Made by a program: the position numbers and the translations under genes. Below the pieces are notes generated by a model. It was given only the letters and a program-made list of their open reading frames with translations. It was not told where the DNA came from and did not search any database. A DNA stretch of 28,563 nt. Source: Candidatus Thorarchaeota archaeon (GTDB lineage: Archaea > Asgardarchaeota > Thorarchaeia > Thorarchaeales > Thorarchaeaceae). Positions 1-28,563 of this stretch are shown here, piece by piece; positions within the stretch are counted from its first letter, which is position 1, and each line of letters begins with the position of its first letter. The stretch is from positions 1 through 28,563 of the forward strand of contig PRDJ01000024.1 of assembly GCA_003345555.1 (NCBI GenBank), given 5' to 3'.

Positions 1-2
1 AC

Positions 3-248
3 CTTTTGCCAACTATGATCATCGGCATCCTTGCCTTCACTGGCAGCATCCTCCAATATGGCGGCCTGTTTGGTTTCATCGTTATGGCAATCCCATTCAG
101 TCAAGCAATTGTGTTCCTCAACGGCGTTCTTTCTGGAGTCGCCACTCCGATGAGCCTTGCATTCAATGTTCTCTACATGTTGGGCTTCACGGCCGTCTTT
201 CTCATCATCGGTGCAAAGCTATTCGAGAGAGAAGCCATAATCAGCTAG
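3..248 (+). CDS. C-terminal fragment of a membrane protein, probably an ABC-2 type transporter permease (5' end outside the window)
   Basis: The frame is open from the window edge and encodes hydrophobic helices. The segment IPFSQAIVFLNGVL...YMLGFTAVFLIIGAKLFERE resembles ABC-2 permease C-termini. Confidence 0.6.
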   Translation, partial: LLPTMIIGILAFTGSILQYGGLFGFIVMAIPFSQAIVFLNGVLSGVATPMSLAFNVLYMLGFTAVFLIIGAKLFEREAIIS

Positions 249-312
249 CAGACTCAATCAAATGGCGGGTCCGAAGACAGCACAAACAAACCAAGTTGAG
301 AACAAACAGGGA

Positions 313-1710
313 TTAGCCAACGGGCCATTTTGTCTCTATTCTCACACCTGCTCGAGACAGCAGTTCAGTTTGCCGCTCATTAGCCTCATCCATGATTTCG
401 GCTTCGTTCAATGTCAAGAGATGCTTTCTCTTCATTAGAAGACTGCCGTTGACCACAACGGTATCCACGCACTTGCCGCTGGCCGCATACACGAGATTGG
501 AGACGGGATTGCATGCGGGTGTCAAGCCGATGTCTCTCATGTCAACGAGGATTAGGTCAGCAAGCTTGCCCGATTCCAGTGACCCTATTTTGGTCTCGAG
601 GCCAAGGGCTACTGCTCCTCCAATTGTCGCCATTTCTAGGACCTCCTCTGCGCTGACAACAGTTGGATTATTCTGAACGGATTTGTGCATCAGGGCGGCC
701 AAGCGCATCTCTCTTATCATGTCGTAGGTGTTGTTGCTTGGTCCTCCATCGCAACCAAGTGAAACCGGGACACCAAGTCTCAGCATCTCGGGTATTCTAG
801 CAAAGCCTGACGCCAGCTTCATGTTGCTAGCTGGACAATGAGACACATTGGACTTGGTCTCGGCTAGGTTCTTCAAGTCTGCATCATCTAAGTGCACACC
901 ATGTGCAAACACGATGCTTGGCCCCAAGAGACCCATGTCCTTCGCGAAGCTAGTCAGGTTGGGGTAGTTCTTCTGCTTAGCATATCGGACATCATCTAAG
1001 ACCTCGCCCAGATGCATTGTCATTCTCATTCCGTGAGCCTTTGACCTCTGAACAACCTCCTTGAAGAGGTCTGTGCTCACCGCCCCCAAAGAGCGAAGCC
1101 CGTACCAGATCTGAATTCGGCCATCCGATTTGCCGCGCCACTTCGCAAACATTGAGTCTGCTTCCTTCAGTGACGCCTCCTTCTCCTCGACCATACCCGG
1201 ATACATGATATCGGGGTTGTCGGCATAACCCGTAGAGTCCATGACGATCTTTGATAGCGCAGCCCGCATGCCTGCCTCCTCTACGGCTTTCGCGATTCCA
1301 TCAAACCCATATCGGGTGTGAATCATGCATTCAACAAAGGAAGTTGTGCCGGTCCTGATCATCTCAGCCATACATAGCTTAGCGGAGGCCCTACCATCCT
1401 CCAGAGTGAAGTTACCCTGCAGCACCCATACACGATTCTTCAGCCAGTCTACGAGCGCCACGTCGTCAGCGCAACCCCTCAGTAGGGCTTGAGCAAGGTG
1501 GACGTGGGTATCTATCAGCCCTGGCATGACTAGCATGTTCTTTGCGTTTATTACTGTCTCTGCATGATGCCCTCGAATCCTGTCAGTCTTATCCACATTG
1601 ATAATCTTGTTGTCCTCTACCAGTACTGCACCATCGCGAATAATCCGTCTCTCTGGATTCATTGTGACAACATAACCATTCTTGATGAGAAGCGACGCTT
1701 GAGTCGGCAA
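313..1710 (-). CDS. Metal-dependent amidohydrolase/deaminase (MtaD/SsnA/guanine-deaminase-like); substrate uncertain
   Basis: Amidohydrolase motifs PGLIDTHVHL (HxH), HLGE, AHGVH, HCPASNMKL and LGCDG are present. The likely start is TTG at 1710 (MPTQASLLIKNG); the frame is open to 1734. Confidence 0.85.
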   Translation of the reverse strand: MPTQASLLIKNGYVVTMNPERRIIRDGAVLVEDNKIINVDKTDRIRGHHAETVINAKNMLVMPGLIDTHVHLAQALLRGCADDVALVDWLKNRVWVLQGNFTLEDGRASAKLCMAEMIRTGTTSFVECMIHTRYGFDGIAKAVEEAGMRAALSKIVMDSTGYADNPDIMYPGMVEEKEASLKEADSMFAKWRGKSDGRIQIWYGLRSLGAVSTDLFKEVVQRSKAHGMRMTMHLGEVLDDVRYAKQKNYPNLTSFAKDMGLLGPSIVFAHGVHLDDADLKNLAETKSNVSHCPASNMKLASGFARIPEMLRLGVPVSLGCDGGPSNNTYDMIREMRLAALMHKSVQNNPTVVSAEEVLEMATIGGAVALGLETKIGSLESGKLADLILVDMRDIGLTPACNPVSNLVYAASGKCVDTVVVNGSLLMKRKHLLTLNEAEIMDEANERQTELLSRAGVRIETKWPVG

Positions 1711-1779
1711 CTTCCAATCCCAGCTTACCCGCAAATCCGCGCGGGCATGAACATAATGATTGTGGTGAGCCGGGCTTTA

Positions 1780-3588
1780 CTACTGGGACATCACCAAGAA
1801 GCGGACGCGGACTTCGAGCCCCTGTTCAGGGCTGCCTGCTACTCTATCTTTGGCTTCGACCCAAGCACCATATTTGTCAGCAAGTCTGTGGACAAGGTGG
1901 AGACCAACACCACCATATCGACGCCTAGGGTCGAAGAACTGCCTCTTCTTCGAGTCAGAGAGACCCGGACCGTTGTCAGCGATTCGCAGCTCGAACGTAC
2001 TCCCGGAGAACTCTCCATTTATCCATAGGTGCTTGTCAGGAGACGAGTTGTGCTTAACGGCATTCTCCATCAGGTTCCATAGGAGGTGGTTAAGCGAGCT
2101 GTCAGCCAATATGTAAAGATGCTCAGGGAGAAGACCGACCTCCGGTTCTACCCGATATTGTCTCGATAGCAGATGTATCTCAGCATCAAGCACGTCCATA
2201 AGATCGACAGTCACAAGCGGTTCGGCCTTTGCTTCCTCTGCCCTTCTGACCTTGTTTATGAGCTCAATGCACCTATTGGCGCCCTCAGTTACATAGCGTC
2301 TGGCATTCTCGACCTCTGGCGTGACTGAACCGTTGTCTAGAAGGTCCGCACCAGCAAGAATGAGTTGCAGTTGATTGCCAACGTCATGGAGAAGAAGATC
2401 GAGCAGAAACCTTGCTTCCTCTTCTGCGCTCTTCAACTCGGAGACATCCGTGAAGATCGCAAAGCTGCCAAAGTACTTCCCAACCGGGTCAAACAGAGGC
2501 GACGCAGCGACCATCGCGGGAACAAGTGCTCCGGACTTGCGGATGAGGTCTACATCGTAGTGTTCCACTCTGCCCGCACGTCGGGCTTTCATCTTTTCTT
2601 CGACGTCCTCTTTGGACCATCCATAAATCATGTCAGTTATCGGTCGACCCACAAGGTCCTCGCTCGAATCGTAACCTAGCATCCTGCATAATGCTGCATT
2701 CACAAGCACGATGCTACTCTTATCGTCATCTACGGCCAGTCCTGAATCCATTGTCTCAACAAGAGTCCGGTATCTATGCTCGCTAGTCTGCAGTCTACTT
2801 TCCCGGTCTCTCTCTTCTGTGGCGTCAACCGCCTGTGCTACCGTCTTAGTCTGACCTCGGCGACTCGTAATTGTTCGACTGGTGAATTCAACAATGCGAA
2901 GCGTGCCATCTTTGTGAGGGACCTTTATGTCATATTCTGCAGGAACCTGCTCTCCAGCTTGCCTCCGTCGGTACCTTTCTGCAGTGAGCGCAATACTATC
3001 GGGATGCAGAAACTCACGAAAATCATGTCCAAGTATCTCACTTCTACTAGTTCCCGTGATATCACAGAGTGCGTCGTTAGCGTATTCGATTTGATACTTA
3101 TCATCGATTACACATATGCCCACACTGGCATGCTCAACAAAGGCGCGAAGTAGATCCATTTCCTCTCCAATCTTCTCTTCCTTTGCTGCTCTACGCGATA
3201 GGTCAAATATGTAGGCCAGGAATCCGGTGACTCTGCTGCCAGACTTCAATGGTTGAGCAAAAACCTCCGTGAGAACCTGAACGCCATCTCTACGCAACAG
3301 CCTGAGGGACATGGAAGTAGGTTTTGCACCGGCGGCTAGTTGCTTCAGACCCTCATGGACCATTCGGACCTGCTCTGGAACGACAAGCTGATCTGCGTGA
3401 ACACCTGCTTCGATATCAGAAAGTTTCAGCCCGAGCAAGTCAAGAGCAGAACTATTGACATGCACAATATTCAGATTGGCATCGAGCTCGATGACTGCTA
3501 AGGGCATCTCTTCTGCAAGCTGCCTGAACTGAAAGGGGGCTAGACTTGTAGGTTTCGTCGGACTCGAGCCTTTCATGGAGGAATCCAC
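1780..3588 (-). CDS. Soluble sensor histidine kinase with three PAS domains
   Basis: Three PAS/PAC-like repeats are followed by an H-box (LLHDVGNQL), N-box (LMENAVKHN), G1 (IADNGPGL) and G2 (GGVGLHLV). No transmembrane segment is evident. An alternative ATG start lies at 3576. Confidence 0.9.
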   Translation of the reverse strand: MDSSMKGSSPTKPTSLAPFQFRQLAEEMPLAVIELDANLNIVHVNSSALDLLGLKLSDIEAGVHADQLVVPEQVRMVHEGLKQLAAGAKPTSMSLRLLRRDGVQVLTEVFAQPLKSGSRVTGFLAYIFDLSRRAAKEEKIGEEMDLLRAFVEHASVGICVIDDKYQIEYANDALCDITGTSRSEILGHDFREFLHPDSIALTAERYRRRQAGEQVPAEYDIKVPHKDGTLRIVEFTSRTITSRRGQTKTVAQAVDATEERDRESRLQTSEHRYRTLVETMDSGLAVDDDKSSIVLVNAALCRMLGYDSSEDLVGRPITDMIYGWSKEDVEEKMKARRAGRVEHYDVDLIRKSGALVPAMVAASPLFDPVGKYFGSFAIFTDVSELKSAEEEARFLLDLLLHDVGNQLQLILAGADLLDNGSVTPEVENARRYVTEGANRCIELINKVRRAEEAKAEPLVTVDLMDVLDAEIHLLSRQYRVEPEVGLLPEHLYILADSSLNHLLWNLMENAVKHNSSPDKHLWINGEFSGSTFELRIADNGPGLSDSKKRQFFDPRRRYGGVGLHLVHRLADKYGAWVEAKDRVAGSPEQGLEVRVRFLVMSQ

Positions 3589-3747
3589 TCTAGAACTACT
3601 TCAGATGCGTGTCAGCTCACGACGCGCAAACCAGCGGACAGTCAACATAAACAGCACTTTAGTACTTTCTCGTGATGAAGGGCAGGCATACAATAACAAT
3701 ATCTTAAATGGACAGATGACCTGTGCTCAGAGGCTGCGCTGCGACTC

Positions 3748-4251
3748 TTGGAGCGTTCTGAAGGCTTGAGCAACATCCTTGTCATCGATTTGGGACTATG
3801 TACCGGGTGCCGGAATTGCGAACTTGCTTGCAGCCAAAAACACACGTCAACCTTCAATCCCCGTAGGTCAAGAATCCAGGTGCTCAAAGACGAATCGAGG
3901 AATGTCATCCTTCCTCTCGTATGCCTGCACTGCGAAGTTCCTCTCTGTGCGGGAGCATGCCCGACCAGTGCCATCATCAAGGATGATGCTGGAACATTGG
4001 TTGTTGATACAAAGAAGTGTGTGGGCTGTTCTGATTGTGTGACTGCGTGCGTCTATGGTGGAGTCGTACTAGATCCTATGACTCAGAGAGCCATAAAATG
4101 CGACCTATGTAGTGGTGACCCAGCGTGTGTAAAGGCATGCCAATACGGGGCAATCACAATGCTGCCCAGAGAATTACGTGGACTTCGAGGAAGGTACGAG
4201 GGGACGAAGAGAGTATTGCAGTCCTATCTCCTCATTGAGGAGGGGACCTGA
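3748..4251 (+). CDS. 4Fe-4S dicluster (DmsB/HycB-like) electron-transfer subunit of AOR-1
   Basis: Cys motifs CTGCRNCELAC, CLHCEVPLCAGACP, CVGCSDCVTAC and CDLCSGDPACVKAC. The gene ends 2 nt before AOR-1. Confidence 0.9.
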   Translation: MERSEGLSNILVIDLGLCTGCRNCELACSQKHTSTFNPRRSRIQVLKDESRNVILPLVCLHCEVPLCAGACPTSAIIKDDAGTLVVDTKKCVGCSDCVTACVYGGVVLDPMTQRAIKCDLCSGDPACVKACQYGAITMLPRELRGLRGRYEGTKRVLQSYLLIEEGT

Positions 4252-4253
4252 GG

Positions 4254-6197
4254 ATGCCGTTCCCGTACAAGGGGTATGCAGGTTACTACCTTGAAGTCGA
4301 CCTGACAAAGGGGAATCTCTACAAGCGAGAAATGGAGAAAGAGTGGGCAAGGCGGTATCTTGGTGGAACTGGTATAGCCGCTCAAATCCTATGGGAGCGG
4401 ACAGGTCCTCAAACCGAACCGCTCTCACCTGAGAATGTCCTTGTCGCAGCAACGGGGCCCCTTACCGGTGTCATGTTCTCGCCCTCAGGCAGGATGATGT
4501 TTGCTTCAAGGGGACCCCTCACGGGCATATGGGCCGAGAGTCATGTGGGCGGGTTCTTTGGTCCCGAAATGAAGTATGCCGGGTTTGATGTTGTCATCAT
4601 ACATGGAAGATCCTCAAAGCCGGTCTACCTTTACTTGTGCGACGGAAAGGCGGAGCTGCGTAATGCATCAGATCTCTGGGGCCGAGAGACAGATACTACA
4701 ATTCAGATGATTCGCGAAGAGCACAAGGATCCCTCGATAGAGACGGCCGTCATAGGACCAGCTGGCGAGAATCAAGTGCTCTTCGGATGCATCAGTGTCG
4801 ATGCGCACCGCTCTGCGGGCCGAACTGGACTTGGAGCAGTAATGGGTTTCAAGAATCTCAAAGGAATTGTTGCGAGCGGCTCATTTGGCCTTGAAGCCTA
4901 TAATACGGAGGCCTACCTGAAAGCGAATGAGCAGGAGACGGCAAAGCTCAAGGACCCATTGTGGAAAGAATCCATTGCATCATTGAAGGATTACGGCACC
5001 ACCGGTCTCGTCACCATGATCAACGAAATCGGCAGGCTTCCCACCAAGAATCACTGGACAGGTTTCTATGAAGAAGCAGAGCAAATCGGCCCTGAAGCAA
5101 TCTCGCGCGGGTATAGGATTGCGGAGGAAGCATGCTACGGGTGTTCGATAGGGTGCAAGTATGTCTATAGAATCAAGGAGGGAAGATTCGCAATCGGACC
5201 TGTCGGGGGTCCAGAGTATGAGACCATCATGGCCTTCGGCTCCAACTGTCTCAATAGCAACCTCCAATCCATACTGTATCTGGGAACGAGATGCGATCGC
5301 CTTGGCATGGACACAATATCATGTGGAAAGACTATTGGTTTCGCCATGGAGTTGTGGGAGAAGGGAATACTCACATCCAAGGACACCGGAGGGCTCGACC
5401 TCACGTGGGGAAACGTGGACTCGATGGTCAAGCTTGTAGAAATGATTTCGAAGAAGGAAGGGATTGGGGCTATCCTGAGCCAGGGAACAAGACTGGCCGC
5501 AGAAAAGATTGGAGGTGATGCGGCAACCTATGCTATCCATTCAAAGGGCTTGGAGGCTTCAGGACAGGATCCGCGGGCGCACCAATCGGTTGGACTCACA
5601 TATGCCACCAACGTCAGAGGAGCAGATCATCTCAGGAGTCTCTCAAGCTTGGAGGAACTCGGCTATCCTGATGTTATCATCAAGAGATTCGGAAAGGACA
5701 AGTTTAAGGAGATAATGAAGATTACATCACCAATTCACAAGGGTGAGGTGATCAAGGACATAGAGGACCTGTATGCCCTCGTCGACTCAGCAGTAATATG
5801 CAAGTACGGAACAATGTGGCCCCCGGTTTATTACTTTGACACTTTTGTGAATGTCATCCCGCCTCTCACAGGCATGGCAGAGTGGGGCGACCCAAGAATC
5901 GTTCGTGAAGCTGCAGAGAGGATCTGTCATCTTAGGAGAGCATACAATCACCGACTTGGTATAACAAGGAAACAAGAAACGCTGCCAAAGAGGCTTCTTT
6001 CAGACCCCATGCCCACAGGACCAGCAAAGGGCGGATTTCCGCAACTGGATTACATGCTTGATGAATACTATAAGTTCCGAGGCTGTGACACTAAGACGGG
6101 TCTCCCCAAGAAGGAGACTCTGATTCGATTAGACATGGGTCCGGTCGCCAAGGAACTTGAGGCTAGGAAAATGCTTGCACCCGCACAATCCGCCTAG
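4254..6197 (+). CDS. aor: Tungsten aldehyde:ferredoxin oxidoreductase family protein (AOR-1)
   Basis: Family motifs YAGYYLEVDL, GPAGEN, GRTGLGAVMGxKNLK, ACYGCSIGC, GPEYET, GMDTIS, RGADH and DSAVIC. Confidence 0.92.
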   Translation: MPFPYKGYAGYYLEVDLTKGNLYKREMEKEWARRYLGGTGIAAQILWERTGPQTEPLSPENVLVAATGPLTGVMFSPSGRMMFASRGPLTGIWAESHVGGFFGPEMKYAGFDVVIIHGRSSKPVYLYLCDGKAELRNASDLWGRETDTTIQMIREEHKDPSIETAVIGPAGENQVLFGCISVDAHRSAGRTGLGAVMGFKNLKGIVASGSFGLEAYNTEAYLKANEQETAKLKDPLWKESIASLKDYGTTGLVTMINEIGRLPTKNHWTGFYEEAEQIGPEAISRGYRIAEEACYGCSIGCKYVYRIKEGRFAIGPVGGPEYETIMAFGSNCLNSNLQSILYLGTRCDRLGMDTISCGKTIGFAMELWEKGILTSKDTGGLDLTWGNVDSMVKLVEMISKKEGIGAILSQGTRLAAEKIGGDAATYAIHSKGLEASGQDPRAHQSVGLTYATNVRGADHLRSLSSLEELGYPDVIIKRFGKDKFKEIMKITSPIHKGEVIKDIEDLYALVDSAVICKYGTMWPPVYYFDTFVNVIPPLTGMAEWGDPRIVREAAERICHLRRAYNHRLGITRKQETLPKRLLSDPMPTGPAKGGFPQLDYMLDEYYKFRGCDTKTGLPKKETLIRLDMGPVAKELEARKMLAPAQSA

Positions 6198-6240
6198 GGT
6201 GCAATATGGCAGAACTCTTATGTCAGATGCATCTTGAGAA

Positions 6241-7341
6241 TTGACCATGGCAGACCTCGCCGTAACAATAGCCGGGATTCAGTTCAAGAATCCGGTCCTG
6301 ACAGCAGCTGGCCCCACAACACGTGATGGAGAATCTCTCTTGAAGGCCGCTTCAGGAGGAGCGGGCGGTCTCGTAACCAAGACTGTAAGCGTCAAACCTG
6401 CGGCCGTGGCTAAACCGAACATGGCAGTCTTGCAGCCCGGCAAAGTTGGATCCAGGCGTGGAATGTTGAACGCTGAACTGTGGAGCGAACTCCCGCTTGA
6501 TAGGTGGATTAAGTATGAATACCCATTGGCACTTGGTTCGGGTTTGCCTGTGATAGCAAGCATTGGATACACACCTCAGGAAGTCTCGCAGATTGGGCCC
6601 ATGGTCGAGGAGGCGGGGGTCAGTGCCATTGAATTCAGCACTCACTATGTCGGGGGCCACAAGGAGATTGCCAAGACTCTGAGAGACTGTGTCTCAATCC
6701 CCATATTCGCTAAGCTTAGTCCACAGGTCGATGTGGCAAAGGTCGCCAAAGAACTCGAGCAAAGTGTCGACGGAATCGTAGCGATTAACACGCTGGGGCC
6801 TTGTCTACATATCGACATTGAGACAGGTAGACCTGTGCTTGGGGGCGAGAAGGGCTATGGTTGGCTGAGCGGGGCCGCAATCAAGCCTCTTGCGCTCAGA
6901 TGCGTTGCAGACATTGCACAGACTGTCAAGATACCAGTCATTGCAGTTGGCGGAGTGATGAGCGGCGAGGACGCAGTGGAGTTCTTTATGGCTGGCGCCT
7001 CGGCGGTCCAAGTCTGCACGGCAGCAATACTTGACGGACCGAGCGTATATGGGAAGATATCAACGGAGATTGGCGATTGGCTAGACAAGCACGGTCACAA
7101 GTCTATCGAGTCAATTCGTGGTCTTGCACTCAGCAGTATTGGCAAGACGACTGCGTTCACCTACCCGCCCACAGTAGATACTGCAAGATGTAATTTCTGT
7201 GGCCTATGCTCTAAGTCGTGTGTCTACTCTGCCATATCCGTAAACAAAGAAAAGGAATTCTTTCAGATTGACCGGAAGAAATGTGCTGCATGTGGACTGT
7301 GTGTAGCGATTTGTCCTCAGTCTGCTCTCAGCGCTAGCTAA
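6241..7341 (+). CDS. PreA-like protein (dihydropyrimidine dehydrogenase subunit / dihydroorotate dehydrogenase class 1 FMN barrel plus C-terminal 2x[4Fe-4S] domain) with a non-canonical active site
   Basis: Motifs KNPVLTAAGP, VTKT, GMLNAELWSE, AINTL, GWLSGAAIKP and VGGV...AVQVCTA. C-terminal CNFCGLCSKSC and CAACGLCVAICP. EFSTHY replaces the ELNxSCP motif. An alternative ATG start lies at 6247. Confidence 0.8.
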   Translation: MTMADLAVTIAGIQFKNPVLTAAGPTTRDGESLLKAASGGAGGLVTKTVSVKPAAVAKPNMAVLQPGKVGSRRGMLNAELWSELPLDRWIKYEYPLALGSGLPVIASIGYTPQEVSQIGPMVEEAGVSAIEFSTHYVGGHKEIAKTLRDCVSIPIFAKLSPQVDVAKVAKELEQSVDGIVAINTLGPCLHIDIETGRPVLGGEKGYGWLSGAAIKPLALRCVADIAQTVKIPVIAVGGVMSGEDAVEFFMAGASAVQVCTAAILDGPSVYGKISTEIGDWLDKHGHKSIESIRGLALSSIGKTTAFTYPPTVDTARCNFCGLCSKSCVYSAISVNKEKEFFQIDRKKCAACGLCVAICPQSALSAS

Positions 7342-7357
7342 CAGAAGCTGTTGGGCC

Positions 7358-8542
7358 TCACAGTGATATCACGTCATCCAACCCTAGCGTTAGGCGTTTG
7401 GCCTTTCCTTTCGTTACGGCATAGTCATTCTCAACACGAATTCCGCCTACCGCCTTGAGATAGACGCCCGGTTCGATGGCCATGACGTGTCCTTCAGAAA
7501 ACCTGTTGGCATATCGGTACATGCTGGGGTTCTCATGAACCTCAAGGCCAATACCGTGACCCAAGCCGTGCATCATACCTTCAGTCGCGGAGGGGTTGAG
7601 ACGTCTTGAGTCGAAACCGCGATTCTTCAAAACGTGGAAACACGCCATGTTGACATCATCAATTACAGCTCCGTCTCTTAGAGCATCGATAGCTGCATCA
7701 CCGGCCTCCATTACTGACTCGTACATCACTCGAACCTTGTCGCTGAGAGAGCCCTTGACAACTGTGCGGGTGACATCAGCCACGTAGCGGTCAAGCTTGA
7801 GCCTAGGGTAAACGTCTATGATTACAGGTTCACCTGCTTTGAGCAGATCTTTTGGAGCACCCAAGTAATGCCAGTCGAAGGCCTTTCGTCCCACAGCAAC
7901 AATCGTGTCTTCGGCCGACTCGGCACTTCTCTCGAGCTGGGCACGTTCAAGAGCCAATTTGATGTCGTTCACAGTGAGAGGCACTCCACGATGGAGCAGT
8001 GTCTTGTTCGGACCGACCTTTGATTCCTTTATCATTTGAATGGCCTGCGACACACTCTCGATTGTGGCATCTCCTGCCCTCTTGATTGCCTTAATCTCCG
8101 TACTCGACTTGGTAGCACGAGCATCCTTGAGCAAATTGGGAACAACCTTGACTGCATACCCCAGCTGCTGAATTGCCACAAGTACCCTTGCAGGGATGTG
8201 GTCCGGCACACCCACGACCTTGCCAGTGAACATCTTTCTCATGATGTCTCCGTACACCACATCGGGGCAGTCTTCTGCTCTCTTGTTCTGCCTCATGAGT
8301 TGAGTGAGTAGGTCCGTGAGATCGTATGTGCGTGTGACGAAGCTCTCTTTGTGAATGCGATCCAGTGTATTGAATCCTGCAGCTACCAAGCCGTTGTCGC
8401 CTCGGGCCTTGAAGTAAGTAATCTGGTCAGGAGACCGAAAGCCAGTCAACCAGTATATGTCCGGAGTCGTGAATGCATTACCCTCGACAACGATAGCATC
8501 GATACCTGCGGCTTCCATCAGTGGGTCTAGGTCTTCAAGCAT
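7358..8542 (-). CDS. M24 family Xaa-Pro peptidase
   Basis: The metal-ligand motifs IIDV...ADVTRT, HGLGHGIGLEVHE, IEPGVY and GIRVEND are all intact. Confidence 0.88.
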   Translation of the reverse strand: MLEDLDPLMEAAGIDAIVVEGNAFTTPDIYWLTGFRSPDQITYFKARGDNGLVAAGFNTLDRIHKESFVTRTYDLTDLLTQLMRQNKRAEDCPDVVYGDIMRKMFTGKVVGVPDHIPARVLVAIQQLGYAVKVVPNLLKDARATKSSTEIKAIKRAGDATIESVSQAIQMIKESKVGPNKTLLHRGVPLTVNDIKLALERAQLERSAESAEDTIVAVGRKAFDWHYLGAPKDLLKAGEPVIIDVYPRLKLDRYVADVTRTVVKGSLSDKVRVMYESVMEAGDAAIDALRDGAVIDDVNMACFHVLKNRGFDSRRLNPSATEGMMHGLGHGIGLEVHENPSMYRYANRFSEGHVMAIEPGVYLKAVGGIRVENDYAVTKGKAKRLTLGLDDVISL

Positions 8543-8730
8543 TGGATGTCCTCAGAAAGAGACCTCAGACAGGAGCGAATGAAAAAGCCTTCCATTGATG
8601 AGTACGTGTAGAAGGAACCCCGATTCTGATTCTCCTCTTCTTGAGTGAAACTCACCGGGACAACGTCGAAGGGGGAAGTTGTTATATCAGGCTTCCGGGG
8701 GAGGTGAGAACAACTAACGGTGATCCAAGC

Positions 8731-10155
8731 TTGAGGATACTGTTTGTAGAGCCGCCCAAAGTCTTCTGGTTCGTGATGGGTGAGTACCTTCCCCCTCCGC
8801 TAGGGATTCTGAACCTCGCAGCGTATTTGCGGCGTCATGATTCCAATCTCGACATAGAGGTTCTTGATTGTCAGGCAGAGGGAATTGACTGGAGAGCCTT
8901 AGAGGGACGGATTGAGGCCTTTGGACCAGACGTGGTAGCACCTAGCTCCCTTACTACATGTAACGCATACAGGGGACTCAGAATCGCTGAACTCGCAAAG
9001 AAGATCAATCCCGACACAACTACGATTGTAGGGGGACAGCACTATACTGCCTTGGCCGAAGAAACACTTGAAATCTATCCAGAGATTGACGTGGTCGTAA
9101 GAGGAGAGGGGGAGCAAACCTTGGCAGAAGTGATAGACGCTCTGAAAGGAAACCACAATCTATCGCAGGTCAAAGGAATCTCTTTCAGGAAGAACAGGAC
9201 AATCACGACGACACCGGATCGTCCGCTCATTGAGAACTTGGATGACCTGCCTCTTCCGGGATACGATTTTGTTGAGAAGCAAATGAAGAAGTACCATTTC
9301 TCATTGATGGCAGGCGCAAATACCCCCTACGCGCTCATTGAGGCCTCGAGGGGCTGCCCTCATGATTGCTCTTTCTGCTCGCAATGCGCGTTTTGGCAAT
9401 GGCAATGGAGGCTCAAGTCTCCCAAACGGATTGCTGATGAGTTCGAGTACTGCTATACCAAGTTTGGCACACGGTTCTTTTGGTTGACCGACGATAACTT
9501 CGGCCTTGGCCCAAGAACGCGAGAACTATGTGGCGAGATTCAGAAGAGAGGAATTGCGGATGATATCATGTGGTTCATGCAGGCACGATGTGATGATATT
9601 GTCAATCAGCAGGACACTCTGCCATTACTGCGGAAGTCCGGATTGATGTGGATATTGGCAGGCGTCGAGAGTCATAGCCCGGAGATACTGAAGTCATTCA
9701 ACAAAGGAATCGAGCCCTCCATGTCAAAGGAGGCATTTCGTCTCCTGAAACTCAGCGACATCTTCGCGCAAGCCACACTAATCATAGGGTCACGCAGCGA
9801 TTCTCACGAAACAATTCGAGGACTTCGAGCCTATGTCAATGATCTTGACCCTGATCTCGCAATATTCATGGCTCTTACGCCATTTCCAGGAACTGCATTC
9901 TACGATGAAGCCAAGAGGAATGGCTGGATAGAAGATACGAACTGGGCGCACTACGACATGGCACATGCAATCATGCCAACTGAACATCTTACGCGTGCGG
10001 AAGTACAAGAGGAGCTCTATCACTGTTTCCGTGGTTTCTATGGGTCATGGAACAGAAGAATGACCGGACTGTTTTCACGTAACAAACTCAAGAGGAGAAC
10101 ATACAGATACATGGCACGGCAAGGAGTCCTCCAGGCATTACGAGGTATGTTCTAG
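8731..10155 (+). CDS. Cobalamin-binding (class B, BchE-like) radical SAM protein
   Basis: N-terminal B12-binding domain (PPLGILNLAAYL, IVGGQH, VVRGEGE) and CxxxCxxC motif (GCPHDCSFC). The likely start is TTG at 8731, after GGTGA at 8719-8723; the ORF track start at 8641 is probably too long. Confidence 0.88.
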   Translation: MRILFVEPPKVFWFVMGEYLPPPLGILNLAAYLRRHDSNLDIEVLDCQAEGIDWRALEGRIEAFGPDVVAPSSLTTCNAYRGLRIAELAKKINPDTTTIVGGQHYTALAEETLEIYPEIDVVVRGEGEQTLAEVIDALKGNHNLSQVKGISFRKNRTITTTPDRPLIENLDDLPLPGYDFVEKQMKKYHFSLMAGANTPYALIEASRGCPHDCSFCSQCAFWQWQWRLKSPKRIADEFEYCYTKFGTRFFWLTDDNFGLGPRTRELCGEIQKRGIADDIMWFMQARCDDIVNQQDTLPLLRKSGLMWILAGVESHSPEILKSFNKGIEPSMSKEAFRLLKLSDIFAQATLIIGSRSDSHETIRGLRAYVNDLDPDLAIFMALTPFPGTAFYDEAKRNGWIEDTNWAHYDMAHAIMPTEHLTRAEVQEELYHCFRGFYGSWNRRMTGLFSRNKLKRRTYRYMARQGVLQALRGMF

Positions 10156-10895
10156 TGGCGCGCAAGCGTGAACCCGGCGGAATGCATGCATATTGGTACT
10201 TGGCAGTGTCTTTGTCGAGCCTCGGTATCATTCCGCTCATAACATTCTCAGGCAATGCAAGTCAGGCCATGTCCATTGAGCAATCGCGACTAGTCTGGTC
10301 TGTATTCACACTGATTTGTGTGGCTGGCACGATTGCAGGCGTAAGACCTTCGAGTTGTTCCAGAAGCTCGGAGACCGCTCAGACCCATGATGGGGCAGAA
10401 CGACCGGGTTTGACAAGTGATGGGATTAGAGTAGTACGCAGAAAAGGGCATCACTACTCATGCGACCGTTACTCAGGACACGTCATCTCCGCCCGTGATA
10501 GAGTCTTTTGTGCGGGATGCACGGGACTTGCCATAGGGGGGACAATCGCTGCATCTGGGAGCCTGCTGCACATGACCGCAGGCCTCTCATTGGGATCAGG
10601 CATGTTGCTGTTCTGGCTCGGCTTCACAGGCGTAGCAGTCGGACTACTCCAGCATCCACTCTACAGGGTCCTCGGCGTACAGAACGGGTTCGTCCGCGTT
10701 GGTGTCAACGTGCTATTCGTTAACGGAGCGTTCCTTCTTCTTACGGGCGCTGATCAACTGGTCCAGAGTCTCTCCCTTGACACCTACATTCTCATCGTTA
10801 TTCTCTTTTGGATTTCAACCAGAGTCGTAATGTCAAGAAGGGAGCATCTCAGAATCTGTGCGGAATGCCCTGAGTTGTCTTGCACTGGACGGTAG
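10155..10895 (+). CDS. Multi-pass membrane protein with a His/Cys cluster (distantly DUF2085-like)
   Basis: Several hydrophobic helices plus GHHYSC...GH...FCAGCTG and a C-terminal CAEC. The GTG start overlaps the radical SAM gene's TAG by 1 nt. Confidence 0.65.
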   Translation: MARKREPGGMHAYWYLAVSLSSLGIIPLITFSGNASQAMSIEQSRLVWSVFTLICVAGTIAGVRPSSCSRSSETAQTHDGAERPGLTSDGIRVVRRKGHHYSCDRYSGHVISARDRVFCAGCTGLAIGGTIAASGSLLHMTAGLSLGSGMLLFWLGFTGVAVGLLQHPLYRVLGVQNGFVRVGVNVLFVNGAFLLLTGADQLVQSLSLDTYILIVILFWISTRVVMSRREHLRICAECPELSCTGR

Positions 10896-11082
10896 TCAGC
10901 AAGAAGAAGGAATTCATCATGGTGCTCAAACCAAGCATCCTTGCACACCGTTCCGCGCTAGCCAGAGAGGACATCTGAGCTTCGGTCTAGGTCACGCCTT
11001 GTCAGGGCGGCCAGTGTAGATAGCGAAAGAAAGGGCCGTCCGCATCAGGACTGGCCCTAATCCCGTGAAGTAGTGGACCAAG

Positions 11083-11415
11083 TTATGTCACTCGCTTTCT
11101 ACGAGTGAGACCGTAGATTGCGCCAGCCAAAATGAGCAAACCGATGGCTATGACGAGGAACGGTCCTGCCGTACTGGTCCAGAACAGAGAAAGGTCGTAG
11201 CCCAAGTACCAAGACACACCGTAGATCACGATGAGCGCTCCGAAAACGAGGCCCGCAATCGCGCCTCCATTTGGAAGACCGAAACACTCGTCAGCGTCCT
11301 TGTCGCGTTTTCTGAACGCCGCTCTTGATCTGTCGGGATACAGTTCGGCACCGCATCGCGTGCAGGTCTGAGCGTCATCTGGATTCTGTTGACCACAGCT
11401 ATGACAGTACACCAT
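11083..11415 (-). CDS. Zinc-ribbon membrane protein
   Basis: N-terminal CHSC-x11-CTRC followed by two hydrophobic helices. Confidence 0.8.
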   Translation of the reverse strand: MVYCHSCGQQNPDDAQTCTRCGAELYPDRSRAAFRKRDKDADECFGLPNGGAIAGLVFGALIVIYGVSWYLGYDLSLFWTSTAGPFLVIAIGLLILAGAIYGLTRRKRVT

Positions 11416-11546
11416 ATATCACACAACCATCTGCATGGAGCATAAGACCACCTATAAAACGATAACGCTGGGCGGAAACAAAGCAACTCCGGCTGACATA
11501 ACACAAGGGACAAGAGTATGATCCGGGCGGACTAGGTTCCTTCCGC

Positions 11547-12461
11547 TCATAAGTGCAAGTAGGACTCCATTCTCGATTCGACCTGTTTTCGAGTGGGCAT
11601 ATTGTAGGGTCCCACAGTCTCTAGATTGTAGGAAGCACAGGTTGCTCCAAACAGTCCAGCTCTCCGGATGTCGCCCGTACGCATATACTCAAGAAGAAAA
11701 CCGATAGTGTACGTGTCTCCACACCCCGTCGAGTCCACAAACTTGTCAGCCAAAACGAGCGGGATATCGATGCGTGAGTCACGAGTGAATATGATTGACC
11801 CTCTTCGGTCGCGAGTCACTATTACCATGCGAGGCCCAGATATGGTGATCTGTTCAACGGCGGATGCCTTGGGCACGTCGCCGTAAGCTGTCTTCAGTTC
11901 TTGGCTGTCAAACTTCAATAGGTCAACATATCCTAGTATGTCATCTCTCTCTTCCCATTCCCGAGGGACGACCTGATCGCCTTCTATTGCTCTGAGGTAG
12001 CCTTGAACGTCAAGTGAAACCAAAGCCCCGCTTGCATGTGCCTGCTCAAGACAGGAGAGGTCCAGCTCGCCAGCCGTAAGAGGACAGAAATGGAATACTC
12101 TGGAACGAAGATGCTGCTTTGAGTAGTAATCGGCAGTCAAGCGAGGTGCAACAGCCTCTACACGCTGCGTCCGGTTGCCGGCTGAGTCATAGATGTTCAC
12201 GAACCGTGTGGAGTGAGGGCCTCTTGTCTTCAAACCTGTTAGGTCAAGGCCAGACTTCTTGAGAATATCAATGTACTCCTGCTCGAAATCATGGCCGACG
12301 CAGCTGACTATACCCGCACCCTTCGCACCTACTGCGGGAGCCAACATGGCATAGGCAGTTCCCCCTCCAAGACTTTCCCGAGTTATTTCTGGTGAAACCA
12401 GTAAGTCTCTACTCAGGTGACCCACGACGACGATCTCTGGGCTGGGCCGCGTCGGTGACAT
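11547..12461 (-). CDS. PfkB/ribokinase family carbohydrate or nucleoside kinase
   Basis: Motifs VVVGHLSRD, GGGTAYA, VSLDVQG, VTRDRRGS and DSTGCGDTY. Confidence 0.88.
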   Translation of the reverse strand: MSPTRPSPEIVVVGHLSRDLLVSPEITRESLGGGTAYAMLAPAVGAKGAGIVSCVGHDFEQEYIDILKKSGLDLTGLKTRGPHSTRFVNIYDSAGNRTQRVEAVAPRLTADYYSKQHLRSRVFHFCPLTAGELDLSCLEQAHASGALVSLDVQGYLRAIEGDQVVPREWEERDDILGYVDLLKFDSQELKTAYGDVPKASAVEQITISGPRMVIVTRDRRGSIIFTRDSRIDIPLVLADKFVDSTGCGDTYTIGFLLEYMRTGDIRRAGLFGATCASYNLETVGPYNMPTRKQVESRMESYLHL

Positions 12462-12647
12462 TGAGTTCCAGCAGACAGGGGATTGCTGTCACCTATAACT
12501 TCACTGATAATGGAGGGGACCAACGAACATACAAGTCAACAACGTAACTACCCATTTGGGACGTTGAATTCGAATCATTCTCAGCGGGTTGGTCAGTCAA
12601 CAACCATTAAAATGCCTTAGTCCAACTGTAAAAACGGGTCAATTCCG

Positions 12648-12929
12648 TTGGCAACAGTGACTGTGAAGTTCTTTGCGACTGTGCGCGAAATCACAGGCAC
12701 AAAGAGCGTCGAGATTGATGCACACAATGTTGAACAGCTGCTACAGGAACTGATTCGTACGTTTGGAAAGCGGTTCTCGGACGCAGTCATGGACCCTAAG
12801 TCCGGAGGGCTCAAACGATTCTATTCATGCATGGTGAATGGCAAGCGAATCGAGCTCCTCAATGGCTACCAGACAGCGCTAAATCAAGGTGATACTGTGG
12901 CACTGTTCCCACCCGTTGGAGGAGGATAG
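12648..12929 (+). CDS. MoaD/ThiS family ubiquitin-like sulfur carrier (SAMP-like)
   Basis: VKFFATVREITG...MVNG...GDTVALFPPVGGG, ending in a C-terminal diglycine. TTG start. Confidence 0.92.
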   Translation: MATVTVKFFATVREITGTKSVEIDAHNVEQLLQELIRTFGKRFSDAVMDPKSGGLKRFYSCMVNGKRIELLNGYQTALNQGDTVALFPPVGGG

Positions 12930-12931
12930 AC

Positions 12932-14341
12932 TTGGCTCGCTCCGGCTCCACAAAAAGCGCAAGCATAGGCAAGACCGGGTCGGTCCAGCTTGTGATAAAG
13001 AATGCCAAGATGCTGATGGAGTCCGGCATCCTCAGAGGAGGAGTCGCCGTGTCCAATGGACGTATTTGTTGTGTGGCCACAGACGAACATCTGCCGCCTG
13101 CTGAGACAGTGGTCGATGCTCGTGGACAAATCCTTATGCCAGGACTCATTGATGGTCACGCCCACATTCATGATCCGGCCAAGGCGGACCACGAGGATTT
13201 CACAACAGGTTCACGTGCAGCTGCGGCTGGAGGGGTGACCACGGTCATAGATATGCCTTTGACAAGTTCGGTGGTCACGCAGAAACAGATTGAGGAAAAG
13301 GCCAGTCAAGGTGCGGCGATGTCCATCGTTGACTTCTCGATGTACGCGGGCATGATGAAGTCAGACAATGTCGCCGCGATACCGCTCTTGATTGAGAACG
13401 GCGTCGCTGCTTTCAAGGCCTTCACCTGCGAACCATACTATGCGAACGACGGGGTCTTAACGCGATTACTAAGCGAGGTTTCAGAGCACGGCGGCCACCT
13501 TACCGTTCACTGTGAGAATCAGGGTGTGCTCGACGAGTTCAAGAATGATATGGAGGGAGAATGGGATGCTCCCATCAGTCATTCGCTGGCCCGACCCAAT
13601 CTAGCAGAGCAAATCGCCGTGCGGCAGACCATTGGCATAGCCCAACAGACAGGGGGGCATCTTCACATAGCTCACGTCTCAACGCGTGAGGCGATTCATG
13701 AAGTTGATTATGGAAAGCGCGCGGGGATTTTACTCACTTCGGAGGTGTGTCCACATCATTTAGTCTTCAACAGAGACGACATGAACAGGCTCGGGCCAAA
13801 GAGCAAGATGAACCCACCCTTGCGATCCAAGGAGGACAGGGCTGCTCTATGGTCAGCCCTCCTCATGGGGACCATTGACATTGTTGTGAGTGACCATGCC
13901 CCTTGCCCGATCGAAGAAAAGAACAGAGGAGCAAACGACATCAGAGACGCATGGGCAGGAGTAGACGGTATCCAGATGATACTCAGGGTTCTCCTCTCAG
14001 AAGGAGTCAACAAGGGGAGACTGTCTTTTGGACGCCTCGTTGAAGTTGCATGTAGAAACCCCGCAAGAATCTTCGGACTCTATCCCAAGAAAGGGGTACT
14101 GCAGGTTGGCTCGGACGCGGACATGGTGATATTGGACCCCACGCGAGAGGAAACGATTAAGTCGGATATGATGTTCTCGAAGTGTGGTTGGACCTTATAC
14201 GAAGGAATGAAGATGAAGGGAGCCCCTATTGCGACATTCGTCAGGGGAGCTCAGGTCTTCAATGAGGACAGAACCACTATGAAACCTGGTCATGGCACGT
14301 TTCTTAGGATGGGTGAAGGCAGTGCGCCATTTGAGGAATAG
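12932..14341 (+). CDS. Cyclic amidohydrolase (allantoinase / dihydropyrimidinase / dihydroorotase superfamily)
   Basis: Motifs PGLIDGHAH, AAAAGGVTTVIDMP, AFKAF (carbamylated Lys), VHCEN, HIAHVS, KMNPPLR and SDHAP. The moaD Gly codons GGAGGAGGA also serve as the SD sequence for its TTG start. Confidence 0.88.
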   Translation: MARSGSTKSASIGKTGSVQLVIKNAKMLMESGILRGGVAVSNGRICCVATDEHLPPAETVVDARGQILMPGLIDGHAHIHDPAKADHEDFTTGSRAAAAGGVTTVIDMPLTSSVVTQKQIEEKASQGAAMSIVDFSMYAGMMKSDNVAAIPLLIENGVAAFKAFTCEPYYANDGVLTRLLSEVSEHGGHLTVHCENQGVLDEFKNDMEGEWDAPISHSLARPNLAEQIAVRQTIGIAQQTGGHLHIAHVSTREAIHEVDYGKRAGILLTSEVCPHHLVFNRDDMNRLGPKSKMNPPLRSKEDRAALWSALLMGTIDIVVSDHAPCPIEEKNRGANDIRDAWAGVDGIQMILRVLLSEGVNKGRLSFGRLVEVACRNPARIFGLYPKKGVLQVGSDADMVILDPTREETIKSDMMFSKCGWTLYEGMKMKGAPIATFVRGAQVFNEDRTTMKPGHGTFLRMGEGSAPFEE

Positions 14342-14344
14342 GAC

Positions 14345-14836
14345 ATGCCGGATCTCAAGTTTGCCTTTGGCGACCCAATGGTATGCACCGGTTGTATGAT
14401 TTGCGCCAACGTGTGCAGCATGTTCTACTTCAAAGTGCTAGGTCCGACTAGGTCGAGAGTCAGGGTCTTGCGTTTCGAAGATGGGCTGGATTTTCCCCTA
14501 TTCTGTCGCAACTGTAAGGATGCTCCCTGTAAGGATGCTTGTCCGGAAGATGCAATCATGCGCACCTCTAAGGGAATCGTGACTGTAAACAACTCAAAGT
14601 GCACTGGCTGTGGAGCGTGCGTCAAGGCTTGTCCATATGATGCTATCTTCATCAACCCCGACTCGAACAAGGCCATCAAGTGTATTGCATGTGGCGAATG
14701 CGTGAAGCGGTGCCCGGTTGGAGCCATAACGATAACGACAGAAAATGATCTCAAGGAGAGAGACAAGGTAGGTAAAATCTCCGGGTTCTACGAGAAACAC
14801 AAGAGAGATCTGTACTCTAAGGGGGAGTTCCTCTGA
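14345..14836 (+). CDS. 4Fe-4S dicluster electron-transfer subunit of AOR-2
   Basis: Cys motifs CTGCMICANVC, CRNCKDAPCKDACP, CTGCGACVKACP and CIACGECVKRCP. Confidence 0.9.
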   Translation: MPDLKFAFGDPMVCTGCMICANVCSMFYFKVLGPTRSRVRVLRFEDGLDFPLFCRNCKDAPCKDACPEDAIMRTSKGIVTVNNSKCTGCGACVKACPYDAIFINPDSNKAIKCIACGECVKRCPVGAITITTENDLKERDKVGKISGFYEKHKRDLYSKGEFL

Positions 14837-16719
14837 TCAAGGGCGTGGGTGGCCGCTTTCTCCGGGTCGACCTGATGAGTGGGAGAATCGAAAAGAAGCC
14901 CCTGGACGAACAGCTCGTTCACAAGTATCTGCTCGGGGCCGGATTTCTCTCGAAGATGCTTTTCGACATGATTCCGGACAATACCGATCCATTTTCACCC
15001 GCGAATGTTCTCGGTTTCGCCACGGGATTGCTCACAGGTTCCATGTTTCCTCAATCCTCAAGGCACGTTATAGCTGCTCTGTCTCCCTTGACAGGAATAT
15101 GGGGTGAGAGTCACGCCGCAGGCTTCTGGGGTGCTGAACTGAAGTTTGCTGGCTATGACGCCATAATCTTCACGGGTGCATCTGAGAGACCCGTATACCT
15201 CCTTGTTGAAGACTCAAACGTGCAGTTGCTTGAGGCGTCTAGTATATGGGGCAAGGATGTCTTCGAGACCGATGGTGCACTGAGAGCCAAACATGGAAGG
15301 CAATCCAGAGTTCTCTCCATTGGCCAAGCAGGCGAGAACTTGGTCCGCTTTGCGGCCATAATGAACGACAGGGACAGGGCATCTGCACGTTCGGGTCTTG
15401 GTGCAGTTATGGGATCGAAGAAGCTGAAGGCCATTTGCGTACGTGGTGGCGGCAAGCTGGAGGTTGCGGACCCAGCCAACTACCTTAGAACAATGGATGA
15501 GCTATACAAGAGAATGCTTGCCAATCCCTTCACGAGGGGGCGGGCGGAGTTCGGCACGACAAGTCTAATCGAACTGATGCAGCATATCGGTCGTCTGCCG
15601 ACTTACAACATGCGGCAAGGCGTATTCGATGGATACGAGAAGATTGGCGGTCACGCTATCAACCGAGGATATCTCATTAAACCTAGAGCAGATTGGAGTT
15701 GCCTTCAGAGATGTGGTCGTTTCACATCAGTACCAGATGGTCCGTATGCGTACACAGGTGGTTCACCCGAGTTTGAGAGTCAGGCGGCCTTGGGATCGCG
15801 ATGTGGCAACGACAACATAGAATCAGTTCTCTATAGCCATCATCTGGCAAACAAGTATGGGATGGATACTATATCGCTCGGAGGCACCATAGCGTGGGCG
15901 ATGGAGGCTTGGGAAAAGGGAATCCTCACAGCCAAAGATACTGGAGGAATAGACCTCAGCTGGGGGAATCATGAGTCGATCGTTAAACTGACCGAGATGA
16001 TTGCTTTCAGGAAAGGATTCGGGGACCTGCTTGCCGAGGGAAGCTTCAGGGCTGCCAAGACGATTGGGCGTGGGAGTGAGAAGTTTGTCATGGCCGTGAA
16101 GAAGCAGGAAATTGCGGGGCAGGAACCCAGAGCCCAAAAATCAATGGGGCTTGCTGCCGTTACAGCCGCAAGGGGAGCCGATCATCTCTATGGATTCCCA
16201 GTGCTCGATGAAGTCGGCTTCGACGATGAGATAAAGAAGCGCTTCGGCTCCAAGTACCTGCCACAGATGGCGGACAGACTGAATCCGACTTACAAGGGCA
16301 TAATGGTTAAGGAATGCGAGGATTACATGGTTGTCGTGGAGAGTGTGGGCCTCTGCAAGTACGGCACACAGATTCCCCCAGAGTTCTACTACGAGGACGT
16401 CGCCTTGGGTCTGAAGATCCACAACGGACTTGATTTCACAGTCGAGGAACTGAAGAGAATCGGGGAACGAATTGTCAATCTGAATCGCTTGTTCAATGCC
16501 AGGTTCGGAATCACAAGAGATGATGATGCTCTTCCTGAGAGGCTAGTGGAAGAGGAAGCACCGGTTGGCCCTTCGAAAGGGCAGGTCGTTGAACTGGAAT
16601 CGATGCTCAGTGAGTACTACTCCCACAGGGGATGGGACTCGAAGAGTGGCCTACCGACAAGAACCACCTTGAGGAAACTCTCCCTTGAACAGGAAGGGCA
16701 GAGTCTCACGCGGCACTAG
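14833..16719 (+). CDS. aor: Tungsten aldehyde:ferredoxin oxidoreductase family protein (AOR-2)
   Basis: Motifs GQAGEN, ARSGLGAVMGSKKLKA, SPEFES, GMDTIS, RGADH and ESVGLC. The start is either GTG at 14845 or, more likely, CTG at 14833 overlapping the upstream TGA. Confidence 0.9.
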   Translation: MIKGVGGRFLRVDLMSGRIEKKPLDEQLVHKYLLGAGFLSKMLFDMIPDNTDPFSPANVLGFATGLLTGSMFPQSSRHVIAALSPLTGIWGESHAAGFWGAELKFAGYDAIIFTGASERPVYLLVEDSNVQLLEASSIWGKDVFETDGALRAKHGRQSRVLSIGQAGENLVRFAAIMNDRDRASARSGLGAVMGSKKLKAICVRGGGKLEVADPANYLRTMDELYKRMLANPFTRGRAEFGTTSLIELMQHIGRLPTYNMRQGVFDGYEKIGGHAINRGYLIKPRADWSCLQRCGRFTSVPDGPYAYTGGSPEFESQAALGSRCGNDNIESVLYSHHLANKYGMDTISLGGTIAWAMEAWEKGILTAKDTGGIDLSWGNHESIVKLTEMIAFRKGFGDLLAEGSFRAAKTIGRGSEKFVMAVKKQEIAGQEPRAQKSMGLAAVTAARGADHLYGFPVLDEVGFDDEIKKRFGSKYLPQMADRLNPTYKGIMVKECEDYMVVVESVGLCKYGTQIPPEFYYEDVALGLKIHNGLDFTVEELKRIGERIVNLNRLFNARFGITRDDDALPERLVEEEAPVGPSKGQVVELESMLSEYYSHRGWDSKSGLPTRTTLRKLSLEQEGQSLTRH

Positions 16720-16749
16720 AAGTAGCTACAATCTGACCCACTGTGGCGT

Positions 16750-16995
16750 CTAGTCGCAAGTAGCACACACATTCGTGACAGTATCGCGAATTCCGTCGAT
16801 TTTCCTCAGAGTGTCGACAACAAATGAGCTCAGAGCCTCGGGCGTCTTGAATGATGCTTTCAGAAGTAGGTCGTATGCACCATAGATGATGTACGCCTCC
16901 TGAACTCCATCAATCTTCTTTACGCGATTCAGGACTTCGCGTGATTTGGAGGATTCAACCTTCGCCATGATGAATGCTAGCACCACCACTATCAC
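16750..16995 (-). CDS. Stand-alone Lrp/AsnC ligand-binding (RAM) domain protein
   Basis: VLAFIMAKVE...V.EAYIIYGAYDLLLK...VVDTLRKIDGIRDTVT is a typical RAM domain; no HTH is present. Confidence 0.82.
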   Translation of the reverse strand: MIVVVLAFIMAKVESSKSREVLNRVKKIDGVQEAYIIYGAYDLLLKASFKTPEALSSFVVDTLRKIDGIRDTVTNVCATCD

Positions 16996-17186
16996 ACACC
17001 GAGATTATCACAATGCCTAAAGTGCAAGCTCCACTCCGATAATAAAAGCAGCTGTCTTCAAGACTCTGGTCAGACTGGCTCACGACGAGACAGACAACAC
17101 TCTTGACACATGATGTCCTCAAATCAGGAATGTTAATTAGATTACGACGAATCCGGGCTTTGATGCCCACGGGGGTCACAAACAGT

Positions 17187-17654
17187 TTGACGGCAGCCGG
17201 TCATAAGGCGACCAGCAGTCAGAGGCAGAAAGCTAGGGGAGAGAAGGACTTCGAGCCACGGATTCTGGCTTTCTGCTGCAACTGGTGTTCCTACGCAGGG
17301 GCAGATCTGGCAGGGACAAGTAGAAGGCAAATGCCTCCGAATGTCAGGATTATCAGGGTGAATTGCACGGGACGAGTGGACCCATCGTTCATCTTGGATG
17401 CACTGAACCAAGGTGCGGACGGTGTATTGATTTCTGGCTGTCACCCAGGGGACTGCCACTACACAAGTGGCAATCTAAAGATGAAGTCACGTTTTGCCCT
17501 GCTTCAGAAGGTGTTGGAGGAAGCGGGCTTCGAGCCCGAGAGAATCCATCTGCAATGGGCGAGTGCCGCGGAAGGCGATGTATTCACTGAAGGCATTACA
17601 TCAATGGTCGAGCGTATCAAGGCATTAGGACCGAATCCCGCAAGGAAGGACTAA
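17187..17654 (+). CDS. mvhD: F420-non-reducing hydrogenase iron-sulfur subunit D (all-Cys form)
   Basis: Motifs FEPRILAFCCNWCSYAGADLAG, RIIRVNCTGRVDP and GCHPGDCHY. The start is uncertain: TTG at 17187 after GGGGTC is likely, ATG at 17163 is possible, and the frame is open from 17103. Confidence 0.92.
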   Translation: MTAAGHKATSSQRQKARGEKDFEPRILAFCCNWCSYAGADLAGTSRRQMPPNVRIIRVNCTGRVDPSFILDALNQGADGVLISGCHPGDCHYTSGNLKMKSRFALLQKVLEEAGFEPERIHLQWASAAEGDVFTEGITSMVERIKALGPNPARKD

Positions 17655-17660
17655 CAACAC

Positions 17661-18572
17661 ATGACTAAGCGTATTGCCATGGCCCAGCTGACCTCTTGTT
17701 GGGGATGCGATCAATCTCTCTTAGACTTACATCTGGGCCTTCTCGAAGTCCTGCCTGAGCTGGAAATAGTATTCTGGCCGGCGGTCGTTGACTTCAAAAT
17801 CAAGGATCTCGAATCAATGCCGGATGAGTCGATTCACATCGGTCTTGTCGAGGGCAGTTGCAGGACAGAAGATGACGTGCGCTTGCTCAATCTGATGAGA
17901 GCTAAGAGCAAGATTCTGGTTGCATGGGGTGTTTGTTCCTGTTATGGGGGCATACAAGGCCTGGCCAACCAATGGGAACTTGATGAGCTGGTTGACAGGA
18001 AGTTCATGAAAGCAGACACGGTGACTGACCCAAGGATACCTTCGGAGAATGTTCCTGCATTTGTGCCACAAGTGCGGCCGAACGTAGACGTGGTTAAGTT
18101 CAACATCTTGCTGCCAGGCTGCCCGCCGACAAGCAAGAACATTGTCGAGGCACTAGCTGCTATTCTCACAGGGAAGCCTTTCGACCTTCCCGAAAAGAGC
18201 GTATGCGACCAGTGTCCGAAGGTGAAACAAGACAAGCACATCACGAAGTTCCACAGGAGCCATGAGGGCAGAATAGACCCCAGCAAGTGCCTCTTGGACC
18301 AGGGATACCTCTGTCTGGGATTTGCCACCATCGGGTTCTGCGGAGCAATCTGCCCGACAGTCAATTCACCATGCAAAGGCTGCTTCGGTCCAGTGCTCAG
18401 AGTCAAGGACCATGGTGCCAAGATTGTTTCAGCTCTTGGTGCAATTGCCGAAATGGAACCCGAGCAGCTCAAGGATTCATTTCCGGATCCCATCGGTTCC
18501 TTCTACTTCACGGACTACGCAGCGTCTTATCTGTCGAGAATGCGCGACAAGGCGAGGAGCAAGAAGAAGTGA
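17661..18572 (+). CDS. mvhG: F420-non-reducing [NiFe] hydrogenase small subunit G
   Basis: Motifs SCWGCD, VEGSCR, WGVCSCYGG, LPGCPP, VCDQCP and CLGFATIGFCGAICPTVNSPCKGCFGP. Confidence 0.92.
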   Translation: MTKRIAMAQLTSCWGCDQSLLDLHLGLLEVLPELEIVFWPAVVDFKIKDLESMPDESIHIGLVEGSCRTEDDVRLLNLMRAKSKILVAWGVCSCYGGIQGLANQWELDELVDRKFMKADTVTDPRIPSENVPAFVPQVRPNVDVVKFNILLPGCPPTSKNIVEALAAILTGKPFDLPEKSVCDQCPKVKQDKHITKFHRSHEGRIDPSKCLLDQGYLCLGFATIGFCGAICPTVNSPCKGCFGPVLRVKDHGAKIVSALGAIAEMEPEQLKDSFPDPIGSFYFTDYAASYLSRMRDKARSKKK

Positions 18573-19882
18573 CCGGGGAGAAGGTAGTAAGGATTGAGCC
18601 CGTGACCAGGCTCGAGGGTCACGGCGACGTAACCATCAAGATTGGAAAGGACGGCAGAGTAAAGGACGCGCAATTCAGTGTTACGTCGACCCGGTTCTTC
18701 GAGAAATTCCTAGAGGGTAGGTTCGCCGAGGAGGCGCCCAAGTTTGCCTCAAGAATTTGCGGGATTTGTCCTGAGCCACATCATCTGGCCGCAGTGAAGG
18801 CTGTCGAAGCGGCTTGGGACATAACTCCGCCCGCACCAGCCGTGAAACTGAGAAGGCTCTTGATTAATGCGAAGCAGTTCAGCAGTCATGCACTTCATTT
18901 CTTCGCATTAGCCGCTCCTGATTTCTTGGCTGGTCCCTTTGGGGATCCTGCTAAGAGGAATCTGGTCGCCATAACCAAAGCACTGCCGGATGTTAGCAAG
19001 ATGGCGTTGCAGATGATGCAGTTCGGCCAAGAACTCGCTGCGGCGATAGGTGGAACAGCGATTCATCCAGTCACAGCTGTGCCCGGAGGAATGCTCAACC
19101 CATTCTCTGAGGAGAAACGCGATCAGTTCCTGAAACGGATTAGCGATGTGAAACAGTGGACAACAAGCACCGTTGCCCTAGCGAAGAAGATCATGGATGA
19201 CTACGTGGATGTCGTCACTAAGCTCGCCGTGGGACCCACGTACTACGTTGGGACACACAGCAAGGGTGCCTTGGAGATTTATGATGGCAGCATCAGGATT
19301 ATGGACACTGCGGGCGAAATCGTGGAGGATTTGAAACCAAAGGACTACAGAAAGTCCTTCGCCGAGTACGTACCCGAGCACTCCTATGCGACCCATGTCT
19401 ACTACAAGCCCGTAGGATACCCCGCCGGCATATGGCGGGCTGGCTCGTTAGCCCGAATTAACATCGCCGATAAGATGGCTACGCCTCTTGCTCATGAAGC
19501 CTTGGAAGAGATGAGAGCCAAACTCGGACGCCCGGTCCATGCCACATTTGCTTACCACTGGGCTCGAATAATCGAGCTTGTCCAAGCGGCGGAGGAAATC
19601 GAAGGTCTTCTCAAGGACCCGCAGATTGTAAACAATGACGTTAAGCTTCTGGACGTCAAACCGAAGAAGGGAGATGGTGTAGGGTGCGTGGAAGCACCAA
19701 GAGGCACTCTAATACATCACTATTGGACTGACGAGCAAGGCCTCATCACAAAGGCAAACATGATTGTGGCCACCAACAACAACATCGGTGCCATTGAGAA
19801 GAGCCTGATGGAAGTAGCGAAACAAGTGTTCGAACAGAAAGCTCACCAGAAACTGAAGCTTCCAAAGCCAGTAATCAGTTAA
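18569..19882 (+). CDS. mvhA: Hydrogenase large subunit A, N-terminal part only (VhuA-type; lacks the C-terminal CxxC motif)
   Basis: The GTG at 18569 overlaps the mvhG TGA. Motifs IEPVTRLEGH, RICGICP (L1) and EAPRGTLIHHY are present. The protein ends at TAA 19880-19882 with no DPCxxC. Confidence 0.92.
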   Translation: MTGEKVVRIEPVTRLEGHGDVTIKIGKDGRVKDAQFSVTSTRFFEKFLEGRFAEEAPKFASRICGICPEPHHLAAVKAVEAAWDITPPAPAVKLRRLLINAKQFSSHALHFFALAAPDFLAGPFGDPAKRNLVAITKALPDVSKMALQMMQFGQELAAAIGGTAIHPVTAVPGGMLNPFSEEKRDQFLKRISDVKQWTTSTVALAKKIMDDYVDVVTKLAVGPTYYVGTHSKGALEIYDGSIRIMDTAGEIVEDLKPKDYRKSFAEYVPEHSYATHVYYKPVGYPAGIWRAGSLARINIADKMATPLAHEALEEMRAKLGRPVHATFAYHWARIIELVQAAEEIEGLLKDPQIVNNDVKLLDVKPKKGDGVGCVEAPRGTLIHHYWTDEQGLITKANMIVATNNNIGAIEKSLMEVAKQVFEQKAHQKLKLPKPVIS

Positions 19883-19893
19883 GGAGGATACGA

Positions 19894-20046
19894 ATGAAAG
19901 AAGATATCGACGAAGGACTGCTCAACCTTCTTGAGATGGTTGTGCGCTGCTATGACTGCTGACTCTCGTGTGCCGCTCATATCGTCGTTGTTGATGATGA
20001 GGGGCACACGATAGCAGAGAAGGAATTGACGGCAGGCGACGAATGA
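19894..20046 (+). CDS. vhuU: Selenocysteine-containing small hydrogenase subunit U, 50 aa with Sec at residue 23 (not in the ORF track)
   Basis: SD AGGAGG at 19882-19887 and ATG at 19894. Translation: MKEDIDEGLLNLLEMVVRCYDC(U)LSCAAHIVVVDDEGHTIAEKELTAGDE*. The in-frame TGA at 19960-19962 occupies the Ni-ligand position of the L2 motif, and the frame is conserved on both sides of it. Confidence 0.93.
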
Positions 20047-20103
20047 AGACTCGGGCGAAAAACCTTGGCCCAGTCTGACAACTCTCGCAAGAGCTTGCCT
20101 GCC
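20031..20103 (+). promoter_or_regulatory. Eukaryote-like SECIS element overlapping the vhuU stop codon
   Basis: Helix I pairs GGCAGGCGA (20031-39) with UUGCCUGCC (20095-103). The core is AUGAA (20043-47) opposite UGAC (20076-79). Helix II pairs GACU-c-GGGC with GCCC-AGUC. The apical loop is GAAAAACCUUG. A side hairpin CUCU(CGCA)AGAG is also present. Folded by eye. Confidence 0.8.
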
Positions 20104-20196
20104 TGAGTCCTGTGAAACCTCTAGAACCCATTGTGAGCCTTACGAAGCCAGAGTCAACAGCTTTCGGTAATCCGGAATCTGTCGGGAAGGCTGAGC

Positions 20197-23100
20197 CTAC
20201 TCTAGAAAGAGCGATACTCTGCCCGGAAGAGCGAACCGGGCCTTGTTCTGGGGATCGTATGCTGGTTTCTCTGCTGAATGTACAACTACTTCCATGCCCA
20301 ACTCAGATTGTATGTAAGAAGCAGAGCTTCTCAGGGCATGCTGTTCGTCTTTTGCACTCGCGGAATGACCCCAGAGGCCGTTCTCTTTTGCTATTCTGTC
20401 GACAATCACTTTGACTTCCTTTGTGTAGGGCTTGAACTCTGCAACTGACATCAGATGCTTCATTATGTCGCCGACCTTGATTGGAAGATTCGCTTCACGG
20501 ATACTCCGCATCGCATCAAACATCCAAGCCGGAGCAATGTAGACGTGAACCTTCTTTGGCTTCTCACCCTTCATGAGTTTCATAATCTCTCGCACGTCCC
20601 GGATCGTAGATTCCACAACGGCCTGTGCATCTTCGATAGCTGAATCCATGAGTTTACTATCCGGCTCAGGCCAAGGCGCCAAGGAGACGTATCCTTCACG
20701 CTTCATCTTCGACCACACCTCCTCGCAGATGTGGGGAGCCAGCGGTGCAGCTAGACGAACCCATATGTCACACACGTAGGCTAAGGTTGCTTGCTTTTCC
20801 TCTGCAGGAACCTCTCTCCTATTGAGATAATAAGTAACGACCCGCGGCATCTCTGACATCACCAGCAAGGCGTAGTCGCGCAACTTGAAGCTATCAAGAC
20901 TCTCGGTGCATTCCTTGGCTATCGTGTTAGCTTTGGAAAGCAACCAACGGGTTATCATCGTGGGCTTGTCCTTCTTCGCGTATACGCGAGGGACCTTGGT
21001 CGCATACTTGTTTACGATTTCCGTGAACTGGCTTACCTTGCTCTTCACAGTGGGCACATCTCGCTCTCGCCAGTCCATGAGCGTGCCGGGTTCTGCTGCA
21101 GATACCACGTAGGTTCGGTAGATATCGGCTCCGTACTTCTTTGGAATCTCAACAAGGGGAATCACATTCCCCTTGCTCTTTGACATCTTCATACCTTCCA
21201 TGTTTACGTGCTCGTTGAGACTAATGCACTTCAGCCAATGCTCCTTTGGGAATATGGCCACATGATGGAAGATCGCGAAGCTAAGATGGTTCGATATGTG
21301 AGATGGGGCCGTGTGTCGTTGATCATTTGGGTACCAGTACATGAACTCATCATGCATCGACTTGAGTAGGGCAGACTCTACCCCGGTCTCCTTCGAAACG
21401 TCCCTCAGATTGCCGATTCCCAAGAACACGTAGTCGAAGAAACTGAGAGTCAGCTGTTCGGGTTTCAGCCTGTTGCCCGTTATCTTGTGGGCGATAGTAT
21501 AGAATGCCATGTAGATTGTTGAGTCTGATAGTGACTCGATTATCCATTCGGGATCGAATGGAAGTCTGGTACCTATACCTCTCTTGCGGGCGCACGGTCT
21601 CTGAGTCAACCAGTCGAAGGTCGCCTCAAATTGATGCCGGAATGTATCGGGGACTATCGACATAGTATCCAGTGCTTGTCGTGCTTTGTCCTTCCAGCCC
21701 GGACTCAGATAGTCCAGAAACCATTGTCCTGCGAAGACACCCACTTGGACATTCGTTCCACACTTGCAGACTACAGGACGCCGGTCAGGCTCGTAGAAAA
21801 CGTCGCAAAGCTTCTTCGATTTCATCCATGCAACGACTTGGTCCTTGACATCTTTGATGGCCCGGCCAGAGAACTGACCACAGTTGTCCTTCATCACTCC
21901 GCCGTAGAACTCTGCCTTGTAGATCTCCTGAGTTGCCTCCTCGAGGCGTTCCGCTTCAGCCTGAGATTTGATCCCTCTTTTTTCCACAATCTCTTTTGCA
22001 GGGAACTCCCCGTAGCCCTCGATAGCAATCATGCCAATCATCTTGATGGCTCGGATATTGTCTGCAGATATTCCGTACCGTGCGACGCTCGAGGGATTGT
22101 CCCACAGGTCTTGCAATGCTATATAGTCGAATGGCGCATGTCCCGGGACAGAATAGACAACACCTGTGGCATTGTCCGCGTCAACGAAATCCGCCGGCAG
22201 AATAGGCATCTCATGCTGATCGTGTACGGCACGAAACTTCTTGCCGATGATTCTCGCTCCCGGGAAGGTGTCAAGAACCTCGACCTTCTTTGCCTGCAGC
22301 TTCAACTTTTCGGCCGCTGCTTGAGAGATCATCCATTTTTCGCCGTCAACACGCGCCCAGACATAAGTCGAACTTGGATTTATCCACATGTTGGTGACGC
22401 CAAAGATGGTTTCAGGACGTAAGGTCGCAGGGACAATGAATCCATCTTCAAAACCGAACTTGATCGCCGTGAATTCCTTGATCTTCGCATCCTCGCCTTT
22501 CAGCAGGTCGTCCTCTCCCACAGGATTGCCGTCATGAGGACAGTACAGAATCGGGTAGGCGCCTTGACGAATGTAGCCTTTGTCCATGAACTTGTGATAC
22601 TGCCATGTAACAAACTGATTGTAGATCCGGTCCCCTGTCGTGAACTTCCTGCGCCAGTCTATGCTGTAGCCTAGTGCCTTGAAATCTGCGGAGATTGCAT
22701 CCGCGAAGAACTTGGCAGTCACCCAGGGGTCAGTGAACTTCTTCAGTTGTGCATCGACTGCCTCTTCGCTGTCAAGGTAGAGGCGAAGGTCTCGCTTGTA
22801 CTGCTCGATTGCATCATGATCACCCGCTTTGATTCTCTCCACCATTCCCACAATTGGAGTGCCCGTCATGTGTGATGCCATAGGAAAGAGAACATTGTAG
22901 CCACGCATTCGTTTGTATCTAGCTATCAGATCTCCTACGGTGTAGGTTCTACCATGGCCGATGTGGAGTGCACCATTGGTATATGGATACGGCACAGTGA
23001 TGAAGAACTTCGATCGCTTTGGGTCAGGATCAGCTTCGAAAATCCTATCTCGTTCCCAGCGCTTTTGCCATTTCTTCTCAACCTTGACATATTCACTCAT
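20197..23100 (-). CDS. leuS: Leucyl-tRNA synthetase, archaeal type
   Basis: Motifs TVPYPYTNGALHIGH and GMKMSKSKGN, the editing-domain motif ATLRPET, and the C-terminal ALPGRVSLFLE. The likely start is ATG at 23100 (MSEY). Confidence 0.97.
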   Translation of the reverse strand: MSEYVKVEKKWQKRWERDRIFEADPDPKRSKFFITVPYPYTNGALHIGHGRTYTVGDLIARYKRMRGYNVLFPMASHMTGTPIVGMVERIKAGDHDAIEQYKRDLRLYLDSEEAVDAQLKKFTDPWVTAKFFADAISADFKALGYSIDWRRKFTTGDRIYNQFVTWQYHKFMDKGYIRQGAYPILYCPHDGNPVGEDDLLKGEDAKIKEFTAIKFGFEDGFIVPATLRPETIFGVTNMWINPSSTYVWARVDGEKWMISQAAAEKLKLQAKKVEVLDTFPGARIIGKKFRAVHDQHEMPILPADFVDADNATGVVYSVPGHAPFDYIALQDLWDNPSSVARYGISADNIRAIKMIGMIAIEGYGEFPAKEIVEKRGIKSQAEAERLEEATQEIYKAEFYGGVMKDNCGQFSGRAIKDVKDQVVAWMKSKKLCDVFYEPDRRPVVCKCGTNVQVGVFAGQWFLDYLSPGWKDKARQALDTMSIVPDTFRHQFEATFDWLTQRPCARKRGIGTRLPFDPEWIIESLSDSTIYMAFYTIAHKITGNRLKPEQLTLSFFDYVFLGIGNLRDVSKETGVESALLKSMHDEFMYWYPNDQRHTAPSHISNHLSFAIFHHVAIFPKEHWLKCISLNEHVNMEGMKMSKSKGNVIPLVEIPKKYGADIYRTYVVSAAEPGTLMDWRERDVPTVKSKVSQFTEIVNKYATKVPRVYAKKDKPTMITRWLLSKANTIAKECTESLDSFKLRDYALLVMSEMPRVVTYYLNRREVPAEEKQATLAYVCDIWVRLAAPLAPHICEEVWSKMKREGYVSLAPWPEPDSKLMDSAIEDAQAVVESTIRDVREIMKLMKGEKPKKVHVYIAPAWMFDAMRSIREANLPIKVGDIMKHLMSVAEFKPYTKEVKVIVDRIAKENGLWGHSASAKDEQHALRSSASYIQSELGMEVVVHSAEKPAYDPQNKARFALPGRVSLFLE

Positions 23101-23330
23101 TTGTAGAAGCCTCGGCACATGTCTTGGGAATTAAAGGAGCCACAAGTCATACACGCTATAAAGGAAACGCAGAAGGAGTGTCGTCTATGACCTGAGAACG
23201 CAATCCATCCTTGGCTCACTCGGACTTCAACACATACTGGCCTCTTATTAGAGCTTTGGATGACTCCATTTGACCAACCCACCTGCGTCTACGGGAATAG
23301 AATGAAAAGGTCCTCGGAGGCCATGGACTT

Positions 23331-23978
23331 ATGGATACTGGTTGGATGAGAGACTCGAGTGGGGAGTTCATAGATATCCACAAGGATCTCCTTACCTATG
23401 AACAGGCCCTATCATTCTTCCGAATGATAGAAGCTGAAGGTAGTATCAAGGAATACTGCAATGGCGGGAATGCAGGAGGAAGGTGGGTCTTCCAGATATT
23501 CAACAGCGAGTTCGTCGCTGAACTTGCAGATGTAATCAGATTGTCGCTCATCGCCGTACCAAGTAAGGGGCCCGTCTTGGAAGTTATGGCAGGTGACGGA
23601 AGACTCACTGAGTTTCTGACGCCGCTCGTGAATCGTGAGATCATTGCGACCGACAGTAAGGATGGGCGTTATGATATAGCATACCCCAAATGGGTGCAAA
23701 AGATGGAGGCACATGACTCGATTGAACACCATCACCCGTCATTCGTAATATTCAGCTGGGAACCGTTTCTCTCCGAGGCTGGGTTAAGTGTGGTTCGCAG
23801 TGGATTGCCGACTGCATGGATTGGTAATCCTGAACGGTGCGGCCACGCGGATCTCTTCAAAAGAAAGTACATCAAGAAACAAAGCCGCTACGCACTGTGC
23901 AGGCACGATTCATTTACTGACAGCAAATTCGTGAGCGACCTCTATCTCTTCAACTGCAAAGAGAAATGGTTCTCATGA
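23331..23978 (+). CDS. Hypothetical protein with a class I SAM-methyltransferase-like motif I
   Basis: VLEVMAGDGRL followed by IIATD resembles the SAM-binding Rossmann motifs I and II. Confidence 0.55.
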   Translation: MDTGWMRDSSGEFIDIHKDLLTYEQALSFFRMIEAEGSIKEYCNGGNAGGRWVFQIFNSEFVAELADVIRLSLIAVPSKGPVLEVMAGDGRLTEFLTPLVNREIIATDSKDGRYDIAYPKWVQKMEAHDSIEHHHPSFVIFSWEPFLSEAGLSVVRSGLPTAWIGNPERCGHADLFKRKYIKKQSRYALCRHDSFTDSKFVSDLYLFNCKEKWFS

Positions 23979-24099
23979 CCGGACTCACGACCTTGTGATA
24001 GATGACTGACTCCCCAGCCGTGTAATGAAGCCCGTGTCATACACTCCTTCATATTGAATGCGACAGAGAAGACCGCAGCAGTCCGAAGAAGGCCGACGC

Positions 24100-25041
24100 A
24101 TGGTTAAACCGGAAGTGGATGCTGTTGACATCGACGTAAAGACCGGCAATACTCTTGGGTTCTATAGATTCGGCACTGACCGGCCCAATGTGTTCATTCT
24201 CTCCGCAATGGATGGATCTTCAGCCACAGGTGTATATGCCACATACCTGACAATGAAACACTTGGAGGGATTAACCAGGATTGATGGCTCACTTACGTTG
24301 CTGCCCGTGGCAAACCCACTGTCATTTAGACTGGGGGCAAAGTTGTCGCCTCTGGACTCTCTTGATCTTGATGCCGTATTCCCAGGCGATGAAAGAGGAA
24401 CCGTCACGCAGCGCACTGCTTGGGAAATATGGAGAAGGGTATCCCAAGCTGACTACGTCATAAATCTAAGGACAGGATGGCAGTCTTGCATGAGTCACAT
24501 AGTGGCAATGCATCGTGAGTATATTCACGTAAGGAACATGGCAACTCAAATCGCCCTTCCACTAGTCGTTCAAGCACCGGGAAACAGAGGTTCGTTGACC
24601 ACAGAAGCAGCACATGAGGGAATCGCGGTCGTTAGTATTGAGACCAGAGGAACGAAACACCAAGTCGATCCACAAGCTGCTGTCGAGGTCAGGGAGGCGA
24701 TACTCAATTTCCTGAGAATCAAGGACATGATTCCAGGGGAGAGGATTGAGACGTCCTGTATTCTTGCCGGAAGGACGCAGTCAGTCAATACGGACAGAGA
24801 GGGATTCTTTGTTCCTACTACGCGTCCGGGAGAAGCTATCCGTCGCAACGAGGTTATTGGCCAGATTCAGGACAAGGGCGATGTAACATCGCCGTATGAG
24901 GGCAGGGTCGTGTCCCTGAGTGATATGAATTTCGTATTCGAAGGAGACATCATTGGAAGAATCGCAACACCTGTGGCAGAACAGCGAGCCGAACCGGAAC
25001 CAACCGAAGAAAGGGTAGCACCCAAGAGAAGGAAATGGTAA
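24100..25041 (+). CDS. Succinylglutamate desuccinylase/aspartoacylase (M14-like) family protein with degenerate Zn ligands
   Basis: Fold motifs GSLTLLPVANP, DLDAVFPGDERGTVTQR and SIETRG plus a C-terminal barrel-sandwich region (GEVIGQI...SPYEGRV). HGxE is replaced by DGSS and DLH by NLR. The likely start is ATG at 24100. Confidence 0.75.
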   Translation: MVKPEVDAVDIDVKTGNTLGFYRFGTDRPNVFILSAMDGSSATGVYATYLTMKHLEGLTRIDGSLTLLPVANPLSFRLGAKLSPLDSLDLDAVFPGDERGTVTQRTAWEIWRRVSQADYVINLRTGWQSCMSHIVAMHREYIHVRNMATQIALPLVVQAPGNRGSLTTEAAHEGIAVVSIETRGTKHQVDPQAAVEVREAILNFLRIKDMIPGERIETSCILAGRTQSVNTDREGFFVPTTRPGEAIRRNEVIGQIQDKGDVTSPYEGRVVSLSDMNFVFEGDIIGRIATPVAEQRAEPEPTEERVAPKRRKW

Positions 25042-25066
25042 GCGCGTGCCAACCCCACCACTTGGC

Positions 25067-25672
25067 CTATCTTTTCCTCAGTGACGGCAGCATGAACCCT
25101 GCTTTCTTCTTGTAGTCCAGATATTCCTGCCCATAACGAACGATTAGCTTTCTCTCCTCAAGCCGCGCGCCAATTAGTACGTAGACGCAGAATGATAGAG
25201 AGAAGACTATGATTCGTGGGAACGGATACAAAGCGATTAGTGCAAGAAAGAGCAGTATCGTAGCCAAGTACAATGGATGTCGTACGCGCCTGTATATACC
25301 TCCAGTGACCAACTCTGGTTTTCTGTCCGTCCGCATGTCAGCCACGGTACTCACAGAAAGCACTCTAGAAGCTGCCACCGCTATCGTGGCACCTGCTACT
25401 ATCAGTGTGACTGCAATCAGGAAGTATACTAGGTTTAGTGGGTCCAGAGAACGAATGAAGTAGAACCAATCCCAGAAATTCAACGACAAGAAAGGAGGAA
25501 CGAGCGCGATTATACTTGTCACCTTGTATATGTTTGCATAGGCCGAGACACCCCACTTGTCAATTATCCTCGACTTGATCCTTAGTGCCGAGAGGCCACT
25601 GTGTTGAAGACCGAACAGCGTGACGCAAAACACGATGACTAGATACTCGTTCAAGAGATAGGACCGGCCCAC
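25067..25672 (-). CDS. Isoprenylcysteine carboxyl methyltransferase / MddA-like membrane methyltransferase
   Basis: Motifs LFGLQHS, LVTGGIYRRVRHPLYL and EERKLIVRYGQEYLDYKKK with hydrophobic helices. Confidence 0.8.
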   Translation of the reverse strand: MGRSYLLNEYLVIVFCVTLFGLQHSGLSALRIKSRIIDKWGVSAYANIYKVTSIIALVPPFLSLNFWDWFYFIRSLDPLNLVYFLIAVTLIVAGATIAVAASRVLSVSTVADMRTDRKPELVTGGIYRRVRHPLYLATILLFLALIALYPFPRIIVFSLSFCVYVLIGARLEERKLIVRYGQEYLDYKKKAGFMLPSLRKR

Positions 25673-25763
25673 AGGACGCGCCGCCTCTGAATAAAGCCAT
25701 GCTTGTAGGAAGAGTAGTGTGTTAACGTACCCGGTGACGGAGTGAGAAGAAACTCACAATGCC

Positions 25764-25810
25764 ATAAAGTTATAAGTCTAGAAGCCGATTCTTAACAATA
25801 GTTAAGAATC
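25764..25810 (+). promoter_or_regulatory. Archaeal BRE/TATA promoter followed by a perfect 10-bp inverted repeat (candidate operator)
   Basis: ATAAAG-TTATAA at 25764-25775. The repeat GATTCTTAAC-AATA-GTTAAGAATC spans 25787-25810 and is followed directly by SD AGGTGA at 25811-25816. Confidence 0.65.
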
Positions 25811-25821
25811 AGGTGATTGTG

Positions 25822-26391
25822 ATGAAGAACGTACCAATGAATCCATTCGTTCCCATAGAAGCATGGGACGACACGACCGTCACCGTCAAGGAAGGCGATG
25901 ACGACAAGAAAGTCGACGCTAAACGCTACTACGTTCGATATGTCGTCGGCGAGAGCGACGATAGAAGATTCGTAGATAGTGGCAACGATGTACCAGATCA
26001 GGTAGATGAGAAGACTATCTATATGGCGCCTTCTATCCACAAGGTTGCCGGGGAGCCTTTCCACTACGACAGGGACAGAGTGTTAGCGATGACCGGACAA
26101 GACAAACTGGATAGCTCCAAGCGCCTCGTCCGTAGCAATGCATGTTCCGAGCATGAGAAGATTGAGGTCGTATTTGAGAGCCCCGGAGTCGAGTGCTGTG
26201 CCATGTCCAAGGAAGAGGCGGACCAGCAGGTAGTACCCACACAGTATCTAGCAGGCTACCTTCTAGGTAGAAGTGAGGGACTGTTCAAGGTAGCTCAGTC
26301 GAAGACCGTACTGGACGACGGAACAGTATACTACGATAACATCCACATCATTCCAGAGGAGATAGTCAAGAATTGGTCGTGCGTCGACTAG
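25822..26391 (+). CDS. Acidic hypothetical protein (189 aa)
   Basis: Clean ORF with SD AGGTGA 5 nt before ATG 25822 and its own promoter. No family recognised. Confidence 0.75.
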   Translation: MKNVPMNPFVPIEAWDDTTVTVKEGDDDKKVDAKRYYVRYVVGESDDRRFVDSGNDVPDQVDEKTIYMAPSIHKVAGEPFHYDRDRVLAMTGQDKLDSSKRLVRSNACSEHEKIEVVFESPGVECCAMSKEEADQQVVPTQYLAGYLLGRSEGLFKVAQSKTVLDDGTVYYDNIHIIPEEIVKNWSCVD

Positions 26392-26437
26392 AAACAAAAG
26401 CATCAACTTTTATTTCTGGAACTCAAATCCAGAGATT

Positions 26438-26484
26438 CGGGCGGATTAACCGAGCAGTGAATGGCTCATCCGCCCGTCTTTTTT
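26438..26484 (+). terminator. GC-rich hairpin followed by a T-tract (candidate terminator or structured RNA)
   Basis: CGGGCGGAT (26438-46) pairs with ATCCGCCCG (26468-76), with an inner GAGC/GCTC pairing, followed by TCTTTTTT. Confidence 0.55.
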
Positions 26485-26564
26485 GCGATTAAGGTTGGGC
26501 GGGCGTTACCTAAGCTAAGTTGCCCTCTTTGAAGCCAGAGCGGGTCGTAAGAGGCACTCATACG

Positions 26565-26579
26565 CTTAAACTTATATAT
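26565..26579 (+). promoter_or_regulatory. Candidate BRE/TATA box for tfb
   Basis: CTTAAAC-TTATATAT lies about 110 nt upstream of the tfb ATG. Confidence 0.5.
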
Positions 26580-26690
26580 CCATGTAACTCCGTCACGGAA
26601 CAGCTTTCCCGGATAGCAGTTTTGTTTGCTGATTGTTGGCTTCCAATTCTGGGGCCAAGTCGCCGGGGAGGCAAATCAAGGTGAATTGAC

Positions 26691-27635
26691 ATGGCAAAAC
26701 CAGCCCGCGCTATGGCCGACAAGCGACAAGGCCTGGCAGTGTGCTCCATATGCGGCGGAAGCCAGTTCTACGAGGACTTGACCCGAGGAGAGAACATCTG
26801 CATTTCCTGCGGCTGCGTCATCAATGACAGAATCATGGATACAGGACCAGAATGGAGGGCATTCACTGCTGAGGAAAAGAACGCTAGGGCCAGAACCGGA
26901 TCACCTTTGACGCTCACCATGGCAGACAAGGGCCTAGCCACGACCATAGGGTGGAGCGACAGGGATGCCAACGGTCGTTCTATTGCTGCAAACAACAGGG
27001 CCGCAATCTACAGAATGCGGAAGTGGCAAATCAGAACGCTCGTCCACAGCTCTCAGCATCGGAACCTCAGCATTGCGATGAGCGAGATGGATAGGCTCAC
27101 GTCGCAGCTCGGTATCCCGGGAGAGACAAAGGAGACCGCAGCCCTGATCTACAGGAAAGCTCTTGGCAGACGCTTGGTTCGAGGAAGAAGCATCGAAGGC
27201 ATGGTAGCGGCTGGGATATACCTGTCCTGTCGGATTCACAAGATTCCTAGACAGCTTGATGAGATAGTCACTGAGGCAAGAGTGAACAGAAAGGAACTCG
27301 GCCAGTGCGTAAGACTGATTCTACGCAACGTCGACATCAGGGTTCCAATCCCCTCTGCGAACGACTTGATGCCACGAATCTCTGCGGACTTGTCCCTTGA
27401 TGGCAAGACCCTACGGTGCGCAATGGATATCATCAACAAGGCCAGAAAGCATGGCCTCACAGCAGGCAAAGACCCAGGTGGCCTGGCAGCTGCTGCGCTC
27501 TACATTGCGGGAATAATAGAGAACGACAGACGTACTCAGAGGGAAATTGCTGAGGCGTCCAACGTCACCGAAGTGACTGTGAGGAACCGCTACAAGGATC
27601 TCGCACAGAGTCTGCAGATCACAATCAGGCCTTAG
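26691..27635 (+). CDS. tfb: Transcription initiation factor IIB
   Basis: Zn ribbon CSIC...CISCG, B-reader motif DTGPEWRAF, and two cyclin repeats (GRSIEGMVAAGIY; GKDPGGLAAAALY...TQREIAEASNVTEVTVRNRY). Confidence 0.97.
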   Translation: MAKPARAMADKRQGLAVCSICGGSQFYEDLTRGENICISCGCVINDRIMDTGPEWRAFTAEEKNARARTGSPLTLTMADKGLATTIGWSDRDANGRSIAANNRAAIYRMRKWQIRTLVHSSQHRNLSIAMSEMDRLTSQLGIPGETKETAALIYRKALGRRLVRGRSIEGMVAAGIYLSCRIHKIPRQLDEIVTEARVNRKELGQCVRLILRNVDIRVPIPSANDLMPRISADLSLDGKTLRCAMDIINKARKHGLTAGKDPGGLAAAALYIAGIIENDRRTQREIAEASNVTEVTVRNRYKDLAQSLQITIRP

Positions 27636-27721
27636 TGATGCTCTCGGTTCCCTCAGGTTTGCCATGAACTTGCAGAGGGAATCATTCTTCTGCACAAACT
27701 GTGAGCAAGAGGAGTAATCAG

Positions 27722-28477
27722 ATGACGAAATTCCTGCTTGCTCTGTGCGGACTGCCGGCCTCTGGAAAGACAACTCTTGCAGAGGAGGTCAGAAAAAGCC
27801 TGAAGTCGCGCTCAAAGGTCGAGATTGTTAGCACCGACAAGTGGCGCGACCAAGACTACTATGCCAAGTTCACGCCTGAGAAAGAACATACTGTCAGGCA
27901 GGCTGCACTCGAGACGACGACGAGAATCCTCTCAAGAGGAACATCGGTCATCCATGACGACACCAACTACTACAGCAGTATGCGTCACGAGCTCTATTCA
28001 ATCGCGAAGGAGAGCAGGTGCGCATTTGCTGTAGTCCATATTTCCACCCCGCTTGAAGTTGCACTGAACTGGAATCTGTCAAGAGCAGATCCGCTACCTG
28101 AGGAAGTCATCCTCAAGATAGCACGCAACTTCGAACCGCCTGGATCCAAGTACGAATGGGATAGGGCAGTCGCAGTTGTGGACCTATCTCAGACCAAGGC
28201 TGAGGACGCGGCACGAGAGGTCGCTAAGATAATCCGCACACTAAGGACAATCCACGAAAAGACCAGGGAAGCCGGCGAACCAGTGGTGGATTTGCTGGAT
28301 ATCGCCACACGCCAAGCGGTTGCTTCGTTCCTTAGCGAATTCGAGACGTACAGAAGTGATCCGAGAGTGCATAGAATCAGAAGAACAATACTTGCGGAAT
28401 CGAGGAAGAGAAGCGCAACACCAGAGGAAGCAAGAGACCGTGTCACAGTCGAACTGAAGCGGCTATCGTCCTCATAG
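27722..28477 (+). CDS. pstk: L-seryl-tRNA(Sec) kinase (PSTK; Kti12-related family)
   Basis: P-loop CGLPASGKTT, then STDKWR, DDTNYYSSMRHEL and FEPPGSKYEWD, closely matching archaeal PSTK motifs. SD GAGGAG precedes ATG 27722, and the gene is adjacent to tRNA-Sec. Confidence 0.85.
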   Translation: MTKFLLALCGLPASGKTTLAEEVRKSLKSRSKVEIVSTDKWRDQDYYAKFTPEKEHTVRQAALETTTRILSRGTSVIHDDTNYYSSMRHELYSIAKESRCAFAVVHISTPLEVALNWNLSRADPLPEEVILKIARNFEPPGSKYEWDRAVAVVDLSQTKAEDAAREVAKIIRTLRTIHEKTREAGEPVVDLLDIATRQAVASFLSEFETYRSDPRVHRIRRTILAESRKRSATPEEARDRVTVELKRLSSS

Positions 28478-28507
28478 GGCCCGCTGACATGACTACACCC
28501 TTGGTAA

Positions 28508-28563
28508 TGGCGGCCCCCCAAGAGAATCGAACTCTTATCGCTTGCACGATCATGGGTTTGAAG
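28508..28563 (-). tRNA. selC: tRNA-Sec(UCA), 3' two-thirds only (5' part beyond the window edge)
   Basis: The minus strand reads CUUCAAA (anticodon loop; UCA at 28561-28559), CCCAUG, a variable arm AUCGU-GCAA-GCGAU, A, a 4-bp T arm AGAG-UUCGAUU-CUCU, a 9-nt acceptor 3' strand UGGGGGGCC, G73 and an encoded CCA. This is the archaeal/eukaryal 9/4 fold. Confidence 0.93.

What the first reader, a model, noticed from the sequence alone, without database searches (positions are those of the whole stretch)
313..16719. Two W-AOR operons embedded with nucleobase/heterocycle catabolic enzymes: candidate undescribed anaerobic ring-degradation pathway
Seen: the operon FeS-AOR1-PreA-like (3748-7341), the operon MoaD-cyclic amidohydrolase-FeS-AOR2 (12648-16719), and nearby a deaminase-type amidohydrolase and a PfkB kinase. 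Established: PreA-type reductases and dihydropyrimidinase/allantoinase act in pyrimidine and purine ring catabolism, normally with PreT or Mo-hydroxylases. No PreT or xanthine dehydrogenase gene is in this window. Inference: the AORs may either feed low-potential electrons to the PreA-like protein through its ferredoxin domain or oxidise ring-derived aldehydes/heterocycles, giving a tungsten-based route.
Basis: partly seen in the sequence, partly recalled or inferred. Interest (0 to 1): 0.65.

Follow-up and report, generated by a model that had tools for sequence, protein, structure and literature searches.

The report
Tungsten-type purine breakdown cluster, Asgard archaeon
This Asgard archaeon appears to break down purines without oxygen by the route recently found in gut bacteria, but an unstudied group of tungsten-type enzymes stands where the bacteria use molybdenum xanthine dehydrogenases, which would be new chemistry for that enzyme family if confirmed.

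Summary
The genes are real at the stated coordinates; the host is Thorarchaeota. The 'PreA-like' gene is neither PreA nor PyrD: it lacks the catalytic Cys loop (EFSTHY) and groups (98/99) with UacX-type reductases of bacterial uric-acid clusters (38-42% identity). That points to the reductive 2,8-dioxopurine pathway, not pyrimidine catabolism. Both AORs, plus a third on another contig, form a supported clade (99/98) in which the aldehyde-binding Tyr427 is always Gln, apart from ordinary AORs. This clade recurs beside UacX, SsnA-like and cyclic amidohydrolase genes in rearranged clusters from four Asgard families, Hadarchaeia, an Endomicrobia bacterium and metagenomes (context-blind: 7/10 loci versus 0/31 for other WORs). 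In 251 Asgard genomes it never co-occurs with xanthine dehydrogenase (74 versus 51 genomes). Best reading (0.6): these WORs replace XdhA/XdhD and hydroxylate or dehydroxylate purines. Main rival (0.17): they only supply electrons. No activity is shown. Tungsten is inferred from the family; YgeX, YgeY, a purine permease and a tungstate transporter were not found. Several genes in 313-16719 are passengers. I found no paper describing this; the scan noted the same system on another genome (e1-2992997).

The parts
313..1734 (-). Aminopurine deaminase, guanine-deaminase-like (guanine to xanthine, inferred)
   Evidence: Amidohydro_1. Keeps the GuaD-type pattern HxHxxQ, Arg at the GuaD PRF position, HxxE, His, Asp. 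Only 27% identical to E. coli GuaD and below its cut-off (200 vs 375 bits). Orthologs (51-54%) sit in rearranged clusters of two other Asgard families.
1780..3588 (-). PAS-domain sensor kinase-like protein; possible regulator, divergent from operon 1
   Evidence: 3 PAS + HATPase_c. Syntenic in Thorarchaeia only; not seen in other lineages' clusters.
3748..4251 (+). WorS1, polyferredoxin small subunit (4x[4Fe-4S])
   Evidence: Fer4 families; cysteines invariant in 21 orthologs; 2 nt before WOR1.
4254..6197 (+). WOR1, AOR/WOR-family large subunit of the Gln427 clade
   Evidence: AFOR_N+C. Thr243, Glu311, Tyr312, Glu313, His448 and four Fe-S Cys kept; P. furiosus AOR Tyr427 replaced by Gln438. 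Clade 99/98.
6247..7341 (+). UacX-type FMN + 2x[4Fe-4S] reductase (2,8-dioxopurine ring reduction, inferred); ORF can start at TTG 6241
   Evidence: EFSTHY at 6631-6648 replaces ELNxSCPH. 42% to the C. somerae and 38% to the C. butyricum gene in uric-acid clusters, 29% to PreA, 33% to own PyrD. Tree 98/99 with UacX-type proteins. DPD/DHODH fold.
7358..8542 (-). M24 metallopeptidase; probably a syntenic passenger
   Evidence: Peptidase_M24; adjacent in Thorarchaeia, not part of the distant clusters.
8641..11415 (.). B12 radical-SAM protein, membrane protein and zinc-ribbon protein; lineage-specific insertion, not part of the system
   Evidence: Present here and in G003 only among about 20 Thorarchaeia loci.
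11547..12461 (-). PfkB kinase, head-to-head with operon 2; role unresolved (ribose or nucleoside salvage possible)
   Evidence: PF00294; no family cut-off met; syntenic in Thorarchaeia; distant PfkBs (29-30%) flank one other cluster, L232.
12648..12929 (+). MoaD/ThiS (WorX) sulfur carrier ending in Gly-Gly
   Evidence: PF02597; recurs in most clusters.
12932..14341 (+). Allantoinase-like cyclic amidohydrolase; inferred HyuA analogue opening the hydantoin ring of ureidomethyl-hydantoin
   Evidence: Just passes TIGR03178 allantoinase (363 vs 358 bits); best PDB hits are L-hydantoinase and allantoinases; motif HAHIHDP has no dihydroorotase Arg; not orthologous to HyuA/HydA; orthologs (43-47%) lie beside UacX in both WOR-type and XDH-type clusters.
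14345..14836 (+). WorS2, polyferredoxin small subunit
   Evidence: Fer4 families; 8 nt before WOR2.
14845..16719 (+). WOR2, second Gln427-clade large subunit, with Asp in place of the first Fe-S Cys
   Evidence: AFOR_N+C; Tyr427 replaced by Gln, first Cys by Asp in most of the WOR2 subclade; subclade 100/100.

Best explanation
The region is the core of an anaerobic purine-degradation pathway of the 2,8-dioxopurine type, in which a dedicated clade of AOR/WOR-family pterin enzymes does the job that molybdenum xanthine dehydrogenases do in bacteria. Proposed flow: adenine deaminase (C67) and the deaminase at 313-1734 give hypoxanthine and xanthine. Three WorLS pairs (WOR1, WOR2 here; WOR3 on C39) hydroxylate C2 and C8 to reach urate and dehydroxylate C6 to give 2,8-dioxopurine, passing electrons through their 4x[4Fe-4S] subunits or ferredoxin. 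The UacX-type FMN/Fe-S enzyme reduces the ring. An SsnA-like enzyme (C67) opens the six-membered ring. The allantoinase-like enzyme at 12932 opens the hydantoin ring. Two carbamoyltransferases (C35) with carbamate kinase (C52) strip the ureido groups and make ATP. Shown here: gene identities, residues, trees, neighbourhoods and the WOR/XDH exclusion. Shown in papers for bacterial homologs: XdhD or XdhAC, YgfK+SsnA, HyuA, YgeW or UacY. Inferred: every archaeal activity, purines as WOR substrates, one WOR per ring position, and tungsten as the metal. Which WOR does which step is a guess.
For: (1) The flavoprotein's best plasmid hits lie in clusters with dpaL, ygeY, D-aminoacylase, ssnA, guaD, xdh and hydA; shared STHY/SAHY loop; 98/99 clade apart from PreA and PyrD; the family profile also hits E. 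coli YgfK and eight motifs occur in order. (2) The genome has an SsnA-like gene with SsnA motifs, twin YgeW-like carbamoyltransferases, carbamate kinase and adenine deaminase, and no uricase or XDH. (3) Those scattered genes are physically joined to WOR1/WOR2 in Asgard family f12; SsnA + UacX + all three WORs are joined in f15; f18, an Endomicrobia contig and a one-strand operon FeS-WOR1-UacX-FeS-WOR3-hydrolase-WOR2 (L224) repeat the set in other orders. (4) WOR1/2/3 form a 99/98 clade, all 50 sampled members with Gln for Tyr427; that Tyr is conserved in aldehyde-oxidising AORs and proposed to position the aldehyde (PMC12096430). (5) Context-blind metagenome loci of 8 kb or more: 7/10 Gln-WOR loci carry a pathway gene, 0/31 other WOR loci do. 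(6) In 251 Asgard genomes, 74 have the clade, 51 have XDH, none has both; UacX-SsnA clusters of family f5 carry XDH instead. (7) The genome has other, Tyr427-type AORs for aldehydes.
Against: No biochemical data, and no WOR is known to act on a purine (PMC13328260). The SsnA-like protein is below its cut-offs (351 vs 455.5; 373 vs 444 bits) and lies on another contig. No YgeX or YgeY ortholog, NCS2 permease, or WtpA/ModA/TupA-type binding protein was found in this genome. Six of 14 small Hadarchaeia MAGs with UacX-SsnA-hydrolase have neither XDH nor this clade; the two with WOR2 orthologs (G261, G262) and four more with other Gln-clade WORs also have XDH; Asgard G029 has XDH plus a sister-group Gln WOR. 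The exclusion rests on about four versus seven Asgard families, not 125 independent genomes. The results section I read in PMC12507026 reports activity for YgfK+SsnA, not for UacX, and I could not obtain C. difficile UacX itself.
Confidence: 0.6

Rival explanations
1. The pathway is purine degradation, but the WORs only oxidise aldehydes or another small donor and feed low-potential electrons to UacX; 2,8-dioxopurine comes from the environment or another enzyme.
For: WOR1-FeS1 is co-transcribed with UacX, which has no NAD(P)H module. Thr243, Glu313 and His448 are intact. Some Hadarchaeia keep UacX-SsnA without XDH or this clade.
Against: Does not explain three retained paralogs, the invariant Tyr427-to-Gln change, or the exclusion with XDH. 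Ordinary AORs already exist in the genome. Deaminases in the clusters imply entry from aminopurines, which needs ring hydroxylation.
Confidence: 0.17
2. The WORs act on an N-heterocycle, but the substrates or route differ from the bacterial pathway (modified or methylated purines, 8-oxopurines, pterins, or hydroxylation to 2,8-dioxopurine without urate).
For: SsnA-like, GuaD-like and YgeW-like proteins are all below family cut-offs; the cyclic amidohydrolase is not a HyuA ortholog; YgeX and YgeY are missing.
Against: The UacX loop is nearly identical to that in complete bacterial uric-acid clusters, and the same hydrolase and twin carbamoyltransferases occur in an XDH cluster with carbamate kinase and a nucleoside phosphorylase (L091).
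Confidence: 0.14
3. Reductive pyrimidine catabolism: a ferredoxin-type PreA plus dihydropyrimidinase, powered by the AORs.
For: DPD-like fold and domain order; the hydrolase scores 326 bits on the dihydropyrimidinase model.
Against: No catalytic Cys loop; below PreA and dihydropyrimidinase cut-offs; outside PreA and HydA clades; true preT-preA-hydA clusters exist separately in relatives.
Confidence: 0.04
4. Chance neighbourhood of ordinary aldehyde-detoxifying AORs, kept by synteny in Thorarchaeia.
For: Gene order is conserved across the family together with unrelated genes; the genome has 10 AOR-family ORFs.
Against: The set recurs in different orders across Asgard families, Hadarchaeia and a bacterium; 0/31 control WOR loci show it.
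Confidence: 0.03

Closest known systems
Reductive uric acid / 2,8-dioxopurine (yanthine) pathway of gut bacteria, C. difficile type with UacX (PMC12507026; bioRxiv 10.1101/2025.04.24.650524)
   Same: UacX-type FMN/Fe-S reductase without an FAD module, SsnA-like hydrolase, a hydantoin-opening cyclic amidohydrolase, carbamoyltransferase with carbamate kinase, a purine deaminase.
   Different: No XdhA/XdhD in the genome; three AOR/WOR-family enzymes with polyferredoxins in their place; allantoinase-like rather than HyuA hydrolase; two carbamoyltransferases and no YgeY or UacY; no YgeX ortholog; archaeal. PMC12507026 has no mention of archaea or tungsten.
Class II WORs (WorL + WorS) of the AOR/WOR family, e.g. 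P. furiosus WOR5/ASOR and C. bescii GOR (PMC13328260)
   Same: AFOR_N+AFOR_C large subunit next to a 4x[4Fe-4S] small subunit and a ThiS-like WorX.
   Different: Separate clade with Gln at Tyr427; purine-gene neighbourhood, which that classification does not mention.
AOR sensu stricto (P. furiosus 1AOR, Aromatoleum 8C0Z, Acetomicrobium WOR1 9MQX, C. somerae WOR87, E. acidaminophilum AOR)
   Same: Closest solved structures by sequence; 35-39% identical to the plasmid-borne members; Thr243, Glu313, His448 kept.
   Different: Tyr427 is Gln, Tyr452 is Leu or Phe, WOR2 has a Cys-to-Asp Fe-S ligand; distinct clade.
PreA / dihydropyrimidine dehydrogenase and class 1 dihydroorotate dehydrogenase
   Same: FMN barrel with C-terminal 2x[4Fe-4S]; FMN-binding Lys and Asn motifs.
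   Different: ELNxSCPH loop replaced by EFSTHY; 29-33% identity; the genome has its own PyrD-PyrK pair.

Membership tests
AOR/WOR family | AFOR_N and AFOR_C domains with pterin-binding and [4Fe-4S] motifs | tested here: met
   Pfam far above cut-off for both; motifs mapped.
AOR/WOR family | Tungsten in the cofactor | not testable with these tools
   Inferred from family. No WtpA/ModA/TupA-type protein found in this genome; the PF12849 hit is PstS.
AOR sensu stricto (aldehyde oxidisers) | Second-shell Thr243, Glu313, Tyr427, His448 | tested here: not met
   Tyr427 is Gln in both enzymes and all 50 clade members; the mapping reproduces the published Thr-to-Ser change in E. acidaminophilum AOR.
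AOR sensu stricto (aldehyde oxidisers) | Placement in the AOR clade | tested here: not met
   Separate 99/98 clade from C. somerae WOR87, E. acidaminophilum and Azospirillum AORs. P. furiosus AOR, FOR, WOR5 and BamB were not in the tree.
Class II WOR (WorLS) | Adjacent 4x[4Fe-4S] small subunit, no WorN/WorABC or Tat partner | tested here: met
   definition from PMC13328260. Number in the 92-clade scheme not determined.
PreA / DPD and class 1 DHODH | Catalytic Cys in the N-x-S-C-P loop | tested here: not met
   EFSTHY, invariant in orthologs.
PreA / DPD | PreT partner and family cut-off | tested here: not met
   No PreT adjacent; 188 vs 335 bits.
UacX | PF01180 + Fe-S, no FAD domain, clustered with SsnA and other uricolytic genes | tested here: met
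   Domain content; clade and motifs shared with genes in complete bacterial clusters; orthologs beside SsnA-like genes. In this genome the SsnA-like gene is on another contig.
UacX | Direct similarity to C. difficile UacX (Q181U4) and 2,8-dioxopurine reductase activity | not testable with these tools
   Sequence not obtainable here; activity needs assay.
2,8-dioxopurine pathway | XdhD/XdhAC molybdo-hydroxylase making 2,8-dioxopurine | tested here: not met
   PF02738 found in 0/60 family genomes including this one.
2,8-dioxopurine pathway | SsnA | tested here: inconclusive
   Best family is SsnA and motifs match, but below cut-off.
2,8-dioxopurine pathway | HyuA | tested here: not met
   Not orthologous to HyuA/HydA; proposed analogue.
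2,8-dioxopurine pathway | YgeW or UacY, YgeY, YgeX, carbamate kinase | tested here: inconclusive
   Carbamate kinase 50% to YqeA; two carbamoyltransferases 31% to YgeW, below cut-off; no clear YgeY or YgeX.
Allantoinase AllB | TIGR03178 cut-off and an oxidative urate route supplying allantoin | tested here: inconclusive
   363 vs 358 bits, but below the other AllB models; no uricase in the genome.
Guanine deaminase | Gln, Arg, Glu, His, Asp active-site set and family cut-off | tested here: inconclusive
   Residues align with E. coli GuaD (their roles are from my own knowledge); score below cut-off, 5'-deoxyadenosine deaminase model scores higher.

The most novel reading that the evidence does not exclude
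A clade of three paralogous tungstopterin enzymes performs position-specific hydroxylation and dehydroxylation of purine rings (C2, C8, C6), the chemistry so far confined to the unrelated molybdenum xanthine oxidase family. Wired through polyferredoxins to UacX, they run a nearly redox-balanced, ATP-yielding purine fermentation in Asgard archaea, Hadarchaeia and some bacteria.
Probability: 0.45. Interest if true: 0.88.

Novelty: new variant of a known kind. Interest (0 to 1): 0.72.

Why it matters
Only five of 92 WOR clades have a defined physiological role, nearly all with aldehydes (PMC13328260). This gives a specific, testable substrate set for a whole uncharacterised clade. If right, purine hydroxylation evolved twice on unrelated pterin-enzyme scaffolds. 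It extends the 2025 gut-bacterial urate pathway to archaea, and suggests that sediment Thorarchaeota gain ATP and nitrogen from nucleic-acid purines. It also corrects annotation: thousands of 'dihydroorotate dehydrogenase / 4Fe-4S binding' proteins may include this UacX-type family, and multiple AOR copies in Asgard genomes should not all be counted as aldehyde metabolism.

Tried and rejected
PreA/PyrD identity for 6247-7341: rejected (loop, cut-offs, tree, separate PyrD-PyrK). Dihydroorotase identity for 12932-14341: rejected as the main role (no HxHxR Arg; most relatives have a separate 31-36% homolog), although this MAG shows no other candidate. SsnA identity for 313-1734: rejected (23% to SsnA; a better SsnA-like gene is on C67). 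Complex prediction of WorS1 with UacX gave no verdict (score 0.01) and is not used as evidence. The search for related loci with the diverse alignment A2 failed; the single-protein scan reached only Hadarchaeia. The AlphaFold model (pLDDT 74) confirmed the fold only; the active-site loops were too uncertain for docking arguments. The first tree run timed out and was redone with LG+G4. Tungstate-transporter searches were negative or ambiguous. Literature searches for a WOR-purine link found nothing relevant; the library lacks most subscription papers. M24 peptidase, PAS kinase and the B12 radical-SAM block were considered as members and set aside because they do not travel with the cluster outside Thorarchaeia.


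Full report
Observation. The window is contig C24 of a 2.28 Mb, 93% complete genome whose proteins are closest to those named Thorarchaeota. Operon 1 is polyferredoxin 3748-4251, AOR-family 4254-6197 and a flavoprotein 6247-7341. Operon 2 is MoaD 12648-12929, a cyclic amidohydrolase 12932-14341, polyferredoxin 14345-14836 and AOR-family 14845-16719, with gaps of 2-8 nt. The genome has ten AOR-family ORFs, so two in one window needs context to mean anything.

The flavoprotein is not PreA. It has the DPD/DHODH fold but scores 188 bits against a PreA cut-off of 335. The loop that carries the catalytic Cys reads EFSTHY, invariant in orthologs. Without gaps, Ser, His and Tyr stand where DPD has Asn668, Ser670 and Cys671, so Tyr134 or His133 is the likely proton donor (inference). 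The genome has a separate canonical PyrD next to PyrK, and some relatives have separate preT-preA-hydA clusters. Distant homologs lie in purine clusters with xanthine dehydrogenase, carbamoyltransferases and carbamate kinase. The best plasmid hits are in Cetobacterium somerae (42%) and Clostridium butyricum (38%), inside clusters with dpaL, ygeY, D-aminoacylase, ssnA, guaD, xdh genes and a hydantoinase. That is the position of UacX, described in PMC12507026 as an FMN/Fe-S PydA homolog without an FAD domain that replaces YgfK in C. difficile. These proteins share the STHY/SAHY loop and other motifs, which also occur in order in E. coli YgfK. The window protein groups with them at 98/99, apart from PreA and PyrD. 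Caveats: I could not obtain C. difficile UacX itself, and the results section I read reports activity for YgfK with SsnA only.

The rest of the pathway. In bacteria, urate is dehydroxylated to 2,8-dioxopurine by XdhD or XdhAC, reduced by YgfK, opened by SsnA and HyuA, and stripped by YgeW or UacY, YgeY and YgeX (bioRxiv 10.1101/2025.04.24.650524 and 10.1101/2025.05.19.654654). This genome has an SsnA-like gene (C67; 351 bits, cut-off 455.5; SsnA motifs kept), two tandem carbamoyltransferases 31% identical to YgeW (C35), a carbamate kinase 50% identical to YqeA (C52) and an adenine deaminase above cut-off. It has no uricase and no xanthine dehydrogenase. No YgeX or YgeY ortholog and no NCS2 permease were found. 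The hydrolase at 12932 narrowly passes the allantoinase model, lacks the dihydroorotase Arg, and is not a HyuA ortholog. Its orthologs accompany UacX in both XDH-type and WOR-type clusters. Ureidomethyl-hydantoin differs from allantoin by one CH2, so an allantoinase-like site suits the HyuA step (inference). The deaminase at 313 keeps the GuaD-type residue set but is below cut-off.

The AORs. Against P. furiosus AOR, both keep Thr243, Glu311, Glu313 and His448, but Tyr427 is Gln. That Tyr is conserved in aldehyde-oxidising AORs and proposed to hold the aldehyde (PMC12096430). WOR2 also has Asp for the first Fe-S Cys. With a third paralog on C39 they form a clade of 99/98 support, split into WOR1, WOR2 and WOR3 subgroups, apart from C. 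somerae WOR87, E. acidaminophilum AOR and Azospirillum AOR. All 50 sampled members have Gln427. Gln also occurs in a sister group and in two unrelated rows. The genome's other AORs mostly have Tyr, with His or Val in two. Solved Pyrococcus enzymes and BamB were not in the tree, so the number in the 92-clade scheme (PMC13328260) is unknown. That paper does not mention purines or amidohydrolases.

Neighbourhoods. The order seen here recurs in about 20 Thorarchaeia genomes, usually without the radical-SAM block; that alone could be synteny. Rearranged versions are the real test. Asgard family f12 joins both carbamoyltransferases, the deaminase, SsnA-like, FeS-WOR1-UacX and WOR2-FeS. Family f15 joins SsnA-like, UacX and all three WORs. 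Family f18 joins UacX, SsnA-like, the deaminase and WOR3, with WOR2 adjacent. An Endomicrobia contig has an amidohydrolase, all three WORs and UacX. Metagenome contig L224 has FeS-WOR1-UacX-FeS-WOR3-hydrolase-WOR2 on one strand; L235, L232, L228 and Hadarchaeia L207-L209 are further variants. Among metagenome loci fetched by a WOR query alone and at least 8 kb long, 7 of 10 with a Gln427 WOR carry a pathway gene within 8 kb, against 0 of 31 with other WORs.

Exclusion with xanthine dehydrogenase. In 251 Asgard genomes, 74 have the clade (f1 57/60, f12 15/19, f15 1, f18 1) and 51 have PF02738 (f5 24/26, f22 15/16, f14 8/10, others); no genome is in both lists. Family f5 has SsnA-UacX-PLP enzyme-XDH clusters with no WOR. 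This is about four versus seven families, so it is suggestive, not a statistic. Exceptions exist: G029 has XDH and a sister-group Gln WOR in an SsnA-UacX operon. Of 14 small Hadarchaeia MAGs, six have neither and several have both.

Mechanism. The most economical reading is that the Gln427 WORs do what XdhA and XdhD do: water-derived hydroxylation at C2 and C8 and reductive dehydroxylation at C6. Three paralogs kept together across domains match three positions (inference). From hypoxanthine, the four electrons released on the way to urate equal the four consumed by dehydroxylation and ring reduction, so polyferredoxin wiring could balance the route; ATP would come from carbamoyl phosphate. 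I put this at 0.6, electron supply only at 0.17, another heterocycle or route at 0.14, pyrimidine reduction at 0.04 and chance at 0.03. Tungsten is inferred from family; no tungstate or molybdate binding protein was found in this genome. A complex prediction gave no verdict.

Novelty. It works like the C. difficile-type reductive urate pathway, but fails the XDH and HyuA membership tests, so it is a variant rather than a member. Searches of the paper library found no WOR-purine link. I reached this reading before consulting the scan's notes; an earlier report on another genome (e1-2992997) describes the same system, and one on this genome's twin carbamoyltransferases (e1-5421853) agrees. These are not independent evidence. 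Verdict: real feature, new variant of a known pathway with possibly new enzyme chemistry, interest 0.72.

Noticed in passing
window 17103-19882 (+): MvhD-MvhG-MvhA [NiFe]-hydrogenase genes directly follow WOR2 here and in many Thorarchaeia; could supply reductant, but may be synteny only. MvhA seems to lack its C-terminal end in this ORF.
   Followed up: no
window 8641-10155 (+): B12-binding radical-SAM protein (best model BchE, 269 bits, below cut-off) with a membrane protein; inserted only in this genome and G003.
   Followed up: partly
window 16750-16995 (-): Small Lrp/AsnC-like protein after WOR2, conserved at this place in several relatives.
   Followed up: no
G000 whole genome: No second dihydroorotase-like gene was found although PyrD-PyrK is present; most relatives have one at 31-36%. 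Probably MAG incompleteness.
   Followed up: partly
L198:5774-7144: The amidohydrolase in the Endomicrobia cluster has HHHFYQ and PCSPFS motifs, which I recall as the 8-oxoguanine deaminase signature (product: urate).
   Followed up: no
L089:6301-11077: A UacX-family gene lies just after F420 oxidoreductase, F420 ligase and luciferase-like genes, recalling the F420-dependent variant proposed in PMC12507026.
   Followed up: no
L271 and L284: Two WORs outside the clade also have Gln at position 427 and a D-aminoacylase-like gene about 10 kb away.
   Followed up: no
L051 (G003:C5:12000-31999): WOR1, WOR2 and the deaminase are each split in two ORFs in this genome; probably sequencing frameshifts.
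   Followed up: no
L300:71-1108 (G000:C53): TnpB-family RNA-guided endonuclease gene next to the phosphate ABC transporter.
   Followed up: no
L207-L209, L228, L232: A more divergent UacX-like group with a different loop (no STHY) is also paired with Gln427 WORs and SsnA-like genes; may act on another heterocycle.
   Followed up: partly

What the first reader, a model, noticed from the sequence alone, without database searches (positions are those of the whole stretch)
6241..7341. PreA/DHOD-like flavoprotein lacking the catalytic Asn-x-Ser-Cys loop
Class 1 dihydroorotate dehydrogenases and dihydropyrimidine dehydrogenases use E-x-N-x-S-C-P, where Cys is the catalytic acid/base. Here the equivalent segment is EFSTHY (6631-6648), while the FMN-binding motifs and two ferredoxin Cys motifs are intact. 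No PreT or PyrK partner is adjacent; the gene instead follows an AOR. Inference: a ferredoxin-linked reductase with a different substrate and His/Tyr catalysis, as in old-yellow-enzyme-like chemistry.
Basis: partly seen in the sequence, partly recalled or inferred. Interest (0 to 1): 0.6.

Follow-up and report, generated by a model that had tools for sequence, protein, structure and literature searches.

The report
Cysteine-less DPD-like reductase beside tungsten AOR
This Asgard-archaeal gene encodes an FMN and iron-sulfur enzyme related to dihydroorotate and dihydropyrimidine dehydrogenases that has lost their catalytic cysteine loop, and its relatives' gene neighbours point to ring reduction in anaerobic purine-type nucleobase breakdown, here apparently wired to a tungsten aldehyde oxidoreductase.

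Summary
ORF 6241-7341 (real start ATG 6247) is a DHO_dh FMN barrel fused to two complete [4Fe-4S] motifs. It reads EFSTHY at 6631-6648, where PyrD and PreA have E-x-N-x-S-C-P. Profile alignment shows the 12-residue Cys loop is deleted. The genome has an ordinary PyrD-PyrK pair on another contig.

E-x-S-T-H-Y defines a large clade found in Asgard, Hadarchaeota, Undinarchaeales, Korarchaeota, Bathyarchaeota, Acidobacteriota and Sporomusaceae. Outside Asgard, Korarchaeota and Bathyarchaeota, its immediate upstream partner is an SsnA/deaminase-type amidohydrolase (33 of 52 loci). A hydantoinase-type amidohydrolase and a xanthine-dehydrogenase-family enzyme are often nearby. That is the gene position of YgfK/UacX in the reductive uric-acid pathway published in 2025. 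The clade profile matches the E. coli YgfK FMN domain better than a canonical PreA profile does (93% against 47%).

In Asgard and close relatives, a polyferredoxin plus tungsten AOR replaces the xanthine dehydrogenase (43 of 43 loci against 0 of 43).

My best reading is a low-potential, ferredoxin-type reductase that dearomatises an oxopurine-like heterocycle. His/Tyr catalysis remains untested. I class it as a new variant of a known kind, of moderate to high interest.

The parts
6247..7341 (+). Gene for the Cys-loop-less DHOD/PreA-like flavoprotein (364 aa from ATG 6247; the mechanical ORF starts at TTG 6241)
   Evidence: AF2 model has pLDDT 80.8 and its best Foldseek hits are the pig DPD FMN and Fe-S domains
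6631..6648 (+). E131-F-S-T-H-Y136 signature replacing E-x-N-x-S-C; the following 12-residue catalytic loop is absent
7174..7329 (+). C-terminal 2x[4Fe-4S] ferredoxin domain (residues 312-363; CxxCxxCxxxC twice)
3748..4251 (+). Polyferredoxin with four clusters, AorA/WorS-like; first gene of the presumed operon
   Evidence: best PDB hits 8c0z_C and 9mqx_E
4254..6197 (+). Tungsten-type aldehyde:ferredoxin oxidoreductase AOR1; keeps the EYE motif, the catalytic His and the cluster Cys residues of P. furiosus AOR
   Evidence: upstream of the flavoprotein gene in 43/43 related loci
313..1734 (-). Deaminase-type amidohydrolase (TRZ/ATZ-DadD-SsnA group); its orthologue lies directly upstream of the flavoprotein gene in other lineages (L128, L131, L134)
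7358..8542 (-). M24 (prolidase/creatinase-fold) hydrolase, convergent with the flavoprotein gene; conserved in Thor and Loki loci
12648..12929 (+). MoaD/ThiS-like small protein ending in GGG
   Evidence: sequence only; not checked against any family library
12932..14341 (+). Cyclic amidohydrolase (allantoinase / dihydropyrimidinase / dihydroorotase type)
   Evidence: TIGR03178 scores 363 against a cut-off of 358; conserved in 33/43 loci
14345..16719 (+). Second polyferredoxin (14345-14836) and AOR2 (14845-16719)

Best explanation
The protein is an FMN plus 2x[4Fe-4S] reductase of the DPD/PreA fold. It reduces (dearomatises) a C=C bond of an oxopurine-like N-heterocycle and is the functional counterpart of YgfK/UacX in the reductive uric-acid (2,8-dioxopurine) pathway. 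Low-potential electrons enter through the two C-terminal clusters. In this archaeon they most likely come from the polyferredoxin and tungsten AOR encoded directly upstream, by aldehyde oxidation or from the neighbouring Mvh hydrogenase. FMN then delivers a hydride to the substrate. The proton normally supplied by the loop Cys would come from the clade-specific S133/H135/Y136 residues at the end of strand beta-4. The unstable reduced ring is pulled forward by hydrolytic opening, done by the deaminase/SsnA-type and hydantoinase-type amidohydrolases of the same cluster. Shown here: the domain and cofactor motifs, loss of the Cys loop, clade-wide conservation of the new motif, the gene neighbourhoods, and the closer profile match to YgfK. 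Inferred: the substrate class, the electron donor and the proton donor.
For: Fold and cofactor motifs are established. The Cys loop is deleted and E-x-S-T-H-Y is invariant. Two of the three pyrimidine-binding Asn residues and the following Thr are retained (N77, N183, T184), and new invariant aromatic residues appear (W81, Y110, Y136, W208). The clade has bacterial members 52% identical to this protein (Terracidiphilus, Sporomusaceae). In locus L153 the orthologue sits between a true SsnA (643 bits against a cut-off of 444) and a D-hydantoinase (622 bits), with a selenium-dependent xanthine dehydrogenase (1350 bits) and a nucleobase permease nearby. In L131 a Thor-type deaminase, the orthologue and an XDH large subunit are adjacent. 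In L102 an SsnA-like gene and the orthologue lie next to an SsnA-PreA-PreT set. An SsnA/deaminase-type amidohydrolase is the co-directional upstream gene in 33 of 52 metagenome loci. The papers report that YgfK needs SsnA coupling and that C. difficile replaces YgfK with UacX, a PF01180 FMN protein without a FAD domain (PMC12507026; bioRxiv 10.1101/2025.04.24.650524). The clade profile aligns to E. coli YgfK residues 43-390 at 93% probability over 241 columns, covering YgfK's FNTEWS and LSTMH segments. A canonical PreA profile reaches 47% over 136 columns. A polyferredoxin and an AOR lie within 8 kb in 43 of 43 Asgard/TACK loci, and an XDH in none. AOR and XDH never occur together. The genome has no XDH-family gene.
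Against: There are no biochemical data for any member of the clade, and the paper I read reports no UacX activity result. I could not fetch the C. difficile UacX sequence, so whether UacX carries this motif is unknown. L102 shows that canonical Cys-containing PreA proteins also sit next to SsnA. In this window the linked amidohydrolase scores best as a DadD-type deaminase (411 bits) rather than SsnA (230 bits). It lies 4.5 kb away on the other strand. No YgeX orthologue was found in the genome. The L153 permease scores as a uracil permease, and the cyclic amidohydrolases also match dihydropyrimidinase, so a pyrimidine substrate is not excluded. The hhalign match to YgfK is significant but modest (E = 2.7e-7).
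Confidence: 0.55

Rival explanations
1. It is the third subunit of the AOR-polyferredoxin complex, an archaeal analogue of the FAD subunit AorC. Its FMN would pass electrons from aldehyde oxidation to NAD(P)+ or to some non-heterocyclic acceptor, with no role in nucleobase chemistry.
For: It is encoded directly after AorA-like and AorB-like genes, with a 49-nt gap, in every Asgard/TACK locus. AOR1 and pFd1 are closest to AorB/AorA and WorL/WorS. Multi-subunit WORs with a flavin exit module are known (PMC12318220).
Against: The same clade occurs without any AOR in 29 of 32 metagenome loci, next to SsnA-type amidohydrolases and XDH. It has no Rossmann or NAD(P) domain. Its invariant pocket residues (N77, N183, T184, H135, Y136) look like substrate-binding residues, not a bare relay.
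Confidence: 0.13
2. It is a ferredoxin-dependent dihydropyrimidine dehydrogenase acting on uracil or thymine (PydAc-like) that uses a proton donor other than Cys.
For: N77, N183 and T184 correspond to DPD residues N609, N736 and T737 (from memory of the DPD structures, placed by the alignments). The nearby cyclic amidohydrolase matches dihydropyrimidinase models. The L153 permease scores as a uracil permease.
Against: The third Asn is replaced and the whole mobile loop is gone. L102 carries a canonical PreA-PreT beside the Cys-less paralogue, which implies separate functions. The association is with SsnA and selenium-XDH, which are markers of the purine pathway. The profile is closer to YgfK than a PreA profile is.
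Confidence: 0.15
3. It is a reductase for another N-heterocycle handled by a hydroxylase, reductase and amidohydrolase sequence (nicotinate-, pterin- or hydantoin-type). The ring-opened product would be an aldehyde that the adjacent AOR oxidises.
For: Amidohydrolases of this group also act on pterins and triazines (the family names). AOR1 keeps all the catalytic residues for aldehyde oxidation, so an aldehyde intermediate is plausible. The nicotinate fermentation scheme yielding 2-formylglutarate is recalled from memory.
Against: No nicotinate- or pterin-specific genes were seen. The bacterial orthologues sit in purine-type clusters.
Confidence: 0.12
4. It is an ordinary dihydroorotate dehydrogenase for pyrimidine synthesis.
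For: It gives a PF01180 hit, and source databases label homologues 'dihydroorotate dehydrogenase subfamily 1'.
Against: It has no catalytic Cys or loop. It scores 188 bits against a cut-off of 269. A canonical PyrD (AIELNLSCPH) and PyrK are present on contig 18.
Confidence: 0.02

Closest known systems
UacX (C. difficile Q181U4) and YgfK/DOPOR (E. coli b2878), the 2,8-dioxopurine reductases of the reductive uric-acid pathway (PMC12507026; bioRxiv 10.1101/2025.04.24.650524)
   Same: Like UacX, it has the PF01180 FMN domain with Fe-S clusters and no FAD/NAD(P) domain. Its orthologues occupy the same place beside SsnA, a hydantoinase and a selenium/molybdenum XDH. Its profile is related to the YgfK N-terminal domain.
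   Different: It is archaeal. Here it is linked to a tungsten AOR and polyferredoxin instead of an XDH. The amidohydrolase partner belongs to a DadD-like subfamily. No YgeX was found. The UacX sequence could not be compared. YgfK reads LSTMHGCPP and so may keep a Cys.
PreA / dihydropyrimidine dehydrogenase domains IV-V (pig DPD 1h7w, 7m31; NF006183)
   Same: It is the best structural match (Foldseek probability 1.0). It shares the FMN barrel followed by a 2x[4Fe-4S] domain and the N-x-E-L-x-S-E and N-T motifs.
   Different: It lacks the Cys671 loop (12 residues deleted). One substrate Asn is replaced by Ser. It has no PreT partner. It scores 188 bits against a cut-off of 335.
Class 1B dihydroorotate dehydrogenase PyrD (L. 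lactis 1ep1)
   Same: It is the best PDB sequence hit (1e-27) and is 33% identical to the genome's own PyrD.
   Different: It has an extra ferredoxin domain, no PyrK partner and no Cys130-type loop.
AorABC / WorABCSL multi-subunit tungsten aldehyde oxidoreductases (8c0z, 9mqx)
   Same: The upstream genes are AorA/WorS-like and AorB/WorL-like, and a flavoprotein gene follows them.
   Different: The flavoprotein is an FMN TIM barrel with its own clusters. It is neither the FAD/NAD subunit AorC nor a BfuABC module. The paper describes the N and BF types as bacterial only.

Membership tests
Class 1 DHOD (PyrD) | Catalytic Cys in the E-x-N-x-S-C-P-N loop | tested here: not met
   EFSTHY with the loop deleted
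Class 1 DHOD (PyrD) | Score above the NCBIfam equivalog cut-off | tested here: not met
   NF005574 scores 187.6 against 269; TIGR01037 scores 181.5 against 270
Class 1 DHOD (PyrD) | PyrK partner, or being the sole DHOD of the genome | tested here: not met
   A canonical PyrD-PyrK pair lies at G000 contig 18
PreA / DPD | FMN barrel plus a C-terminal 2x[4Fe-4S] domain | tested here: met
PreA / DPD | Catalytic Cys (Cys671 type) on the mobile loop and the three uracil-binding Asn residues | tested here: not met
   The Cys and loop are absent; N77 and N183 are kept; the third Asn is Ser133
PreA / DPD | Adjacent PreT (FAD/NAD, GltD-like) partner and a score above the NF006183 cut-off | tested here: not met
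   No such gene lies in the window. The score is 187.9 against 335. A genome-wide PreT search was not done.
UacX/YgfK-type oxopurine reductase | PF01180 FMN domain with Fe-S clusters and without a FAD/NAD(P) domain | tested here: met
   definition taken from PMC12507026
UacX/YgfK-type oxopurine reductase | Co-localisation with SsnA | tested here: inconclusive
   Met in relatives: 33 of 52 loci have an SsnA/deaminase-type gene immediately upstream, and true SsnA is present in L153 and L102. In this window the amidohydrolase is of a DadD-like subfamily, 4.5 kb away on the other strand.
UacX/YgfK-type oxopurine reductase | Co-localisation with an XDH-family molybdenum or selenium hydroxylase | tested here: not met
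   0 of 43 Asgard/TACK loci, and no PF02738 gene in the genome. Met in 9 of 32 loci of more distant clade members.
UacX/YgfK-type oxopurine reductase | Hydantoinase-type cyclic amidohydrolase in the cluster | tested here: met
   12932-14341; 33 of 43 loci
UacX/YgfK-type oxopurine reductase | Sequence kinship to the characterised enzymes | tested here: inconclusive
   The clade profile against the E. coli YgfK N-terminal domain gives 93% probability, E = 2.7e-7, against 47% for a canonical PreA profile. The C. difficile UacX sequence could not be obtained.
UacX/YgfK-type oxopurine reductase | Reduction of 2,8-dioxopurine | not testable with these tools
   Needs an enzyme assay
AorC-type third subunit of AOR | FAD- and NAD(P)-binding fold | tested here: not met
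   Only DHO_dh and Fer4 domains are found
Old yellow enzyme | OYE family fold (PF00724) with a His/Asn pair and a Tyr proton donor | tested here: not met
   PF00724 is not among the ten families listed at E <= 0.001. The H135/Y136 geometry could not be tested.

The most novel reading that the evidence does not exclude
Polyferredoxin, tungsten AOR and this flavoprotein form one W/Fe-S/FMN complex. Very low-potential electrons from aldehyde oxidation, or from the adjacent Mvh hydrogenase, would drive the thermodynamically difficult dearomatisation of a purine ring. This would be a tungsten-based archaeal version of the reductive purine pathway, in which AOR-family enzymes stand where selenium/molybdenum xanthine dehydrogenases stand in bacteria. 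It would be conserved across Asgard, Korarchaeota and Bathyarchaeota.
Probability: 0.3. Interest if true: 0.85.

Novelty: new variant of a known kind. Interest (0 to 1): 0.6.

Why it matters
Databases label hundreds of these proteins 'dihydroorotate dehydrogenase' or '4Fe-4S binding protein', which is very probably wrong. The E-x-S-T-H-Y clade offers a sequence marker for a Cys-independent branch of the DPD/DHOD superfamily. It also gives a concrete candidate for the ferredoxin-dependent ring-reducing step of anaerobic purine breakdown. In Asgard archaea it ties that step to tungsten AORs, whose many paralogues are highly expressed but have no assigned function. That yields a directly testable route for nucleobase fermentation in the closest prokaryotic relatives of eukaryotes, and a possible new type of multi-subunit tungsten enzyme.

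Tried and rejected
I took neighbourhoods from the search for related loci instead.
- A 15-sequence clade alignment was too diverse for the metagenome scan. A 5-sequence alignment worked.
- C188 as a replacement catalytic Cys is rejected, because it is not conserved across the clade.
- An SsnA-like paralogue on contig 67 has an uninformative neighbourhood.
- E. coli YgeX has no orthologue in the genome, and YgeW finds only generic carbamoyltransferases.
- The bacterial-type promoter and terminator scan said nothing useful for an archaeon.
- Literature searches for AOR with Asgard and DHOD, tungsten with purine, UacX, and Asgard purine degradation found no description of this protein or cluster.
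- The AF2 model could not be inspected at coordinate level, so the His/Tyr-to-FMN geometry is untested.
- The C. difficile UacX and PydAc sequences could not be fetched with the tools available.
- AOR1 as a non-aldehyde enzyme is not supported. It keeps the EYE motif, the catalytic His and the cluster cysteines of P. furiosus AOR.

Full report
**Observation.** The ORF at 6241-7341 on the + strand translates to a 366-residue protein. The database copy and all homologues begin at ATG 6247 with MADL. Pfam finds DHO_dh (PF01180, 3.9e-37) and a C-terminal 4Fe-4S dicluster domain. The bases at 6631-6648 read GAA TTC AGC ACT CAC TAT, which encodes EFSTHY at residues 131-136. The best NCBIfam models, PyrD class 1B and PreA, each score about 188 bits. 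Their cut-offs are 269 and 335. The closest solved sequences are L. lactis DHOD B and pig DPD.

**The Cys loop is gone.**
- BLAST against the genome's own PyrD aligns EFSTHY with ELNLSC without a gap.
- MAFFT and profile-profile alignment place S133 on the substrate Asn and H135 on the Ser. They delete the Cys and the following 11 residues of the mobile loop.
- Either way no Cys is available at the catalytic position.
- Both CxxCxxCxxxC motifs are complete. By alignment to DHOD and DPD, the FMN-contact residues K47, K158, G237-G238 and T260 are conserved.
- The genome holds a normal PyrD (AIELNLSCPH) followed by PyrK on contig 18. This gene is therefore not the biosynthetic enzyme.

**The family.**
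- More than 100 clusters at 57-85% identity come from Thor-, Hod-, Loki/Promethearchaeota and related MAGs. The window is clearly from a Thorarchaeota-type Asgard archaeon.
- In 24 of these homologues E131, F132, S133, T134, H135 and Y136 are invariant.
- A profile search of 1.8 billion representatives followed by a tree shows that E-x-S-T-H-Y defines one clade of about 35 representatives at 50% identity. The same clade carries N-x-E-L-W-S, N-[ST]-x-G-P and G-W-x-S-G.
- That clade sits inside a larger radiation of short-loop DHO_dh-Fer4 proteins, well apart from the long-loop E-L-N-x-S-C-P-H PreA group.
- Across 15 diverse clade members of 35-50% identity, the invariant residues include K47, N77, E79, W81, S82, Y110, E131, S133, H135, Y136, K158, N183, G186, P187 and W208.
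- C188 is invariant among near relatives but variable across the clade, so it is not a relocated catalytic Cys.
- Members occur in Hadarchaeota and Undinarchaeales. They also occur in bacteria such as Terracidiphilus and Sporomusaceae, at 52% identity to the window protein.

**Structure.** An AF2 model has pLDDT 80.8, with low confidence at residues 54-78 and 189-210. It shows the TIM barrel plus the ferredoxin domain. H135 and Y136 lie just after strand beta-4 (residues 129-133), where the Cys loop begins in DHOD and DPD. Foldseek ranks pig DPD first and class 1 DHODs next.

**Context in Asgard and TACK archaea.**
- Eighty genome loci were fetched.
- In Thor and Loki genomes they show a conserved block:
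  - a deaminase-type amidohydrolase (-) and a histidine kinase (-);
  - polyferredoxin, AOR1 and the flavoprotein, with zero to two CLC/CBS genes inserted before the flavoprotein in some Thor genomes;
  - an M24 hydrolase (-) and a PfkB kinase (-);
  - a MoaD-like gene, a cyclic amidohydrolase, polyferredoxin 2 and AOR2;
  - MvhDGA.
- In Hermod-, Odin-, Baldr-, Kor- and Bathyarchaeota the polyferredoxin-AOR-flavoprotein trio is contiguous. A further polyferredoxin-AOR pair often follows, together with two deaminase paralogues and the cyclic amidohydrolase.
- Of 43 loci with at least 4 kb on both sides, all 43 have an AOR and a polyferredoxin within 8 kb. Thirty-three have the cyclic amidohydrolase, 32 have the deaminase-type amidohydrolase, and none has an XDH.
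- AOR1 and its polyferredoxin are closest to AorB/AorA of Aromatoleum and WorL/WorS. AOR1 keeps the EYE motif, the catalytic His and the cluster cysteines.
- The published survey of this AOR clade lists FAD-type (N), Bfu-type (BF), monomeric and quinone-linked forms, with N and BF in bacteria only. It does not list a DHOD-type partner.

**Context in more distant clade members.**
- Eighty metagenome loci of the ELSTHY type tell a different story.
  - The gene immediately upstream and co-directional is an SsnA/deaminase-type amidohydrolase in 33 of 52 loci.
  - Among 32 loci with at least 4 kb on both sides, 26 have such an amidohydrolase, 14 a cyclic amidohydrolase, 9 an XDH-family enzyme and only 3 an AOR.
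  - AOR and XDH never occur together.
- L153 reads: nucleobase permease, SsnA (643 bits against a cut-off of 444), the flavoprotein, two PLP enzymes, D-hydantoinase (622 bits) and selenium-dependent xanthine dehydrogenase (1350 bits).
- L131 reads: ThrC-like gene, Thor-type deaminase, the flavoprotein, then a divergent XDH large subunit followed by two small ORFs of 156 and 304 aa that I did not annotate.
- L102 has an SsnA-like gene plus the flavoprotein, back to back with true SsnA, true PreA (460 bits) and a PreT-like gene.

**Link to known biochemistry.**
- Two 2025 studies showed that anaerobic bacteria degrade urate by a reductive route. XdhD or DOPDH makes 2,8-dioxopurine. YgfK (DOPOR) dearomatises it, detectably only when coupled to SsnA. 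HyuA and later enzymes finish the pathway.
- C. difficile lacks YgfK. In its place it has UacX, a PF01180 FMN protein without a FAD domain that is presumed to use ferredoxin. I found no activity result for it in the paper.
- The clade studied here occupies exactly that genomic position.
- The clade profile aligns to residues 43-390 of E. coli YgfK at 93% probability (E = 2.7e-7, 241 columns). The aligned region includes YgfK's FNTEWS and LSTMH segments. A canonical PreA profile reaches only 47% over 136 columns.
- I could not retrieve the UacX sequence. Whether UacX itself has E-x-S-T-H-Y is open, and L102 shows that Cys-containing PreA proteins can also neighbour SsnA.

**Interpretation.**
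- The most economical reading is a low-potential heterocycle reductase, most likely acting on an oxopurine. Its product is trapped by the neighbouring amidohydrolases.
- The short loop and the new aromatic residues (W81, Y110, Y136, W208) fit a larger, flatter substrate than a pyrimidine. This is inference.
- In this archaeon the electron source is probably the polyferredoxin-AOR encoded upstream. The acid/aldehyde couple is very low in potential (from general knowledge), which would help an unfavourable dearomatisation.
- The genome has no XDH-family gene but has ten AOR paralogues.
- Weaknesses of this reading:
  - the window's amidohydrolase is DadD-like rather than SsnA-like;
  - no YgeX was found;
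  - pyrimidine or other heterocycle substrates remain possible;
  - nothing has been assayed.

**Verdict.** The earlier first-reader note e1-5421780 proposed the same cluster-level idea. I reached the synteny independently before reading that note and tested it further here. I class this as a new variant of a known kind of enzyme and rate its interest at 0.6.

Noticed in passing
L003:8082-9956; L007:4684-6522 and 6703-8553: In many Thorarchaeota, one or two CLC-type channel/transporter genes with CBS domains are inserted between AOR1 and the flavoprotein gene. They are absent from this window.
   Followed up: partly
window 12648-19882: A second module reads MoaD-like gene, cyclic amidohydrolase, polyferredoxin 2, AOR2 and then MvhD/G/A hydrogenase. 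It is conserved in order across Thor and Loki loci. The hydrogenase could feed the same polyferredoxin system.
   Followed up: partly
L102:4985-13104: One contig carries two divergent reductase and amidohydrolase sets: SsnA-like plus the Cys-less flavoprotein (ELSTQY), and true SsnA plus canonical PreA plus a PreT-like gene. The second set looks like a split form of YgfK.
   Followed up: partly
L131:4975-6252; L153:9123-10382: A threonine-synthase-like PLP enzyme recurs next to clade members (5 of 32 metagenome loci and 3 of 43 genome loci). It might replace YgeX.
   Followed up: no
representatives P0135-P0252: There is a large radiation of other short-loop DHO_dh-Fer4 clades, for example E-V-V-S-Y-D with D-S-x-G-P and N-Y-D-W with N-T-I-G-P-G. 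They also lack the catalytic Cys, and I know of no assigned function for them.
   Followed up: no
L164:16061-19156 (E. coli ygfK): One of the 2025 preprints calls the YgfK N-terminal domain a domain of unknown function. It aligns over 241 columns with the DHOD-like clade profile, consistent with it being the FMN substrate domain.
   Followed up: partly
window 8641-10895: A B12-binding radical SAM gene (BchE-like, 269 bits against a cut-off of 481) and a 246-aa ORF with no family hit lie between the M24 and PfkB genes. This occurs only here and in the closest relative L001.
   Followed up: no
window 24058-25041: This ORF has a succinylglutamate desuccinylase/aspartoacylase-type catalytic domain (3.2e-13). 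It was not examined further.
   Followed up: no

What the first reader, a model, noticed from the sequence alone, without database searches (positions are those of the whole stretch)
20031..20103. Eukaryote-like SECIS whose AUGA core contains the selenoprotein's own UGA stop codon
The terminal codons GAA-UGA (20041-46) supply the AUGA of the AUGAA/UGAC non-Watson-Crick quartet, and helix I begins in the last codons (ACG GCA GGC GAC). The Sec UGA lies 80 nt upstream of the core, a spacing provided by the codons of the proteolytically removed tail. The stop UGA sits at zero distance, which plausibly excludes it from recoding. Any read-through would only lengthen the disposable tail (next in-frame stops TGA 20104, TGA 20113, TAG 20122). 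Eukaryote-like SECIS elements are known from Lokiarchaeota (Mariotti et al. 2016). I am not aware whether this stop-in-core layout or the extra CUCU(CGCA)AGAG side hairpin has been described.
Basis: partly seen in the sequence, partly recalled or inferred. Interest (0 to 1): 0.88.

Follow-up and report, generated by a model that had tools for sequence, protein, structure and literature searches.

The report
Asgard vhuU SECIS with stop-in-core
The RNA structure at the end of this small hydrogenase gene is a genuine, conserved selenocysteine-insertion signal of the eukaryote-like type already published for Asgard archaea, stop codon inside its core included; its conserved three-armed shape is the only part I did not find described.

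Summary
Observation confirmed. The window is from a Thorarchaeota-like MAG. vhuU (19894-20046) has Sec UGA at 19960-62, and its stop UGA (20044-46) is the UGA of the AUGA core of an Asgard eSECIS-like element (20031-20103).

The stop-in-core layout is not new. Mariotti et al. 2016 state it for Loki VhuU.1, and Huang et al. 2024 say such overlaps are frequent. Earlier agents of this scan reported the same kind on other genomes.

Across 61 Asgard vhuU loci:
- 59 have the stop inside AUGA.
- The Sec-to-stop distance is 84 nt in 53 of them.

What I add:
- **Three-way junction.** Helix I and the 'extra' side hairpin form a three-way junction with the upper stem. All 23 modelled pairs show compensatory changes (84% paired against 33-44% in slid controls).
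- **Same architecture in selD.** It also has the stop in the core, but lies 990 nt from the Sec codon.
- **k-junction topology.** The third helix sits in the non-bulged strand and abuts helix I. The papers I could search describe only two stems and an internal loop.
- **Hairpin at the Sec codon.** A Thor-specific coding-region hairpin starts at the Sec codon (19956-20017).

Verdict: a real SECIS, a new member of a known kind, with moderate residual novelty in the junction.

The parts
17103..17654 (+). vhuD/mvhD-like gene (FlpD domain), first gene of the vhu cluster; no in-frame TGA
   Evidence: Pfam FlpD E 4.6e-55; NCBIfam VhuD/HdrA2 C-terminal part; no stops inside the match
17661..18572 (+). 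vhuG-like hydrogenase small subunit
   Evidence: Pfam Oxidored_q6
18587..19882 (+). vhuA: [NiFe] hydrogenase large subunit lacking the C-terminal nickel-binding motif
   Evidence: NCBIfam VhuA NF041785 E 1e-136, best hit, below the curated cut-off; Pfam NiFeSe_Hases
19894..20046 (+). vhuU: 50-codon selenoprotein gene (DCULSCAAH motif + 21-codon tail)
   Evidence: same gene in 60 further Asgard loci
19960..19962 (+). Sec codon UGA
   Evidence: In-frame TGA at the Cys/Sec position of the D-C-U-x-x-C-x-x-H motif, invariant in 61 loci
19956..20017 (+). Coding-region hairpin that contains the Sec codon at its base (Thorarchaeota-specific, SRE-like)
   Evidence: 19950-20110 folds at -70.8 kcal/mol, z -5.45; z -5.1 against 200 synonymous recodings; 78% of cells paired against 30-52% slid
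20031..20039 (+). Helix I, 5' strand (GGCAGGCGA), inside the last codons of vhuU
   Evidence: 10 of 10 modelled helix I pairs have compensatory changes
20043..20046 (+). AUGA of the SECIS core; 20044-46 is the vhuU stop codon
   Evidence: 59 of 61 orthologues identical in layout
20047..20076 (+). Upper stem (9 bp + bulged C 20052) with 11-nt apical loop GAAAAACCUUG (20057-67)
   Evidence: 9 of 9 pairs with compensatory changes
20077..20078 (+). GA of the non-Watson-Crick quartet (3' side)
   Evidence: GA or AA in all aligned orthologues
20082..20093 (+). Side hairpin CUCU(CGCA)AGAG: third helix of the junction, 1 nt from helix I
   Evidence: 4 of 4 modelled pairs with compensatory changes, 92% paired; also present in selD SECIS
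20095..20103 (+). Helix I, 3' strand (UUGCCUGCC)
27701..28477 (+). PSTK-like gene (Sec machinery) in the same window
   Evidence: TIGR03574 E 1.5e-40 over the full profile length, below the curated cut-off

Best explanation
This is the selenocysteine insertion sequence of the vhuU mRNA of a Thorarchaeota-like Asgard archaeon. It is a type I 'eSECIS-like' (lokiSECIS) element.

Proposed mechanism:
- While the ribosome sits on UGA 19960, the element 70-140 nt downstream is still folded.
- Its AUGA/GA kink-turn-like core and A-rich apical loop recruit the Sec-specific elongation factor with Sec-tRNA(Sec). Recruitment is either direct or through an unidentified kink-turn-binding protein. UGA is then read as Sec.
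- As the ribosome translates the tail, which by analogy with M. voltae VhuU is later cut off, it unwinds helix I (last codons) and then the core itself.
- So when the second UGA (20044-46) reaches the A site the signal no longer exists, and release factor terminates.

The element is not a simple two-stem hairpin. Helix I, the upper stem and a short side hairpin form a three-way junction. The third helix is inserted in the non-bulged strand and abuts helix I, which is the topology of a k-junction.

Shown here: sequence features, conservation, covariation, gene context.
Inferred: the factor binding, the unwinding logic and the 3D k-junction fold.
For: Match to the published definition:
- AUGA, a 9-bp stem, an 11-nt loop starting A-rich and ending in G, then GA(C) (definition in Mariotti 2016).
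- It also fits the type I PatScan pattern of Huang 2024.

Gene and layout:
- The gene is vhuU, with UGA at the Sec position.
- 61 Asgard vhuU loci share the layout: 59 have the stop inside AUGA, and the Sec-to-stop distance is 84 nt in 53, 96 nt in 7 and 81 nt in 1.

Covariation for all three helices:
- MAFFT alignment: 81.5% of cells paired against 31-45% when the partner is slid; covariation score 0.44 against 0.135 or less.
- CM alignment: 84.3% against 33-44%; 23 of 23 pairs with double changes; 0 of 500 shuffles reach the observed values.

Specificity and spread:
- The model hits only the two vhuU 3' ends in this genome.
- It hits 58 of 151 sampled genomes of the phylum, in 6 families.

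Sec trait in this genome:
- selD with in-frame UGA.
- EFsec/SelB above the family cut-off.
- A PSTK-like gene in the window.

Same junction elsewhere:
- selD SECIS has the same junction and the same stop-in-core; 11 of 11 Thor selD genes end ...EFP-UGA inside (A/G)UGA.
- The side hairpin abuts helix I with 0 nt (35 loci) or 1 nt (16 loci) between them. [quoted passage not shown]

The proximity argument for the stop codon is the published one (Mariotti 2016).
Against: - There is no experimental evidence for any Asgard SECIS.
- No Rfam SECIS family matches, even at E up to 10. The published work reports the same failure for SECISearch3.
- SepSecS and tRNA-Sec were not found in this 93%-complete MAG.
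- The window's upper stem has a bulged C, and its side hairpin uses a register shifted by one relative to most orthologues (CGCA tetraloop instead of CGCAA pentaloop).
- The k-junction reading rests on secondary-structure topology only. There are 2-3 linker nucleotides between GA and the third helix, which the TPP-riboswitch k-junction lacks.
- The covariation counts include closely related sequences.
Confidence: 0.9

Rival explanations
1. The element is an ordinary two-stem eSECIS-like structure (lower stem, internal loop, core, upper stem), as in the published models. The side hairpin would be incidental sequence inside the 3' half of the internal loop, with no structural role.
For: Published models (Huang 2024; the 2026 review) draw two stems and an internal loop, and report no highly conserved nucleotides there. 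The two middle pairs of the hairpin are almost invariant C-G, so they carry little covariation on their own.
Against: - The outer hairpin pair covaries: AU 28, GC 16, CG 5.
- The window and selD elements use entirely different stem sequences that still pair: CUCU/AGAG, GCCGC/GCGGC, UUGCU/AGCAG, GCUAC/GUAGC.
- The hairpin is found in vhuU, selD and other contexts, in several Asgard classes.
- Its position against helix I is fixed within 0-1 nt.
Confidence: 0.08
2. In Thorarchaeota the main recoding signal is the strong hairpin that starts at the Sec codon itself (19956-20017). It would act like a bacterial SECIS or a eukaryotic SRE (the stem-loop next to the Sec UGA in some eukaryotic selenoprotein mRNAs). 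The 3' element would be auxiliary or serve another purpose, such as mRNA stability or termination.
For: The hairpin is much more stable than synonymous recodings in every Thor-type vhuU (z -3 to -5.9, 0 of 200 recodings as stable in all but two loci, which have 1 of 200). It contains the UGA.
Against: - It is absent from Loki, Borr, Hel and Atabey vhuU, which keep the 3' element.
- It has few compensatory changes.
- Thor selD has the 3' element 990 nt from its UGA.
- The 3' element carries all the conserved SECIS core motifs.
Confidence: 0.06
3. The structure is only a 3'-end or terminator-type hairpin, and UGA 19960 is not decoded as Sec. vhuU would then be a truncated or non-functional remnant.
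For: SepSecS and tRNA-Sec were not found in the assembly. No experimental data exist.
Against: - No T-run follows, and no terminator-like site was found.
- The reading frame, the CxxH motif and the tail after the UGA are conserved in 61 loci.
- selD also carries an in-frame UGA, and EFsec and PSTK-like genes are present.
- The MAG is 93% complete, and tRNA genes are often missing from MAGs.
Confidence: 0.02

Closest known systems
lokiSECIS of Lokiarchaeota VhuU.1 (Mariotti et al. 2016, PMC4989117)
   Same: AUGA core, 9-bp stem, 11-nt apical loop that is A-rich at the start and ends in G, GA/AA after the stem. It lies at the very end of vhuU, and the AUGA doubles as the UGA stop codon. The published argument that proximity prevents recoding of the stop is the same.
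   Different: The organism is Thorarchaeota-like. The 3' core dinucleotide is GA, not the AA reported for Loki VhuU. The loop starts G-AAAAA. There is one bulged C in the stem. The text I could read describes only the stem-loop, not helix I plus the side hairpin.
Type I eSECIS-like structures of Asgard frhA/vhuU (Huang, Xiao, Zhang 2024, PMC11227280)
   Same: It fits their type I pattern (GA_[G/A]A core, 7-15-bp upper stem, 8-20-nt loop). They already catalogue Thorarchaeia frhA elements, note that UGA stops overlap the AUGA motif, and report [U/C]GG_C[C/U][A/G] pairs in frhA lower stems. Those pairs correspond to helix I here.
   Different: Their model has a lower stem and an internal loop. 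No third helix or junction is mentioned in the main text: 'hairpin' occurs 0 times, and 'junction' occurs only in a reference title.
Eukaryotic SECIS (type I), kink-turn-like core bound by SBP2
   Same: AUGA...GA non-Watson-Crick quartet at the foot of the upper helix, unpaired A's in the apical loop, action at a distance from the 3' end of the message, and a minimal UGA-to-SECIS spacing.
   Different: The upper stem is shorter. It overlaps the coding region and the stop codon. No Rfam SECIS model matches. No SBP2 exists in Asgard archaea (literature). A third helix is present.
k-junction of TPP riboswitches (Wang, Daldrop, Huang, Lilley 2014, PMC4005666)
   Same: [quoted passage not shown] G.A/A.G pairs begin the NC helix.
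   Different: This is only a secondary-structure analogy. There are 2-3 linker nucleotides after GA. The function is different. No 3D data exist.
SRE (selenocysteine codon redefinition element) of eukaryotic SEPN1, and bacterial SECIS
   Same: A stable hairpin in the coding sequence next to the Sec UGA. This applies to 19956-20017, not to the reported element.
   Different: Here the UGA lies inside the base of the stem. The hairpin is restricted to Thorarchaeota-type vhuU. Its role is untested.

Membership tests
Asgard eSECIS-like / lokiSECIS, type I | AUGA (or GUGA) immediately 5' of the upper stem | tested here: met
   AUGA at 20043-46; conserved in 59 of 61 orthologues
Asgard eSECIS-like / lokiSECIS, type I | Upper stem of about 9 bp (7-15 bp, at most 2 mismatches, 1 indel) and apical loop of about 11 nt (8-20) without a ministem | tested here: met
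   9 bp plus one bulged C; 11-nt loop; 9 of 9 pairs covary
Asgard eSECIS-like / lokiSECIS, type I | A-rich start of the apical loop and G at its last position | tested here: met
   Loop GAAAAACCUUG
Asgard eSECIS-like / lokiSECIS, type I | GA or AA directly 3' of the stem (quartet partner) | tested here: met
   GA at 20077-78, followed by C
Asgard eSECIS-like / lokiSECIS, type I | Located at or near the 3' end of a gene with an in-frame UGA at a known Sec/Cys position | tested here: met
   vhuU DCULSCAAH
Asgard eSECIS-like / lokiSECIS, type I | The genome carries the Sec machinery | tested here: inconclusive
   selD(Sec), EFsec and a PSTK-like gene were found. SepSecS and tRNA-Sec were not found in a 93%-complete MAG.
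Asgard eSECIS-like / lokiSECIS, type I | Directs Sec insertion at the upstream UGA | not testable with these tools
   To my knowledge no Asgard SECIS has been tested experimentally
Eukaryotic SECIS (Rfam SECIS families) | Match to a curated covariance model | tested here: not met
   No SECIS family appears at the gathering score or at E up to 10
k-junction | Three-way junction with tandem G.A/A.G at the start of one helix, and the third helix inserted in the non-bulged strand | tested here: met
   Secondary structure and covariation; definition
k-junction | Kinked 3D geometry, cross-strand A-minor hydrogen bonds, T helix coaxial with C helix | not testable with these tools
   Only a 0-1-nt spacing between the side hairpin and helix I is shown

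The most novel reading that the evidence does not exclude
Asgard SECIS elements in general (vhuU, selD and others) are not two-stem hairpins. They are k-junctions: a kink-turn core on a three-way junction. Its conserved third helix (loop consensus N-G-C-R-A, commonest CGCAA) stacks on helix I. This undescribed module would pre-form the kink, or be the docking site for the still unknown archaeal SECIS-binding factor or EFsec, in organisms that lack SBP2. In Thorarchaeota a second, SRE-like hairpin at the Sec codon cooperates with it.
Probability: 0.4. Interest if true: 0.6.

Novelty: new member of a known kind. Interest (0 to 1): 0.35.

Why it matters
As stated, the finding re-discovers a published feature, so it changes little by itself.

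It does give a clean, well-conserved example of how one UGA is recoded and a second UGA, 84 nt later in the same short mRNA, terminates. The second UGA is part of the signal that the ribosome must destroy to reach it.

The residual value is structural. If the three-way (k-junction-like) architecture holds for Asgard SECIS elements in general, the current two-stem search models and the 'roadmap' from archaeal to eukaryotic SECIS are incomplete. The conserved third helix would then be an obvious handle for finding the missing archaeal SECIS-binding partner.

Tried and rejected
- **Rfam:** searches at the gathering score and at E up to 10 gave no SECIS family, only chance snoRNA/miRNA hits.
- **RNAalifold on the MAFFT alignment:** it paired GCGGCGG with the CCCCGC of the side hairpin instead of the junction. 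I rejected this fold because those pairs are almost invariant (0-2 double changes in four of the six, at most 5), it cannot form in the window's own sequence, and the junction model has far more compensatory changes.
- **RNAalifold on the Sec-codon hairpin:** over all lineages it gave no consensus. The hairpin is lineage-specific.
- **My loose three-way-junction descriptor:** it is unspecific (87 hits in the genome). It is useful only with the GC-in-loop filter, or when anchored at a known core.
- **Sec-containing vhuD/hdrA loci:** a search with Pfam FlpD across the phylum returned only Cys-type copies among the listed loci, so the junction was not tested for hdrA-vhuD or prxL SECIS.
- **tRNA-Sec:** aragorn found none. 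The best Rfam tRNA-Sec hit is a tRNA-Ser(CGA).
- **SepSecS:** not found with Pfam or NCBIfam models.
- **Supplements:** those of Mariotti 2016 are not held. Those of Huang 2024 contain none of the terms searched. I therefore cannot exclude that a supplementary figure shows the side hairpin.
- **Orphan elements after cysS:** the genes downstream showed no conserved UGA.

Full report
**What is there**

The window is contig C24 of a 2.28-Mb, 93%-complete MAG. Its hydrogenase large subunit is 91% identical to that of a 'Candidatus Thorarchaeota' MAG. All close relatives are Asgard archaea.

Positions 17103-20046 hold a vhu cluster:
- a vhuD-like gene (FlpD domain)
- vhuG
- vhuA, which lacks the C-terminal nickel-binding motif
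- the 50-codon vhuU at 19894-20046

vhuU reads MKEDIDEGLLNLLEMVVRCYDC-U-LSCAAH followed by IVVVDDEGHTIAEKELTAGDE. The in-frame TGA at 19960-62 sits at the Cys/Sec position of the D-P/C-C-x-x-C-x-x-H motif. With U read as C, the best NCBIfam hit is VhuU.

By analogy with Methanococcus voltae VhuU, whose mature form is 26 aa (PMC9929600), the 21 residues after the His are removed during maturation. That step is inferred, not shown here.

**Check of the observation**

- stop TGA at 20044-46, preceded by A, so AUGA is at 20043-46
- 80 nt between the Sec codon and AUGA
- further in-frame stops at 20104, 20113 and 20122

RNAfold of 20025-20110 returns the proposed fold as both the MFE and the centroid. 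The energy is -33.2 kcal/mol, z -3.04. Its parts are:
- helix I, 20031-39 with 20095-103
- AUGA core
- a 9-bp upper stem with one bulged C
- an 11-nt loop, GAAAAACCUUG
- GA at 20077-78
- the side hairpin CUCU(CGCA)AGAG at 20082-93

Several checks show this is more than chance:
- A strict pattern for the core, stem and loop occurs once in both strands of the whole genome.
- A covariance model of the element finds only two places in the genome. One is this site. The other is the 3' end of a second vhuU copy on contig C36.
- The remaining spacer up to the convergent leucyl-tRNA-synthetase-like gene is unstructured.
- No terminator-like site was found.

**Comparative evidence**

I fetched 80 loci around vhuA relatives. 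Sixty of them, plus the window, carry vhuU directly downstream. They come from MAGs labelled Thor-, Promethe(Loki)-, Hermod-, Hel-, Borr-, Jord- and Atabeyarchaeia.

- In 59 of 61 the stop codon is the UGA of an AUGA. The last sense codon is GGA in 54 and GAA in 5.
- L077 has a 2-nt insertion that creates a UAG stop, and it retains AUGA 2 nt downstream.
- The Jordarchaeia locus L069 has UUGA.
- The distance from Sec UGA to stop is 84 nt in 53 loci, 96 nt in 7 and 81 nt in 1.

I wrote the three-helix structure onto a MAFFT alignment of 60 sequences:
- 81.5% of cells form standard pairs, against 31-45% when the 3' partners are slid by 1-3 columns.
- The covariation score is 0.44, against 0.135 or less.

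After realignment with a covariance model, 66 sequences:
- 84.3% are paired, against 33-44%.
- All 23 pairs have at least one double (compensatory) change.
- None of 500 column shuffles reaches the observed values.

Each helix is supported on its own:
- helix I: 10 of 10 pairs
- upper stem: 9 of 9 pairs
- side hairpin: 4 of 4 pairs; its outer pair is AU 28, GC 16, CG 5

Caveat: many sequences are related, and the second alignment is fitted to the model.

The model finds the element in 58 of 151 sampled genomes of the phylum, concentrated in six families.

**What was already known**

Mariotti et al. 2016 defined the lokiSECIS: AUGA, a 9-bp stem, an 11-nt loop that is A-rich and ends in G, and GA, or AA in VhuU. 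[quoted passage not shown] They also argued that closeness to the SECIS precludes recoding of such stops, in analogy to the eukaryotic minimal distance.

Huang et al. 2024:
- extended this to more than 400 Asgard genomes, including Thorarchaeia frhA/vhuU
- state that UGA stops often overlap the AUGA motif
- note family-specific pairs in the lower stems

So the headline of the finding is a correct re-discovery.

Rfam's eukaryotic SECIS models do not match. This agrees with the published failure of SECISearch3.

Earlier agents of this scan reported the same kind of element on other genomes, including a 'three-armed junction' and a hairpin at the Sec codon. I tested both claims here.

**What seems not to be described**

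[quoted passage not shown] They never mention a third helix. I could not see the supplementary figures.

The side hairpin is nevertheless conserved. It is nested between the GA and the 3' strand of helix I, and abuts helix I with 0 nt (35 loci) or 1 nt (16 loci) between them.

The same architecture occurs in the SECIS of selD, in this genome and in several other lineages:
- This genome, contig C77: GAGACCG-AGUUCCC-AUGA-[type II upper part]-AA-GGAUU-GCCGC(CGCGA)GCGGC-CGGUCUC.
- The hairpin stem sequences are quite different from locus to locus but still pair.
- The commonest loop is CGCAA, with a G-C at loop positions 2-3 in most.

[quoted passage not shown] That is the definition of a k-junction (PMC4005666). 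The 3D claim is inference.

In 11 of 11 Thorarchaeota-family selD genes the stop codon is again the UGA of the (A/G)UGA core. The last codons (E-T-E) form helix I, and the Sec codon lies 990 nt upstream. Stop-in-core is therefore a general design, and the 80-nt spacing of vhuU is not a requirement of the mechanism.

**A second structure in the same mRNA**

Positions 19956-20017 form a long hairpin with the Sec codon at its base. The whole 19950-20110 stretch folds at -70.8 kcal/mol, z -5.45.

- Against 200 synonymous recodings, every Thorarchaeota-type vhuU is far more stable than expected (z -3 to -5.9).
- Loki-, Borr-, Hel- and Atabey-type genes show no signal. The null used this window's codon usage, which is less fair to AT-rich genomes.
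- Pairing is 78% against 30-52% in slid controls, but there are few double changes, as expected in coding sequence.

So almost all of the 84 nt between the two UGAs is engaged in RNA structure. The tail codons are more than a spacer. The hairpin resembles a eukaryotic SRE or a bacterial SECIS in position. Its role is untested.

**Mechanism, with its status**

Shown:
- the motifs
- their conservation and covariation
- the gene context
- part of the Sec machinery: selD with UGA, EFsec, and a PSTK-like gene in the window at 27701-28477

Not found: SepSecS and tRNA-Sec.

Inferred:
- The folded junction recruits EFsec with Sec-tRNA to the ribosome paused at UGA 19960.
- Translation of the tail then unwinds helix I and the core.
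- As a result the stop UGA is read by release factor.
- Read-through would at most add 19 residues to a tail that is removed anyway.

**Verdict**

It is a new member of a known kind, and the stop-in-core layout is already known. The conserved three-way junction, and in Thorarchaeota the Sec-codon hairpin, are the parts worth a specialist's attention.

Noticed in passing
window 19956-20017: A strong coding-region hairpin with the Sec UGA at its base. It is far more stable than synonymous recodings in all Thorarchaeota-type vhuU genes, and shows no such signal in the other Asgard lineages.
   Followed up: yes
G000:C36:6588-6695 (-), locus L081: A second vhuU with the same stop-in-core three-way-junction SECIS in the same genome, downstream of a second vhuD-like gene.
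   Followed up: partly
G000:C77:65691-66800 (+), locus L091: selD has Sec UGA, and its stop codon is also the UGA of the SECIS core, 990 nt downstream. The SECIS is type II and has the same helix I plus side hairpin (GCCGC CGCGA GCGGC). The same holds in 11 of 11 Thor-family selD genes.
   Followed up: yes
window 27701-28477 (+): A PSTK-like gene (L-seryl-tRNA(Sec) kinase, E 1.5e-40, below the curated cut-off) lies at the end of the contig. SepSecS and tRNA-Sec were not found anywhere in the assembly.
   Followed up: partly
L128, L129, L136, L133 (Thorarchaeota-family genomes G046, G116, G108, G131): An 'orphan' three-way-junction SECIS-like element lies about 50 nt downstream of cysS. cysS has no in-frame UGA. 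The element keeps its helices through compensatory changes between genomes. Its 5' part resembles the last vhuU codons. The downstream genes show no conserved UGA. Unexplained.
   Followed up: partly
L131, L132, L134, L135 (Loki-type genomes): Small one-TM ORFs (about 50 aa) end in GGG-UGA. They continue in frame with (P/Q)xxC... and are followed about 60 nt later by a SECIS with a side hairpin. This may be a small membrane selenoprotein. An earlier scan note reports a similar family.
   Followed up: no
L037 3806-3915, L035 4109-4217, L050 4205-4290 (weaker: L044, L017): A second copy of the last 14-18 vhuU codons plus the SECIS lies 0.8-1.2 kb downstream of the real one. It looks as if something had inserted into the vhuU 3' end with duplication of the target, or it is an assembly artefact.
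   Followed up: no
L004-L013, L015, L018, L020, L026 and others: Many Thorarchaeota vhuA homologues (about 75% identical to the window's) end ...LPDPMIK* with no vhuU directly downstream.
   Followed up: no
L077 2956-3064: A natural variant: a 2-nt insertion gives a UAG stop, and the intact AUGA core follows 2 nt later.
   Followed up: partly
A1 columns 107-125 (most Thor loci; not the window): A conserved pyrimidine tract CUCCUUCC..UUUCUCUUU follows helix I. CUCCUU is complementary to the conserved AAGGAG (K-E codons) upstream of helix I, so it could extend helix I or be a terminator. It is absent in the window.
   Followed up: no

Follow-up and report, generated by a model that had tools for sequence, protein, structure and literature searches.

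A probable PSTK gene lies tail to tail with tRNA-Sec in a family-wide selenocysteine gene cluster of a wetland Thorarchaeon

The end of a 28,563-nt stretch of DNA from a wetland Thorarchaeota MAG, hereafter the window, very probably carries the gene for PSTK, which is the O-phosphoseryl-tRNA(Sec) kinase, tail to tail with a 9/4 tRNA-Sec with the anticodon UCA. Both genes belong to a selenocysteine (Sec) cluster that extends across the family, and that is broken here by a gap of ~2.1 kb. PSTK would use ATP to convert Ser-tRNA(Sec) into O-phosphoseryl-tRNA(Sec), which SepSecS would then convert into Sec-tRNA(Sec). Contig C24, which makes up the whole window, belongs to an assembly of 82 contigs (2.28 Mb, estimated 93% complete), and the public runs with matching DNA are also wetland metagenomes.

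At the contig end, tfb (26691..27635, plus strand) encodes a TFIIB-type transcription factor that matches NF001658 with 420.8 bits, above the cut-off of 384, and holds the Pfam TFIIB zinc ribbon and two cyclin (TFIIB) repeats. It is one of four TFB paralogues in the genome, the other three being encoded on contigs C57, C42, and C59 (51–53% identical), and it is the copy conserved upstream of pstk. A spacer of 86 nt (27636..27721, plus strand) separates it from pstk (27722..28477, plus strand), which runs from ATG 27722 to TAG 28475-28477 and encodes a P-loop protein of 251 residues. In the alignment, the N-termini of the relatives start at this ATG, and not at the upstream GTG 27701. The tRNA-Sec (28508..28563, minus strand) is cut by the contig end. 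The distance of 30 nt (28478..28507) that the first-pass annotation had given between the pstk stop at 28477 and the encoded CCA end at 28508 holds when read from the sequence.

The 251-aa protein is predicted to be the Thorarchaeal orthologue of archaeal PSTK, an assignment that draws on scores against HMMs and the PDB, on the genomic context, and on the phyletic pattern, and that is secure short of biochemistry; it would be active as a kinase. Its best NCBIfam model is that of the archaeal PSTK (TIGR03574), matched over the full length with 139.3 bits (E 1.4e-40), followed by the eukaryotic PSTK model with 72 bits. The best solved relative is the PSTK from Methanocaldococcus jannaschii (3adb/3a4l), which aligns with residues 4-248 of 251 (E 2e-25), C-terminal domain included. 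Across the Asgard and other homologues, both the P-loop GLPASGKT at residues 10-17 (GxxxxGK[ST]) and the Walker-B Asp (D39) are invariant, as are K16, R42, D79, D80, R88, and R121, together with the DDTNYY block. In the C-terminal part, which matches the tRNA(D-arm)-binding domain at the sequence level, R197 and R220 are also invariant.

Several features would fit another identity for this protein, namely a tRNA-dependent P-loop ATPase or kinase, Kti12-like or otherwise, for which Ser-tRNA(Sec) is not a substrate. The Pfam family matched is named KTI12 (PF08433, 124.6 bits), and the TIGR03574 score does not reach the curated cut-off of 290.5. The NCBI name of the orthologues is only 'AAA family ATPase', and one JGI record is named Kti12, the JGI name of the orthologues being O-phosphoseryl-tRNA(Sec) kinase. 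In addition, the RxxxR motif of PSTK, known from structure work on the M. jannaschii protein, is conserved only in its second Arg (R121), which is invariant, while at the first position the window protein and most Asgard homologues have Trp, and a few have Arg. However, this reading is highly improbable. The cut-off reflects a narrow seed set, since the ten other non-Methanococcales homologues tested, PSTK-SelB fusions among them, all stay below it too (101–205 bits). Kti12 itself (6qp0) matches with only E 4e-4 and no significant stretch, compared to the full-length match to PSTK. Moreover, the gene is located in a cluster with tRNA-Sec, SepSecS, and SelB, and homologous PSTK domains are found fused to SelB, a fusion that is known from Archaeoglobi and Bathyarchaeota (PMC9499178). 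Finally, PSTK and SepSecS are absent together: a PSTK homologue is present in 21 of the 24 genomes of the same family (81% identical in the closest, 40–54% in the rest), and exactly the same three genomes, G005, G008, and G016 (91–93% complete), hold neither PSTK nor SepSecS, with deletion scars at the locus in one of them. The proposal of a true PSTK rather than a Kti12-like paralogue is therefore upheld by the structural and HMM matches, the clustering, and the joint absence.

As an additional observation on the fusions, metagenome proteins of ~730 residues (P0135, P0145, P0155, P0161, P0174, P0176, and P0179) hold an N-terminal PSTK domain, and in the two that were scanned, P0135 and P0145, this domain is fused to a SelB-type GTPase.

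The tRNA gene facing pstk is present in the window from C32 to A76. Read on the minus strand, it comprises the anticodon UCA (28561-28559), the 3' strand of the anticodon stem (CCCAUG), a 5-bp variable arm with a GCAA loop, a 4-bp T stem with the loop UUCGAUU, a 9-nt 3' acceptor strand (UGGGGGGCC), G73, and an encoded CCA. The long variable arm, the UCA anticodon, and G73, which are the marks of an archaeal-type tRNA-Sec, are thus all three read directly in 28508-28563. The Rfam model RF01852 matches this piece with 24.4 bits over model positions 34-91 and flags it as 5'-truncated; the score lies under the gathering score of 47 bits only because 35 nt of the tRNA are missing. The closest relative, G003, has a complete gene (57.7 bits) whose 3' part matches these 56 nt without a difference. 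In that gene, the 5' strand pairs with UGGGGGGCC and the anticodon stem pairs with CCCAUG, these being the two pairings whose failure had been named in the first-pass annotation as evidence against its reading.

Complete tRNA-Sec genes of the relatives score 52.1–67.5 bits with RF01852, and in 19 of the 20 loci scanned they are convergent to pstk and at most 0.4 kb from its stop; in the twentieth (G014), the tRNA-Sec lies 1.6 kb away. ARAGORN calls no tRNA in the window, and calls tRNA-SeC(tca) in all 20 full-length relatives, so the miss is due to the truncation. The initial remark that general tRNA scans often miss this tRNA is backed by the sensitivities published for archaea, which are 57% for tRNAscan-SE and 93% for ARAGORN (PMC5330540).

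The 9/4 fold proposed for this tRNA is seen, along with a 7-bp D stem, in the tRNA-Sec of twenty relatives, where covariation supports it well. In an alignment of 19 relatives and the window, a cloverleaf with a 9-bp acceptor, a 7-bp D stem with a 4-nt loop, a 6-bp anticodon stem, a 5-bp variable stem, and a 4-bp T stem leaves 98.3% of the cells paired, and compensatory changes are found in 17 of the 31 pairs (6/9 in the acceptor, 3/4 in the T stem, and 5/7 in the D stem among the 19 relatives). No shuffle out of 500 attains these values, and the pairing is lost once the partners are shifted by 1–3 columns. The 5' half lies outside this assembly, and the window tRNA would thus share the 9-bp acceptor and the D stem of its relatives. 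The pairs G2-C71 and C3-G70, described as the main identity pairs for archaeal PSTK (PMC2330242), are invariant in 19/19 relatives, and the window retains G70, C71, and C72. The Thorarchaeal tRNA-Sec holds no intron. An encoded CCA has been reported for only 5% of archaeal tRNA-Sec genes (PMC5330540); however, it was rejected as a peculiarity of this tRNA-Sec, because 14 of the 17 tRNAs called by ARAGORN in this genome encode CCA too.

The tRNA breaks off at C32 since the window spans a complete contig, whose end falls at this point. Its 5' half was not found in the 82 contigs of the genome, either through contig-end overlaps or with the GGCCCCCCA and CATGGGCTTCAAA patterns; RF01852 returned ordinary tRNAs only across the whole genome, and exact-pattern scans of metagenome contigs with the window-specific spacer gave no match. 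With public runs aligned to the region, the probable source sample shows a rise in contig depth from 8.5 to 132 inside the tRNA-Sec. A 62-nt high-depth contig extends past 28563, and another contig holds the same tRNA with a different flank from 28507. Probably, the conserved tRNA core is common to several co-occurring populations or strains and collapses in the assembly graph, which would explain the break at this point.

The DNA across the break can be followed on other contigs. An identical PSTK is also encoded on a 6-kb Logan contig and a 36-kb ENA contig, both known from their gene tables. On the ENA contig, pstk is followed by a gap of 304 nt and then, on the opposite strand, by a 216-aa gene, SepSecS (441 aa), and aSelB (468 aa); the 304 nt leave room for a full tRNA-Sec. 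In the present assembly, SepSecS seemed absent at first. However, contig C42 ends with a SelB gene that passes its cut-off (G000:C42:75201-76604) and with the first 27 codons of SepSecS (G000:C42:76597-76677), which occupy the last 81 nt of the contig, overlap the SelB stop by 11 nt, and encode a start with 25 of 27 residues identical to the SepSecS of G003. C42 and C24 are thus neighbours across ~2.1 kb of unassembled DNA, C42 should join the window end, and the missing SepSecS is an assembly gap and not biology. SepSecS and SelB, which the first-pass annotation had guessed to lie beyond the contig edge, are there on the ENA contig, in the relatives, and at the C42 end. The selenophosphate synthetase SelD (G000:C77:65691-66542; 216.8 bits, above its cut-off) has one in-frame TGA, and is therefore itself a selenoprotein; together with SelB, it bears out the claim that this genome uses UGA for Sec. 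On a separate note, the SepSecS of G003 (C13:131935-133207) is found in two frames, covering residues 1-73 and 74-443, which reflects a frameshift in this MAG or an error of its sequencing.

These contigs also bear on whether the tRNA piece is a decayed relic and does not belong to a working gene as its 3' half. The piece is just 56 nt long, and in one relative (G008, see below) a tRNA-Sec in decay has been retained at this locus. However, a relic is hardly tenable here: the cut falls exactly at the contig end, the 56 nt do not differ from the intact G003 gene, the genome holds SelB, a SelD with TGA, the start of SepSecS, and vhuU, the ENA contig with the same PSTK leaves enough space for a full tRNA, and short high-depth contigs continue beyond 28563. 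The 3' half of a working tRNA-Sec gene is thus the preferred reading.

The arrangement at the contig end is part of a conserved cluster. A survey of 10–13 kb around pstk in 17 relatives, a comparison that the first-pass annotation had proposed, recovers the order tfb > pstk > < tRNA-Sec < Sel_Asgard < SepSecS < SelB in 16 of the 17 relatives with enough contig, the exception being G009, where Sel_Asgard, SepSecS, and SelB are located elsewhere. Four further Thorarchaeota MAGs have the same protein order. Outside the family the linkage is looser: in the loci from Jordarchaeia and Promethearchaeota, neither tfb nor tRNA-Sec is found within 3 kb of pstk, and in one genome of another family, tfb adjoins pstk and SepSecS lies 5.6 kb away.

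The 216-aa gene between tRNA-Sec and SepSecS, Sel_Asgard (L053:1138-1788, minus strand), matches NF045535, 'putative selenocysteine system protein', above its cut-off. An equivalent gene is present in 16 relatives and missing from this assembly. All 30 family genomes encode the protein, the three without PSTK and SepSecS among them, and it may therefore not be specific to Sec. In its AlphaFold2 model (pLDDT 92.2), an alpha+beta domain forms the N-terminus and a four-helix bundle the C-terminus. Foldseek searches against the PDB yielded generic folds and no functional lead (best TM 0.34), and VIA-align found common folds only, with Z ~11 for generic four-helix bundles and ~10 for Bet v1/KA1-like alpha+beta domains; none of the matches listed is L7Ae/SBP2-like. 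The existence of NF045535 implies that database curators are already aware of this neighbourhood, and no paper naming it was found in the literature.

One of the three genomes without PSTK and SepSecS still holds traces of both. At the G008 locus (L091, G008:C1:28000-41000), remnants at 6119-7750 comprise the first 12 codons of pstk (6205-6240), the last 24 codons of SepSecS (7363-7434), and the N-terminus of SelB (~115 codons, 7408-7750). These scars flank an intact tfb, an intact Sel_Asgard, and a decaying tRNA-Sec, which scores 46 bits, has an A:C mismatch in the anticodon stem, and is not called by ARAGORN. They form a deletion series marking the loss of the Sec trait, and G008 is thus a relative that has lost Sec.

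The coupling of pstk to tfb proposed in the first-pass annotation comprises two parts, of which the linkage stands firm and co-transcription is plausible only, with evidence pointing both ways. Regarding linkage, each of the 21 family loci has tfb upstream of pstk and in the same orientation, and tfb shows much higher conservation than pstk (64–94% identical in the relatives). In four genomes (G004, G019, G012, and G009; loci L078, L080, L081, and L085) two tandem tfb genes precede pstk, the pstk-adjacent copy being the more diverged (64–70% identical to the window TFB vs 78–87% for the distal copy). The only strong TATA-like element near tfb in the window is CTTATATAT at 26571-26579, which lies 112 nt upstream of the tfb ATG and would therefore imply a long leader; RNA-library cover of the tfb region begins only at 26661-26690.

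The odds are roughly even that read-through from tfb, past the elements in the gap, accounts for at least part of the expression of pstk. The gap measures 63–110 nt in 13 of 16 relatives. The earlier statement that it lacks a TATA box agrees with the absence of an AT-rich TATA-like pentamer 24–50 nt before the pstk ATG, both in the 86 nt of the window and in 13 of the 16 sequences examined. Such pentamers are thus found upstream of pstk in only 3/16 sequences, vs 10/17 upstream of tRNA-Sec (24–42 nt). Furthermore, a 286-nt contig from a metatranscriptome library (X7 record 16) spans 27480-27765 with 5 mismatches and bridges the gap, which is no proof of a single transcript, as RNA-library contigs can contain DNA. 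The stretches 26400-26618, 27203-27421, and 28298-28516, which X7 leaves uncovered, are uninformative at a contig depth of 2–5x.

On the other hand, pstk might have a non-canonical promoter of its own in the gap, so that there would be no co-transcription and the adjacency to tfb would be an inherited gene order without regulatory meaning, a possibility that falls a little short of an even chance. Directly after the tfb stop, the gap holds a hairpin (27646-27683; -28.3 kcal/mol, z -2.2) followed by the pyrimidine motif CATTCTTCTG (27683-27692), and a hairpin and then a pyrimidine/T-rich tract are found right after tfb in most gaps of the relatives too, resembling a 3'-end element. The GAGGAG at 27709-27714, 7 nt before the ATG, is not conserved in the relatives. 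In contrast to these elements, which would favour a separate transcript, the crossing RNA-library contig, the short gaps, and the scarcity of AT-rich pentamers speak for read-through. The same division affects the motif CATTCTTYTG, or AACTCCTTTTG-like, which is found 22–36 nt before the pstk ATG in 12 of 16 sequences, even where the gap extends to 238–1024 nt. It sits at the distance expected of a TATA box for a leaderless mRNA, and is similar to promoters of tRNA genes in this genome, for instance TCCTTAAGG; however, in an EM motif search of the tfb-pstk gaps its score of 127 stays within that of shuffles (114 +/- 6, maximum 134). The hairpin and pyrimidine tract, together with the upstream motif, could consequently represent a terminator or a non-canonical promoter. 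A scan for sigma-70 promoters and intrinsic terminators was set aside, since these are bacterial models not applicable to an archaeon, and it gave chance-level matches only.

At its other end, pstk is tightly packed against the tRNA-Sec. From the pstk stop to the 3' end of the tRNA, the relatives have spacers of -14, 0, 0, 0, 5, 5, 8, 10, 22–30, and 85 nt, plus 399 and 1608 nt in two outliers. At 0 or -14 nt, an antisense overlap of the pstk mRNA with the tRNA-Sec gene is unavoidable. No oligo-T tract is found in the 30-nt spacer of the window, and as there is little or no room for a terminator, the pstk transcript would be expected to run antisense into the tRNA-Sec gene here as well. This packing could be envisaged as a regulatory device, in which the pstk transcript, possibly fed by read-through from the TFB paralogue, would cross the tRNA-Sec in antisense, and the expression of the kinase and of its substrate tRNA would limit each other through transcriptional interference or through pairing of the antisense RNA with the tRNA precursor. 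Such a role is improbable.

Taken together, the data confirm that this wetland Thorarchaeon decodes UGA as Sec, and support the vhuU and SelD annotations of the same genome. The Sec machinery and the use of Sec in Thorarchaeia are already published, and the components are textbook, so that the understanding of the pathway is unchanged by the cluster. What is added is modest and descriptive: the conserved order of six genes, the close convergent packing, and, in one relative, the scars of deletion. No description of the family-wide cluster tfb-pstk-tRNA(Sec)-Sel_Asgard-SepSecS-SelB was found in the literature. Its value is that the cluster and its natural deletion series provide a handle on the uncharacterised Sel_Asgard and on how the use of Sec is lost.

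Compared to the PSTK from M. jannaschii (MJ1538; 3adb, 3a4l, and 3am1), the window protein has the same length and the same combination of an N-terminal P-loop kinase domain with a C-terminal tRNA-binding domain. Both share the GxPxxGK[ST], Walker-B Asp, and DDTNYYxSMR blocks, and the M. jannaschii enzyme acts on a 9/4 tRNA-Sec with a 7-bp D stem, as the window protein would too. However, the two proteins are only ~30% identical, the Thorarchaeal score stays under the equivalog cut-off, and Trp replaces the first Arg of RxxxR. The Thorarchaeal pstk is located in a cluster of Sec machinery genes beside tRNA-Sec; no description of such an arrangement was found for Methanococcales, whose gene neighbourhoods have been examined (PMC11227280). 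With the eukaryotic Kti12 (6qp0), a PSTK-like Elongator cofactor, the protein shares the Pfam family PF08433 and the P-loop fold, but the match is marginal, and both the context and the phyletic pattern of the window gene are those of the Sec pathway.

Within the Asgard archaea, Lokiarchaeota are known to hold the Sec machinery (tRNA-Sec, PSTK, SepSecS, EFSec/SelB, and SelD) together with eukaryote-like SECIS elements (PMC4989117), and an Asgard-wide survey has reported 77.4% of Sec users among Thorarchaeia (PMC11227280; also PMC9723677). The Thorarchaeal genome agrees with this published machinery in its component set, including a Sec-containing SelD and a vhuU with a eukaryote-like SECIS. 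The difference lies in the arrangement of the genes. In Lokiarchaeum, the machinery genes are located on distinct contigs, except for EFsec and tRNA-Sec, which lie ~6 kb apart (PMC4989117), whereas the Thorarchaeal family holds four machinery genes, Sel_Asgard, and tfb in one tight cluster.
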